32,000 nucleotides of DNA from Candidatus Saccharimonadota bacterium (lineage in GTDB: Bacteria; Patescibacteriota; Gracilibacteria; Absconditabacterales; Absconditicoccaceae). The notes beneath the pieces are model-generated. The model did not search any database, was not told the origin of the DNA, and saw only the letters and a program-made list of their open reading frames with translations. Below are positions 1-32,000 of this stretch, piece by piece. The stretch is taken from assembly GCA_965231145.1 (NCBI GenBank), contig OZ246420.1:420001-452000 (forward strand). The letters run 5' to 3'. Positions within the stretch are counted from its first letter, which is position 1. The number at the start of each line of letters is the position of its first letter. Made by a program: the position numbers and the translations under genes.

Positions 1-141
1 AAGATCAAAACGATTTTTGTAGTCTTCAAATATCCCCACGTTGCATTGCGGCATAAGTGCTTTTCACTCTTCGCTAAAGAATGCTTCCGGCTTAGATTCA
101 AATGTCAGGATAAGGTCTTGATGTAAATCTATTATCTTCAT
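1..141 (-). CDS. partial CDS (N-terminal 47 codons, runs off window); possibly a metal-dependent dipeptidase/amidohydrolase
   Basis: ATG at 141-139. The minus-strand frame MKIIDLHQDLILTFESKPEAFFSEE-G-KALMPQCNVGIFEDYKNRFDL is open to position 1 if TGA 64-66 is sense. The IDxHxD N-terminus is only weakly diagnostic. Confidence 0.4.
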
Positions 142-168
142 ATAACTTACTTACTTATAAATATAGCA

Positions 169-236
169 GCAATTAGATTATAGATGTTAGATTATAGCAA
201 AAAGTTGCTAACATCTAAAATCCAACATCTAATTGC
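169..236. repeat. family-1 imperfect palindrome, copy a (GCAATTAGAT..TAGATGTTAGAT..TAGCA / TGCTAACATCTA..ATCTAATTGC)
   Basis: The 31-nt arms 169-199 and 206-236 pair at 25/31 positions by hand alignment. The copy lies between the M20 gene stop (245) and the ATG of the next minus-strand gene (141). Confidence 0.7.
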
Positions 237-244
237 TATGTGGA

Positions 245-1561
245 TTAGTTACTAAAGAACAATCTACTAAACTCCAATCCTTTTTCAACACACGATAGCC
301 TGAAGTTTTCTCCCACTCCGTGCATGTTGCAGTCTTCATTTGCTAGGTCGGCGATGATGACGCTTGCGCCGAGTACTTCTTGGAACATACCAGTCACAGG
401 AATAGCTGCGCCTACATACCTATAGACAGTCTCAGTATTGTACAGTTCTCCGAGGATCTTCGCCGCTCTTCCGATCTCGACATGTGAGAGGTCGATCATG
501 ATAGCAGGATATGGGTCGCTAGTCTCTAGTGTATAGTCAACGTAATCTGGTAGTTCTTGTGTAACCCACTCTGAAAATAATGCTATCATGTTTTCAGGAT
601 GTTGTCATGGAGCGAAACGAAAGTTCATTTTAATGGTTGTTGTTGCAGGGATCGCATTACGATAGCCATTACCCGTATAACCAGATTGGATACCACTTAT
701 TTGAATCGTTGGTAGTAGTCCATTTGCCGTGACCGGATCATATCCCTCCTGTACAACCAATTTTTTCATCCCTGTCATGTTCTTTACATTTTCTTCATGA
801 AAAGGAACAGTCTTATTATTTTGTCTCATTTCGTCAGTAATGACACCTACGCTATCATAGTAGCCCGGCACGAAGATTTCATTTTTTTCGTTATACAGCT
901 TTGAAAGCAACTTCGTTGCTTCGTATGCGCTGTTAGGAGCTATTCCTCCGAAGAGTCCACTGTGTAGATCGACGTTTGCAGTTTTGAGTGTCAGTGTCAT
1001 GTTGCAACCTCCTCTGAAACTTGCTCCAATAGTTGGCGTGGTGTGACCAATGATCTCGCCGTCACTTATTAATACAAGATCACACGAAAGTAAGTCTTTA
1101 TAGTCATCAACAAACTTTGCGAGAAATGGCGAACCGGTCTCTTCGTCTCATTCGATCATGAATTTAACGTTGTACTTTAGCTCCCCTTTCTTGATCAGAT
1201 CAATGATCGTGACGATATGTATCATAATCTGTCCTTTGTTATCGACGGCTCCGCGAGCGACAAGTTTATTGTCTTGGATAATGAGCTTGAATGGATCGTG
1301 CTCCCAGCCTTCGCTGATGTCAGCTGGCTGCACATCGTAGTGACCATAGACCAAATATGTTGGTAAGCTTGGATCGACAACATAGTGCCCATAGACTATA
1401 GGGTTACTGTAGCCAGTGATTGCTTGTGCTACAAAGCCATTGCTTTTGAGAAGATCGACTAAGAAGTGAGCAGTCTTTTCGAGCTCCGGTTTGAATTGTT
1501 CGTCTGTTGAGATTGAGCGAAAGGCAATAAATTGCTGCATTAGTTCTAAGTAGTTTTGCAT
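245..1561 (-). CDS. M20-family metallopeptidase (dipeptidase / ArgE-DapE-CPG2 type), 438 aa
   Basis: Track ORFs 1148..1642, 605..1000 and 245..589 are one frame joined by TGA at 1148-1150 and 605-607. The first junction reads FMIE-G-DEETGSP, the M20 metal-binding EGEEE.GS-type motif. Other motifs present are GHYDVQP and ARGAVDNKG. ATG 1561, TAA 245. Confidence 0.85.
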
Positions 1562-1642
1562 TCTGTATCGTATATAAGAAGATAAATGCAGAGAAAAGTT
1601 TGTGTCATCATAAGAGAATACTCTTTGACAACACAAACGCAA

Positions 1643-1846
1643 TTAATGATAACCAGGATGTACTTTCCCGGCGGTAACAACAATACTGTTATTACGTGCA
1701 GTTTTTTCATTTTGTTCATCTGCTTTGTCATCTGGCTTGTCCGATGAGTTTCTTGTACGTGCAAGATGAATGTCTTCATGAATAGCCCAATGCTTGTTCA
1801 AATGGTACTGCTCTGCTGGCTGCTGTTTTTTGTCTTTTGTGTACAT
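1643..1846 (-). CDS. hypothetical small hydrophilic protein (67 aa)
   Basis: Clean ATG..TAA ORF co-directional with the M20 gene. No recognisable motif. Confidence 0.4.
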   Translation of the reverse strand: MYTKDKKQQPAEQYHLNKHWAIHEDIHLARTRNSSDKPDDKADEQNEKTARNNSIVVTAGKVHPGYH

Positions 1847-1910
1847 AACTTTTTATTTTTGATGATGAGTAATTTTGTTTCAATCTATATAATAAAAAGT
1901 CCCCTGGTGC

Positions 1911-2014
1911 TTTCGCATAGGAGACTCGATTATTATCGTGATGACAGTAGTTGTCGGGCTAGAAGGTCTGTAAGTAATATGCCGGCAACTGTGTATCATT
2001 ATCTCTATGCGAAA
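1911..2014. other. about 104-nt long imperfect hairpin in a divergent intergenic region (ncRNA or palindromic element candidate)
   Basis: TTTCGCATAG (1911-1920) pairs perfectly with CTATGCGAAA (2005-2014). Inner pairings are AGA/TCT, GAT..ACAGT/ACTGT..ATC and AGTTG-T-CGG/CCG-G-CAACT, with an apical loop of about 22 nt. Confidence 0.3.
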
Positions 2015-2166
2015 ATCTGACATGATGATGCCACTTTCTCATAAATGATCTAATAATACAAACAGTCTTTTGCATAGAGTTTTTCTGTGTTGGATATTTT
2101 CTAAATTGTATTTCATTTATAAAAAACTACTATTGGGTTGTCAATACTATTTTAGTACGAAATTCT

Positions 2167-2754
2167 ATGATGATAGAAAGAAGCAAACGAGAGCCATTTG
2201 TTGAGGTGTTCTTCAATAAAAATAAAGAACTAAATCTTTCTGCTATCCGTGATGCAGATGGAATTTTTGTGAAACACGTTCTCGATTCTCTCGAAGTTCG
2301 TAAAGTAGAAAGTTGAAAGTTCGTAAAGTGAAATGAGGTAATTGATGTGTGAACAGGTGGATGAATTCCCCTGCTTCCATTGGCTATAGCATATCCTGAT
2401 GTACATTTCACAGGACTCGACAGTGTCAAAAAGAAAACAGTAGCTATTGCAGATATGGCTGCTACCTTGGGATTACATAATGTCGATGTCGTGTGGTCTC
2501 GCGCCGAAGAACATAAGAAACAGTATGACATACTGACGGCGCGCGCTATGGCATATATTGATGATCTTATGAAGCGATGCTATCACCTTGTAAAAAAAGG
2601 TGGACTCTTCGTCTTATATAAAATGTTTTCAGAGGAGGAAGAAGCAAGAATAGATGGTTACTGTGAACAGAGAAAGATGAAAGTCCTTAGTAAACACTAT
2701 TATAAATTATTTGAAGAAGACATTCAGAGAGTGATTTACGTTATACAGAAATAG
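2167..2754 (+). CDS. rsmG: 16S rRNA (guanine527-N7)-methyltransferase RsmG/GidB, 195 aa
   Basis: ATG 2167 to TAG 2752-2754. Four in-frame TGA at 2314, 2329, 2350 and 2362. The SAM-binding motif reads IDV-G-TGG-G-IPLLPLAI, with both marked Gly encoded by TGA. Upstream is the NLSAIRD..IFVKHVLDSL motif typical of RsmG. Confidence 0.85.
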
Positions 2755-2777
2755 AGGCGCTGTCGTCTCTTTTTTTT
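2753..2777 (+). terminator. intrinsic terminator after rsmG
   Basis: Stem AGAGGCG / CGTCTCT (one G-T pair), loop CTGT, followed by a T7 run. Confidence 0.6.
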
Positions 2778-2781
2778 GTAT

Positions 2782-2803
2782 AAAAAAACTCCCAATATGG
2801 GAG
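2782..2803 (-). terminator. intrinsic terminator after CDS 2807..3184
   Basis: CTCCC-AATAT-GGGAG hairpin preceded on the plus strand by A7, which is a U-run on the minus strand. Confidence 0.6.
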
Positions 2804-2806
2804 GTA

Positions 2807-3184
2807 TTAATAATATTCAATTTGAATAAGCCATTCTTTCTTGCCGATTTTGCGGGAATAAATACGATGAAACTTATAGGTCACATCCTCCAACGCTTCT
2901 CCGTAATCTTCTTCAATGGGACTTCTTTGTCTGACAATGTTGATTATCTTTCCTTCTCCCGGAGGAAAAGAATAATAACAATAACTTTGAGACATTGTAA
3001 TAAATGCAACAATTAAGAGGCCTAAACCGATTATCCGTTTGCATTGACCTGGAGATATATTACATGTCGGGCCAATAACCCAATACAACATACTCAGGAT
3101 AAAAATTCCTGCAATCATAGGAATAAGAATACGAGTTTTGAACACGTAAGCTTTTTTGGGATGTGAGAATAATAATGTGCTCAT
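2807..3184 (-). CDS. hypothetical membrane protein (125 aa)
   Basis: ATG 3184 (MSTLLFSHPKK...) was chosen because the longer track ORF start at 3259 lies inside the upstream terminator hairpin. Two hydrophobic helices. TAA 2807. Confidence 0.5.
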   Translation of the reverse strand: MSTLLFSHPKKAYVFKTRILIPMIAGIFILSMLYWVIGPTCNISPGQCKRIIGLGLLIVAFITMSQSYCYYSFPPGEGKIINIVRQRSPIEEDYGEALEDVTYKFHRIYSRKIGKKEWLIQIEYY

Positions 3185-3243
3185 AATTTTGTGTTTTGGG
3201 GGTTGGTTTAAAATGTTACACTTATGTTTGTATTTTTCAATAT

Positions 3244-3269
3244 AAAAAAACTCCGCCATATTGGCGGAG
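3244..3269 (-). terminator. intrinsic terminator (second of a tandem pair)
   Basis: 8-bp stem CTCCGCCA / TGGCGGAG with an A7 run on the plus strand. Confidence 0.6.
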
Positions 3270-3293
3270 TAAGATCGCGAGTATGCGTACCTA

Positions 3294-3318
3294 TAAAAAA
3301 ACCGCAGGCTAACCTGCG
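3294..3318 (-). terminator. intrinsic terminator overlapping the end of CDS 3309..3638
   Basis: CGCAGG-CTAA-CCTGCG hairpin with A8 on the plus strand. The true TAG stop (3309-3311) sits in the loop. Confidence 0.6.
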
Positions 3319-3638
3319 ATTGAGTTTTTTCATTGTTTCCAGCGCTTTCGATAGCTGATAAAGTATCCTGTAACAGCTATTAGATAGAATGTCTCTGCTC
3401 CTATTGGAATAAGAGCCCATATGCCAGCAAAAAATGCGACAATGCCTGTAATGATTAGGCATGCAATAATACTTAAGATAGCAGCATCTTTGGAAAAGGT
3501 CAAATATTCTTTGATGTTTCCATAGACTTCTGCCTCCCGAGGGAAGAATGGTGTAGTGAGAAGTTCAAAAGCATCTCCTGGTGAAAGGAAGTATGATCCA
3601 TATTCACCGATAAATATACGTATATTTTTTAGTATCAT
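3309..3638 (-). CDS. small membrane protein, PFFPR-motif paralog A (109 aa)
   Basis: ATG 3638. The track ORF ends at TGA 3330-3332, but under code 25 the frame continues as -G-KNSIAG to TAG 3309. It shares LLxxPFFPRxxExxGxxKEY plus two TM helices with the neighbouring gene 3726..4103. Confidence 0.55.
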
Positions 3639-3705
3639 ATGGTATGTGTCTTGGTGTACGTAAGAGCATAACCTTATGCGTGAGTAAATCAATAGCTGTA
3701 ATGAA

Positions 3706-3729
3706 AAAACTAAGGAGAATCCTCCTTAG
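3706..3729 (-). terminator. intrinsic terminator after CDS 3726..4103
   Basis: CTAAGGAG-AAT-CCTCCTTAG hairpin with an A6 run on the plus strand. It overlaps the TAA stop. Confidence 0.6.
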
Positions 3730-4103
3730 CTATTGGTTATATTTTGTGTTCGATATTTGCTTGGTGCTATTCCTTTGTTCCACCAGAATACTATGGTGAT
3801 AATATAGGTAAGCACCGTAGGAATGCCATATGTGGCAAAACATGTAATAGATGTCTCTATCCATGCCAATGGCGTCCATGATGTGAGTAATATTGCAAGA
3901 ACACAACTCATGCATAACCAAATAAGCAGTGCAAGTGCAGTGTATTTGCTATATTCCTTATACCTTCCTCTTAGCTCAAAGTGTCGTGGAAAGAAAGGAA
4001 CCAATAGTAGTTGTGGTGATTTTCTGAGAAGAGCAATAAACTTTTCAGTTCGTTTCTTAATTATCCCACGAAAACGAAGCAATATATAGAGTAAAGCTAA
4101 CAT
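3726..4103 (-). CDS. small membrane protein, PFFPR-motif paralog B (125 aa)
   Basis: ATG 4103 to TAA 3726. Contains LLLVPFFPRHFELRGRYKEY followed by two or three hydrophobic helices. It is a tandem paralog of 3309..3638. Confidence 0.55.
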   Translation of the reverse strand: MLALLYILLRFRGIIKKRTEKFIALLRKSPQLLLVPFFPRHFELRGRYKEYSKYTALALLIWLCMSCVLAILLTSWTPLAWIETSITCFATYGIPTVLTYIITIVFWWNKGIAPSKYRTQNITNS

Positions 4104-4170
4104 AGTGATGTAGTTTTTATTTGTGTGTCAGGAATAGTAACCATTTTTTTTAGGAATGCAATCTAAGAGC

Positions 4171-6444
<2,274 letters not shown>

Positions 6445-6599
6445 GCATTGCTTATATACAATGCCGATCTGAAAACAATAAAAAAACCATCGAATTGAGC
6501 AGATATTATAAGTCAACAATAAGAAAACTCCCCTTTTCAGGAGAGTCTTTAGAGTTTACATATGTAGTCTAGTATAAATTAGAATACAGTAGGTGGATG

Positions 6600-8459
6600 T
6601 TAGTCATCGAGGTAGCTGAAATCGTCGTCATCCTCCCCCCATCCTGTTGACTTCTCTTCATCGTCATCAGACACTTTAGGGAGTTTCCCTTTCCCTTTCT
6701 TTCATCCTTTGTTCATGAGCTCCATCTTTTCGATGTCATCTTCGATACCAAGGATTTTCTGGAGACCGATATGCTCCTTCAATTTCTGAAGAACCTTTTG
6801 CTCGATCTGTCTGACACGTTCACGAGTTACCTGAAACTCTTCACCAACCTGTTCAAGTGTATATTTAGGTCCATCGATACCATATCTCATCTTGATGATC
6901 TTTGCTTCACGTTCATCAAGCATGCCAAGTATGTATCCAAGATTGTTCTTAATGGCATCCTTTTCAGCAGCCTGGTCAGGTCTCATCGTGTTCTTATCCT
7001 CGATAAGGTCTCCGAGAGAGTCTTTTCCGTCATCACCTACTTCACTGTCGAGTGAGACATTTCCGAAGATCACTTCTTCGAGCTTCTTGATCTTTTTGAT
7101 GTTGAAGTTCAATTTTGCTCCGATCTCTTTTGATGTCGGTTCACGTCCGAGCTTTTGGAAGAGTTCCTGATACGCTTTGTTATAGCTGTTGATTTCATCG
7201 ATAAGATGTACCGGTATTCTTACGTGTTTGGTCATGTCGGCAATAGCCTTTGTAACCGACTGTTTGATCCACCATGTTGCATAGGTAGAAAATTTGAAAT
7301 CCTTATCCGGATCAAACTTTTCAATAGCTTTGATAAGACCAACATTTCCTTCTTGAATGAGGTCTGAGAAGCTTAGTCTCGATCCAAAAAATCTTTTTGC
7401 GATAGAGATAACGAGTCTGAGATTTGACTCAATAAGCTTTTTCTTTGCATTTTCATCTCCACGTCTTACACGGATAGCGATTGCTTTTTCCTCTTCTGCA
7501 TTTAACAGAGGGATCTTAGAAATATCGTTGAAGTAGAGCTTAATATGATCGTGATACTGCTTGTCATTGATCGTATATTTTTTCTCATAGAGCTCAATTT
7601 TTCCAAGTTTTGTAGCGCCGTTTTCTTTCTCTTTCTTGTTTTCTTGTTCGAAAATTTCTTCGATAGTATATATTTTGATGCTGAGTTTTTCAGCAAGCTC
7701 GTAGAGCTTTTCAACGGTTTTGAGTTTCGCGTCGAGATCGTCTACTTCCGTAAGGATTTCGTCTTCCGTGATTTGCCCTGTTTGAGATCCTTTCTTGAGC
7801 AGGTTTTGTAGTTCCGGAGTCAGTTCATTGATATCGTCGCTTAGTTTTTCCCAAAGCTGTTGTCTATTAACGGTTGATTTCTTCGCTACTTTTCCTCCGG
7901 CAGCTTTGGTATCAGCATTTTTCTTTGCTTCCTTGTCGGCAGCTACTTTATTTTTTGTTGCCTGGGCAGCACCGAGCTTTGTGAGTGTCGCAAGCTGTTC
8001 CTTCTTTTTGGCTTGCGCAGCTATCCTTACCTGCTTTTCAAGCATGTACTGATCACGCTTGCTAAGTCTCACTTCTTTTGCAGAGGGTCTTACAGTCGCT
8101 TTTCCAGTCGTCTTTTTCGCTGGCGTAACGACTTTTTTCGTCGTTTTTGCGATGACAGATTTCTTTGCAGATGCGGCAGGGTTTTTAGGAGCTGCTTTCT
8201 TTGCTTTTCCAACAACCTTTTTCGCTCATTTCTTTGAAACCGGCTTTGATACTTTTTTCGTTCCTCCAGTAGATTTCTTACTGGGAGCTTTTTTGCTAGT
8301 TTTCTGGGGAGCTGCTTTTTTCGTTGCCTTCTTCTCAGGTTTTTTAGGTGCAGCCTTTTTTACTTTTACTGGGGCTTTCTTTGTTGCCTTTTTTGGTACA
8401 ACTTTTTTAACAGGTTTTTTCTTGCTCGCCATCCATGGATTGTATAAATTAAAAGACAT
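6600..8459 (-). CDS. rpoD: primary-type sigma-70 factor RpoD with a long Lys/Ala/Pro-rich N-terminal extension, 619 aa
   Basis: ORF 6702..8072 carries region 2 (DLIQEGNVGLIKAIEKFDPDKDFKFSTYATWWIKQ) and region 4 (TLEQVGEEFQVTRERVRQIE). The frame is continuous upstream through TGA 8226-8228 into ORF 8226..8459 (KKPVKKVVPKKATKKAP...). It is continuous downstream through TGA 6702-6704 to TAA 6600 (acidic tail DDDEEK..GEDDDDFSYLDD). An alternative ATG lies at 8432. Confidence 0.85.
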
Positions 8460-8475
8460 GCATTTTTCTTAAGTA

Positions 8476-8566
8476 GCAGTTAGATGTTGCATTGTAGATG
8501 ATAGCATGAGTCGATCTTCGAATTGATAATTGAATTGCCAAAATCTAATATCTATAATCTCATTGC
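8476..8566. repeat. family-1 imperfect palindrome, degenerate copy b
   Basis: Arms GCAGTTAGATGTTGCATTGTAGATGATAGCA (8476-8506) and TGCCAAAATCTAATATCTATAATCTCATTGC (8536-8566) pair at about 19/31 positions, with a 29-nt central insert. The copy lies between the pheT stop (8581) and the rpoD ATG (8459). Confidence 0.45.
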
Positions 8567-8580
8567 TATATGGTAGTTTG

Positions 8581-11052
8581 TTAGTTTCTTAGCTGTGCTC
8601 AATGTTTTTCTGCGGTTTGGACAACGCTTTGGATAATAGTATTGATCTGTTCCGATGTCATAGTGCCATCGCCTTGTATGCTAAATGTGAATGCTATAGA
8701 CTTCTTGCCTTCCGGTAGTTTGTTGCCTGCATATAAGTCGAATATTTCAATGTTGCTGATAGTATCAAGTTTGCGAATCGGATCCAGTATGGTATCCCAT
8801 GATTTATCTTTATCGATAACGAGACACACATCTCTTGAGATGATCTGATCTTGCAGTGTCTTGTAGCTCACTGCGGTTTCAGCAGGTTTTTGCATATACT
8901 CTTTTAACGCATCCATTCATACAGAGACAAAGGAAACTTGAGATGAATCTGCTAGCTTATAACGCTGTGCTACCAAAGGATGTATTGTAGCAATGTATCC
9001 TATAATTTTTCCATCAGCCTTGATCTCGGCCTGTTTTTTTGGATGAAACCATTCATGTGTCGTTGGCACGAGTTCAATGCTTTGTACACCGATACGCTTA
9101 AGCAATCCATAGAGATGTTCTTTTATGTCGAGTATTGTATCGTCTTCCCAACTGCTGATAGCTTTTTTATAGTGGATCATACCAAGCGCTTTCAACTCGA
9201 TCGGTGTACCATTGATGACTGGCCAGATCTTACCTGTATCAAAACATCTTATTTCATCGAATGTTCTGTGATTTTTCTCTACCAGTTCCATCATACTGTA
9301 GATGATTTCTGGTCTCAGGTAACGAAGCTCGGGAGCTGAAGGATTGAGAAGCATATATTTGTTATCAGATTGTTCTCGGAAGTTGTTGTAGCTTTTCTCA
9401 TCAGCCCATGGATATGTTTCACACTGATCCATATGAGCATCGTGGATAAGATAGTCCTCTACGAGTCTCTGTAAAGCAACTTCCGGCGTATAGGCTACAT
9501 ATGGCGTATTTCCTGTCAGTCACTTTGAAGCAATATTGTCATAACCATATATTCTTACGATTTCTTCATAGATATCTTCAGCGATATTCATATCGTCCGG
9601 TGAGCGTCGGAAAGGAATCGTTACAGTGTTATCTTTATAGTGAAATCCAAGATTAGTCAGTATCTTTGCAGCTATAGTATCAAAATTGCCTACTGCTTCA
9701 CCAAAGATGAGCGTACTTCCTTTTATAGGATCTATGGTAATAGTTTTCTTATGTGAAAGTGCGCTTTGGAGTATCTCTGCTACATGGTAACTAATTCCAT
9801 GGATAGTATGTCCTCCAAGATCTGTTGCAAAGAACTTGATCTCTTCCAGGAAGAGCAAGCAACTTGAGAGTGAGAAGATAGGATTGATATGTTTTTCAAA
9901 CCTCAATTCTGCATCAGTTCTGAGTCCAAGTCTTGTCCCTGTCTTTCTTACTGTGACGGGATTGAAATGAGCAATTTCTGCAATAATATTTTTCGTGCTG
10001 TCTGTCACACCACTGGTTTTTCCTCCGATAACTCCTCCCAGCGCAAGTATTTTTTCGTCATCGGCGATGACGATATCCTGCGGATCAAGGATGTGCTCTT
10101 TATCGAATAAGTCTGTGAATGTCTCGCCTTCCTTGGCATTTCTGACGGTGATTTTTCCCTTGATAGTATCAGCATCGAAGAAGTGTATAGGCTGACCGGT
10201 TGTCATCATGAAGATGTTTGAAAAATCGATCCGGTTATTTCTGCTTTGCTGTCCGATGTCCTGCATCATGAGTCTTGTATAGAGCGACGATCTTTGGACA
10301 GTGATGTCTTTGAACTCGATGGCTATATAGCTCTGGCAGTCAGCCGTTTCTACGTTTAGTTTGATGTCAGCTTTCTTTGCGTTATTGAGTGTGTCTAGTA
10401 CATTAGTAGTAGAGAATATATGTTGCCAGTCAGTCAGTTTGTTGAAAGGAATTTTTGCATCGAGCATACCGTAGATAGCTTGTAACTCCCATGCTATACC
10501 GAAATGTCCCGTAAGATCTGGCCTGTGCGTGACTGTCTTGTTGTCGACATCGAGAATAGCGTTGTTCATCCATGGATATTTCTCACCAAGCGATATACCA
10601 ATGTCTGCATCTGTCAGATCAGAAAGATCCTCGTTCATAATCCAAATCCAGTGCTTGTCTTCATCTTCGATGATACCAATCTCCCCTTTCGAACAGATCA
10701 TCCCGTTTGAGTCTTCGCCTCTCATCTTTCTTGGTTCGATCTTGAGATCAATAGCCGGAAGATAACATCCAGGGATCGCTACAGGCACATAGACATTTTC
10801 TATGATGTTTTCGCCTCCAGTACAGATCTGAAATTTCCCTGCTTTTCCGCAGTCGATCTGGCAGACTTTGAGCTTATCAGCATTTTCATGTTGCTTCACC
10901 GAAAGAACCTTGCCAATAACTACCTCAGCAGGCAGTTGTCTACTGATGATTTCTTCGATTTCACATGTTTTCAGTGTCAGGTGACGAGCGATGTTCTCTG
11001 CTGTGTCCTGTACACCGATATACTTCTTCACGAGATTGAGCGAATAGCGCAT
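8581..11052 (-). CDS. pheT: phenylalanyl-tRNA synthetase beta subunit PheT, 823 aa
   Basis: ORFs 9520..11052, 8917..9432 and 8599..8916 share one frame, joined by TGA at 9520, 8917 and 8599. The N-terminal tRNA-binding domain reads VVIGKVLSVKQHENADKLKVCQIDCG. The C-terminus AEKH-G-AQLRN fits the conserved GAxLR-type end. TAA 8581. Confidence 0.9.
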
Positions 11053-11162
11053 TCTACCTACCTTTTCGTTATAATGAATAAAAAATTGACACTATAAAAT
11101 CAGGGCCGTTTGTCAATATATAACAAATACTGCTAAAGATGCAAGTGAAATGCCTCATTTTA

Positions 11163-11190
11163 TTGATTTATAGCGTAATATATGTATCAT
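11163..11190 (+). promoter_or_regulatory. sigma-70-type promoter TTGATT-N16-TATCAT
   Basis: Located 37 nt upstream of ATG 11227, with the same 16-nt spacer as the other promoters listed here. Confidence 0.45.
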
Positions 11191-11226
11191 TAGATCATAT
11201 TGATTTTGGTTTGTTTTGCATATCTT

Positions 11227-12180
11227 ATGAAACAGCATAAATATACGCCTCTAGATTCTCTCATAACAGTTCCTTCCCAAGATATTTCTTTGAAGGGATT
11301 TAAGGCTATTACAGCAAAAAATGTAGAAGATATTTTCTGAGTTGAAGAAAATAAAGACAATGCATATGCTCTTAGACTCTTTCTGGAAAATGATGACCAT
11401 GGGGCGGAACATGTGTACAATGTATTTACGAAAGCAAGTGAGATCGCTGATGAGGTAGAAGAAAAGACAGAAGCTAATGTAGATAGAAATATGCTCTATA
11501 CCATGATAGCGCTTCATGATTCGGGGAGATTTCATGTGCAGGCGCCTGAAAGCGGTGATACTGAGAAAGATACCAAGAGAAAGGAAAAAAAAGCAAAAAG
11601 AGCTGATAGTAAGCATGAACTTTATGGTGTCGCACAGATGAAGTTTGCTCTCGCAAAACTGAAAAAAGAGGGAAAGGAAATTGATCCTGAGATAGAAAAG
11701 AAAATTGCTGAATATGTCTACAATCATGACTACATGACTCCTCAGCTCAATGGTGATAGGTTTCATGAGCCTTCTTCGATCGAAGGACAGATCGCAAGAC
11801 TTGCTGATAGGATTAGTACTTCTGCTATTACAGAAATTGAAAGATACTGGAAGACCGGTAAAAGAATGGGTACAACGTTTTTTAAAGAAGAGATTCCATT
11901 TTCAGCTAGAGAAAGTTTTAGGTTCTCTGATATCGGAAAGTATATCAAGGCGTGACACCTGGATCAGTTCATGTTCTTTATGACGCTTCTTGCGGTGAAG
12001 GCTGAAGACTTTCAAAATCCTGTGCTCCAGGAAATCTATGCTGCTTGGGTTCCTCAGAAGCGTGAAGCAGTAGAAAGAATTCTTACGCTCGCACAGGAGG
12101 AGGGATATACAGGTGAACAGCTTGAAGCTATGAAAAATACTATCTCTCAATATGCAAAGATCTATGAGTTTGATTTTTAG
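11227..12180 (+). CDS. HD-domain metal-dependent phosphohydrolase, 317 aa
   Basis: ATG 11227 to TAG 12178-12180. In-frame TGA at 11338 and 11953. Motifs HGAEHV, ALHDSGRF and ARLADRIS give the H..HD..D pattern. Confidence 0.7.
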
Positions 12181-12210
12181 GTAGGTTTTTATGCGAAAAT
12201 CTATAGTATA

Positions 12211-12236
12211 ACCGTCTCTCGCTAGAGCGGTTTTTT
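12211..12236 (+). terminator. intrinsic terminator after the HD-domain gene
   Basis: CCG(T)CTC / GAGCGG stem followed by a T6 run. Confidence 0.5.
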
Positions 12237-12254
12237 GTTTTGTTTCTTTTTATC

Positions 12255-13136
12255 ATGCTACAGGATTATCATTTGCTAAAGCATAGGAGAAATGGTTCAG
12301 CTATTTATCGCTGTAATCATTATACTCATTATATGAAAATGGGGTCGTTTGATGAAATACTGAAAGAAGTTGGTCTCTATCAAAAGCTCCTTTCTCATGG
12401 TATTCCTTTACCAAAGCTTCTAGGATATGAAGCAGCACAGGATGATATAGGGTGGATGAAAGAAGAATCTTTGAAAGGAAAATTATACTCAGAGCTTTTT
12501 ACCGAAGAGTACGAGAGGATATGAGTTATTAGTCATGAACTTGTAGATCAGTTTATTGATTATCAGTGGAGACATCTTGAGGCTCAGGCAAACACCGTCA
12601 ATGATAGAAGTATTGTTGCTCATGAATTCTCTCTTTATCCATATTTATATGAAGAGAAAATTATTGCTGCAGAGAAAAATGACAGATGTCTTGCGGCCAT
12701 GCAAAATGTTCTCTCCTCTCTTGCACAATGACGAAATCACGGAGATCATAATGCTTATAATATCTTTGACGATGGTGTTATCGATCTTGAAGATAGTTTC
12801 TTTGGTCCTATTGGTTATGATACGATTACATCACTGACGCAAAATTACTGGTTCCCTCCTGCATGAAGTGAATTGGGGGAACTGACCAGACAACATGAAT
12901 TTTCAAAAGATCATATTACTCGCTACCTTATAACGTTGTCGGGGCATCCGCTTGGCATCGATTTTACCAATCACCAGATCTTTGGTGCTTTGTTTCTGAT
13001 GAGGGGAATATTTGTCACGGTAAAATCATGAGCGACTCCTCTGCTGGAAAAATACAGATACACAAGACTTGAACAGGCTATGGATGCATATCTTGCAGGA
13101 GAAGACATGATTACATTTTTCTTAGATACTTATTAG
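12255..13136 (+). CDS. aminoglycoside/choline-kinase-like phosphotransferase (APH fold), 293 aa
   Basis: ATG 12255 to TAG 13134-13136. Four in-frame TGA at 12522, 12729, 12864 and 13029. The catalytic region reads LAQ-G-RNHGDHNAYNIFDDGVIDLEDSFFGPIGYD (HGDxxxxN ... IDxED...GP..YD). Confidence 0.7.
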
Positions 13137-13142
13137 TTTTAC

Positions 13143-13170
13143 AAAAAACTCGGCTTTGTACCGAGTTTTT
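13143..13170. terminator. bidirectional intrinsic terminator between convergent genes
   Basis: AAAAAA-CTCGG..CCGAG-TTTTT. Confidence 0.6.
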
Positions 13171-13199
13171 CTTATGTGATTGTGAACTCTGAATTCATA

Positions 13200-14666
13200 T
13201 TACAGCATTTTTCCAAGATCGATAGTCTGTAAGTCCTCTAGTTTGTTGACGAATGTTTCATCATGGCTGATCAGTATCATGGCTCCTTCGTACTCGTTGA
13301 GTGCTTCGGCGATAACAGGAAGATGACGGAAATTGATGTGGTTTGTTGGTTCATCGAGGATGAGCAAGTGAGGCTTTTGTATACAAAATCTTGCATAACA
13401 GAGAAGTCCTTTTTGTCCTTCAGAAAGTGATTCGATAGGATTTTTAAGAAGATCTCCGGTAAGAAGAAACTGAGCAGCAGTCTTATAGACTTCCTGATCA
13501 GTGACTTCGTTTGACATCTCATGCAGGGCATCCCATACTGTCATTTGCATGTCGAGTGCGTTGAAATCCTGGCTATAGTAACCTACCCTTACGTCTGGAG
13601 CAAGTGTTGCATCTCCGCTATGAGCATTGAGGAGTCTTTTGAGGAGCGTTGATTTTCCAATACCATTTGGACCGATAAGCTGGTATCTCATACCCTTCTT
13701 GAGCACCATATCTATTTTCTTTGAGACGCGCTCATGTTGCTTATTCATAAGCTCCACGCTGTTGATCGTCACGATCGGTCCCACAAAATTTTCAAATGGA
13801 ATAGTAAACGATGTGATCGTTCTGTCTTCTCTTCTTACTTCTACTTTGTTTTCTTCTGCCTCCTCTACTTCGTCTCTCATCTTACTCGCAAGCTTACGCA
13901 TCTTACCTCCTTTATTTGCAAAGAAGTTAATCTTTTCTTTTGCGTCAGTAATCTTCTTTTCCATACGTGCATTGAGCGACTTTGCTTTCTCAATATCAGC
14001 AGCGATCTGCTCTACTACATCATAGTAGTCTCCCCAGTATTGCTCTACTTTATGCGTTGAGACATTGAGATATAAGACGCCGTCTGTAAACATGTTCAAG
14101 AAGTCGGCGTCGTGGCTAATCACTACGACAGTCTTGTCGTATCCAAGGAGAAAGCCTATAAGATGATTGATGCCGTCGGTATCGAGGTTGTTTGTCGGTT
14201 CATCCAATAAGAGAATGTCTGGTTTTTGAATAAGTGCATATGCGAGAAGTACGCGTGCTTGTTGTCCTCCAGAAAGATCTTTCAGGTGCTTGTCGAGTGG
14301 CATGTCGAAATTCACTGCCTCAAACGCTTCACCAATCTTTCTGTCGAGCTGATAGTCCTTTTCAGCAAAGGCTGTCGCAAAGTACTCTCTGATGGTCATA
14401 TGCATCATATCTCTTGGGATAACCTGCTTCGCAATAGCGATAGATTTATTTTGACCAATGTTGATCTTTCCAATTTGTGGCTTAAGCTCTCCTGTAATCA
14501 TCTTAAAAATAGTCGACTTCCCTGCTCCGTTTTGTCCCATGATCGTAATCTTTGTGTTTTCACGAAGTGTAAAATCACTCTCGATGAGGATAGGCTTTTT
14601 ACCATCTCCATAGGCGAAAGATACTGTGTCAAAGCTCAGGATGACGGGGTTGTTTTTATTGGACAT
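13200..14666 (-). CDS. ABC-F family ATPase (two fused ABC domains), 488 aa
   Basis: ATG 14666 (MSNKNNPVILSF) to TAA 13200. Walker A GQNGAGKST and GPNGIGKST. Signatures LSGGQQARV and LSEGQKGLL. Walker B LLLDEPTN and LILDEPTN. No in-frame TGA. Confidence 0.85.
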   Translation of the reverse strand: MSNKNNPVILSFDTVSFAYGDGKKPILIESDFTLRENTKITIMGQNGAGKSTIFKMITGELKPQIGKINIGQNKSIAIAKQVIPRDMMHMTIREYFATAFAEKDYQLDRKIGEAFEAVNFDMPLDKHLKDLSGGQQARVLLAYALIQKPDILLLDEPTNNLDTDGINHLIGFLLGYDKTVVVISHDADFLNMFTDGVLYLNVSTHKVEQYWGDYYDVVEQIAADIEKAKSLNARMEKKITDAKEKINFFANKGGKMRKLASKMRDEVEEAEENKVEVRREDRTITSFTIPFENFVGPIVTINSVELMNKQHERVSKKIDMVLKKGMRYQLIGPNGIGKSTLLKRLLNAHSGDATLAPDVRVGYYSQDFNALDMQMTVWDALHEMSNEVTDQEVYKTAAQFLLTGDLLKNPIESLSEGQKGLLCYARFCIQKPHLLILDEPTNHINFRHLPVIAEALNEYEGAMILISHDETFVNKLEDLQTIDLGKML

Positions 14667-14884
14667 TGAGTATAAGGAAAAATTAAAATATTTACTGTGC
14701 TTTATAGTGGGTAAGTATAATAATCTCCTCTCTTTTTTCAATGGAAGGCTGTCGCTGATAAACTCATGTTCTTCAGCATATAGAACCTCTGTACAATGCT
14801 ATTTGCCTTTTATGCCTTGGTTACAAGGTATTTTTTTATGTAAAAAACCCGTTTCAATTGATTCTGTGACTATACTAGCTTTGA

Positions 14885-14912
14885 TTGACTTGTTTCTTGA
14901 GTTGTTTATAAT
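14885..14912 (+). promoter_or_regulatory. sigma-70-type promoter TTGACT-N16-TATAAT
   Basis: Consensus hexamers with a 16-nt spacer. The -10 overlaps ATG 14911, which argues that the real start is ATG 14941. Confidence 0.55.
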
Positions 14913-14940
14913 GCTAATTCGAACTAAAAAACAAAATCTT

Positions 14941-15612
14941 ATGAATCACACAACAACTATTCTCATCATTTCCGGTATCTTACTTATTGCTCTGGTCATC
15001 AGATACTACTATGTCGCTCCTCAATCTCGTTATCCCAATATACAGGGTTATATGCAGGTATGGAACACACTCTCGCCTTCGCAGAAGCGAAAATTTAAGA
15101 AAACCTTTTACATTGATAGGTTGGAATATCCCCAGCGTATTATTGTCCGGATCCGTCAGCTCCGCAAACAGTATACTTTGCTCGCGACACAAACAAATGA
15201 AGTTAATTCTTTTTACAGAAAAGCAGAAGATGGCATAAAGGATATACGTTACTATACACCTCTTGCTGCTCTAGAGGTGATTTCCGATACTAGCTGGTAT
15301 ATACCTTCCTCTATGAAAGAATATGAAGAAATAAAAAAGTTCATGCCTGGTAGTACATCCCAGCAAAAGATGTGGAACTTTATAGCGCTCTTTGAGCTTA
15401 TGAACTATGGGGAGTTCAATACAGCAGAGAAGAAATGGTATTTACGAGAAGAGCATACTTCAAGAATTTGTCTGGGTGTGTCAAAAGTAGATAAATTGGT
15501 GTGTCTCTTTGACTATAATGTACAAAATCAAATGGGATACGCTCATATCCAGTCGGGGATGTATAACTCTATTGCATTACCCATACTGGCAGCGAAGAAA
15601 ACGTCATGGTAG
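14941..15612 (+). CDS. hypothetical protein with an N-terminal TM anchor (223 aa)
   Basis: MNHTTTILIISGILLIALVIRYYY.... TAG at 15610-15612. The upstream part of the track ORF overlaps the ABC-F gene and the promoter. Confidence 0.5.
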   Translation: MNHTTTILIISGILLIALVIRYYYVAPQSRYPNIQGYMQVWNTLSPSQKRKFKKTFYIDRLEYPQRIIVRIRQLRKQYTLLATQTNEVNSFYRKAEDGIKDIRYYTPLAALEVISDTSWYIPSSMKEYEEIKKFMPGSTSQQKMWNFIALFELMNYGEFNTAEKKWYLREEHTSRICLGVSKVDKLVCLFDYNVQNQMGYAHIQSGMYNSIALPILAAKKTSW

Positions 15613-15636
15613 TGTCATCGTAAGTAATATGTATAG

Positions 15637-15661
15637 AGAGGCGTTATGCGCCTCTTTTTTT
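15637..15661 (+). terminator. intrinsic terminator
   Basis: AGAGGCG-TTATG-CGCCTCT followed by a T6 run. Confidence 0.65.
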
Positions 15662-15663
15662 GT

Positions 15664-15686
15664 AAAAAAAACCGCGATATACGCGG
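15664..15686 (-). terminator. intrinsic terminator for CDS 15718..16020
   Basis: A8 run on the plus strand followed by CCGCG-ATATA-CGCGG. Confidence 0.6.
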
Positions 15687-15717
15687 AAATAATAATATAA
15701 TAATACATTTGTTTTAC

Positions 15718-16020
15718 TTAGTTGCTTACTAAGTGCTCCTTGATCTTATCACCAAGGGTCTCTACGTTCTCCACCAATAACATATCCGAAGCTAAGGATC
15801 CAGCTCCCTTGTATCGCACAGGACTAACGCGGCGCTTTCTGATAGATATGGCTTGGAAAGAGCTTGTGTTTAATTGACCGTTGGGTAAGAAGTGGAAGTT
15901 TATATCCTCCCATTTATTACCGTCAGCCTCATTTGCCGGCAATGTTTCGTGAATGATGGTTTTAATTTTTGCGATATCTCCCGCTTCAGTAATGGGGATG
16001 ACAATGCTAGTGTAGTTCAT
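15718..16020 (-). CDS. hypothetical protein (100 aa)
   Basis: Clean ATG..TAA ORF flanked by a terminator. No recognisable motif. Confidence 0.5.
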   Translation of the reverse strand: MNYTSIVIPITEAGDIAKIKTIIHETLPANEADGNKWEDINFHFLPNGQLNTSSFQAISIRKRRVSPVRYKGAGSLASDMLLVENVETLGDKIKEHLVSN

Positions 16021-16092
16021 AATTGCTTTGTTTTTTTGTGAGTGTATTGTATTTGAAAAAGTGCGTATGTCAACAAAAAAGCTCTCTTTTCA

Positions 16093-16120
16093 TTGATTAG
16101 TTTAAACGCATCCATATGAT
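16093..16120 (+). promoter_or_regulatory. sigma-70-type promoter TTGATT-N16-TATGAT
   Basis: The -10 overlaps ATGs at 16116 and 16119, which favours ATG 16131 as the start and implies a very short leader. Confidence 0.45.
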
Positions 16121-16130
16121 GGACGCTATT

Positions 16131-18026
16131 ATGCAATATCTGTTAGTCAAAAATGTATATAAGTCGTTTACAGGAAAGCCATTGCTCAATGGTGTAAATT
16201 TTTCTATTGAGAGATGACAAAAAGTGGCACTTGTTGCGAGAAATGGAGCTGGTAAGACCACCCTCTTGAAGCTCTTGATGTGACAGATAGAATGAAGCGC
16301 TGGTGAGATATTATTTACGAAAAATGTCCGTGTGGGATTTTTGTCGCAAGACCTGGAGGTAAAGCCCGAGACAAGTGTGTTAGAGGCGCTCTTTACACAT
16401 GAAAATGAGCTTGGGCAGCTTATCAGGCACTATGAAGCGTTGCTCCTCGATCCGCAGCACGATGAGCAGGAGATGCAAAAAGTGCTTGCACAGATCGAAG
16501 CTGCGCATGCATGGGAGTATGAAGTAAAAGTGAAGACGATCATTGGTCAGCTCAATCTGACTGAGCATCTGCAAAAACCCATTGGTTCGCTGTCAGGGTG
16601 AGAGGCTAAACGTGTGGCTCTTGCAAAGGCGCTCCTCGATGAACCAGATTTTCTTATCCTTGATGAGCCGACAAACCATCTCGACTTAGATATGATTGAG
16701 TGGCTTGAAAACTACCTGAAGCAGTCACATCTGACGCTTCTGCTCGTGACTCACGATCGTTATTTTCTGGAGCGTATCTGTACGCATATCCTTGAGCTGG
16801 ATAAGGGAAAGATCTATCCTTACGCTGGTAACTATGCTGTCTTTCTCGAGAAGAAAGCTGCTCGTGAAGAACTGGAACAAAGAACAGCGCATCACATGAA
16901 GCAGCTCTGGAAGCATGAACTTGAGTGGATGCGCAGAGCTCCTGGTGCGAGAAGAACAAAGCAATACGCGAGGATAAAAAACTTTGGTGAGATAGAAGAT
17001 ACCTATCATGAAAGCAAAGCTATACTCCAGGAGAAAGGCAAGAAACTTGAGCTGGAGATCAATCAGAGAAGAATGGGTGACAAGATCCTCAAGATTCACC
17101 ATTTGAAAAAATCCTTTGGTGATAAGGTTATCTTGAAAGACTTTTCGCACGATTTTAGACATGGTGAGCGTGTAGGTGTCATCGGAAAGAATGGCGTTGG
17201 AAAGTCTACGTTTGTACGTATCCTCACTGGTGAAGAATCTGCTGATAGCGGAGATATCCAGCAGTGAAAGACGATCTATCTTGGGCACTACCAACAGAAG
17301 CAGGCATTGTTCGAGACAGATAAGAGAGTTATCGATATTGTGAAAGATACCGCTGAGTATATTTTTGTTGCAAAGGGGAAAAAACTGACTGCTGCGCAGA
17401 TGCTTGAGCGTTTTCTGTTCTCCCCTCTCCAGCAGCAGGCATTTGCCAGTACGCTGAGCGGAGGTGAAAAGAGACGTCTACACCTTCTTCTCGTTCTTAT
17501 AAAAAGTCCAAATTTTCTGATACTGGACGAACCGACCAATGATCTCGACCTTGTCACCCTGGCGATACTCGAGGAGTTTTTACTGGACTACACCGGCTGT
17601 CTTATCGTCATCTCGCACGATAGATTTTTCATGGATAGAATCGTCGACCATATCTTTGCGTTTGAAGGCGATGGTGAAGTAAAGGATTTCTGGGGTTCTT
17701 ATACCGAGTATGTAGCGCATAGAGCGCAGGAGATCCAAACAGAGAAAAAACAAAATAGGGCTGCAAAGATACAGATGACAGAGGCTGATACTCCTGCTGT
17801 TTCACCAGAAAAGAAAAAGCTCTCCTATAAAGAAAGGATGGAGCTTGATAAACTTGGCCAGGAGATCAGTGTTCTCGAGAAAAGAGTCGACGAGATCAAT
17901 TTCATCTTCCAGTCTGAAACTATGGACGCCGACAAGATGAAGAAACTCGGCAGAGAGATGGATGAAATTGTGACGGCACTTGGCGTGAAAGAAGCGAGAT
18001 GGTTAGAGTTAGCGGAGAGGGATTAG
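16131..18026 (+). CDS. ABC-F family ATPase, Uup-like with a C-terminal coiled-coil, 631 aa
   Basis: ORFs 16332..16601, 16614..17267 and 17307..18026 plus the upstream segment form one frame. Five in-frame TGA at 16215, 16281, 16293, 16599 and 17265. The ABC signature reads LSG-G-EAKRVALAKALL (Gly = TGA). Walker A is ARNGAGKTTLL preceded by IER-G-QKVALV. The second half has GKNGVGKST, LSGGEKRRL and LILDEPTND. TAG at 18024-18026. Confidence 0.9.
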
Positions 18027-18030
18027 AAAC

Positions 18031-18495
18031 CTACTCCCATCGAGGCTTTTGCTCATTGGCATAGGTAGTTTCTTTGCGTATAGTTTTATTTACCCATTGT
18101 TTTGCAAATACGTGTAAAGTTGGTCTTTCTAATTTGTTCAAACTACATATTGCTTTATCAATTTCCTCCACTTCAGCCTGAGATACTTGCCCTTTCTTGT
18201 AATAACTTTCAGCTTTTCTATATACGTTTAGATATTTATTCCCCCATTCATTATATAATTCCTGATTTTTTCAATAACTAATATGATATATTAGGGCGAA
18301 TATACTTAAGAATAGTCCTATAATATCTAGTATTTTCACTCATCATTCTGCTAGGGAAATAATCGCCAGTAGTATAGGTATAGACAATAAAGTTATTTGA
18401 ATAAACATAGCTAAATCATGAGATTTATAGAACGCTTTGTATTGCATTCAAGCGTTTTCTCAAAGATTTTTGAGTAGTTCGGTCTGTTTTGTCAT
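18031..18495 (-). CDS. small 2-TM protein, SLATT-like membrane effector candidate (154 aa)
   Basis: Absent from the ORF track. ATG 18495 to TAG 18031 is open only if 5 TGA (18460, 18448, 18343, 18340, 18271) are Gly. It starts 9 nt after the upstream nucleotidyltransferase stop. Product: MTKQTELLKNL-G-ENA-G-MQYKAFYKSHDL, then two hydrophobic helices (AMFIQITLLSIPILLAIISLA and ILDIIGLFLSIFALIYHISY), then a helical tail. Only the architecture matches SLATT; sequence-level family membership is untested. Confidence 0.6.
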
Positions 18496-18504
18496 GTTAT
18501 CTTT

Positions 18505-19434
18505 TTAAGATTTTAAATAATCAATAAGAGAATCTTCAGAAATATTTATTTTTTCTTCCAATAATATAAGTAGGTCTTTTATCGTCTTTTTTTGGTCAGT
18601 ACTTAATGTGTAATACATATATTCGTATCAAGGAAGATCCTGAATGTTGCAGTATTGATCTACGTTGCTATAAATGTAATTAATAACGACTTTGAATAAA
18701 TTACTATATGTGTCTTCATGTTGTGAGTGTATATTTAGAGCATGATAAACAAGGCATTCTAAAATATAGGACTTAAAACTTACTCCATAGTTTTTATTTT
18801 GATTCCGATATTTAAGTACCTTTATTAATCCTTTTAATTTTCAGTTATAATGAGTTTCATTATTAAGCGTGTTAACTTTTTCTTCATCCATTTTTGGATT
18901 GGTCTTTTTTCGGTATATATTGTTTTCTCATTTAGGAATAAGTATATAGTCCTCTTCTTTGACTGCAAAGAATGGTACGCAATCAATGGTGAGATCATAG
19001 GTAGATAAATATGAAGTAACACATTCTCAGTTCCTACCTATTTCACCAGTAGTCGAATAGGTTTCCTTAATTTTTTCTCTGAAATAATTTAATATCCTTA
19101 TGGGAGAAACTTCATAGCGTTTCTTAAGAGGATTATGACTAGAGAAGTCATTTAATACATGATCGTTATTATACTGATCTTCTGTGATGTAGATTATGCA
19201 TCAGTCGTTTGTTTCTTCAAAGAATCAAGAACCTCCATCAAATTTAAAAAAAATATCTAAATCATTAATAGGAGAATTTTTAGTTCTTCTTTTAAACGAT
19301 CACGCTAAAAAATTATCCTTGATCTCACTCATTTTATTTTGGAGAGCTTCTCTTATGTAATTACCAGACTTCTGAACTCCGTCTATTTCTTCTCAAGTTG
19401 GACTTATTTCGTTAATAAAGCTAAGTAAACTCAT
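18505..19434 (-). CDS. SMODS / CD-NTase-like nucleotidyltransferase (309 aa)
   Basis: The track shows only an out-of-frame 62-aa ORF here. ATG 19434 to TAA 18505 is one open frame if 8 TGA (19393, 19300, 19225, 19201, 19027, 18928, 18841, 18628) are Gly. Motifs: NFLA-G-SFKRRTKNSPINDLDIFFKF (pol-beta NTase GS...DxD, with the motif Gly encoded by TGA), DLTIDCVPFF (third acidic residue), and IPK-G-ENNYYRKKTNPKMDEEKVNTLNNETHYN-G-KLKGLIKVLKYRN..SFKSYILECLVYHA (SMODS-type C-terminal region). Confidence 0.7.
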
Positions 19435-19497
19435 TGATTAGCCAATAAATATATAAACATTTTAAGCCTATTCTTTGGAATAAGTAATTCTCCTATT

Positions 19498-20100
19498 CTA
19501 CTTAATCAGCACCACCACTTCATTCTTCTTCATAAACCAGATAGTTCGTGGTTGATATGATTTCATGAGGAATGGCTTAGAAACTACGGTAATGCCATCG
19601 ACCTTCAACTTGGTGATGAAAAGTTCAGCTTCGTGGTTAAATTCCTCTTCAGTTAGTGAGCCACGCACGGTATAGACAGCCGCTTTAAATGCAGGAAGAG
19701 TAAGAAGCTCGACCCTTGGGTCGTTTGGTTTTGGGATAGAGTTTATGCCGGTGTATTGTTGAGGCATGAAATAAGCCACCGTTGTTCTGTTCGCATTGCT
19801 TTGGATAATGACCGGCGCAGTCACAGGGATAGAAGCCTGGATGGCATTTCCGCCAAAGAAAAACCCCGCAAGGATGGTTTGTGAATCCAGCTCAACGCTC
19901 GCCATGTCCCCCGTTTGTACGACCTGTGCAACGATGTGACTCGCATACTCGCGCACCTCATAACCGCTCCTCTTTTCGATGAGTGTATAGGTTACTTTCT
20001 CCGTTCCAAGCGTCGGAGCGATACTCGCTATTGTCCAGCCGATAAGCCCTAAGACAACCAGGCCTATGATCCAACTAAACATCCTCATGATGACACGCAT
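19498..20100 (-). CDS. SOUL heme-binding-family protein with an N-terminal TM/signal anchor (200 aa)
   Basis: ATG 20100 to TAG 19498. YEVREY near the N-terminus and the overall pattern are typical of SOUL/HEBP proteins. Markedly higher GC than the neighbours. No TGA. Confidence 0.65.
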   Translation of the reverse strand: MRVIMRMFSWIIGLVVLGLIGWTIASIAPTLGTEKVTYTLIEKRSGYEVREYASHIVAQVVQTGDMASVELDSQTILAGFFFGGNAIQASIPVTAPVIIQSNANRTTVAYFMPQQYTGINSIPKPNDPRVELLTLPAFKAAVYTVRGSLTEEEFNHEAELFITKLKVDGITVVSKPFLMKSYQPRTIWFMKKNEVVVLIK

Positions 20101-20195
20101 TTTCTCGTCTACAAATGATAAATACTATCCTTATGTACTACTCAAAAAGCGACTTGTTGCAACTCGAACCATTCTCGGTTTTGGATATTCTGAGA

Positions 20196-20223
20196 TTGAC
20201 ATTCGCCCGTACTGCCCTATAAT
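20196..20223 (+). promoter_or_regulatory. consensus sigma-70 promoter TTGACA-N16-TATAAT
   Basis: Perfect hexamers, ending 47 nt upstream of ATG 20270. Confidence 0.65.
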
Positions 20224-20269
20224 ACCAGAACAACAAAAGATATCTCGAAACGAATAAAAAAACTTCATT

Positions 20270-20857
20270 ATGGATCCACAAAAGAATTACGTAACTATTG
20301 TCAGAACTGTCCTCGCGAGAAATACCTCGATAGGAGAAATTATCATGTCTTTGAGGCAAACCTTTATTGGTGAATTGGATGGTGAAACAAAGAAATACCT
20401 TGAGTGTTTTCTCCAGTTTCTTACTCGTGTACAGCTTGCCATCGGCAAGATGAAAGGAGAAAATGACCTTTCAATTGGCTTTATGCCAGAACTGAAAGGA
20501 TTCTATCGTATAGAATTCTTCGGGATAGCAAAGCTTCTCATACAGGAGCATGGCTTTACGCCCGCATATGCTCCTGCTAATAGTGCTGAGGAAACAGCGC
20601 TCATTATTCATCGTCTTAATCTCGATTTTATCCTGTGCGACGGTTGTAAAAATGTGCGAGAGCCTCATCCGCATAGTTGCCACAAGGGCAATATGAGACT
20701 CGATGGAAGTTCTGTAGACATGCATTGTGAATGTCAGGATTGCCTGGAGGTGGAAACATTTAGACTACTTGGTGTTTTTGGTCACGATGACTGGAGTGGT
20801 ATGCAAGACTACTTAAAAAAAATAGCAGCTCATTACGCTGCTAATGCTAGTAACTAA
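20270..20857 (+). CDS. hypothetical protein with a Cys/His-rich C-terminal region (195 aa)
   Basis: ATG 20270 (alternative 20345) to TAA. Contains CDGCKNVREPHPHSCHKGNMRLDGSSVDMHCECQDC, a possible metal-binding cluster. No TGA. Followed by a terminator. Confidence 0.5.
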   Translation: MDPQKNYVTIVRTVLARNTSIGEIIMSLRQTFIGELDGETKKYLECFLQFLTRVQLAIGKMKGENDLSIGFMPELKGFYRIEFFGIAKLLIQEHGFTPAYAPANSAEETALIIHRLNLDFILCDGCKNVREPHPHSCHKGNMRLDGSSVDMHCECQDCLEVETFRLLGVFGHDDWSGMQDYLKKIAAHYAANASN

Positions 20858-20876
20858 TGTAATTCGCTTATTATCA

Positions 20877-20899
20877 AGCCCCGTATCGGGGCTTTTTTT
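20877..20899 (+). terminator. intrinsic terminator
   Basis: AGCCCCG-TAT-CGGGGCT followed by a T7 run. Confidence 0.7.
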
Positions 20900-20903
20900 A
20901 TAC

Positions 20904-20925
20904 AAAAAAAGAAGGCGGCGCCTTC
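20904..20925 (-). terminator. intrinsic terminator after trxA
   Basis: A7 run on the plus strand followed by GAAGGC-GGC-GCCTTC. Confidence 0.65.
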
Positions 20926-20964
20926 ATTATTATATTTGGAATTTAATATTTCGAATGTAAAATT

Positions 20965-21312
20965 TTATAGAGTTGCTCCAGCAGCTGTTGCATGTTGATT
21001 AATAATTTCTTCGACTCTTGCTGGAGGAACAACGCCGATGAACTGATCAACTTGTACTCCGTTCTTGAAAAATGTGACTTGTGGGATGCTGTTTACCTGA
21101 TACTGTACCGCGAGTGGATAGTTGTCTTGCTGATCAACATCGATCTTTACGAGCGTTACCTTGTCTCCATGTTTTGCTGTGAGATCTTCAAGTACTGGCT
21201 TGAGGATACGACAAGGACCACACCATTCAGCCCAGAAATCTACCATAACAAGCTTATCTGATGTGCTAATGAGTTCGTTGAACTGCGTTGCGCCTACTAT
21301 ATCCATGATCAT
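20965..21312 (-). CDS. trxA: thioredoxin
   Basis: 115 aa with the WAEWCGPCRILKP active site. Trp here is encoded by TGG. ATG 21312, TAA 20965. Confidence 0.9.
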   Translation of the reverse strand: MIMDIVGATQFNELISTSDKLVMVDFWAEWCGPCRILKPVLEDLTAKHGDKVTLVKIDVDQQDNYPLAVQYQVNSIPQVTFFKNGVQVDQFIGVVPPARVEEIINQHATAAGATL

Positions 21313-21334
21313 ATCTTGCTAATTTTATAAAGTG

Positions 21335-21399
21335 GCAATTAGATGTTAGATTTTAGATATTGGCAGGATGCTACAATCTAACATCTATGATCTAATTGC
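21335..21399. repeat. family-1 imperfect palindrome, copy c (inverted orientation relative to copy a)
   Basis: The left arm GCAATTAGATGTTAGATTTTAGATATTGGCA resembles the reverse complement of the right arm of copy a (about 27/31). The right arm CTACAATCTAACATCTATGATCTAATTGC resembles the reverse complement of the left arm of copy a. The copy lies between the stop at 21408 and the trxA ATG at 21312. Confidence 0.7.
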
Positions 21400-21407
21400 T
21401 ATGTTTA

Positions 21408-21692
21408 TTAGTATGCTTCCGCAACATGTCCGTAACAAACATTGCGAACCATATCTTTGAGAGCTTGCATGACACCGTAAGAGAATTCCACGTATCATTT
21501 CACTGCCACGACTTCAAACTCTTCGAGTTCGTTCCATCCTGGTTTCATGCTGATGAGGAACTTGTGAGAGTTGATCTCCAGTACTACATCATACTTTCCT
21601 TCTTCCTTTTCATGGAAGATCGCTTTCATGTTGTTTCCTTGTACTGTGTGTCTGTCGAGAGTATCTTGTGTAAACAAAGCGGCTTGATACAT
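21408..21692 (-). CDS. hypothetical small protein (94 aa)
   Basis: ATG 21692. The track ORF ends at TGA 21495-21497, and under code 25 the frame continues as -G-YVEFSYGVMQALKDMVRNVCYGHVAEAY to TAA 21408. Confidence 0.5.
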
Positions 21693-21941
21693 ATGTGAGA
21701 GACTAACTTACTAGCTAAATGGCAGTTCGATGGTCGATTTTTGAAAGTTCGAATCTGATGTTTTCGTGCTTTCTTATTTTATCGCTTCCTCTTTTTTCCT
21801 TTTAAGCGTGAAACGTTAATACCGTTTTCTATTTCCATTGCAATGGAAAAAACGTTATAATTTTTTGGGAAAGTTCGACTTGATTTTTTGGGAAGATACA
21901 TTATTTTTTATTTGTTATTATCTATAGGTTGTACCTGCTCT

Positions 21942-22715
21942 ATGAGAAAAAGCTATTTCAACATTGTTGTGGAGAAACTTTCAAAAACTGTCGACAAGGT
22001 CGTAGAAATTGGGTTTATCAAAAAAATCCTCCAGCAGTGCATGGATGACGCCTATACCGACACAAAAACCTACAAACTTTTGCATCAGTTAAAAAATAAA
22101 GGATACATTGTTTCTCTCAGAAAAGACTTACTTTATGTCACGCTCCCCGACCGTCCCGCAGATCTTGCATATATTATCCAAAAGCATTATTGGTCGATCT
22201 TAAGAAAACACTGCCAGACATATGCAAACACATGACGAACTGTCACATGACTCAAAGCCCTTGAGCTACACATGATGAACTATGATGCGCCGGAGGCGGT
22301 CGATGTGCTCGACGAGAAGAAGCAGGCACAGGAGACGATCGTGGGTGACAAGAAGATTCGTTATAAAACGATGAAAGCAGAGGGAAAATCATTTTTGAAG
22401 AAAATTGTTCCGTATACCACCAAGCTCTATGTCGGAGGACATAGTTTTACTGTGACTAATGTGATATTATCTATCTTAGAAACTCTTTATAGCTTGGACG
22501 GTAGTGATGATACGTATCGCTATGAGCTGATTAAGAAAGCACTGAAGAAGTATCATAAGAGCATTGATCGGGAATGCGTAGTATTTGTCCTGCGTCAGTG
22601 AAAGTATCATACCAGTATCAACAGACTCTATAGGATCGCGCGTGGCATCGATGAGAAAATTGCACAGACGATAAAGGAGATCATCAAGAAGCACAGTTAT
22701 GATATTTCGGTATAA
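21942..22715 (+). CDS. AbiEi-like (winged-helix antitoxin/regulator-like) protein, 257 aa
   Basis: ATG 21942 to TAA 22713-22715. Three in-frame TGA at 22233, 22248 and 22599 join track ORFs 21888..22235 and 22272..22601. The N-terminal LHQLKNKGYIVSLRKDLLYV followed by T-G-RTVT-G-LKALELH resembles the AbiEi N-terminal and central pattern (recalled from memory, not searched). Confidence 0.4.
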
Positions 22716-22745
22716 AAAAACCTCCTGCTAGATACTTACAGGAGG
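22714..22745 (-). terminator. intrinsic terminator for a minus-strand small-ORF unit
   Basis: A7 run on the plus strand, then CCTCCTG-11 nt-CAGGAGG. Confidence 0.6.
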
Positions 22746-22907
22746 CACTCTTTCTCGATGATACGCAACTCATATTAACGTTTATTGTTTTTCTACGACC
22801 GGTGGCACGTAGGTGTTTATTTCATGTATAAGTGGATAAAGTTTGCTGAGTACTCTTTTAATACTTAATCTTGGTTCCATACATTTTATTTAGATGGTTA
22901 GGAATGG

Positions 22908-23042
22908 TTATGCCGCACAGCGTACTTCATTGGTATAGCCACGGCTGTTATAGCCGTATTCATATTTGCCTATGCGCTGCCAAAATGTTGGCTCATATAT
23001 CTCCGGGGATTGTTGCGGAAGAAGTAGTCCCTCAGCCTCCAT
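22908..23042 (-). CDS. possible small ORF (44 aa from the ATG; the frame is open upstream to 23159 without a start codon)
   Basis: MEAEGLLLPQQSPEIYEPTFWQRIGKYEYGYNSRGYTNEVRCAA, ending at TAA 22908. GC-richer than its surroundings. The upstream in-frame stretch ..KINFDELETAIADATCR lacks a start codon. An out-of-frame ATG at 23110 precedes an A-run. Confidence 0.2.
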   Translation of the reverse strand: MEAEGLLLPQQSPEIYEPTFWQRIGKYEYGYNSRGYTNEVRCAA

Positions 23043-23288
23043 GCGACAAGTCGCGTCTGCTATTGCTGTTTCCAGCTCATCAAAGTTGATTTTCGTTTTT
23101 TCAGTTTCATATTGTTGATTTTTGTGTTTGTGTCTGAATGAAATAGTAATGTCCTGAAGCTATAAGTCAATCGTAATTTCTATAGCTTTCTACGCCTAAA
23201 TACATAATTATCATATATACCTCAAAACTTAAACCTGAAACCTCAAATCGGATTTTAGTTTTAAGCTTTTAGTTTTTAGTTATTCGAT

Positions 23289-24023
23289 ATGCGCTCAAGC
23301 TTATCACAAATAACACTATTGCAATGATACTATAAGTTCTTATCGCTTGCGATGTTCTTCGATCATCGTATAAAGACTGATGAGAGCATGCGCGTCGAAG
23401 ACGGCATACGCATGCTTACGGGTGAAGGCACAGCTTTTTCGCTCAACACCACTATGATAAAAAAGCTGCTCGCAGATATCCATAAGCACCCGGATAAGAA
23501 AAATATCTTTGGTTATCTGGCAACGATCAGTGGATTGAGATGAATCTTTTCTTGCATGAAGGACTTTATGCAGCAGGATCATCACTTTGAAAAGTTCCTG
23601 AAAGATCTGCTTGGCGAGCAATTTTCAGCATTTCAGAGGATCATTTTCTTTTGCCGCAATGTGCTTTCGCATCATATCACCGCAGATATTGTGCTGACCA
23701 AAGATGACTATGAGAAGCAGATGCTCATGCTGCAGCATGTAAAGACATTGGCATTTGATATGAACTATAAAGACGTCTTTGGTGCTGTGCGAAAAGGCAA
23801 AGAAAACTATGGGTTTGCAATACATATAGATACGGCTTCGATCCGTGAAGGACAAAAATACGCTGATATTATCCCATGGCACGAACAGCGAATGTTGGCT
23901 GAATTATGCTATAATTTCTCTGAGTACTATAAAGCAAAGAAAATCAGTAAAGCAGCGAAAGTGTCTGCACCGGTGAAACCAAGACAACCTCGCATGCCGA
24001 AAAAGAATAAACATGGAGTGTAA
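23289..24023 (+). CDS. hypothetical protein with an Rx4H (HEPN-like) motif, 244 aa
   Basis: ATG 23289 to TAA 24021-24023. In-frame TGA at 23325 and 23541 join track ORFs 23352..23543 and 23556..24023. Contains QRIIFFCRNVLSHHI (R-N-x-x-x-H) in a sequence that looks helical. Lys-rich C-terminal tail. Confidence 0.4.
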
Positions 24024-24033
24024 TACGCATATA

Positions 24034-24105
24034 GCATATAGCAGTTGGCAGATAGTAGATAACATTTGTTGCTATTTGCTAGCTGCTACTTGCAATATGC
24101 TTTTT
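24034..24105 (+). terminator. family-2 word-like palindrome acting as an intrinsic terminator
   Basis: GCATATAGCAGTTGGCAGATAGTAGATAAC pairs with GCTATTTGCTAGCTGCTACTTGCAATATGC at about 21/30 positions, followed by a T5 run. It lies 10 nt after the stop at 24023. Confidence 0.55.
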
Positions 24106-24127
24106 ATGATGTGTAAGAAATACGTGT

Positions 24128-24988
24128 ATGAACTATTATCATGAGCCCGTTCGATTGGTTGAACCCGTTGGAAATAATGCTATTGCCTATGACGACAGAA
24201 TGGCTTTGGGCTCTCAGTGAAAACTCTTTATTCCTCAGCTGGTTACATGAACGTTGGATGATCTCGCTTTGTGAGATGAGATTGTTTTTGAGGAAGTCGA
24301 AAATGGAAAACTTATCTCGTGTAAGGGTCTACAATCATTACTCAAAATAGTACATAACTGAAAAGCCATTTACATCACAGACAATCATAATCACGCGTTA
24401 TACTTCCGGTACGACGCGCTCCACAACGGGCTTATTCAACCTGGAGCTATGCTCCTGCATATCGATCAGCATGCAGATTTTAATGAACCAAACTTTTATT
24501 TAAACTGAGAGAGCAAAGAGCTGAGAGCAGAGTGAAATACGGAAAAAATATTCAATAGAGAGGAAATGAGAAAAAGAGAAAATGAGGAAGCGTTGACTAG
24601 TGACCAGTGACTAGCAGCTAGTGACGATTATGACTTATGAGTTATTGCTGAATACGTGAATACACAAACACAGATAGCTTCTTTCATTAAGCCAGCATTA
24701 CACTCAGGACTTATTGGCGATTGCATTCAAATCAGAAGTGAGGCTAAGCTTCAGGAGATAATCCACAATAATATTATTGAGAATTGAGCCTTGAGAATTG
24801 GGAATAGTATTGTAGATATCGACATTGATTTCTTCGCTCATGAAACAGATGTGACTCATAAGATGTCACTTCTTCGCCAGCTCCTCTCCTCTGCCTCAGT
24901 GGCGACTATTGCCACGTCGCCTTATTTTATCGATCAGCAAAGAGCAATCGAGCTTGTTCGTGAGTTGTTACAAGAGAGTGAAAAATAA
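24128..24988 (+). CDS. UPF0489-like protein (arginase/deacetylase-fold superfamily candidate), 286 aa
   Basis: ATG 24128 to TAA 24986-24988. Nine in-frame TGA at 24218, 24245, 24269, 24359, 24506, 24533, 24608, 24638 and 24785. Motifs K-AIYITDNHNHALYF, LLHIDQHADFNEP, VDIDIDFF and IATSPYFID. Confidence 0.5.
24503..24640 (+). repeat. in-frame low-complexity word-repeat insertion in the UPF0489-like CDS (family 2)
   Basis: Encodes N-G-ESKELRAE-G-NTEKIFNREEMRKRENEEALTSDQ-G-LAASDDYDL-G. The core 24584-24625 is 32/42 identical to a segment inside rsmH (29908-29949, reverse complement) and sits in the same reading frame. Confidence 0.55.
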
Positions 24989-25008
24989 GGATAATTTTAT
25001 ATCTGAGA

Positions 25009-25036
25009 TTGACAAATAATATAAATTGATTACCAT
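25009..25036 (+). promoter_or_regulatory. sigma-70-type promoter TTGACA-N16-TACCAT
   Basis: Ends 32 nt upstream of ATG 25068. Confidence 0.5.
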
Positions 25037-25067
25037 TTTTGGATCACAAACTAAAAACAAACCCCAT

Positions 25068-25334
25068 ATGAAATCAAATCATTATTCTAATCACAACAGG
25101 TGCTATAAAGGCGACAGTCGTTCTTCCGGTGGTAATGTCATTTGCATAGCTTCTCTTGCAGATGATGGCAAGAAATTTGTAAATCATAAAGCTCTACAAA
25201 AAGCTGCAAAACTGATAAAAAAAGGTGGTGCAGGTACAGCTCAGCGACCGAAGTTGCCCTCTATCACCGGAGAAATAAGTGATGCCTTTCATGAACTAGG
25301 CAAAGGCAGAAATACCGCTCTCCATCGTATTTGA
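25068..25334 (+). CDS. small basic hypothetical protein (88 aa if translation ends at TGA 25332)
   Basis: MKSNHYSNHNRCYKGD...GKGRNTALHRI. The frame reaches TGA 25332-25334 and is followed 24 nt later by a strong terminator. Under strict code 25 it stays open to TAA 25800. Confidence 0.45.
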   Translation: MKSNHYSNHNRCYKGDSRSSGGNVICIASLADDGKKFVNHKALQKAAKLIKKGGAGTAQRPKLPSITGEISDAFHELGKGRNTALHRI

Positions 25335-25358
25335 ACTTATTTTTATCACTTTTCAAAG

Positions 25359-25389
25359 GTACGACCGTTATCATGGTCGTACTTTTTTT
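25359..25389 (+). terminator. strong intrinsic terminator
   Basis: 8-bp stem GTACGACC / GGTCGTAC with an 8-nt loop and a T7 run. Confidence 0.75.
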
Positions 25390-25390
25390 A

Positions 25391-25418
25391 TTGACAAACA
25401 GCTTTGTATGCATACAAT
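25391..25418 (+). promoter_or_regulatory. sigma-70-type promoter TTGACA-N16-TACAAT
   Basis: Lies immediately after the terminator and ends 28 nt upstream of ATG 25446. Confidence 0.6.
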
Positions 25419-25445
25419 TTCCCCTACACCATTAAATTCATAGGT

Positions 25446-25802
25446 ATGGCAAAGAAACATTATTTATGTAAAAAAAAGAATGAATTTAAGCCAATCACAT
25501 TGTCGCCCGGTGTTGAAAAAGCACTCCGTGACAAAAAAATAAGGCTTGAACAAAAAGAATTGGGGCAAAAACAACAGCGCCAACCTGGTCCAGAGCCAAG
25601 AGGCATGCTCCCTGGTTATAGCTGTAAAAAAGTGGAGAGAATATTGGCTGGAGAGCTGACATTTGAAAAAGGATTAAAGGCCGCGGAGCCATTAATCCTT
25701 CCTAATCCTACCCTTGTATTCTCTCGGTTGCAAGTAAGCAGACATGGGCGACCATTGCACTCACGTGCCGTTAAAGTTGCCTCATTTACCCTTATGGCTT
25801 AA
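25446..25802 (+). CDS. small basic hypothetical protein (118 aa)
   Basis: MAKKHYLCKKKNEFKPITL.... TAA at 25800-25802. GC-richer than average. T-run terminator region downstream. Confidence 0.5.
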   Translation: MAKKHYLCKKKNEFKPITLSPGVEKALRDKKIRLEQKELGQKQQRQPGPEPRGMLPGYSCKKVERILAGELTFEKGLKAAEPLILPNPTLVFSRLQVSRHGRPLHSRAVKVASFTLMA

Positions 25803-25872
25803 AAGCCCATTAAGAGCGATCGGAACCCCGAGAGCTCTTTTTTTATAGAAAAAGGGTCTTTTTGCTCTATTT

Positions 25873-25901
25873 TTGCATTTTACAGCCAATCTGGTTATAA
25901 T
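25873..25901 (+). promoter_or_regulatory. sigma-70-type promoter TTGCAT-N17-TATAAT
   Basis: Upstream of the lipase gene starts at 25935 and 25953. Confidence 0.45.
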
Positions 25902-25952
25902 AAGATATATATAATTTATGATTTTTCTTCCGGAATGGGTTTTACATCTGTT

Positions 25953-26792
25953 ATGAAAAAAGTGTGAGCTGCGCTTGGTATCTCTTCGGTGGAAGAGGTC
26001 GAAGCAACAAGAAAGGCTGCAAATGAGAAGCCGCTTATTTCTGGTAAAGAAAATGAGGTGCTGAAGGAGACAAAAAGCTATTTTTCCAAGGATTATATGG
26101 ATAAACAGTGGACCACAGTAAAAAATGGATTTGCATCAGTTTTCAATAAAGTTTTTGATGAAGATACAATCAATCTTGATCCTCAGGACACCCCATGTGC
26201 CTATATTTCCGATAGAATTTATCTCAATCCTTTCGAGCGCCCAAGACATATCTTTGGGTATGAACTCGACGAAAAGTATAACGATATTGAGTCTGCGCTT
26301 TATGTAAATCATACCAATAAGACCTGGATCCTTGGATATAGAGGAACAGAAATCACGGAAGTAAAAGATTATATGAGCGATTTGCATATCCTTTTTGGTA
26401 CGCAGGCATGGAATACAAGATTTAACGCCTCTGTTCAAAGTTATGAAAATGCGAAAAAGGTATATCCTGACTATCATTCGGTAGTAACCGGTCATTCACT
26501 CGGTGGAACCATTGCGTATTTTATTGCCCAAAAGTTTAATCCGGATCGTTGTGTCGCTTTCAACCCTGGATCAAGCGCAAACCCAACCTTTGCGCAGCTC
26601 ATCGCTGATACACACAATCAAAAGCCATGGACAAGACATGTTTTTACATATCGTATGTCTCGTGACCCTATTTCATCTTTGAGTGTTATCGGTTATACAA
26701 GAAGCTTCCGTACTCGTAAGTTGAGTCCGATAGCTCTTCATCGTGTTGCAAATTTCTGTACGATCAAGGATGTAAGTAAGGACGTTTACTAG
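25953..26792 (+). CDS. class-3 (GxSxG) lipase-like alpha/beta hydrolase, 279 aa
   Basis: Nucleophile elbow VTGHSLGGTIAYFIAQ. Start at ATG 25953 (MKKV-G-AALGISSVEEV, with one TGA at 25965) or ATG 25935. The track start at GTG 25989 is possible only under a standard reading. TAG at 26790-26792. Confidence 0.7.
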
Positions 26793-26805
26793 TTTCTAAA
26801 TGTTA

Positions 26806-26833
26806 TTGAAAAAGGGAAATGTATGGCTACAAT
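26806..26833 (+). promoter_or_regulatory. sigma-70-type promoter TTGAAA-N16-TACAAT
   Basis: Overlaps the track ORF start at 26819, which favours ATG 26855. Confidence 0.5.
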
Positions 26834-26854
26834 ACGGCTCTAAACATATTTCTT

Positions 26855-27409
26855 ATGAGTATAACCAACAAAAAACAGCACCCCTTTGATAAGAGGTATG
26901 GGAATACTCATATAGAAAATATATGTTTACTCCTTCTTCTTATTGCCATCGATCTGTTCATCTTTAGTCGTGAACATTTGCGAGCGTCAGCAGGATGGAC
27001 TTTTATGTGCATCATAGTGATGTATGTATTTATCCTTGTTCGCCCTGCTCTACTACGTCTCTCAGTATTCTCAAACATGGGAATGCGAATAAAAAAAATA
27101 AAACTTTTCCTCAAGGCTCAATTCTTTCAACTTGGGAAAGTTGCTATCACCCAACCCCCCTTCTATAGGTATTCGATTGTATTTGCAGGAATTATCGTAG
27201 GAGGATTATTCAATTATCTTGGTATAGATAACATGCAACAGGAAGATACAAGGTACGTGATCGTTCCATGTACGGTTGGCTCTCTCTTATTTGTGTTATT
27301 TACTGTTATTCCTCTTATAGGGATATATCTCTATACAAAGAGACGTAAGAAAAGATTATTAGCCTGACCGTTCTGGTTAGGCTTTTTTTTATGCGGTAAA
27401 TATGTATAA
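26855..27409 (+). CDS. multi-pass membrane protein (170 aa to TGA 27365; 184 aa to TAA 27407)
   Basis: MSITNKKQHPFDKRYG..., about 4 hydrophobic helices, basic tail TKRRKKRLLA. TGA 27365-27367 lies in the 5' arm of the terminator stem. Under code 25 the frame extends as -G-PFWLGFFLCGKYV to TAA. Confidence 0.55.
27361..27390 (+). terminator. intrinsic terminator
   Basis: 9-bp stem AGCCTGACC / GGTTAGGCT (one G-T pair), loop GTTCT, T8 run. Confidence 0.7.
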
Positions 27410-27432
27410 TTAGCGGTTGAGAAAAATCTTCC

Positions 27433-27482
27433 GTCCACATTTTAGAGTGGACACCTCCTTTGCAAAAGGAGGCTTCTATTGA
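27433..27482 (+). repeat. twin-hairpin element, copy 1 (5' of the dus-type gene)
   Basis: GTCCAC-ATTTTAGA-GTGGAC, then CCTCCTTT-GCA-AAAGGAGG, then CTTCTATTGA. Confidence 0.7.
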
Positions 27483-27492
27483 TTATAATAAG

Positions 27493-28578
27493 ATGATACG
27501 AGGTTTAGCCCCTATGGATGGAATAACAAACGCTTCTTACCGCATCGTCGTGAAGCGTATTTTTGACAAATATGCAAATCCTCACCCTCATATAGCTGAG
27601 GGAGCTCCTTTACAAAAGGAGCCTTCTATTGACGCCTTACGAATGCGAACTGAGTTCATGAATGCAGAAGGCTATGTGCGCCAGCCACAGCGTTTGGTGC
27701 ATCATATCATGAGAACAGAATTTGAGAACCAAACGATAGCGCAGATCTACTGAGGAGATCATGAAGATTTGATACAGACAGCGAAAGATATTGTTGCAAA
27801 GTATCCTGGCTTTGCTGGTATTGAACTGAATATTTGATGCCCATCACCGAAGGTGATGTCGTGCGGTGGTGGGGCTGGTATGATGAGAGATAAAGCCAAA
27901 ACGCTCGAGTTGATCGAGCGTTTGAGAGATGCTGTCTACCCAATCCCATTTAGTATAAAGACGCGTGCAGGATTGACCGATGATGATAAGGCTGCACAGA
28001 AAGAGTTTATCGTGGCTGCGGCGAAGTTTTGTAGGACGATTACGATCCATGGAAGAACATATAAGCAGTGACACTCAGGAAGTGTCGATCGGGAGTACTT
28101 GTATGATGTGAAAAATCGCGTAGGTGACTCCTGTCTTATCATCGGTAATGGAGGCGTGAAATCATATGAGGATGCACTGACAAAGAAAGGGAACCTCGAT
28201 GGTGTTATGATAGGACAAGCTGCGATTGCGGATCCATGGATATTTATTGGTCATACGCCTACTCTGGCAGAACGTCATGAAACGATACTCTTTCATCTGA
28301 AACTGATGATTATTGCGTATGATTACTACAATAAAAATCTGCATTTCACAGAAATATTTCAACAGCCGTCATATGAACAGTGGATGAAAGAAGTTGAAGA
28401 GTTTGATGTGACGCGTTATGATATAGGAAAGTCAGTGATTGAGTTTAGAAAATATCTGTTCAACTACGTCAATGGTCTTGTCGGTAACAGAGATTTCAAA
28501 AATGTGGTTGCGACAATTAGAGAGTATGAACCGTTGGTTGAAGCGATAAATACGTTCTTTAGCTGATTTGAACAATAG
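27493..28578 (+). CDS. tRNA-dihydrouridine synthase (Dus family), 361 aa
   Basis: ATG 27493 to TAG 28576-28578. In-frame TGA at 27751, 27835, 28069 and 28564 join track ORFs 27460..27753, 27853..28071 and 28099..28566. Motifs: LAPMDGITNASYR, QIY-G-GD, GIELNI-G-CPSPKV (the Dus xxN.GCP motif, Gly = TGA), and HGRTYKQ-G-HSG. Confidence 0.85.
27585..27632 (+). repeat. twin-hairpin element, copy 2 (in frame inside the dus-type CDS)
   Basis: CCCTCA-TATAGC-TGAGGG, then GCTCCTTT-ACA-AAAGGAGC, then the identical CTTCTATTGA. Both stems keep their pairing through compensatory changes relative to copy 1. Encodes ..PHIAEGAPLQKEPSID. Confidence 0.7.
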
Positions 28579-28581
28579 AAA

Positions 28582-28604
28582 AAGGCCCCGTCATAGTGGG
28601 CCTT
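28582..28604. terminator. bidirectional intrinsic terminator between the dus-type gene and the ftsL-like gene
   Basis: AAGGCCC-9 nt-GGGCCTT, flanked by A-rich and T-rich runs. Confidence 0.6.
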
Positions 28605-28619
28605 TTCTTATGGGATATA

Positions 28620-29003
28620 TTAATTCTCTAAGCGCTCTCCCGTATAAGAAACTTTCATGATGATCTTATCGAGCGTGAAATTGTGGGTATCTCTTTCACT
28701 GTCGAGATACTTGTTACCGCTCATCACATACTCCCATACTCTTTTTTGTTCTTCCGTGTTTTTTATTGCAATCAAGCTATATTCAAACTCGATCTTATCG
28801 AGGTCTTTTTGTTGTTGTCTTAAGAAAAATCCTAGTGTCGACCCCTGGTTTACGAAGTAGATATAGACACCAATAAAAAATAGTACCAATCCTCCAATGG
28901 CTCATACTTTTATGTATTCAACTAGTTTCTTATTTGCCCTGAGTCTTTTCTGGAGCTTCAAATACTCTCTTGCGACTGACTTGGCTATGGGTAACTTATT
29001 CAT
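28620..29003 (-). CDS. FtsL-like single-pass cell-division protein candidate (127 aa)
   Basis: ATG 29003 to TAA 28620, with one TGA at 28902. Basic N-terminus, one TM helix (LVLFFIGVYIYFV), coiled C-terminus. Its position directly downstream of rsmH matches dcw clusters. Assignment rests on synteny and architecture only. Confidence 0.45.
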
Positions 29004-29127
29004 TAACTAAGTTTATAAAGTTCGTAAAGTCGAAAGTATAAACTACATATACGGTTTCAAAAGTTTCTTTCAATCTCCTTTACTATTTATAATTGACATC
29101 CTCTTTAATTTGTAATTCGTTATTATT

Positions 29128-30105
29128 TTATGCTACCCTCTCAATGATCCTAAACTTTGCACTTCTTGCTGCTCTATTACTCTTTACCTCGAGGTAATGC
29201 GGAGCGATAACCTTTTTATTGTAGAGGACAAACGAAGGGTTTTCATCAATTATTTTCTTGAAAGCGAGCTTTACGATGCGGTCTTCGATGCTATGATATG
29301 TCATGATAGCGCATCTTCATCATACATTGAGTGCAGCGGGAAATTTCTCCAGAAATGTGATAAGCTCTCCCAGCTCATTATTAGTCTCTATTCTTAAGCA
29401 CTGAAAGACTACGGCCATCTGCTCTTTTCTAATGCCTTTATTTCTCAGTGTGTTATTGAGCTCATGTGTGGTTTCGATCTTCTTCTCCGCTCTTTTTTCG
29501 ATGATAGCATCTGCCATATACAGCCCACTTGTCGGCGCAAAATCACCGTAGGTGGTGAACATCGTTGCAAGCTTTTCACGAGAGTATGTATTTACCACAT
29601 CTGCTGCACTCTGCCCACTACTCTGGTCAAAACGCATATCCAGTGGCGCGTCGTACAGAAATGAAAACCCACGGTCAGGATCTTTAAAATGTTCCATATT
29701 TACTCCAATATCCAGTAGGATATAATCAGCTCATGCTATCCCCTCTTTTTTCAAAATCTCATCAATATTTTTATAACTATCACGTACAAATCTTATATTC
29801 GCATGGTACTTTTCTACTAGCGCTTTGCCTTTTTCGAGCATCTTTTCATCGCGATCTATGGCTATTATCCTAACTGATGGATCATATGTCATAGCTCATC
29901 ATATATTGTCGCTAGCTGCTAGCTGCTCGCTGCTAGTCAATGATTCCTCCGAATTTAATTGTGCTTTGTGAATTGTACTTTGTAAATTGTTAAGTATGTA
30001 CTCGACATGTCCTCCATGCCCAAAAGTACCGTCGACATATACTTTTCGGTCGACAGGCATAGAAGCAAGAGTCTCTTTCGCCATAACTGGCTGGTGACGT
30101 AACAT
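29128..30105 (-). CDS. rsmH: 16S rRNA (cytosine1402-N4)-methyltransferase RsmH/MraW, 325 aa
   Basis: ATG 30105 to TAA 29128. In-frame TGA at 29899, 29731, 29320 and 29317. Motifs: VDGTFGHGGH, IIAIDRD, LLDIGVN..FKDPDRGFSF, and LNV-G-G-RCAIMTYHSIEDRIVK, where the conserved GGR glycines are a tandem TGA-TGA. Confidence 0.85.
29902..29991 (-). repeat. in-frame low-complexity word-repeat insertion in rsmH (family 2)
   Basis: Encodes NNLQSTIHKAQLNSEESLTSSEQLAASDNI between the GHGGH motif and the AIDRD strand, where E. coli RsmH has only about 6 residues. The DNA is built from about 14-nt near-repeats (TACAAAGTACAATT/CACAAAGCACAATT) and GCTAGCAGC words. Confidence 0.55.
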
Positions 30106-30139
30106 AAGGCTAACTAACTTATAAAGTTGTAGAGCAATT

Positions 30140-30181
30140 GGCAGCTAGCAGTTAGCATATCCCCTGCTAGTTGCTACCTGC
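30140..30181. repeat. family-2 word-like palindrome upstream of rsmH
   Basis: GCAGCTAGCAGTTAGCA - TATCCCC - TGCTAGTTGCTACCTGC, pairing at 14/17. The flanking TGGCAG / CTGCCA can extend the stem. Confidence 0.55.
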
Positions 30182-30237
30182 TATAATCTACCTGCCATAT
30201 TAGTGAAATAAGGCTCAAAAACCACTATAAGTTACAA

Positions 30238-30265
30238 TTGACTTAGATAAGCCGCTCAGTACAAT
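30238..30265 (+). promoter_or_regulatory. sigma-70-type promoter TTGACT-N16-TACAAT with a conserved leader
   Basis: Paralogous to 30773-30800. The leader TTTAACCCTGTCGATCTCGACAAGCGTCATTAA is conserved in the second cassette. Confidence 0.6.
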
Positions 30266-30325
30266 TTAACCCTGTCGATCTCGACAAGCGTCATTAAAAA
30301 TTAATCACAAATCTAAACACATTTT

Positions 30326-30703
30326 ATGAAAAAAGCATTCTTATTGTTTGCAGCAAGCTTACTAACTACTACATGCGCTGTAGCCGCAAAACGCATCACA
30401 GTGGATGCGGCTATGAAGCAAATCGCATCTGTTCTTCCGCAGCAGGGACCATCTACAAAATGGCTCTACATTGAAGCGGGTAAAGAGACCTGTAAAGTGT
30501 TCAATAGCACAGACGGTCATACTCATGAATTTACCCTTTCTCATGTCGTATGGAAATACGATGAATTGACAGGGAAAATACAGAAAAACACTTCTGTATC
30601 TAAGAAAGCGGCTCGTACTATCCGGCGTTTTTGTCGTGATATAAGCGAAAACGACTATTCCGTCGAGTATGTCTCTAAAGCGCAGGCTGAATGTATGAAC
30701 TAA
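30326..30703 (+). CDS. secreted/lipoprotein-like hypothetical protein (125 aa)
   Basis: Signal-peptide-like N-terminus MKKAFLLFAASLLTTTCAVAA. TAA at 30701-30703. No TGA. Confidence 0.6.
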   Translation: MKKAFLLFAASLLTTTCAVAAKRITVDAAMKQIASVLPQQGPSTKWLYIEAGKETCKVFNSTDGHTHEFTLSHVVWKYDELTGKIQKNTSVSKKAARTIRRFCRDISENDYSVEYVSKAQAECMN

Positions 30704-30719
30704 TGCTAATATATTATCA

Positions 30720-30746
30720 ATCAGCCGGTCCTCCGGCTGATTTTTC
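30720..30746 (+). terminator. intrinsic terminator
   Basis: TCAGCCGG-TCCT-CCGGCTGA followed by a T5 run. Confidence 0.7.
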
Positions 30747-30772
30747 TTTTCTAAAAGAAAAACCAGTTATCA

Positions 30773-30800
30773 TTGACTTATATTGCTGGCTCCGTACAAT
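30773..30800 (+). promoter_or_regulatory. sigma-70-type promoter TTGACT-N16-TACAAT with a conserved leader
   Basis: Same hexamers, spacing and downstream leader as 30238-30265. Confidence 0.6.
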
Positions 30801-30866
30801 TTACTCCTGTCAATATCGACACGTTCATTAACATTTATCACGAATCAAAAACACCAAACAATTACA

Positions 30867-31793
30867 ATGAAAAAAACACTATTGTTGCTCGTTTTCGCCT
30901 TTGCGCTTTGTTCTAATACTGCTACAGCGCAGCAGGACTCTCTGCTTGATATTATGAGGGGGAGAATGAAAGAATATAAAGACTCTACTTACACCATCGA
31001 AGTTTCGCCGCAAACGGCTGACTTCATGCAATTGCTGACGGCTATTACGTTGGCTGGCGATGTGCCTCCCAAAATAAATTACTTCTTACAGCCTAGTAGT
31101 TCAACACGATTTATTATTGTGCCCCGTATGTTCAAATACCCAGCATTCATAGGCGCTGATTATTATGAGTGTGATTATCGGTACGGTCAGCTAAAGTGGC
31201 ATTACAACATGCATAACCAATCATGTGAAAATGTTACTATTCGTGTGAAAAGCGGTAATAGGTATACGCAGCGCGGTCAGGTGCTTGATATACAGGAGGG
31301 CCTCTACTCTTTGCTTGAGGACGTTAAACATAAACGTTTATACGAAATTCCTGTTATAGACGTTCGCAAGAAGAGTGAGTTGGAAATACTCCCTTCACCA
31401 GTCTTTACTTTTTTGGAACCTGAATACTTTAAGTATGATAGTGTCTTGGGCTTCTATAGCACCACTGTTCAGCCTGATGTAGAGGGTTCGGCTGAGCTTT
31501 TTCAGCTACTTAACAGCATTACTATGAAAACAAAAGGAAGTATCAGTAAAAATACCTACCAACTTGTTACACCTACGAAAGATATTCCTATTCAGGAGGT
31601 AATAGGAAGTTACTATTATCAGTTCGGAGATATAAGTTGGTATGCAGAACATGGTAAGGTTACTCAAGTACATATCTATACTTCCAATATCTCGAAACTT
31701 ATGGTGGAGGGTATTTTGTATCAGCATGTTCTGTCACTTGTGGCAAACGACATTCAGCAGGACAAATGGACGGTCGACAACCGTAAATTATAA
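30867..31793 (+). CDS. secreted hypothetical protein (308 aa)
   Basis: ATG 30867, MKKTLLLLVFAFALCSNTATAQQ (signal peptide). TAA at 31791-31793. No TGA. Confidence 0.6.
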   Translation: MKKTLLLLVFAFALCSNTATAQQDSLLDIMRGRMKEYKDSTYTIEVSPQTADFMQLLTAITLAGDVPPKINYFLQPSSSTRFIIVPRMFKYPAFIGADYYECDYRYGQLKWHYNMHNQSCENVTIRVKSGNRYTQRGQVLDIQEGLYSLLEDVKHKRLYEIPVIDVRKKSELEILPSPVFTFLEPEYFKYDSVLGFYSTTVQPDVEGSAELFQLLNSITMKTKGSISKNTYQLVTPTKDIPIQEVIGSYYYQFGDISWYAEHGKVTQVHIYTSNISKLMVEGILYQHVLSLVANDIQQDKWTVDNRKL

Positions 31794-31818
31794 ACATTCC
31801 ATATCATTTCAATAATAG

Positions 31819-31847
31819 ATCAGCTGGGCTTTCCCGGCTGATTTTTT
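31819..31847 (+). terminator. intrinsic terminator (paralog of 30720-30746)
   Basis: CAGCTGGG-CTTT-CCCGGCTG followed by a T6 run. Confidence 0.7.
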
Positions 31848-31915
31848 GTTTGAATCGGGTCTTGCTTTGGCTATCAAAACACTTATTATTCTCTTGTTCA
31901 TCAAATGTAGATCAT

Positions 31916-32000
31916 ATGGAAAAAGAATCACTCGTCATTGAAATTAAGAATCATCCCTCCTATTTGCTGGATGTTCATGGTACATATGAGTACCTTATGG
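31916..32000 (+). CDS. partial CDS (N-terminus only), hypothetical
   Basis: ATG 31916, MEKESLVIEIKNHPSYLLDVHGTYEYLM..., open to the window end. Confidence 0.3.
   Translation, partial: MEKESLVIEIKNHPSYLLDVHGTYEYLM

Follow-up and report, generated by a model that had tools for sequence, protein, structure and literature searches.

The stretch of DNA analysed here, 32,000 nt long and called the window throughout, is very probably ordinary chromosomal DNA from an uncultured Absconditabacterales/SR1-type bacterium in which UGA is read as glycine, CGA and CGG are read as tryptophan beside UGG, and CGU, CGC, AGA and AGG keep their meaning as arginine. Judged from its sequence, the window departs from standard bacterial decoding at three codons, with TAA and TAG as the only stops; its code corresponds to NCBI table 25 with CGA and CGG moved to Trp, a change already predicted for the Absconditabacteria (PMC8629427). 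The original prediction assigned the whole window to code 25; its assignment of UGA to glycine was borne out, while the arginine that table 25 gives CGA and CGG is contradicted by the codon pairings described below. An SR1/Gracilibacteria-type origin had also been proposed, and the Dus homologues are indeed named Absconditabacterales, candidate division SR1 and Vampirococcus; the Absconditabacterales/SR1 placement suggested here is based on the names of the homologues together with the code.

Genes of the window and their interruption by TGA

Our map of the window (GC 39.5%) contains 30 genes, one of them partial, with 70 in-frame TGA codons spread across 20 genes; an earlier hand count had given roughly 70. 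The claim that TGA alone interrupts the genes held, since no in-frame TAA or TAG was found in the 30 genes and no frameshift was needed; the 29 complete genes end with TAA (20) or TAG (9). The chromosomal gene set includes ligA, pheT, rpoD, rsmG, rsmH, dus, trxA and an ABC-F gene, among others. All ten TGA coordinates quoted in the original prediction were exact, as TGA or as TCA on the minus strand, and each lay in the motif named for it; these motifs are given below with x for the TGA codon. CGR stands for CGA or CGG. Profile scores, in bits, are given as three values separated by slashes: first code 4, then code 25, then code 25 with CGR as Trp.

The left half begins with the 5' portion of a gene truncated by the left edge of the window (MKIIDLHQD...; 1..141, minus strand; TGA 64-66; 50% identity to an ORF of relative L002) and a 438-aa M20 family peptidase (245..1561, minus; TGA 1148, in MIExDEETGS, and 605; Pfam PF01546 and PF07687). 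The gene rsmG (2167..2754, plus), for a 195-aa 16S rRNA m7G methyltransferase, has TGA at 2314, 2329, 2350 and 2362, the last two in DVxTGGxIP, and CGA at 2188 and 2575 (TIGR00138, 110.7 / 125.1 / 128.7). Two small membrane proteins of 125 aa each (2807..3184, minus, CGG 3035; 3726..4103, minus, CGA 4050, 3984 and 3750), called from ORF and codon count, gave no family match. The NAD-dependent DNA ligase gene ligA (4171..6444, minus; 757 aa) contains seven TGAs (6004, 5671, 5617, 5569, 4756, 4615, 4288; SIKxIGEE at 4615), CGG 5326 and 4987, and CGA 5062, and its product matches TIGR00575 over positions 2-648 of 652 (659.2 / 672.7 / 678.8). The primary sigma factor gene rpoD (6600..8459, minus; TGA 8226 and 6702) encodes 619 aa with a Lys/Ala-rich N-terminal extension and Pfam matches to sigma-70 regions 1.2, 2, 3 and 4, and pheT (8581..11052, minus), for the 823-aa Phe-tRNA ligase beta chain, has TGA 9520, 8917 and 8599 (EKHxAQLRN), CGG 10231, and CGA 9607 and 9376, with a match to positions 1-798 of 798 of TIGR00472 (542.9 / 546.7 / 549.9). 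Beyond these lie an HD-domain protein (11227..12180, plus; 317 aa; 2 TGA; PF01966), an APH-type phosphotransferase (12255..13136, plus; 293 aa; 4 TGA, with CGA 12732 right behind TGA 12729; PF01636, 35.7 / 39.0 / 41.6), an ABC ATPase with two cassettes (13200..14666, minus; 488 aa; Pfam) that has neither TGA nor CGR and is identical to a protein on Logan contig ERR4405439_16834, an ORF for a hypothetical protein without a family match (14911..15612, plus; 233 aa; 3 CGA, 1 CGG) and a 100-aa hypothetical protein (15718..16020, minus; 1 CGA) supported by a code-11 gene of equal length at the syntenic position on locus L001.

The right half opens with the EttA/Uup-like ABC-F ATPase (16116..18026, plus; 636 aa; TGA 16215, 16281, 16293, 16599 and 17265, with IGSLSGxEAKR at 16599; Pfam). 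It is followed by a two-transmembrane protein (18031..18495, minus; 154 aa; 5 TGA, 1 CGA; GC 0.316) with a weak SLATT_6 match (E=0.007, under the Pfam cut-off) and a SMODS/CD-NTase-type cyclase (18505..19434, minus; 309 aa; 8 TGA, including 19300 in FLAxSFKR; CGA 18910, CGG 18805; GC 0.286), which PADLOC identifies as an oligonucleotide cyclase (E=4.5e-39). Next come a SOUL haem-binding family protein (19498..20100, minus; 200 aa; CGA 19546; PF04832), a hypothetical protein (20270..20857, plus; 195 aa; 1 CGA) with an L001 code-11 gene of equal length in syntenic position, thioredoxin (trxA, 20965..21312, minus; 115 aa; Pfam thioredoxin on L001), a conserved small protein (21408..21692, minus; 94 aa; TGA 21495; 76-82% identity to ORFs of L002, L008, L009 and L010), and two conserved hypothetical proteins, one of 257 aa (21942..22715, plus; 3 TGA, CGA 22236, CGG 22569; 77-86% identity in four relatives), in which GGN or TGA stands opposite TGA, and CGR opposite CGR, and one of 244 aa (23289..24023, plus; 2 TGA, 2 CGA; 72-73% identity in three relatives). 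A UPF0489-domain protein (24128..24988, plus; 286 aa; 9 TGA, CGA 24152, CGG 24407; PF12640, 31.8 / 35.0 / 38.4) precedes a class-3 lipase-like protein (25935..26792, plus; 285 aa; TGA 25965; PF01764) and a membrane protein (26819..27409, plus; 196 aa; 1 TGA, 2 CGA) matched by an L008 gene of equal length in syntenic position. The tRNA dihydrouridine synthase gene dus (27493..28578, plus; 361 aa) carries TGA 27751, 27835 (ELNIxCPSP), 28069 and 28564, CGA 27499, 27640 and 27646, and CGG 28090 (PF01207, 127.7 / 139.9 / 148.1). The remaining genes encode a conserved small membrane protein (28620..29003, minus; 127 aa; 1 TGA; 74-86% identity in three relatives), the 16S rRNA m4C methyltransferase RsmH (29128..30105, minus; 325 aa; tandem TGA-TGA at 29320/29317, in LNVxxRCAIM, and at 29899/29896, TGA 29731, CGA 30046; PF01795, 234.5 / 243.9 / 242.7) and, as ORFs, a secreted or lipoprotein-like protein (30326..30703, plus; 125 aa; 1 CGG) and a secreted protein (30867..31793, plus; 308 aa; 1 CGA, 1 CGG).

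Fragmentation of these genes by code-11 calls, as had been anticipated, is seen on the same contig in Logan ERR4405439, where pheT is cut into 510+171+105 aa and ligA and the ABC-F gene are also split into several pieces. The TGAs could in principle be true stops, reflecting pseudogenes, assembly errors, selenocysteine or programmed read-through, and their mere presence is the one observation in favour of this. We regard it as extremely improbable: 70 TGAs without a single TAA, TAG or frameshift occur across 30 genes that include the essential ligA, pheT and rpoD, the profiles are covered at full length, and the same TGA positions recur, or become GGN, in independent assemblies. For the window, Rfam reported neither a SECIS element nor any other RNA family.

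TGA as a glycine codon

Comparison with homologues confirmed glycine, not tryptophan, as the meaning indicated for TGA in the window. Nine related contigs supplied orthologues for 14 window genes, and in the codon-level alignments TGA was paired with GGN 139 times, with TGA 20 times and with TGG 3 times. Replacing Trp by Gly at TGA raised the curated profile scores of all seven proteins compared, with a combined gain of 59.8 bits. The curated profiles were matched at full length across the TGAs (PheT, LigA, RsmG, RsmH, Dus, the two ABC ATPases, RpoD, M20 and others), and these matches came from single-frame translations; therefore the argument is not circular.

Homologues of solved structure, all from standard-code organisms, gave the same answer, and the TGAs of the quoted motifs align to glycine in them. 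Glycine was found opposite ABC-F codons 34, 56, 162 and 384 (four of the five TGAs, against EttA and including LSGGE), RsmG codons 62 and 66 (TGA 2350 and 2362, in 4/4 structures), Dus codons 87 and 115, RsmH codons 262 and 263 (tandem 29320/29317, Gly-Gly in 3/3 structures), LigA codons 292 and 563, M20 codon 138 (TGA 1148, against human and mouse CNDP2) and PheT codon 818. The single Trp cell opposite a TGA in the structure alignments examined is at RsmG codon 50, in a variable loop of the T. thermophilus protein.

Code 4, in which UGA is tryptophan as in the Mycoplasmatales and several insect endosymbionts, would also explain sense TGA, as would any sense reassignment, and many public translations of relatives do show W at the TGA columns; most simply, these come from genes called under code 4 that contain the same TGA codons. 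With GGN outnumbering TGG 139 to 3 opposite TGA, glycine at the motif sites of solved structures and lower scores for code-4 translations in every one of the seven profiles, we give this reading next to no probability. The original prediction had dismissed it on the ground that Trp is still written TGG, and the WCGPC of trxA is indeed written with TGG (at 21225), but code 4 keeps TGG as Trp as well; code 4 is excluded because TGA sits on Gly columns.

CGA and CGG as probable tryptophan codons

Reading TGA as glycine leaves the 39 CGA and CGG codons of the window, found in 20 of the 30 genes at 3.0 (CGA) and 1.2 (CGG) per 1000 codons; most probably, as judged by codon conservation, all 39 stand for tryptophan, and CGR would then make up 34% of the window's Trp-type codons. 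The CGA/CGG deviation is absent from the original prediction. In the orthologue alignments CGR was paired with TGG 60 times and with the other Arg codons (CGU/CGC/AGA/AGG) 0 times, while the other Arg codons were paired with one another 491 times and with TGG 0 times (Fisher p about 8e-82); Phe or Tyr codons accounted for 4 cells, against the 60 with TGG. Orthologue data cover 19 window CGR sites, the other 20 of the 39 lying in genes without an orthologue on the fetched loci; one or more relatives have TGG at 8 of the 19, and none of the 19 is opposite CGY, AGR or Lys. All three ligA sites are TGG in relative L002, CGG 24407 of the UPF0489 gene is TGG in L008, CGA 27646 of dus is TGG in two relatives, and CGA 9607 of pheT, opposite the PSWR Trp in E. 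coli, is TGG in four. The interchange also runs the other way, in that window TGG is CGR in relatives at universally conserved Trp positions (RpoD YATWW, a Lig motif, PheT PSWR), the YATWW pair being TGG-TGG in the window and CGG-TGG in L003. A check of all 64 codons flagged a changed meaning for TGA, CGA and CGG only; ATG and AGA were flagged too, as expected artefacts of the test.

Apart from LigA codon 461 (see below), the residues opposite window CGR sites in solved structures are W, F, Y or L: Trp opposite CGA 2575 in solved RsmG of E. coli and of M. tuberculosis and opposite CGG 28090 in two Dus structures, Phe/Phe opposite CGG 5326 and Phe/Tyr opposite CGG 4987 in LigA. Among 120 Dus homologues the conserved DPWIF Trp column reads W in 63 and R in 56, and the invariant Arg columns read R in 118-120 and W in 0; in 8/9 homologues of the SMODS cyclase the two CGR columns both read W. 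Trp scored above Arg at CGR in 8 of 9 proteins, with a net gain of 34.1 bits (SMODS, PF18144: 50.8 bits with Arg, 58.7 with Trp); the exception is RsmH codon 20 (CGA), where Trp is 1.2 bits below Arg. When W, Y, F, L, C, R and G were compared for the summed Dus and SMODS score, Trp was best (206.8 bits; Arg 190.7), although for Dus taken by itself Tyr reached 149.7 bits against 148.1 for Trp. Profile scores cannot alone split Trp from Tyr or Phe; the case for Trp in particular rests on the interchange with TGG.

Plain table 25, with UGA as Gly and all sense codons standard, shares the full support for UGA, is the code that current tools and the GTDB-based ground truth apply throughout the clade, and would suit LigA codon 461 (CGA, 5062), opposite Arg in E. 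coli LigA and Lys in T. filiformis LigA. It is very unlikely given that CGR never meets another Arg codon where Arg meets Arg 491 times and CGR meets TGG 60 times, that relatives have CGR at universally conserved Trp sites and that Arg falls below Trp in eight of the nine profiles. Table 25 unchanged, code 4 and TGA stops are each already contradicted by the data here.

A state of transition, with CGA and CGG read ambiguously (Trp and Arg) or inefficiently, would fit their continuing rarity and the Arg/Lys of distant homologues at LigA 461, and the source paper leaves ambiguous translation possible absent experiment (PMC8629427). We consider it very unlikely: in the nearest relatives 58-78% of the Trp-type codons are CGR, including those at invariant Trp of the catalytic core, so that frequent misreading would be costly, and no Arg or Lys codon is opposite CGR at the 19 testable window sites.

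Known codes, decoding and annotation

Table 4 serves Mycoplasma/Spiroplasma and some endosymbionts, with small, AT-leaning genomes in which RF2 loss accompanies the use of UGA as a sense codon; the window likewise has UGA as a sense codon, but with the meaning Gly in place of Trp. Table 25, the Candidate Division SR1 and Gracilibacteria code (Campbell 2013, Rinke 2013), agrees with the window in UGA as Gly and in TAA and TAG as sole stops, but keeps CGA and CGG as Arg. The Absconditabacteria code predicted with Codetta (Shulgina and Eddy, eLife 2021; PMC8629427) and also described in PMC13092985 has the same three codon meanings as the window, and as in the window CGU/CGC/AGA/AGG are still Arg with AGA as the main Arg codon, and CGA is more frequent than CGG, both being rarer than in ordinary bacteria. 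The window's nearest named homologues are Absconditabacterales/SR1. Its GC of 39.5% is just over the 0.26-0.38 quoted for reassigned clades, and the CGR shares of 34% in the window and 58-78% in its closest relatives resemble the one 'advanced' assembly of that paper (PMC8629427). The Arg-to-Trp change is called a computational prediction in the literature (PMC8629427), and tRNA evidence is part of the case made there, whereas the window comparison rests on codon conservation. In Anaerococcus and the RFN20 Bacilli (Onthovivens) CGG is likewise Trp (PMC8629427, PMC13092985), an Arg CGN codon captured by Trp after becoming rare; unlike in the window, CGG alone changed, UGA is a stop and CGA, decoded via an inosine tRNA, is still Arg.

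No tRNA or release-factor gene was found in the 32,000-nt window, and no relevant tRNA in ten related loci. Following the literature, a tRNA-Gly bearing a UCA anticodon would decode UGA, release factor 2 having presumably been lost; CGA and CGG may be read by tRNAs with UCG and CCG anticodons that bear Trp identity elements and would be charged by TrpRS, and CGU and CGC by a tRNA-Arg with anticodon GCG. Codon capture could have occurred while the codons were rare.

The importance of the finding is mainly practical, for annotation, as the CGA/CGG = Trp variant is published but little used. In the window, code 11 breaks up 20 of the 30 genes, code 4 puts Trp at 70 Gly positions, and table 25 would put Arg at 39 probable Trp positions, about a third of the tryptophans.

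Gene map and the meaning of UGA

The window (32,000 bases, GC 39.5%, zero N) was searched against Pfam using open reading frames delimited by TAA and TAG alone, with TGA masked to X. Full-length matches in a single frame were obtained for an M20 peptidase, RsmG, the NAD-dependent DNA ligase (LigA), RpoD, PheT, an HD protein, an APH-type kinase, two ABC ATPases, a SMODS cyclase, a SOUL protein, a UPF0489 protein, a class-3 lipase, Dus and RsmH, and comparison with relatives added trxA and a conserved gene of 94 aa to the map. The final map holds 30 genes, one of them partial, and covers about 80% of the window. These genes contain 70 in-frame TGA codons spread over 20 genes, in agreement with the original prediction of roughly 70, together with 28 CGA, 11 CGG and 76 TGG codons (window codon use per 1000: CGA 3.0, CGG 1.2 and TGG 8.0). 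The stop codon of the 29 complete genes is TAA in 20 and TAG in 9, which leaves UAA and UAG as the only stops. A comparison of stop-to-stop reading frames between codes carried no information, since overlapping frames are inflated whenever a stop codon is relaxed; profile coverage and codon-level alignments of orthologues were used instead.

Conserved genes are read across TGA by NCBIfam equivalog models from end to end, as had been predicted; the LigA model is matched over positions 2-648 of 652 and the PheT model over 1-798 of 798, its last position lying beyond the TGA at 8599 and ahead of a TAA. As these matches run through the TGA codons without a break, the claim that UGA is a sense codon is not circular. 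The ten TGA codons for which the original prediction had given a position lie exactly there, each within its expected peptide context, and the expected fragmentation under code 11 (UGA as stop) is seen on an identical contig, Logan ERR4405439, where pheT is called as pieces of 510, 171 and 105 aa and where ligA and the ABC-F gene are broken up as well.

We aligned 14 window genes codon by codon with orthologues from nine related contigs (L002-L010), six of them reached via PheT and three via Dus homologues, which are syntenic with the window at protein identities of 34-87%. A BLAST of all six-frame reading frames gave many off-frame antisense matches, and the analysis was then limited to verified gene frames; trxA was left out of the exchange matrix. 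The partners of TGA in these alignments are GGN in 139 cases, TGA in 20 and TGG in 3. Absolute assignment of the codon used solved structures from standard-code organisms and curated Pfam and NCBIfam profiles. In the structures, glycine stands opposite TGA codons 34, 56, 162 (LSGGE) and 384 of ABC-F, 62 and 66 of RsmG (four of four structures), 87 and 115 of Dus, the pair 262/263 of RsmH (three of three), 292 and 563 of LigA, 138 of the M20 peptidase and 818 of PheT. The other TGAs fall where the residue varies (D, E, K, S, P, N); the single tryptophan seen opposite a TGA belongs to a variable RsmG loop. All seven proteins scored higher against their profiles with TGA as Gly than with TGA as Trp, by 59.8 bits summed: from 659.2 to 672.7 bits for LigA, 542.9 to 546.7 for PheT, 110.7 to 125.1 for RsmG, 127.7 to 139.9 for Dus, 234.5 to 243.9 for RsmH, 35.7 to 39.0 for APH and 31.8 to 35.0 for UPF0489. 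From these three independent lines (orthologue DNA, solved structures and profiles) we conclude that UGA is glycine. Translation table 4, in which UGA is Trp, is ruled out by the 139 TGA-GGN against 3 TGA-TGG pairs and by its lower score in seven of seven profiles. The original prediction had excluded code 4 on the ground that Trp is still written TGG; the Trp codon of the trxA motif WCGPC is indeed TGG, but code 4 keeps TGG as Trp too, so that the argument falls while its conclusion stands on the orthologue, structure and profile data.

Several TGA codons have features of their own. The one at 25965-25967 (codon 11 of the lipase-like gene) is the only TGA that faces Trp-type codons in three of three relatives (TGG, CGG, TGG); it could be a true Trp-to-Gly substitution through a single TGG-to-TGA change, or the real start codon may lie farther downstream. 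The rsmH gene has a second tandem TGA-TGA at codons 69-70 (29896-29901), in addition to the pair listed in the original prediction; it falls within an inserted segment of some 35 residues (approximately 41-75) that three relatives lack and that does not align to solved structures of RsmH. In L004, 68% of glycines are encoded by TGA.

CGA and CGG in orthologues, structures and profiles

The meaning of CGA and CGG (together CGR) came into view when the partners of TGG were tabulated as a control, which returned 28 pairs of TGG with an 'Arg' codon, all of them with CGA or CGG. These pairs stand at well-known Trp positions: the RpoD motif YATWW is written CGG-TGG at its two tryptophans in L003, a LigA motif has CGA in L002, and the Trp of E. 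coli PheT in PSWR is CGA in the window and TGG in four relatives. Over the nine loci, CGR is paired with TGG in 60 cells of the exchange matrix and with CGU, CGC, AGA or AGG in none; the other Arg codons are paired among themselves in 491 cells, with Lys codons in 67 and with TGG in none (Fisher p ~8e-82). The two codons behave alike, with 29 (7+22) CGA-TGG and 31 (6+25) CGG-TGG pairs, and CGU, CGC, AGA and AGG keep the meaning Arg. In the standard code CGR is synonymous with the other Arg codons, so that constant swapping would be expected at 70% protein identity, and here there is none. The proposal that the whole window is written in code 25 thus holds for UGA as glycine and fails for the standard meaning that this table leaves to CGA and CGG.

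The same picture is obtained site by site. Of 19 window CGR sites with orthologues, 8 are matched by TGG in one or more relatives, 9 have CGA or CGG only and 2 are variable, and an Arg or Lys codon (CGY, AGR or Lys) faces CGR at 0 of the 19. A scan of all 64 codons flagged changes of meaning for TGA, CGA and CGG only; the flags it also raised for ATG and AGA are expected, since ATG is without synonym and the commonest non-identical partner of AGA is Lys. The CGR share of Trp-type codons (TGG, CGA and CGG) is 34% in the window versus 58-78% in the four closest relatives (L003, L008, L009 and L010), in each of which CGA and CGG together exceed TGG. No CGR occurs in the aligned part of pheT in the more distant L004 and L005.

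Solved structures have Trp at Dus 200 (CGG; two structures), at RsmG 137 (CGA; Trp in two, including E. coli, and Leu in two) and at PheT 482 (CGA; E. coli). Other CGR codons face Phe and Phe (LigA 373, CGG), Phe and Tyr (LigA 486, CGG), Phe (Dus 52), Phe and Leu (RsmG 8) or Val and Leu (PheT 274), and PheT 559 and RsmH 20 lie at variable positions. The sole window CGR site that is Arg-like in distant homologues is LigA 461 (CGA, 5062-5064) in the zinc-finger region, which is Arg in E. coli and Lys in T. filiformis, and has TGG in L002 and CGA in L003. This site would favor a reading in which CGA and CGG are still translated in part as Trp and in part as Arg in the lineage, or according to context, rather than cleanly reassigned; we regard such mixed reading as very improbable.

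Reading CGR as Trp instead of Arg increased the profile score in eight of nine proteins, with a net gain of 34.1 bits (Dus +8.2, SMODS +7.9, LigA +6.1, RsmG +3.6, UPF0489 +3.4, PheT +3.2, APH +2.6, SOUL +0.3, RsmH -1.2). With each of seven amino acids placed in turn at CGR in Dus and SMODS, the two scores added up to 206.8 bits for Trp, 204.5 for Tyr, 202.4 for Phe, 199.9 for Leu, 196.7 for Cys, 190.7 for Arg and 188.9 for Gly. Because Tyr, Phe and Leu score almost equal to Trp, the profiles alone say "aromatic or hydrophobic, not Arg"; Trp specifically follows from the free interchange of CGR with TGG and not with Phe or Tyr codons (4 cells). Judged from these comparisons of sequence, the genetic code of the window is table 25 with CGA and CGG as Trp.

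Other features of the window

Four stretches of 540-950 bases each (1562-2166, 3185-3725, 22716-23288 and 24989-25934) are without a convincing gene, which is long for a compact genome; they gave no match to the relatives' reading frames and no Rfam family, and no Rfam family was found elsewhere in the window. A 260-codon reading frame on the plus strand (25020-25802) likewise has no family match and no match to the relatives' reading frames, and its place in L008 and L010 is taken by a gene of about 110 aa. The rpoD gene (6600-8459) encodes an N-terminal extension of about 200 residues that is Lys/Ala/Pro-rich and histone-H1-like, with KKA/KKP repeats (roughly residues 10-200, about 7860-8430, N-terminal to region 1.2). 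L002 and L003 share this extension, with alignments that span 99-100% of the protein.

A two-gene pair on the minus strand (18031-19434) is CBASS-like in appearance. Its first gene, a SMODS/CD-NTase cyclase (18505-19434, minus strand), is recognized by PADLOC as an oligonucleotide cyclase (E=4.5e-39); the second (18031-18495, minus strand) encodes a 154-aa two-transmembrane protein with a weak SLATT_6 match (E=0.007) that PADLOC does not recognize. The pair is a compositional outlier, with GC of 0.286 (cyclase) and 0.316 (two-transmembrane gene) against 0.395 for the window, and its TGA density is very high (8 and 5 codons, respectively). No SMODS homolog was found on L008-L010, and the interval from ABC-F to trxA is occupied by other genes in L008 and L010, including a Fic gene in L010. 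All nine database homologs of the cyclase (P0121-P0129) appear UGA-recoded, with a mixture of W and G at the TGA columns, and some of them have 0-1 Gly and about 15 Trp. Since the nine come from seemingly recoded genomes, the CBASS-like module may circulate among recoded bacteria only.

Known codes, database entries and annotation

UGA as glycine is the published code of SR1 and Gracilibacteria, NCBI table 25. Absconditabacteria were predicted by Shulgina and Eddy (eLife 2021, PMC8629427) to read CGA and CGG as Trp as well, on three grounds: tRNAs with the matching anticodons UCG and CCG bear features of Trp identity, the Candidate Phyla Radiation lacks a tRNA-Arg with anticodon ACG, and CGN codons are little used. 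The same UGA/CGR code for Absconditabacteria is given again in an NAR paper of 2026 (PMC13092985), while a 2026 preprint on table prediction leaves the clade in table 25 and describes sense-codon changes in bacteria as 'computationally predicted'; table 25 is also what the clade receives from NCBI, from GTDB-based pipelines and from the newest table predictors. No experimental confirmation of CGA and CGG as Trp was found in the literature searched. Table 25 extended by CGA and CGG as Trp is a known variant, computational only and rarely applied. The window agrees with the Absconditabacteria variant on every feature tested and differs in degree only (GC 39.5%; CGR 34% of Trp-type codons), and the CGR share in the four closest relatives resembles that of the single 'advanced' assembly of the eLife paper. 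With NCBI table 25 the window shares UGA as Gly and UAA/UAG as stops but not CGA and CGG as Arg. Judged by the names of its homologs, the organism may belong to Absconditabacterales (SR1): the best named Dus homologs come from that order, from candidate division SR1 and from Vampirococcus lugosii, and among the PheT relatives are an SR1 MAG and MAGs of unclassified Patescibacteria.

The meanings of UGA, CGA and CGG come from the comparisons made here, and the machinery that would decode them is drawn from the cited literature. No tRNA genes were found in the window scan, and a scan of ten related loci returned only tRNA-Gln (anticodon UUG), in two distant relatives. According to the published model, UGA would be read by a tRNA-Gly with anticodon UCA after loss of RF2 (prfB), CGA and CGG by tRNAs of anticodons UCG and CCG that accept Trp and carry its identity (G73, no A20), and CGU and CGC by a tRNA-Arg with anticodon GCG, and the reassignments would have arisen by codon capture once the codons had become rare.

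The 120 best Dus matches in public protein databases (P0001-P0120) are close relatives only, all of the same recoded clade and translated with mixed codes; they therefore offer no unbiased columns and were used for their W/R mixture only. At the conserved Trp column of the DPWIF motif these 120 homologs have W in 63 and R in 56, while at invariant Arg columns they have R in 118-120 and W in none. The mixture shows that the CGR phenomenon is clade-wide, with the mistranslation already in the databases. Throughout the Dus and cyclase homologs, W at Gly/TGA columns indicates gene calls made with code 4, and R appears at invariant Trp columns because CGA and CGG are read as Arg. Alignments and profiles built from such entries carry both errors, and homology search, structure prediction and conservation analysis are distorted for the whole group. 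Under table 25, about one third of Trp is written as Arg in the window, a share that exceeds half in the closest relatives. Both reassignments are already published, so that this is no discovery of principle and its importance is practical, in annotation quality. The CGR reassignment rests to date on computation alone, and the many alternations of CGR and TGG at conserved sites make this lineage suited to an experimental test of sense-codon reassignment.

Follow-up and report, generated by a model that had tools for sequence, protein, structure and literature searches.

Type I CBASS operons with 2-TM/SLATT effectors consist of two genes, a CD-NTase gene followed by that of a small membrane protein with a two-helix hairpin; they lack accessory Cap genes, are mobile and often lie in defence islands. 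The pairing of SMODS with SLATT proteins was reportedly described by Burroughs and colleagues in 2015, and the classification of CBASS is said to come from Millman and colleagues in 2020. The gene pair analysed here resembles these operons in all the respects named above, but genetic code 25 is predicted for it, its catalytic glycine being specified by UGA, and its putative effector represents a divergent SLATT branch that mostly falls under the Pfam cut-offs. The antiphage systems of lactococcal plasmids include a type I CBASS whose effector is a SLATT protein, pUCCL631_167/168 (PMC11381338); in contrast to our pair, it combines a SLATT_4 effector with an AGS-C-containing cyclase. We consider it likely that the pair forms a minimal CBASS-like operon of type I for abortive infection, encoded in code 25 and carried by an Absconditabacteria-like CPR host that acquired it laterally from a code-25 lineage richer in AT.

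Reading frames and genetic code

The pair lies within a 32,000-nt stretch of contig OZ246420.1, the whole of which was analysed (the window). As the initial annotation had stated exactly, the standard-code ORF list for positions 18027-19497 holds a single entry, an out-of-frame ORF of 62 aa (18834-19022). Once TGA is read through, two open frames appear that share frame and strand: ORF1, with an ATG at 19434 and a TAA at 18507-18505, and ORF2, with an ATG at 18495 and a TAG at 18033-18031; the extents and TGA counts originally given for both were accurate (Table 1). The coding frame of the pair contains only two TAA or TAG codons, which are its two genuine stops, and the other two frames of the same strand contain 31 and 37. 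The open frames are far beyond chance: in 2000 first-order Markov simulations of the 29.6% GC stretch the longest open run was 233 codons, and 309 was never reached. PheT, LigA, RpoD, ABC-F and other genes of the window are likewise open only when TGA is read through.

Table 1. Positions of the gene pair, its motifs and the surrounding insertion in the window
Feature	Position	Strand	Basis
CD-NTase (SMODS) gene (ORF1), 309 aa, 8 predicted UGA-Gly codons, stop TAA	18505..19434	-	Pfam SMODS, PADLOC and NCBIfam matches; homologs
Codon TGA, predicted Gly45, catalytic G-S motif (LAGSFKRRT)	19300..19302	-	PaCdnD alignment; ortholog codons
Codons Asp58-Leu59-Asp60, metal-binding DxD motif	19255..19263	-	PaCdnD alignment; invariant in homologs
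Codon Asp151, third catalytic acid (LTIDCVP)	18982..18984	-	PaCdnD alignment; invariant in homolog alignment
Intergenic spacer, 9 nt	18496..18504	-	Read from sequence
SLATT-superfamily 2-TM effector gene (ORF2), 154 aa, 5 predicted UGA-Gly codons, stop TAG	18031..18495	-	SLATT/PADLOC matches of homologs
Effector TM helix 1, about aa 28-49	18349..18414	-	Kyte-Doolittle 19-residue maximum 2.51; ortholog model helix 2-51
Tandem TGA-TGA, predicted Gly-Gly turn between TM helices	18340..18345	-	Loop E-G-G-V; ortholog codons
Effector TM helix 2, about aa 54-73	18277..18336	-	Kyte-Doolittle 2.1; ortholog model helix 54-80
AT-rich stretch 5' of cyclase gene, 63 nt; putative promoter or 5' UTR	19435..19497	-	Position
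Strain-specific insertion: pair, SOUL-family gene and unassigned ORFs	18027..21001	.	Comparison with L037

At the 13 TGA columns of the pair, 12 orthologs contributed 42 GGN, 53 TGA and 0 TGG codons; TGA is therefore predicted to encode glycine (code 25), as first proposed. With TGA read as Gly the cyclase profile scored 118 bits, against 95 with Trp, a gain of 23 bits. Tryptophan (code 4) was ruled out, with zero TGG at the aligned columns and lower profile scores. The Gly45 column holds GGT, GGA, GGG or TGA in the orthologs, never TGG, and in homologous proteins G, or W where TGA had been called Trp. An essential glycine of the cyclase active site thus appears to be encoded by UGA. In the tandem TGA of the effector gene, the second codon corresponds mostly to GGN or TGA in the orthologs, and the first to Asn, Ser, Asp, Glu or TGA. 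PheT of the window has its best named relatives in Candidatus Absconditabacterales, and the host is a CPR bacterium, as had been assumed.

The cyclase and its membrane partner

ORF1 had been called a SMODS/CD-NTase from its motifs, and profile searches agree. It matched Pfam SMODS (PF18144) with 50.8 bits (E 2.9e-13), above the cut-off of 26.5, as well as 19 PADLOC CBASS cyclase models (best PDLC00802, 1.1e-34). Against NCBIfam CBASS_cyclase_b it reached 6.9e-26, below the equivalog cut-off of 200 bits; the scores for CBASS_cyclase_a/CBASS_cyclase_b, 91.4 and 47.7 bits, were both <200, suggesting that ORF1 is a relative of these equivalogs and not a member. Its PHROGs match was to an unknown-function family only. 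A search of a 5.8-billion-protein collection yielded 11 full-length homologs with 39-48% identity.

The closest solved structure is CdnD of P. aeruginosa (PaCdnD; 6P82/6P8J/6P8U), a clade D enzyme of a type III CBASS that, like ORF1, comprises about 300 aa. The ORF1 profile found it first in the PDB (2e-17), followed by other CD-NTases and cGAS, with clade D and clade E enzymes as the closest entries at only about 20% identity. The active-site residues align as follows: Gly45 with the G of 'fltGSyarytk', Asp58 and Asp60 with D62 and D64 (in the D62N/D64N mutant entry 6p8j, N-I-N sits under the D-L-D of ORF1) and Asp151 with the D of 'vsvDavp'. Ser46 and the three aspartates (58, 60, 151) are invariant in 12 homologs, and G45-S46, D58-x-D60 and D151 conform to the pol-beta pattern G[S/G]...[D/E]x[D/E]...[D/E]. 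The matches also reach the C-terminal CD-NTase-specific lobe, covering positions 56-296 of 332 of the PADLOC model, and the PaCdnD and ClCdnE alignments extend to residues 148-288. For both proteins of the pair, evidence on the fold comes from orthologs with 42-48% identity. The AF2 model of cyclase ortholog P0002 (48% identity, pLDDT 86.7) has a predicted cGAS/CdnD fold; Foldseek matched it to PaCdnD (E 4e-12, TM 0.65) and then to cGAS. [quoted passage not shown] A further difference is that PaCdnD works under the control of HORMA and TRIP13 partners, neither of which was found among the window neighbours.

ORF2 contains two hydrophobic segments (Kyte-Doolittle 2.5 and 2.1) separated by a 4-residue loop, and the model of an ortholog is all-helical (pLDDT 92.5, helices 2-51 and 54-80). 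The N-terminal helix of ORF2 is amphipathic; it is followed by a membrane hairpin whose two helices are joined by a Gly-Gly turn, and then by a helical tail of ~80 residues. Taken singly, ORF2 matched Pfam SLATT_6 (PF18169) with 16.5 bits (E 0.0066), below the cut-off of 27.1, and it also stayed below the PADLOC thresholds; its SLATT membership therefore rests on orthologs. In a set of 1.84 billion representative proteins, only 62 clusters match the ORF2 family at E<=1e-3. In two sets of homologs SLATT_6 matched 5 of 7 and 9 of 25 proteins (E<=0.01-1, the best value being 2.8e-9), and the PADLOC CBASS model 'Effector 2TM' matched homologs at 9e-10. Among ten remote relatives scanned, seven matched SLATT_6, SLATT_4 or SLATT_5, three of them above a cut-off. 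These matches suggest that within the SLATT superfamily ORF2 belongs to a divergent branch and is not a SLATT_6 member. The SLATT-like 2-TM effector of the initial annotation hence stands for the two TM segments and for the family, but not for ORF2 scored alone.

The best matches of the ortholog model in BFVD were giant-virus proteins annotated as SLATT, with E-values of only 2e-3 to 1e-1 and TM of 0.5-0.6, and in the PDB there was no match at E<=0.001. In a Pfam scan the effector matched no recognisable nucleotide-binding family, SAVED, beta-barrel and CARF domains included. Cap15 and OptE, the S-2TM-beta effectors of CBASS and Panoptes, likewise combine a short N-terminal two-pass element with a cytoplasmic part; their genes adjoin that of a nucleotide synthase, and their presumed output is membrane disruption. 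However, they carry a beta-barrel nucleotide-binding domain, whereas the effector here is all-helical in the ortholog model and has SLATT matches.

Occurrence, origin and surroundings of the pair

When we looked for the same gene pair in other assemblies, as the initial annotation had proposed, it was found at at least 12 other distinct loci, all recoded and all with in-frame TGA. The effector gene lies directly 3' of the SMODS gene at every locus examined, the cyclase being split by an in-frame stop in L013-L016. Genes 3' of orthologous cyclases (at least 12 loci) share 34-52% identity with ORF2. With the exception of L013-L016, the spacer varies from a 1-nt overlap (L011, L017) to 6-21 nt, lengths that would fit one operon. 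Across the family dN/dS is 0.08-0.32, pointing to a conserved pair in which both genes are under purifying selection.

All relatives of the pair at >=39% identity are recoded. The next-closest cyclases (27-30% identity; L027, L029, L034, L035) belong to SMODS + S_4TM modules (PF18159), in which an S_4TM effector follows and type I R-M specificity genes adjoin; these modules differ in effector family and TM number, and their cyclase frames contain 0-2 in-frame TGA. Cyclase relatives further away have SLATT-like or S_4TM effectors as partners, the combination classically associated with SMODS. Among the GTDB representative genomes, which do not include that of the window as far as our search showed, a single one carries the pair, a Gracilibacteria MAG, and the IMG/VR scan found no relative with the patterns used. 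ORF1 and ORF2 of the window were absent from both searches of the 5.8-billion-protein collection, in which a code-11 PheT fragment of the same genome was present. The pair is thus missed by standard-code calling, as had been claimed, but the claim of complete invisibility went too far: orthologs with PF18144 matches are already public.

Between ABC-F and thioredoxin lie 82 nt in L037, a related genome with 68-80% nt identity, compared with 2975 nt in the window. The pair shares this 3-kb insertion with a gene of the SOUL family (19498-20100) and with ORFs that have no assignment (20138-20857). The GC content is 0.29-0.32 in the pair, 0.47 in the SOUL gene and about 0.42 in host genes, and TGA makes up 54% of the Gly codons in the pair versus 10% in host genes. 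The strain-specific insertion, the low GC content of the pair (30% versus about 42%) and its TGA usage therefore suggest lateral import from a code-25 lineage richer in AT. The earlier view that the pair is adapted to its recoded host is thus partly wrong: the donor was not a code-11 organism, yet the pair departs from the rest of this genome in both GC and TGA usage. The flanks of the insertion hold no tRNA gene, and repeats there, direct or inverted, do not exceed matches of chance size. In the 63 nt upstream of the pair a consensus scan detected no sigma-70-like site, nor was a terminator found 3' of ORF2. Since the SOUL gene lies upstream on the same strand, read-through transcription into the pair is possible.

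Foreign composition and codon usage, a strain-specific insertion site and the lack of a detected upstream promoter would also suit a recently imported passenger, silent or decaying here and without current function. The module can decay, as the stop codon in the orthologous cyclase of another lineage indicates. Nevertheless we regard a passenger as distinctly unlikely, because both frames are intact across 463 codons in 30% GC DNA, every catalytic and family-invariant residue is retained and purifying selection acts family-wide.

The neighbours of the pair in the window (ABC-F, SOUL, thioredoxin and unassigned ORFs) are housekeeping genes and not a defence island. One could therefore think of a non-immune pair, either another nucleotidyltransferase (an MNT/KNTase-type antitoxin or a CCA-adding-like enzyme) next to an unrelated membrane protein, or a signalling pair for an episymbiotic or predatory lifestyle. 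The pol-beta core is common to many nucleotidyltransferases, ORF1 has a weak match to the CCA-NTase TIGR03671 (2e-4), and the effector scores under family thresholds. However, the matches run through the CD-NTase-specific lobe, the ortholog model matches CdnD and cGAS over its full length, and distant cyclase relatives have SLATT-like or S_4TM partners. In other genomes, moreover, the pair sits between hsdS and hsdR or adjoins SNase, Fic and methyltransferase genes, often inside restriction-modification islands, and such defence surroundings speak against a non-immune role, which we consider very improbable.

Proposed signalling and significance

Among the window neighbours, searches with Pfam and PADLOC detected neither Cap2/Cap3 (type II) nor HORMA/TRIP13 (type III), nor any further accessory gene, which argues for a type I CBASS layout. 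The two genes are adjacent, co-oriented and kept as a pair, in keeping with the minimal type I arrangement originally suggested. By analogy with known CBASS, phage infection would lead the cyclase to make a cyclic di- or oligonucleotide, which would bind the cytoplasmic helical part of the effector. The ligand-bound effector would then oligomerise and permeabilise the inner membrane, and the cell would die before phage release.

The reverse logic has a precedent in Panoptes, a minimal nucleotide synthase plus 2-TM effector whose effector is active without ligand (PMC12657218). Applied to our pair, a constitutive nucleotide would keep the 2-TM effector closed; once phage sponges or nucleases had taken this nucleotide away, the effector would be free to kill the cell. 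Type I CD-NTases act without accessory regulator, and the module here is the smallest possible, with no known sensor domain. Panoptes synthases, though, are mCpol enzymes and not SMODS, and Panoptes effectors, of the S-2TM-beta or CARF-TM kind, possess a defined nucleotide-binding domain, whereas our synthase matches SMODS/CD-NTase models and our effector is an all-helical SLATT protein. To our knowledge, all CD-NTase systems studied to date signal by activation. An inverted guard is thus unlikely, and we favour activating, CBASS-like signalling.

A small but appreciable chance remains that the clade is locked into code 25, its catalytic glycine and hairpin turn needing UGA to be read as Gly. 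The module would then be confined to Gracilibacteria/Absconditabacteria and their elements, and its all-helical SLATT-like effector would detect the nucleotide through a helical ligand site so far undescribed, possibly under a Panoptes-like inverted logic. If so, the module would be non-functional in standard-code bacteria and not hijackable by standard-code phages.

Absconditabacteria/Gracilibacteria have long been thought poor in classical defences, and we know of no cultured host with code 25. Our literature search found no paper joining CBASS and Gracilibacteria, and on CPR, Patescibacteria, code 25 and defence only general defensome surveys. Standard-code gene callers and defence finders fragment UGA-recoded genes. 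The pair adds a compact, divergent SLATT-type effector family, none of whose members has a solved structure, and offers a concrete, checkable case of putative abortive-infection signalling in recoded, genome-reduced Absconditabacteria/Gracilibacteria. The clade found here is entirely recoded, and the recoded genomes between which it moves differ widely in GC content; it thus bears on the question whether a deviant code is a barrier that channels the horizontal transfer of immune genes.

Reading frames and the meaning of UGA

The initial annotation described two open minus-strand frames with TGA read as glycine, and direct translation confirmed both with exact codon counts. ORF1, the putative CD-NTase (SMODS) gene, and ORF2, the gene of a putative SLATT-type effector with two transmembrane (TM) segments, share one frame (19434 to 18031) and are separated by a TAA and a 9-nt spacer. 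Under the standard code, the sole ORF of this region comprises 62 aa and is out of frame. On the coding strand, the coding frame contains two TAA/TAG codons, both genuine stops, versus 31 and 37 in the other two frames, and 309 open codons were reached in 0 of 2,000 Markov-1 simulations (stretch of 29.6% GC). PheT, LigA, RpoD, ABC-F, Dus and RsmH of the window are likewise full length only if TGA is read through.

Coordinates of the features discussed in the text
Feature	Position in window	Strand	Remarks
ORF1	19434-18505	minus	309 codons, 8 in-frame TGA
ORF2	18495-18031	minus	154 codons, 5 in-frame TGA
Gly45 codon (TGA)	19302-19300	minus	catalytic G-S motif of ORF1
Tandem TGA-TGA	18345-18340	minus	within ORF2
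RpoD-like sigma factor	6600-8459	minus	Lys/Ala/Pro-rich N-terminal extension, ~200 residues
PheT	8581-11052	minus	
SOUL heme-binding-family gene	19498-20100	minus	N-terminal hydrophobic segment, no TGA
195-aa ORF	20138-20725	minus	overlaps the following ORF
195-aa ORF	20270-20857	plus	
286-aa ORF	24128-24988	plus	9 in-frame TGA, GC 0.40
Blocks without counterpart in L037	11150-13210, 14743-16130, 18027-21001, 23945-26139		
Perfect 12-nt inverted repeat (AATAGGAGAATT / AATTCTCCTATT)	19267-19278 / 19486-19497		inside ORF1 / just after the SOUL stop codon

We then aligned both ORFs at codon level with orthologs from 12 other loci. Opposite the 13 TGA positions of the window we found 42 GGN, 53 TGA and 0 TGG codons. 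With TGA translated as Trp, ORF1 scored 95 bits against the best cyclase profile and 41.8 bits against Pfam SMODS; with Gly, these scores were 118 and 50.8 bits. The proposed UGA-Gly assignment (code 25) thus held, and code 4 (UGA read as Trp) was rejected. Gly45 of the G-S motif is the clearest single case, being GGT, GGA or GGG in most orthologs. Most database cyclase homologs (P0001, P0003-P0011, alignment A2) carry Trp at positions encoded by TGA; the catalytic GS motif, for instance, reads 'LTWSY'. This is a calling artefact of using code 4 instead of code 25; it weakens profile matches, so that their Pfam matches are graded 'weak'.

A CD-NTase with a two-TM partner

ORF1 is a CD-NTase, as originally suggested. 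Its SMODS score lies above the cut-off of 26.5 bits, and 19 PADLOC CBASS cyclase models match it (best 1.1e-34, residues 41-291). Since the CD-NTase matches run full length, a nucleotidyltransferase outside CBASS is unlikely. NCBIfam CBASS_cyclase_b matches at 6.9e-26, far under its equivalog cut-off, and this accounts for the name 'hypothetical protein' given to the single NCBI ortholog. In profile searches, the nearest solved structures were P. aeruginosa CdnD (PaCdnD, E 2e-17), other CD-NTases, ClCdnE and then cGAS. Aligned with entry 6p8j, the D62N/D64N mutant of PaCdnD, window D58 and D60 lie exactly above the mutated residues, while G45-S46 and D151 match the remaining active-site elements; the active site is intact in this alignment. 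The fold was modelled on ortholog P0002 (48% identical to ORF1 and correctly translated by NCBI). This model (pLDDT 86.7) retrieved PaCdnD in Foldseek (E 4e-12, TM 0.65), followed by cGAS, MiD51 and E. cloacae CdnD, consistent with the predicted CD-NTase fold.

The proposed SLATT-like nature of ORF2 stood in part. Hydropathy analysis revealed two hydrophobic segments (~28-49 and ~54-73), joined by an E-G-G-V loop in which both glycines are encoded by the tandem TGA, and a Lys/Arg-rich tail. By itself, however, ORF2 stays under threshold (SLATT_6, 16.5 versus 27.1 bits; PADLOC '2TM effector', E 0.017). In every orthologous locus, the gene after the cyclase shares 34-52% identity with ORF2; 5 of 7 and 9 of 25 homologs match SLATT_6 (best 2.8e-9), and PADLOC CBASS 2TM effectors match homologs at 9e-10. 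A search of 1.84 billion representative proteins with a profile retrieved only 62 clusters at E<=1e-3, and 7 of 10 remote relatives scanned match SLATT_6, SLATT_4 or SLATT_5. We therefore place ORF2 in a divergent branch of the SLATT superfamily, not strictly in SLATT_6. The model of ortholog P0012 (pLDDT 92.5) is all-helical, with a long N-terminal helix leading into TM1, then TM2 and three more helices. A structure search found no PDB counterpart; the best BFVD matches were giant-virus proteins annotated as SLATT, with modest E-values. In one remote relative (P0169, 450 aa), the effector domain occupies residues 294-449 behind another membrane region faintly matching SLATT_1, and may represent a tandem SLATT fusion.

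Conservation of the pair and its putative function

The search for the same pair elsewhere was successful: at least 12 distinct loci in metagenomes and MAGs show the cyclase-then-effector order, including one named Candidatus Gracilibacteria. The two genes overlap by 1 nt or lie up to 21 nt apart, and all these loci contain in-frame TGA. Within the family, dN/dS under code 25 is 0.08-0.32 for both genes; the pairing is conserved under purifying selection. That the two are silent passenger genes is possible but disfavoured, because the frames are intact and conserved residues are kept. In other genomes the pair is found in type I restriction-modification (R-M) systems, either flanked by hsdS and hsdR or following hsdM and hsdS, or it adjoins SNase, Fic, GIY-YIG, methyltransferase, PIN or resolvase genes. 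Such surroundings are characteristic of defence islands and mobile DNA. For more distant relatives of the cyclase (27-35% identity), the next gene encodes a SLATT-like protein or an S_4TM effector; one such locus, L026, has a SLATT-like partner (hhalign probability 97.5%) and lacks in-frame TGA. In loci L013-L016, from one lineage with a 1.08-Mb contig, a single in-frame TAA/TAG splits the orthologous cyclase into 109 aa and 184 aa (e.g. L013 5068-5998) next to an intact SLATT-like partner. This cyclase may be pseudogenised, or the toxin may be retained without its synthase.

Among the window neighbours we found no Cap2/Cap3, HORMA, TRIP13 or other accessory domains. The layout is therefore type I, in agreement with the minimal CBASS arrangement first proposed. 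The analysis thus shows an intact CD-NTase active site, a two-TM helical partner, conserved pairing and no accessory genes; from established CBASS biology we infer the following steps. Infection would activate the cyclase, and its nucleotide product would bind the effector on its cytoplasmic helical portion, which bears the family-invariant residues (G12-E13-N14, K20, K24-S25-H26, P125, H128, E142, N147-E148 and W153). The ligand-bound effector would then oligomerise and breach the membrane. The main rival, inverse signalling as in Panoptes (PMC12657218), is less likely, as the synthase belongs to SMODS and not to mCpol.

Insertion and origin of the pair

The closest named relatives of the window PheT are Candidatus Absconditabacterales and Absconditicoccus (45-47% identity). 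In the public protein collection, this PheT exists only as an exact 510-aa code-11 fragment (P0040) from a 1.107-Mb NCBI contig, with 171-aa and 105-aa pieces downstream; gene calls for the 1.1-Mb source genome therefore used the standard code there. Neither search of the same collection returned ORF1 or ORF2 themselves, which supports the initial view that standard-code calling missed the pair there.

L037, a related genome, is syntenic across the window (68-80% nucleotide identity). ABC-F and thioredoxin are separated by 82 nt in L037 and by 2975 nt in the window; the block 18027-21001 is therefore a strain-specific insertion. Repeats, a tRNA gene or an integrase marking it were not found. 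GC content is 0.29-0.32 in the pair versus ~0.42 in host genes of the window, and TGA provides 13 of 24 Gly codons (54%) versus 34 of 340 (10%) in 12 host genes (Fisher p = 5e-7). Orthologs reside in genomes of 22-38% GC, where TGA makes up 40-100% of Gly codons. Its composition suggests that the pair was imported from a code-25 lineage richer in AT. Thus, a donor other than a code-11 organism was correctly anticipated, but the supposed adaptation to this host does not hold.

Small strain-specific inserts interrupt a conserved backbone, giving the genome a mosaic structure; in another block (11150-13210) lie genes for an HD-domain protein and an APH-like kinase. The SOUL gene inside the pair's insertion has 47% GC versus 30% for the pair, which suggests separate origins. 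Neither overlapping 195-aa ORF matched Pfam, PADLOC or PHROG. The inverted repeat is probably due to chance. Outside the pair, TGA density is highest in the 286-aa ORF, whose GC content is host-like.

SMODS plus SLATT is an already known architecture. The antiphage systems listed for lactococcal plasmids include a type I CBASS whose effector is a SLATT protein (PMC11381338). Defensomes of CPR bacteria have also been surveyed (PMC12259885). For Vampirococcus, an Absconditabacteria relative, CRISPR, R-M and AbiE systems are reported in defence passages that do not mention CBASS (PMC8080830), and our literature search found nothing linking CBASS with Gracilibacteria. The point of real interest is that, in the loci sampled, this clade does not extend beyond recoded genomes and depends on UGA being read as Gly at functionally essential positions.

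Follow-up and report, generated by a model that had tools for sequence, protein, structure and literature searches.

In an uncultured SR1/Absconditabacteria bacterium, represented by a metagenomic genome, two unrelated genes carry recent in-frame inserts that share a homologous core of 7-nt units: rsmH, which encodes the 16S rRNA m4C1402 methyltransferase, and a gene of the UPF0489 family, here called ORF A. On balance, it seems probable that both inserts are coding copies of the genome's own family of 7-nt periodic, TAG-phased heptamer repeats, which is likewise the source of long hairpins in spacers near start codons. The features are listed in Table 1; the window is the whole 32,000-nt stretch of DNA that was analysed, and searches for copies covered ~39 kb of this genome (the window and adjoining sequence).

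Table 1. Coordinates of the two genes, their inserts and the heptamer repeats in the window.
Feature	Position	Strand	Details
Heptamer hairpin, TAGAT-type	157..249		different unit, superfamily shared with hp24027 and hp30135; found by repeat search and lag-7/14 scan
Heptamer hairpin, TAGAT-type	8464..8579		long loop
Heptamer hairpin, TAGAT-type	21323..21412		fills a divergent intergenic spacer
Heptamer hairpin, CTCAAAA / TTTTAGT units	23213..23285		z = -2.3 on minus strand; recovered by lag-7/14 scan
hp24027, intergenic hairpin	24027..24100	+	TAGCAG/TAGTAG-type heptamer arms; MFE -40.4 kcal/mol, z = -7.2, 0/200 shuffles
ORF A	24128..24988	+	PF12640 (UPF0489 / FlmR_OhkR_N), Pfam E = 2.3e-8; 286 aa, 9 in-frame TGA
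ORF A first-loop insert	24536..24631 (boundaries approximate)	+	NTEKIFNREEMRKRENEEALTSDQGLAASDDY; ~32 codons
ORF A core copy	24584..24628	+	GAGGAAGCG + TTGACTA GTGACCA GTGACTA GCAGCTA GTGACGA; in-frame unit CAG instead of TAG; TGA (Gly) at 24608
Second heptamer array in ORF A	24769..24800	+	TTGAGAA TTGAGCC TTGAGAA TTGGGAA; encodes ENGALRIGN, in-frame TGA = Gly; unrelated to core
rsmH	29128..30105	-	PF01795, Pfam E = 3.7e-72; 325 aa (code 25), 5 in-frame TGA
rsmH expanded variable loop	29872..29990	-	119 nt vs 44 nt in closest relative; net +25 codons
rsmH core copy	29905..29949	-	GAGGAATCA + TTGACTA GCAGCGA GCAGCTA GCAGCTA GCGACAA (coding strand); in-frame unit GAG instead of TAG
rsmH 14-nt tandem duplication	29957..29990	-	AATTGTACTTTGTA; TRF period 14, 2.4 copies, 90% matches, score 54
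hp30135, intergenic hairpin	30129..30195	+	TAGCAG-type arms; z = -3.1; ~30 nt upstream of rsmH start

TGA is a sense codon in this genome. Code-25 reading frames join up the fragments obtained with code 11, and TGA occurs at conserved Gly positions, for instance in the GG of NVGGRCAIM in the window; in the relative L066, it encodes both Gly of FGHGGH. Read with this code, both host genes are intact: RsmH, which matches Thermotoga maritima MraW (PDB 1m6y) at E = 4e-37, retains 58/58 invariant columns in a 19-sequence alignment, and ORF A, for which we found 1372 homologues, retains all 24 when aligned with 18 orthologues (mean pLDDT of its AF2 model, 86.8). Given the uncultured metagenomic source and the proneness of simple repeats to misassembly, chimeric contigs or pseudogenes could in principle mimic such inserts. 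This is exceedingly improbable, as the reading frames are open with their conserved motifs intact, Logan assemblies made independently from runs ERR4405439 and ERR4405441 match the window at 100% identity across both insert loci, and in another ENA assembly, from a strain 97% identical, the distance from the RsmH N-terminal ORF to the post-insert Met agrees to within ~1 codon, as read from gene coordinates only.

In RsmH, the expanded loop lies between the helix that follows GHGGH and the strand IIAIDRD (alphaA-beta2 loop). Residues 41-72 have no counterpart in 1m6y, where the insert falls between two aligned blocks, and the segment is missing from 18/18 aligned SR1/Gracilibacteria orthologues as well as from the two closest relatives, whose RsmH is 82% and ~76% identical to the window protein. 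The first-pass annotation had put it at about 30 extra codons; it is indeed an insertion with respect to relatives, but its size is 25 codons, since the site measures 44 nt in L064 against 119 nt in the window, and 64 nt in L066 against 139 nt, exactly 75 nt fewer in both. In BLASTN, L064 positions 1618-1731 correspond to 30104-29991 (88%) and 1776-3914 to 29871-27638 (74.5%). Part of the insert is native sequence that was duplicated in tandem, in situ, with a 14-nt unit: a comparison of codons with L064 (AAC ATT CAA GAG GAA, against AAC AAT TTA CAA ... TCG GAG GAA in the window) shows that the tandem prolongs the native loop. This tandem and a period-7 row at 24508-24532 in ORF A are how TRF recovers the near-tandem words described earlier for both genes.

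The ORF A insert, likewise proposed to be lineage-specific, is missing from all 18 aligned orthologues. Its residues (blocks 131-170) have pLDDT values of 46-62 within a flanking fold above 90. Judged from these values and from the gap between the 1m6y-aligned blocks in RsmH, both inserts are predicted to sit at the surface, where the fold would tolerate them, and the comparison with relatives and orthologues dates both as recent, lineage-specific insertions.

The shared cores (24584-24625, plus strand; 29908-29949, minus strand) are identical at 32 of 42 positions without gaps. A repeat search lengthens it to 45 nt with 76% identity (24584-24628 / 29905-29949), and the similarity runs on 3' into GAC-[AG]AT-TATGA. 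No shuffled window (0/200, maximum 27) and no shuffled query (0/500, maximum 28) reaches 32 identities, and Smith-Waterman alignment scores 41 where the null reaches at most 26, which bears out the original claim that one repeat lies in frame in two unrelated genes. The further genomic copies for which a search had been suggested did not appear: nhmmer with the core gives E ~1e-14 at two sites only in ~39 kb, and scans of GTDB genomes, JGI metagenomes and IMG/VR yielded no other SR1 copy. The two loci lie 5.3 kb apart with their inserts in inverted orientation, and the shared part comprises ~45-50 nt within inserts of 75-96 nt that differ in length and content. They have no native flank in common beyond GAGGAA, which weighs less than first appears because it is present twice in the GA-rich ORF A insert; an 8-mer shared with the loop of L064 lies within chance expectation (p = 0.55).

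Each core consists of five heptamers with a TAG every 7 nt, the exception being the unit in which that triplet would fall in frame. The units are arranged as a mosaic, with 1, 4 and 5 common to both cores and 2-3 homogenised within each copy. In their common frame, the cores encode EEALTSDQGLAASD and EESLTSSEQLAASD, and the shared peptide EE[SA]LTSxxxLAASD is identical at 10 of 14 residues. The first-pass annotation had pointed both to this frame and to a UGA-Gly codon within one copy; both are found, the frame being no independent coincidence because it is the only stop-free one on the coding strand in either core. As a TAG every 7 nt closes three frames and only versions free of in-frame TAG persist, a single shared frame is forced. 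Selection for translatability is suggested in that the only TAG-less unit is the in-frame one in both copies, only one coding frame is open, and the invariant residues of the host proteins are kept. One could go further and regard the peptide as a functional short linear motif gained by selection, e.g. a binding or localisation tag, given its conservation in frame in two intact genes. We consider this very improbable: DNA identity is as high as protein identity, the differences include non-conservative ones (S/D, E/Q, Q/G), the frame is dictated by stop codons, the segment is predicted at low confidence, and 5.8 billion proteins yielded no homologous peptide besides RsmH itself.

The defining property of the inserts, as well as of the intergenic hairpins, is their 7-nt periodicity, which had previously been overlooked. 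Over the whole inserts, the lag-7 autocorrelation is 0.50-0.51 (0.50 in ORF A) against a background of 0.27 +/- 0.06, and an unbiased lag-7/14 scan of the window recovers exactly eight regions, namely six intergenic hairpins and the two inserts, whereas control lags of 8/16, 6/12 and 5/10 give 2, 1 and 0. Of the TRF rows, 13/28 have a period of 7 or 14, among them the rsmH core (29911-29936, 3.7 copies, 89% matches) and, with period 7, both parts of the hairpin built of CTCAAAA / TTTTAGT units (23219-23247 and 23253-23281).

Two of the hairpins, hp24027 and hp30135, lie directly upstream of the two insert-bearing genes, hp24027 starting 4 nt past the upstream stop codon and ending 28 nt short of the first codon of ORF A. 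All four arms of these two hairpins can be aligned in register with the cores. That the inserts share words with these palindromes, as had been noted, holds for the rsmH copy (18/22 with hp24027, 15/16 with hp30135; 0/200 shuffles reach either) and more weakly for ORF A (p ~0.07). At the orthologous L066 site, hp30135 is missing (20 nt against 104 nt in the window, with conserved flanks), and L066 and L064 lack both this hairpin and the rsmH insert. The TAGAT-type hairpins form a dispersed family conserved across two species with 0/26 compensatory pairs, which indicates conservation of sequence rather than structure.

These observations could also be read as the work of a discrete, non-autonomous element akin to Rickettsia palindromic elements (RPEs) or MITEs, a heptamer hairpin or half of one that transposed and landed independently in frame in rsmH and ORF A. 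Such an element would account for two homologous in-frame copies in unrelated genes and for a dispersed, sequence-conserved hairpin family, and the presence or absence of a related hairpin between close relatives fits it equally well. Moreover, ORF A of L004 contains a complete heptamer hairpin in frame (L004 2368-2445, z = -2.8), and L019 has an in-frame GC-rich palindrome flanked by 14-15-nt direct repeats. The coding copies in the window, however, are not palindromic (folding z of +0.75 to -1.17 against shuffles), we saw no terminal inverted repeats around the inserts, and the precomputed Pfam hits of neighbouring genes include no transposase or RAYT-like gene. The only apparent target-site duplication, beside hp30135, failed on alignment with L066. 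With similarity limited to part of two unlike inserts, one of them partly an in situ duplication, and no more copies in 39 kb or in the collection scans, we regard transposition as possible but rather unlikely. Of the first-pass comparison with RPEs, homology, frame, lineage specificity and recency stand, while the mobile palindrome finds no support.

The 7-nt periodicity and the in situ 14-nt duplication instead favour slippage or template copying of simple repeats, to which the different heptamer arrays in further coding loops of this and related species also point. The loop of ORF A with the second array (TRF period 7 at 24776-24805, 4.3 copies) holds different heptamer arrays in L004, L019 and L020, so that four species including that of the window each have their own unit, and, 7 kb outside the window, the loop of a UvrD-like helicase contains an AAACTCA x5 array. 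It is therefore conceivable that each gene grew its own array by slippage in situ and that the likeness of the cores reflects convergence on a CTAGCAG-like unit preferred throughout the genome. The independent arrays in one loop, the units homogenised within each copy (TAGCAGC vs TAGTGAC), the presence of CTAGnnn arrays across many unrelated bacteria (29/43 metagenome matches have gaps of 3, 10 or 17 nt) and the reduced weight of GAGGAA all agree with this. Yet both copies have their variant units in the same order, including unit 1 (TTGACTA) and unit 4 (GCAGCTA), each atypical for one array; the match far exceeds shuffles and continues 3' of the core; and both events would fall in one short lineage interval. 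Convergence is thus unlikely, and because slippage alone does not explain the shared unit order, a copying step must be added; the native flanks and the L064 loop gave no direct trace of one.

In the explanation we prefer, derivation of both inserts from the genome's own heptamer family, a replication-linked process would repeatedly make and lengthen heptamer arrays, either by slippage in 7- or 14-nt steps or by switching of the template from one array to another close by. It would do so between genes and, less often, in sequence that encodes tolerant surface loops of proteins. In the lineage of the window, a five-unit TAGCAG-type array may have arisen in, or been copied into, the alphaA-beta2 loop of rsmH, and the first variable loop of ORF A would have received a homologous one; the likeliest route would be ectopic copying between the two loci, or from a hairpin arm. 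Only arrays with a sense codon (GAG or CAG) in place of the in-frame TAG, and with a total length divisible by three, would have survived. Each protein would thereby have gained 25-32 residues of translated and probably disordered loop, presumably neutral or tolerated.

Overall, we see in this a variant of known phenomena. RPEs (Ogata et al. 2000, summarised in PMC10969869) are palindromes of ~100-150 bp that form defined families and number in the tens per genome. As with RPEs, a short repeat occurs in frame in unrelated conserved genes and in intergenic DNA, adding a peptide that the fold tolerates to genes that stay intact. The likeness is one of layout; the core here is ~45 nt long, heptamer-built and known in two copies (~39 kb), its coding copies are not palindromic, and part of the rsmH insert arose by tandem duplication in situ. 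REP, BIME and REPIN sequences are families of intergenic hairpins (PMC3116915), likewise dispersed and imperfect, whose sequence is conserved and whose presence differs between relatives through gain or loss; here, no RAYT-type transposase is seen nearby, some copies extend into coding sequence, and the arms have a 7-nt period and internal loops at regular intervals.

In many bacteria, no long simple-sequence repeats are as abundant as those with a heptanucleotide unit, and direct repeats of TAACTGA in Beggiatoaceae, Cyanobacteria and Bacteroidetes lie just upstream of start codons with stops in all frames (PMC4679880). They share with the arrays described here the 7-nt unit, the number of units (2-6), a mostly intergenic location a few nt from start codons, forward arrays that stop all three frames, occasional ORF-internal copies and polymerase slippage as the proposed origin. 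The STRR heptamers of cyanobacteria are a further example. Unlike TAACTGA repeats, the arrays here use TAG as the stop because TGA encodes Gly in this code, are usually paired as inverted repeats in hairpins of 60-110 nt, and drift in unit sequence between copies (TAGAT, TAGCAG, TTTTAG). Nor do they occur solely at ORF ends or in reverse: forward copies lie in the interior of conserved housekeeping genes with the in-frame stop mutated away. Finally, in Borg proteins, tandem repeats with coding unit lengths divisible by three create intrinsically disordered regions (PMC9879509), and there, as here, rapidly arising, lineage-specific repeats yield low-complexity, probably disordered segments. With a 7-nt unit, by contrast, the frame changes from each unit to the next until all three have been used, and the array has to avoid the stop codons that it carries itself. 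In this lineage, the simple repeats of the genome would thereby be adding new loops to its proteins.

The defining property of the two segments, one in the 16S rRNA methyltransferase gene rsmH and one in ORF A, a gene of the PF12640/UPF0489 family, is a 7-nt periodicity. Identity at a lag of 7 nt amounts to 0.50-0.51 over the whole inserts, vs 0.27 +/- 0.06 in 100-nt windows of the sequence, and the lag-7 autocorrelation of both cores, i.e. of the stretch that the inserts have in common, is 0.50-0.58. A blind joint scan of the window at lags 7 and 14 returned exactly eight regions, namely the two inserts and six intergenic hairpins, whereas control scans at lags 8/16, 6/12 and 5/10 returned 2, 1 and 0 regions. 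Likewise, 13 of the 28 TRF rows for the window have period 7 or 14. The inserts thereby contain what defines heptanucleotide repeats, 7-nt tandem units in at least three copies; the units of the ORF A core are too diverged for TRF, yet they are in register.

Genes, cores, heptamer arrays and hairpins, with coordinates in the window or in contigs from relatives or database matches (L004, L019, L020)
Feature	Sequence	Position	Strand	Details
rsmH	window	29128-30105	minus	PF01795, E = 3.7e-72
ORF A	window	24128-24988	plus	PF12640, E = 2.3e-8
Core in rsmH	window	29908-29949	minus	42 nt, encodes EESLTSSEQLAASD
Core in ORF A	window	24584-24625	plus	42 nt, encodes EEALTSDQGLAASD
TRF period-7 array, rsmH	window	29911-29936		3.7 copies, 89% matches
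TRF period-7 array, ORF A	window	24508-24532		
TRF period-7 array, ORF A	window	24776-24805		
TAGAT-unit hairpin	window	157-249		
TAGAT-unit hairpin	window	8464-8579		
TAGAT-unit hairpin	window	21323-21412		
TAGAT-unit hairpin	L004	884-975		
TAGAT-unit hairpin	L004	1742-1814		
Hairpin, CTCAAAA x4 facing TTTTAGT x4	window	23213-23285		directly 5' of ATG 23289; z = -2.3, minus strand folds better
TAGCAG-unit hairpin hp24027	window	24027-24100		z = -7.2
TAGCAG-unit hairpin hp30135	window	30129-30195		z = -3.1
Second-loop array	L004	2368-2445		TAAAAAC/GTTTT; in-frame hairpin, z = -2.8, 0/200 shuffles
Second-loop array	L019	2650-2715		CTGAATT x5
Second-loop array	L020	10605-10660		AGCCGAA x4

A related repeat does lie in frame in both genes, as the first-pass annotation had proposed. 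The cores are identical at 32 of 42 positions, without gaps and in a common reading frame, a value that neither 200 dinucleotide-shuffled windows nor 500 shuffled queries attained (maxima 27 and 28); the shuffle control suggested in the annotation thus speaks for a real similarity, and chance is rejected. The local alignment of the cores has a score of 41, vs at most 26 in the null set, and continues for a few bases more at the 3' side. A repeat search lengthens the match to 45 nt (76% identity), with only one inverted pair of the window being longer, and an nhmmer profile built from both cores reaches E ~1e-14 at these two sites only. A candidate third copy at 508-549, in an M20-peptidase gene (25/42, nhmmer E = 0.43), was treated as chance because it lies in a different frame and its surroundings were judged to be ordinary protein sequence. 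In heptamer phase, the rsmH core reads TTGACTA GCAGCGA GCAGCTA GCAGCTA GCGACAA and the ORF A core TTGACTA GTGACCA GTGACTA GCAGCTA GTGACGA. Units 1, 4 and 5 are common to both, with their order kept, and units 2-3 are homogenized within each copy, which we read as probable common descent followed by local conversion rather than as independent growth.

Within the cores, TAG recurs every 7 nt, so that consecutive copies of it occupy all three frames; as in heptanucleotide repeats, the forward orientation offers a stop in every frame. The only unit without TAG in each copy is the one where it would be in frame (GAG in rsmH, CAG in ORF A), and TAG and CTA pairs number 18-20 at 7-nt spacing vs ~5 at other spacings. 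In the coding copies, TAG shuts the other two frames of the coding strand. The common reading frame is therefore real but forced, being the sole open one on that strand, and does not constitute an additional coincidence. The claim of a UGA-Gly codon inside one element corresponds to the in-frame TGA at 24608 of the ORF A core.

TGA is a sense codon in the source bacterium, as code 25 joins fragmented code-11 ORFs into full-length genes. In the window RsmH it falls on conserved glycines (the GG of NVGGRCAIM), and in that of L066, a contig from a relative, it encodes both Gly of the FGHGGH motif. Inserts and in-frame TGA will break standard-code gene calls, for instance into the protein fragments P0006, P0008 and P0241. 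The named homologues of both genes are all from Absconditabacteria (SR1) or Gracilibacteria. Both inserts are stop-free and in frame, and the invariant residues of the families are all kept (58 columns in RsmH, 24 in ORF A), as is typical of in-frame elements of the RPE (Rickettsia palindromic element)/MITE class; rsmH and ORF A are predicted to be working genes, with pseudogene status ruled out. The assembly is confirmed over both loci, because Logan contigs from runs ERR4405439 and ERR4405441, which add ~7 kb of further sequence, are 100% identical to the window. The contigs L002 and L003 were rejected as independent strains, since their 100% identity to the window marks them as the same genome, and so was the '97%' of protein P0121 as real divergence, the difference being only W vs G at TGA codons.

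Alignment with orthologues, as the annotation recommended, establishes the segments as lineage-specific: 18 of 18 aligned orthologues lack the RsmH segment, and 18 of 18 lack the ~32 codons in ORF A (roughly 24536-24631). In RsmH, residues 41-72 are unmatched in T. maritima MraW (1m6y), with an alignment gap between the post-GxGGH helix and the IIGID strand. A protein search yielded a far closer relative, P0241/L064, with an RsmH at 82% amino-acid identity; the RsmH of P0008/L066 is ~76% identical. The rsmH loop measures 119 nt in the window (29872-29990) vs 44 nt in L064, between flanks of 88% and 74.5% nucleotide identity, and the same region 139 nt vs 64 nt in L066. Both length differences are exactly 25 codons, so that the annotated insertion stands, with fewer codons than the roughly 30 assigned to it, and the event becomes datable because both close relatives are without them. 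The idea that the inserts are ancestral residues is rejected by the orthologue alignments and these two relatives; judged by the alignments, both segments are recent insertions. A peptide-level search with the insert region returned one RsmH fragment and nothing else, and the EES shared with P0008 was dismissed as a trace of copying, as the Ser codons differ.

The position of the inserts is a tolerant one, as in the RPE/MITE class. In the AlphaFold2 model of ORF A (mean pLDDT 86.8), 10-residue blocks over 131-170 score 46-62, while the surrounding fold scores >90, which agrees with the anticipated surface loop. In RsmH, the alignment to 1m6y places the insert between the post-GxGGH helix and strand beta2, and the class I methyltransferase fold suggests that it lies at the surface there as well.

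The six long hairpins of the window have heptamer arrays as arms and end 4-30 nt from the start codons at 8459, 21312, 21426, 23289, 24128 and 30105, i.e. intergenic copies lie directly upstream of start codons, as is characteristic of heptanucleotide repeats. Both TAGCAG-type hairpins are directly upstream of the very genes with TAGCAG-type inserts, and in an alignment, one heptamer register holds both cores and all four TAGCAG hairpin arms. The first-pass annotation had the words of both inserts build the intergenic palindromes. This holds well for the rsmH core, which matches hairpin arms at 18/22 and 15/16 positions, neither reached in 200 shuffles, but less so for the ORF A core (p ~0.07). 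The site of hp30135 spans 20 nt in L066 vs 104 nt in the window, with conserved flanks, and a heptamer-periodic region was looked for in L064 and none was found. We conclude that hp30135, too, was gained recently and that the closest relative, L064, is without both the rsmH insert and the neighbouring hairpin. A putative 8-nt target-site duplication (AGCCTTAT) around hp30135 was rejected, since the native L066 sequence opposite its upstream copy is not identical.

The TAGAT hairpins are a dispersed family of ~70-110 nt with the consensus AGCAATTAGATnnTAGATnnTAGATnnTGGCA - loop (3-60 nt) - TGCTAnnATCTAnnATCTAnnATCTAATTGCT. Their sequence is conserved between the window and L004, species with ORF A proteins only ~63% identical. 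They consist of 5-bp paired blocks with 2x2 internal loops between them at variable positions, none of the 26 pairs compared between the window and L004 has a compensatory change, and the copies nearly fill start-codon-adjacent spacers, one of them divergent. The hairpins were rejected as ordinary terminators, as GC-rich terminators are separately abundant (19 vs 6.7 expected) and two hairpins lie between divergent genes. Searches of the window found no Rfam match, hence no known RNA family, and no tRNA. As an abundant family adjoining start codons, the hairpins may act in translation insulation, regulation or protein binding.

RPEs are the best-known case of in-frame gene colonization by repeats (PMC10969869), and it was to these palindromic elements that the inserts had been likened. 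The inserts, however, fold no better than shuffled sequences (z = +0.62, +0.75, -0.33 and -1.17 vs 200 shuffles) and hold just a weak 8-9 bp stem, whereas the related intergenic copies are hairpins. A palindromic element inside rsmH or ORF A is thus rejected, and the stable hairpin of the RPE/MITE class is absent from the inserts. A discrete mobile element behind both inserts is in our view unlikely. It would be in keeping with hairpins gained and lost between relatives, and with an in-frame hairpin and an in-frame palindrome in relatives, but neither TIRs around the inserts nor a transposase among the Pfam hits of neighbouring genes were found, and the single TSD candidate was rejected. Moreover, the proposed scan for further copies, run over ~39 kb of source genome, recovered no core beyond the two in the genes, along with four hairpin arms related to them. 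The inserts are probably not derived from a palindromic transposon of the RPE kind.

The in-frame palindrome is found in L019 (2480-2560, in the ORF A orthologue P0133); it is GC-rich (AACCTGCCTGCCGGTAGGCAAGGTT, encoding LPAGRQG) and has 14-15-nt direct repeats on both sides (TTCCCGATTCCCAA / TTCCTGATTCCCAA, FPIP...FPIP). The orthologue P0134 has the duplicated FPIP without such a palindrome, and the arrangement resembles insertion or excision of a small element with target duplication.

Several coding loops document the growth of heptamer arrays. At its 5' side, the rsmH insert consists of 14-nt units in tandem (2.4 copies, 90% matches), duplicated from sequence that is native in L064. ORF A has a second array, unrelated to the core, at 24769-24800 (TTGAGAA x4, with in-frame TGA = Gly), and in four species, the PF12640 protein holds in its second variable loop an in-frame heptamer array that differs from one species to the next. 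The L004 array is a complete inverted pair inside coding sequence; judging from the protein alignment, the same applies to P0122 and P0129. Finally, ~5 kb past the right end of the window, contig L021 features AAACTCA x5 (9287-9322) in the gene for a UvrD/PcrA-like helicase. The array lies in a loop between TFTNKAA and WIGTFH and makes the protein 6 residues longer than the L001 orthologue; hairpin 23213-23285 has arms of the same unit type. Taken together, the rsmH duplication, the ORF A loop arrays and the helicase array indicate that heptamer arrays repeatedly arise in tolerant coding loops of this clade, and the evidence points to local repeat dynamics rather than transposition.

Nevertheless, the common unit order of the cores still requires one copying event. 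This may have been ectopic conversion or template switching between the rsmH and ORF A loci, which are 5.3 kb apart in inverted orientation; alternatively, the core could have been copied from a hairpin arm. Loss of the in-frame TAG would have rendered the inserts translatable. Copying from rsmH to ORF A, as the 8-mer GAAGCGTT shared with the native L064 loop might imply, is not significant (p = 0.55). The inserts are best seen as copies, within coding sequence, of a heptamer repeat family phased by TAG, and slippage and template copying most likely produced them.

A more far-reaching proposal, which we regard as doubtful, is that SR1/Absconditabacteria of this clade carry a hitherto undescribed, self-propagating repeat system of inverted TAG-phased heptamer arrays that close all six frames, and that arms or whole hairpins enter surface loops, to be domesticated through mutation of the one TAG that is in frame. 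Such arrays would reside in start-codon spacers, be gained and lost between close relatives while conserved in sequence across species, and provide a standing source of new protein segments in housekeeping genes. The TGA = Gly reassignment would have made TAG the phased stop and TGA-phased arrays, such as that at 24769-24800, translatable.

Other insertions and duplications were seen along the way. RsmH orthologues (P0037, P0077 and P0103 in alignment A1) and ORF A orthologues (P0164, P0218 and P0232 in alignment A2) have long lineage-specific inserts of their own in other loops, for instance DPGSSPGWQS...ISPGWQGS or the 50-residue insert in P0103; loop insertions appear to be common in SR1/Gracilibacteria lineages. 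A 32-nt direct repeat with AAAGTTG heptamers (2294-2325 / 29018-29049, 81% identical) has one copy within the gene at 2167-2754 and the other downstream of rsmH, in the spacer before the following gene. A duplication of ~130 nt (30215-30346 / 30750-30887, 535-541 nt apart), with 72-nt and 32-nt direct repeats at 72% identity, lies ahead of two adjacent genes. It takes in a promoter-like site (TTGACT-16-TACAAT) together with the 5' leader and the beginning of an N-terminus that resembles a signal peptide (MKKA...). In L004, a structured-looking non-coding stretch between a terminator and the next gene (3520-3800) is a candidate RNA gene.

We scanned GTDB genomes, JGI metagenomes and IMG/VR for the pattern TTGACTAGN{3,17}CTAGCAGCTAG, i.e. 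TTGACTAG-N(3-17)-CTAGCAGCTAG, and obtained 13 matches, 41 loci and 1 locus, respectively. None of these came from SR1 or equalled the coding core, the source genome not being among these collections. In 29/43 metagenome and 9/13 genome matches, the gap measures 3, 10 or 17 nt. (CTAGnnG)n or CTAGnnn heptamer arrays occur in many unrelated bacteria, including CPR, Terriglobia, Dialister, Anaerobiospirillum and those of soil metagenomes (e.g. L010, L014, L027, L044, L048 and L049 among contigs L006-L062); several stop a few bases 5' of ATG, and some are inverted pairs around a ~25-30-nt spacer. These wider arrays match known heptanucleotide repeats, which in many bacteria are the commonest of the long simple-sequence repeats and of which the TAACTGA type adjoins start codons and gives stops in all three frames (PMC4679880). 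Repeat-born disordered regions have been described for Borg elements (PMC9879509), and our limited literature search for Absconditabacteria/Gracilibacteria found no paper on such repeats. Four JGI contigs (L025, L031, L038 and L053) share a separate recurring palindrome, ACGTTGACTAGCTGCTAG...CTAGCAGCTAGTCAACGT, which sits within a longer inverted repeat that is also conserved (…GCATCTACG / CGTAGATGC…ATACCGTATGCTGCATATACAGTAA) and which resembles a mobile element from some other organism.

Because the inserts are dated against close relatives, they are a tangible example of how a family of simple repeats in a bacterium adds segments of 25-32 residues to conserved housekeeping proteins, even though the unit length is indivisible by three and every unit carries a stop codon. 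They show what coding use requires, namely that one in-frame TAG be lost and that the total length be a multiple of three, and they tie an RPE-like in-frame colonization to ordinary heptamer-repeat dynamics instead of transposition. For the reduced, recoded genomes of CPR bacteria, this suggests that protein novelty can be gained cheaply.
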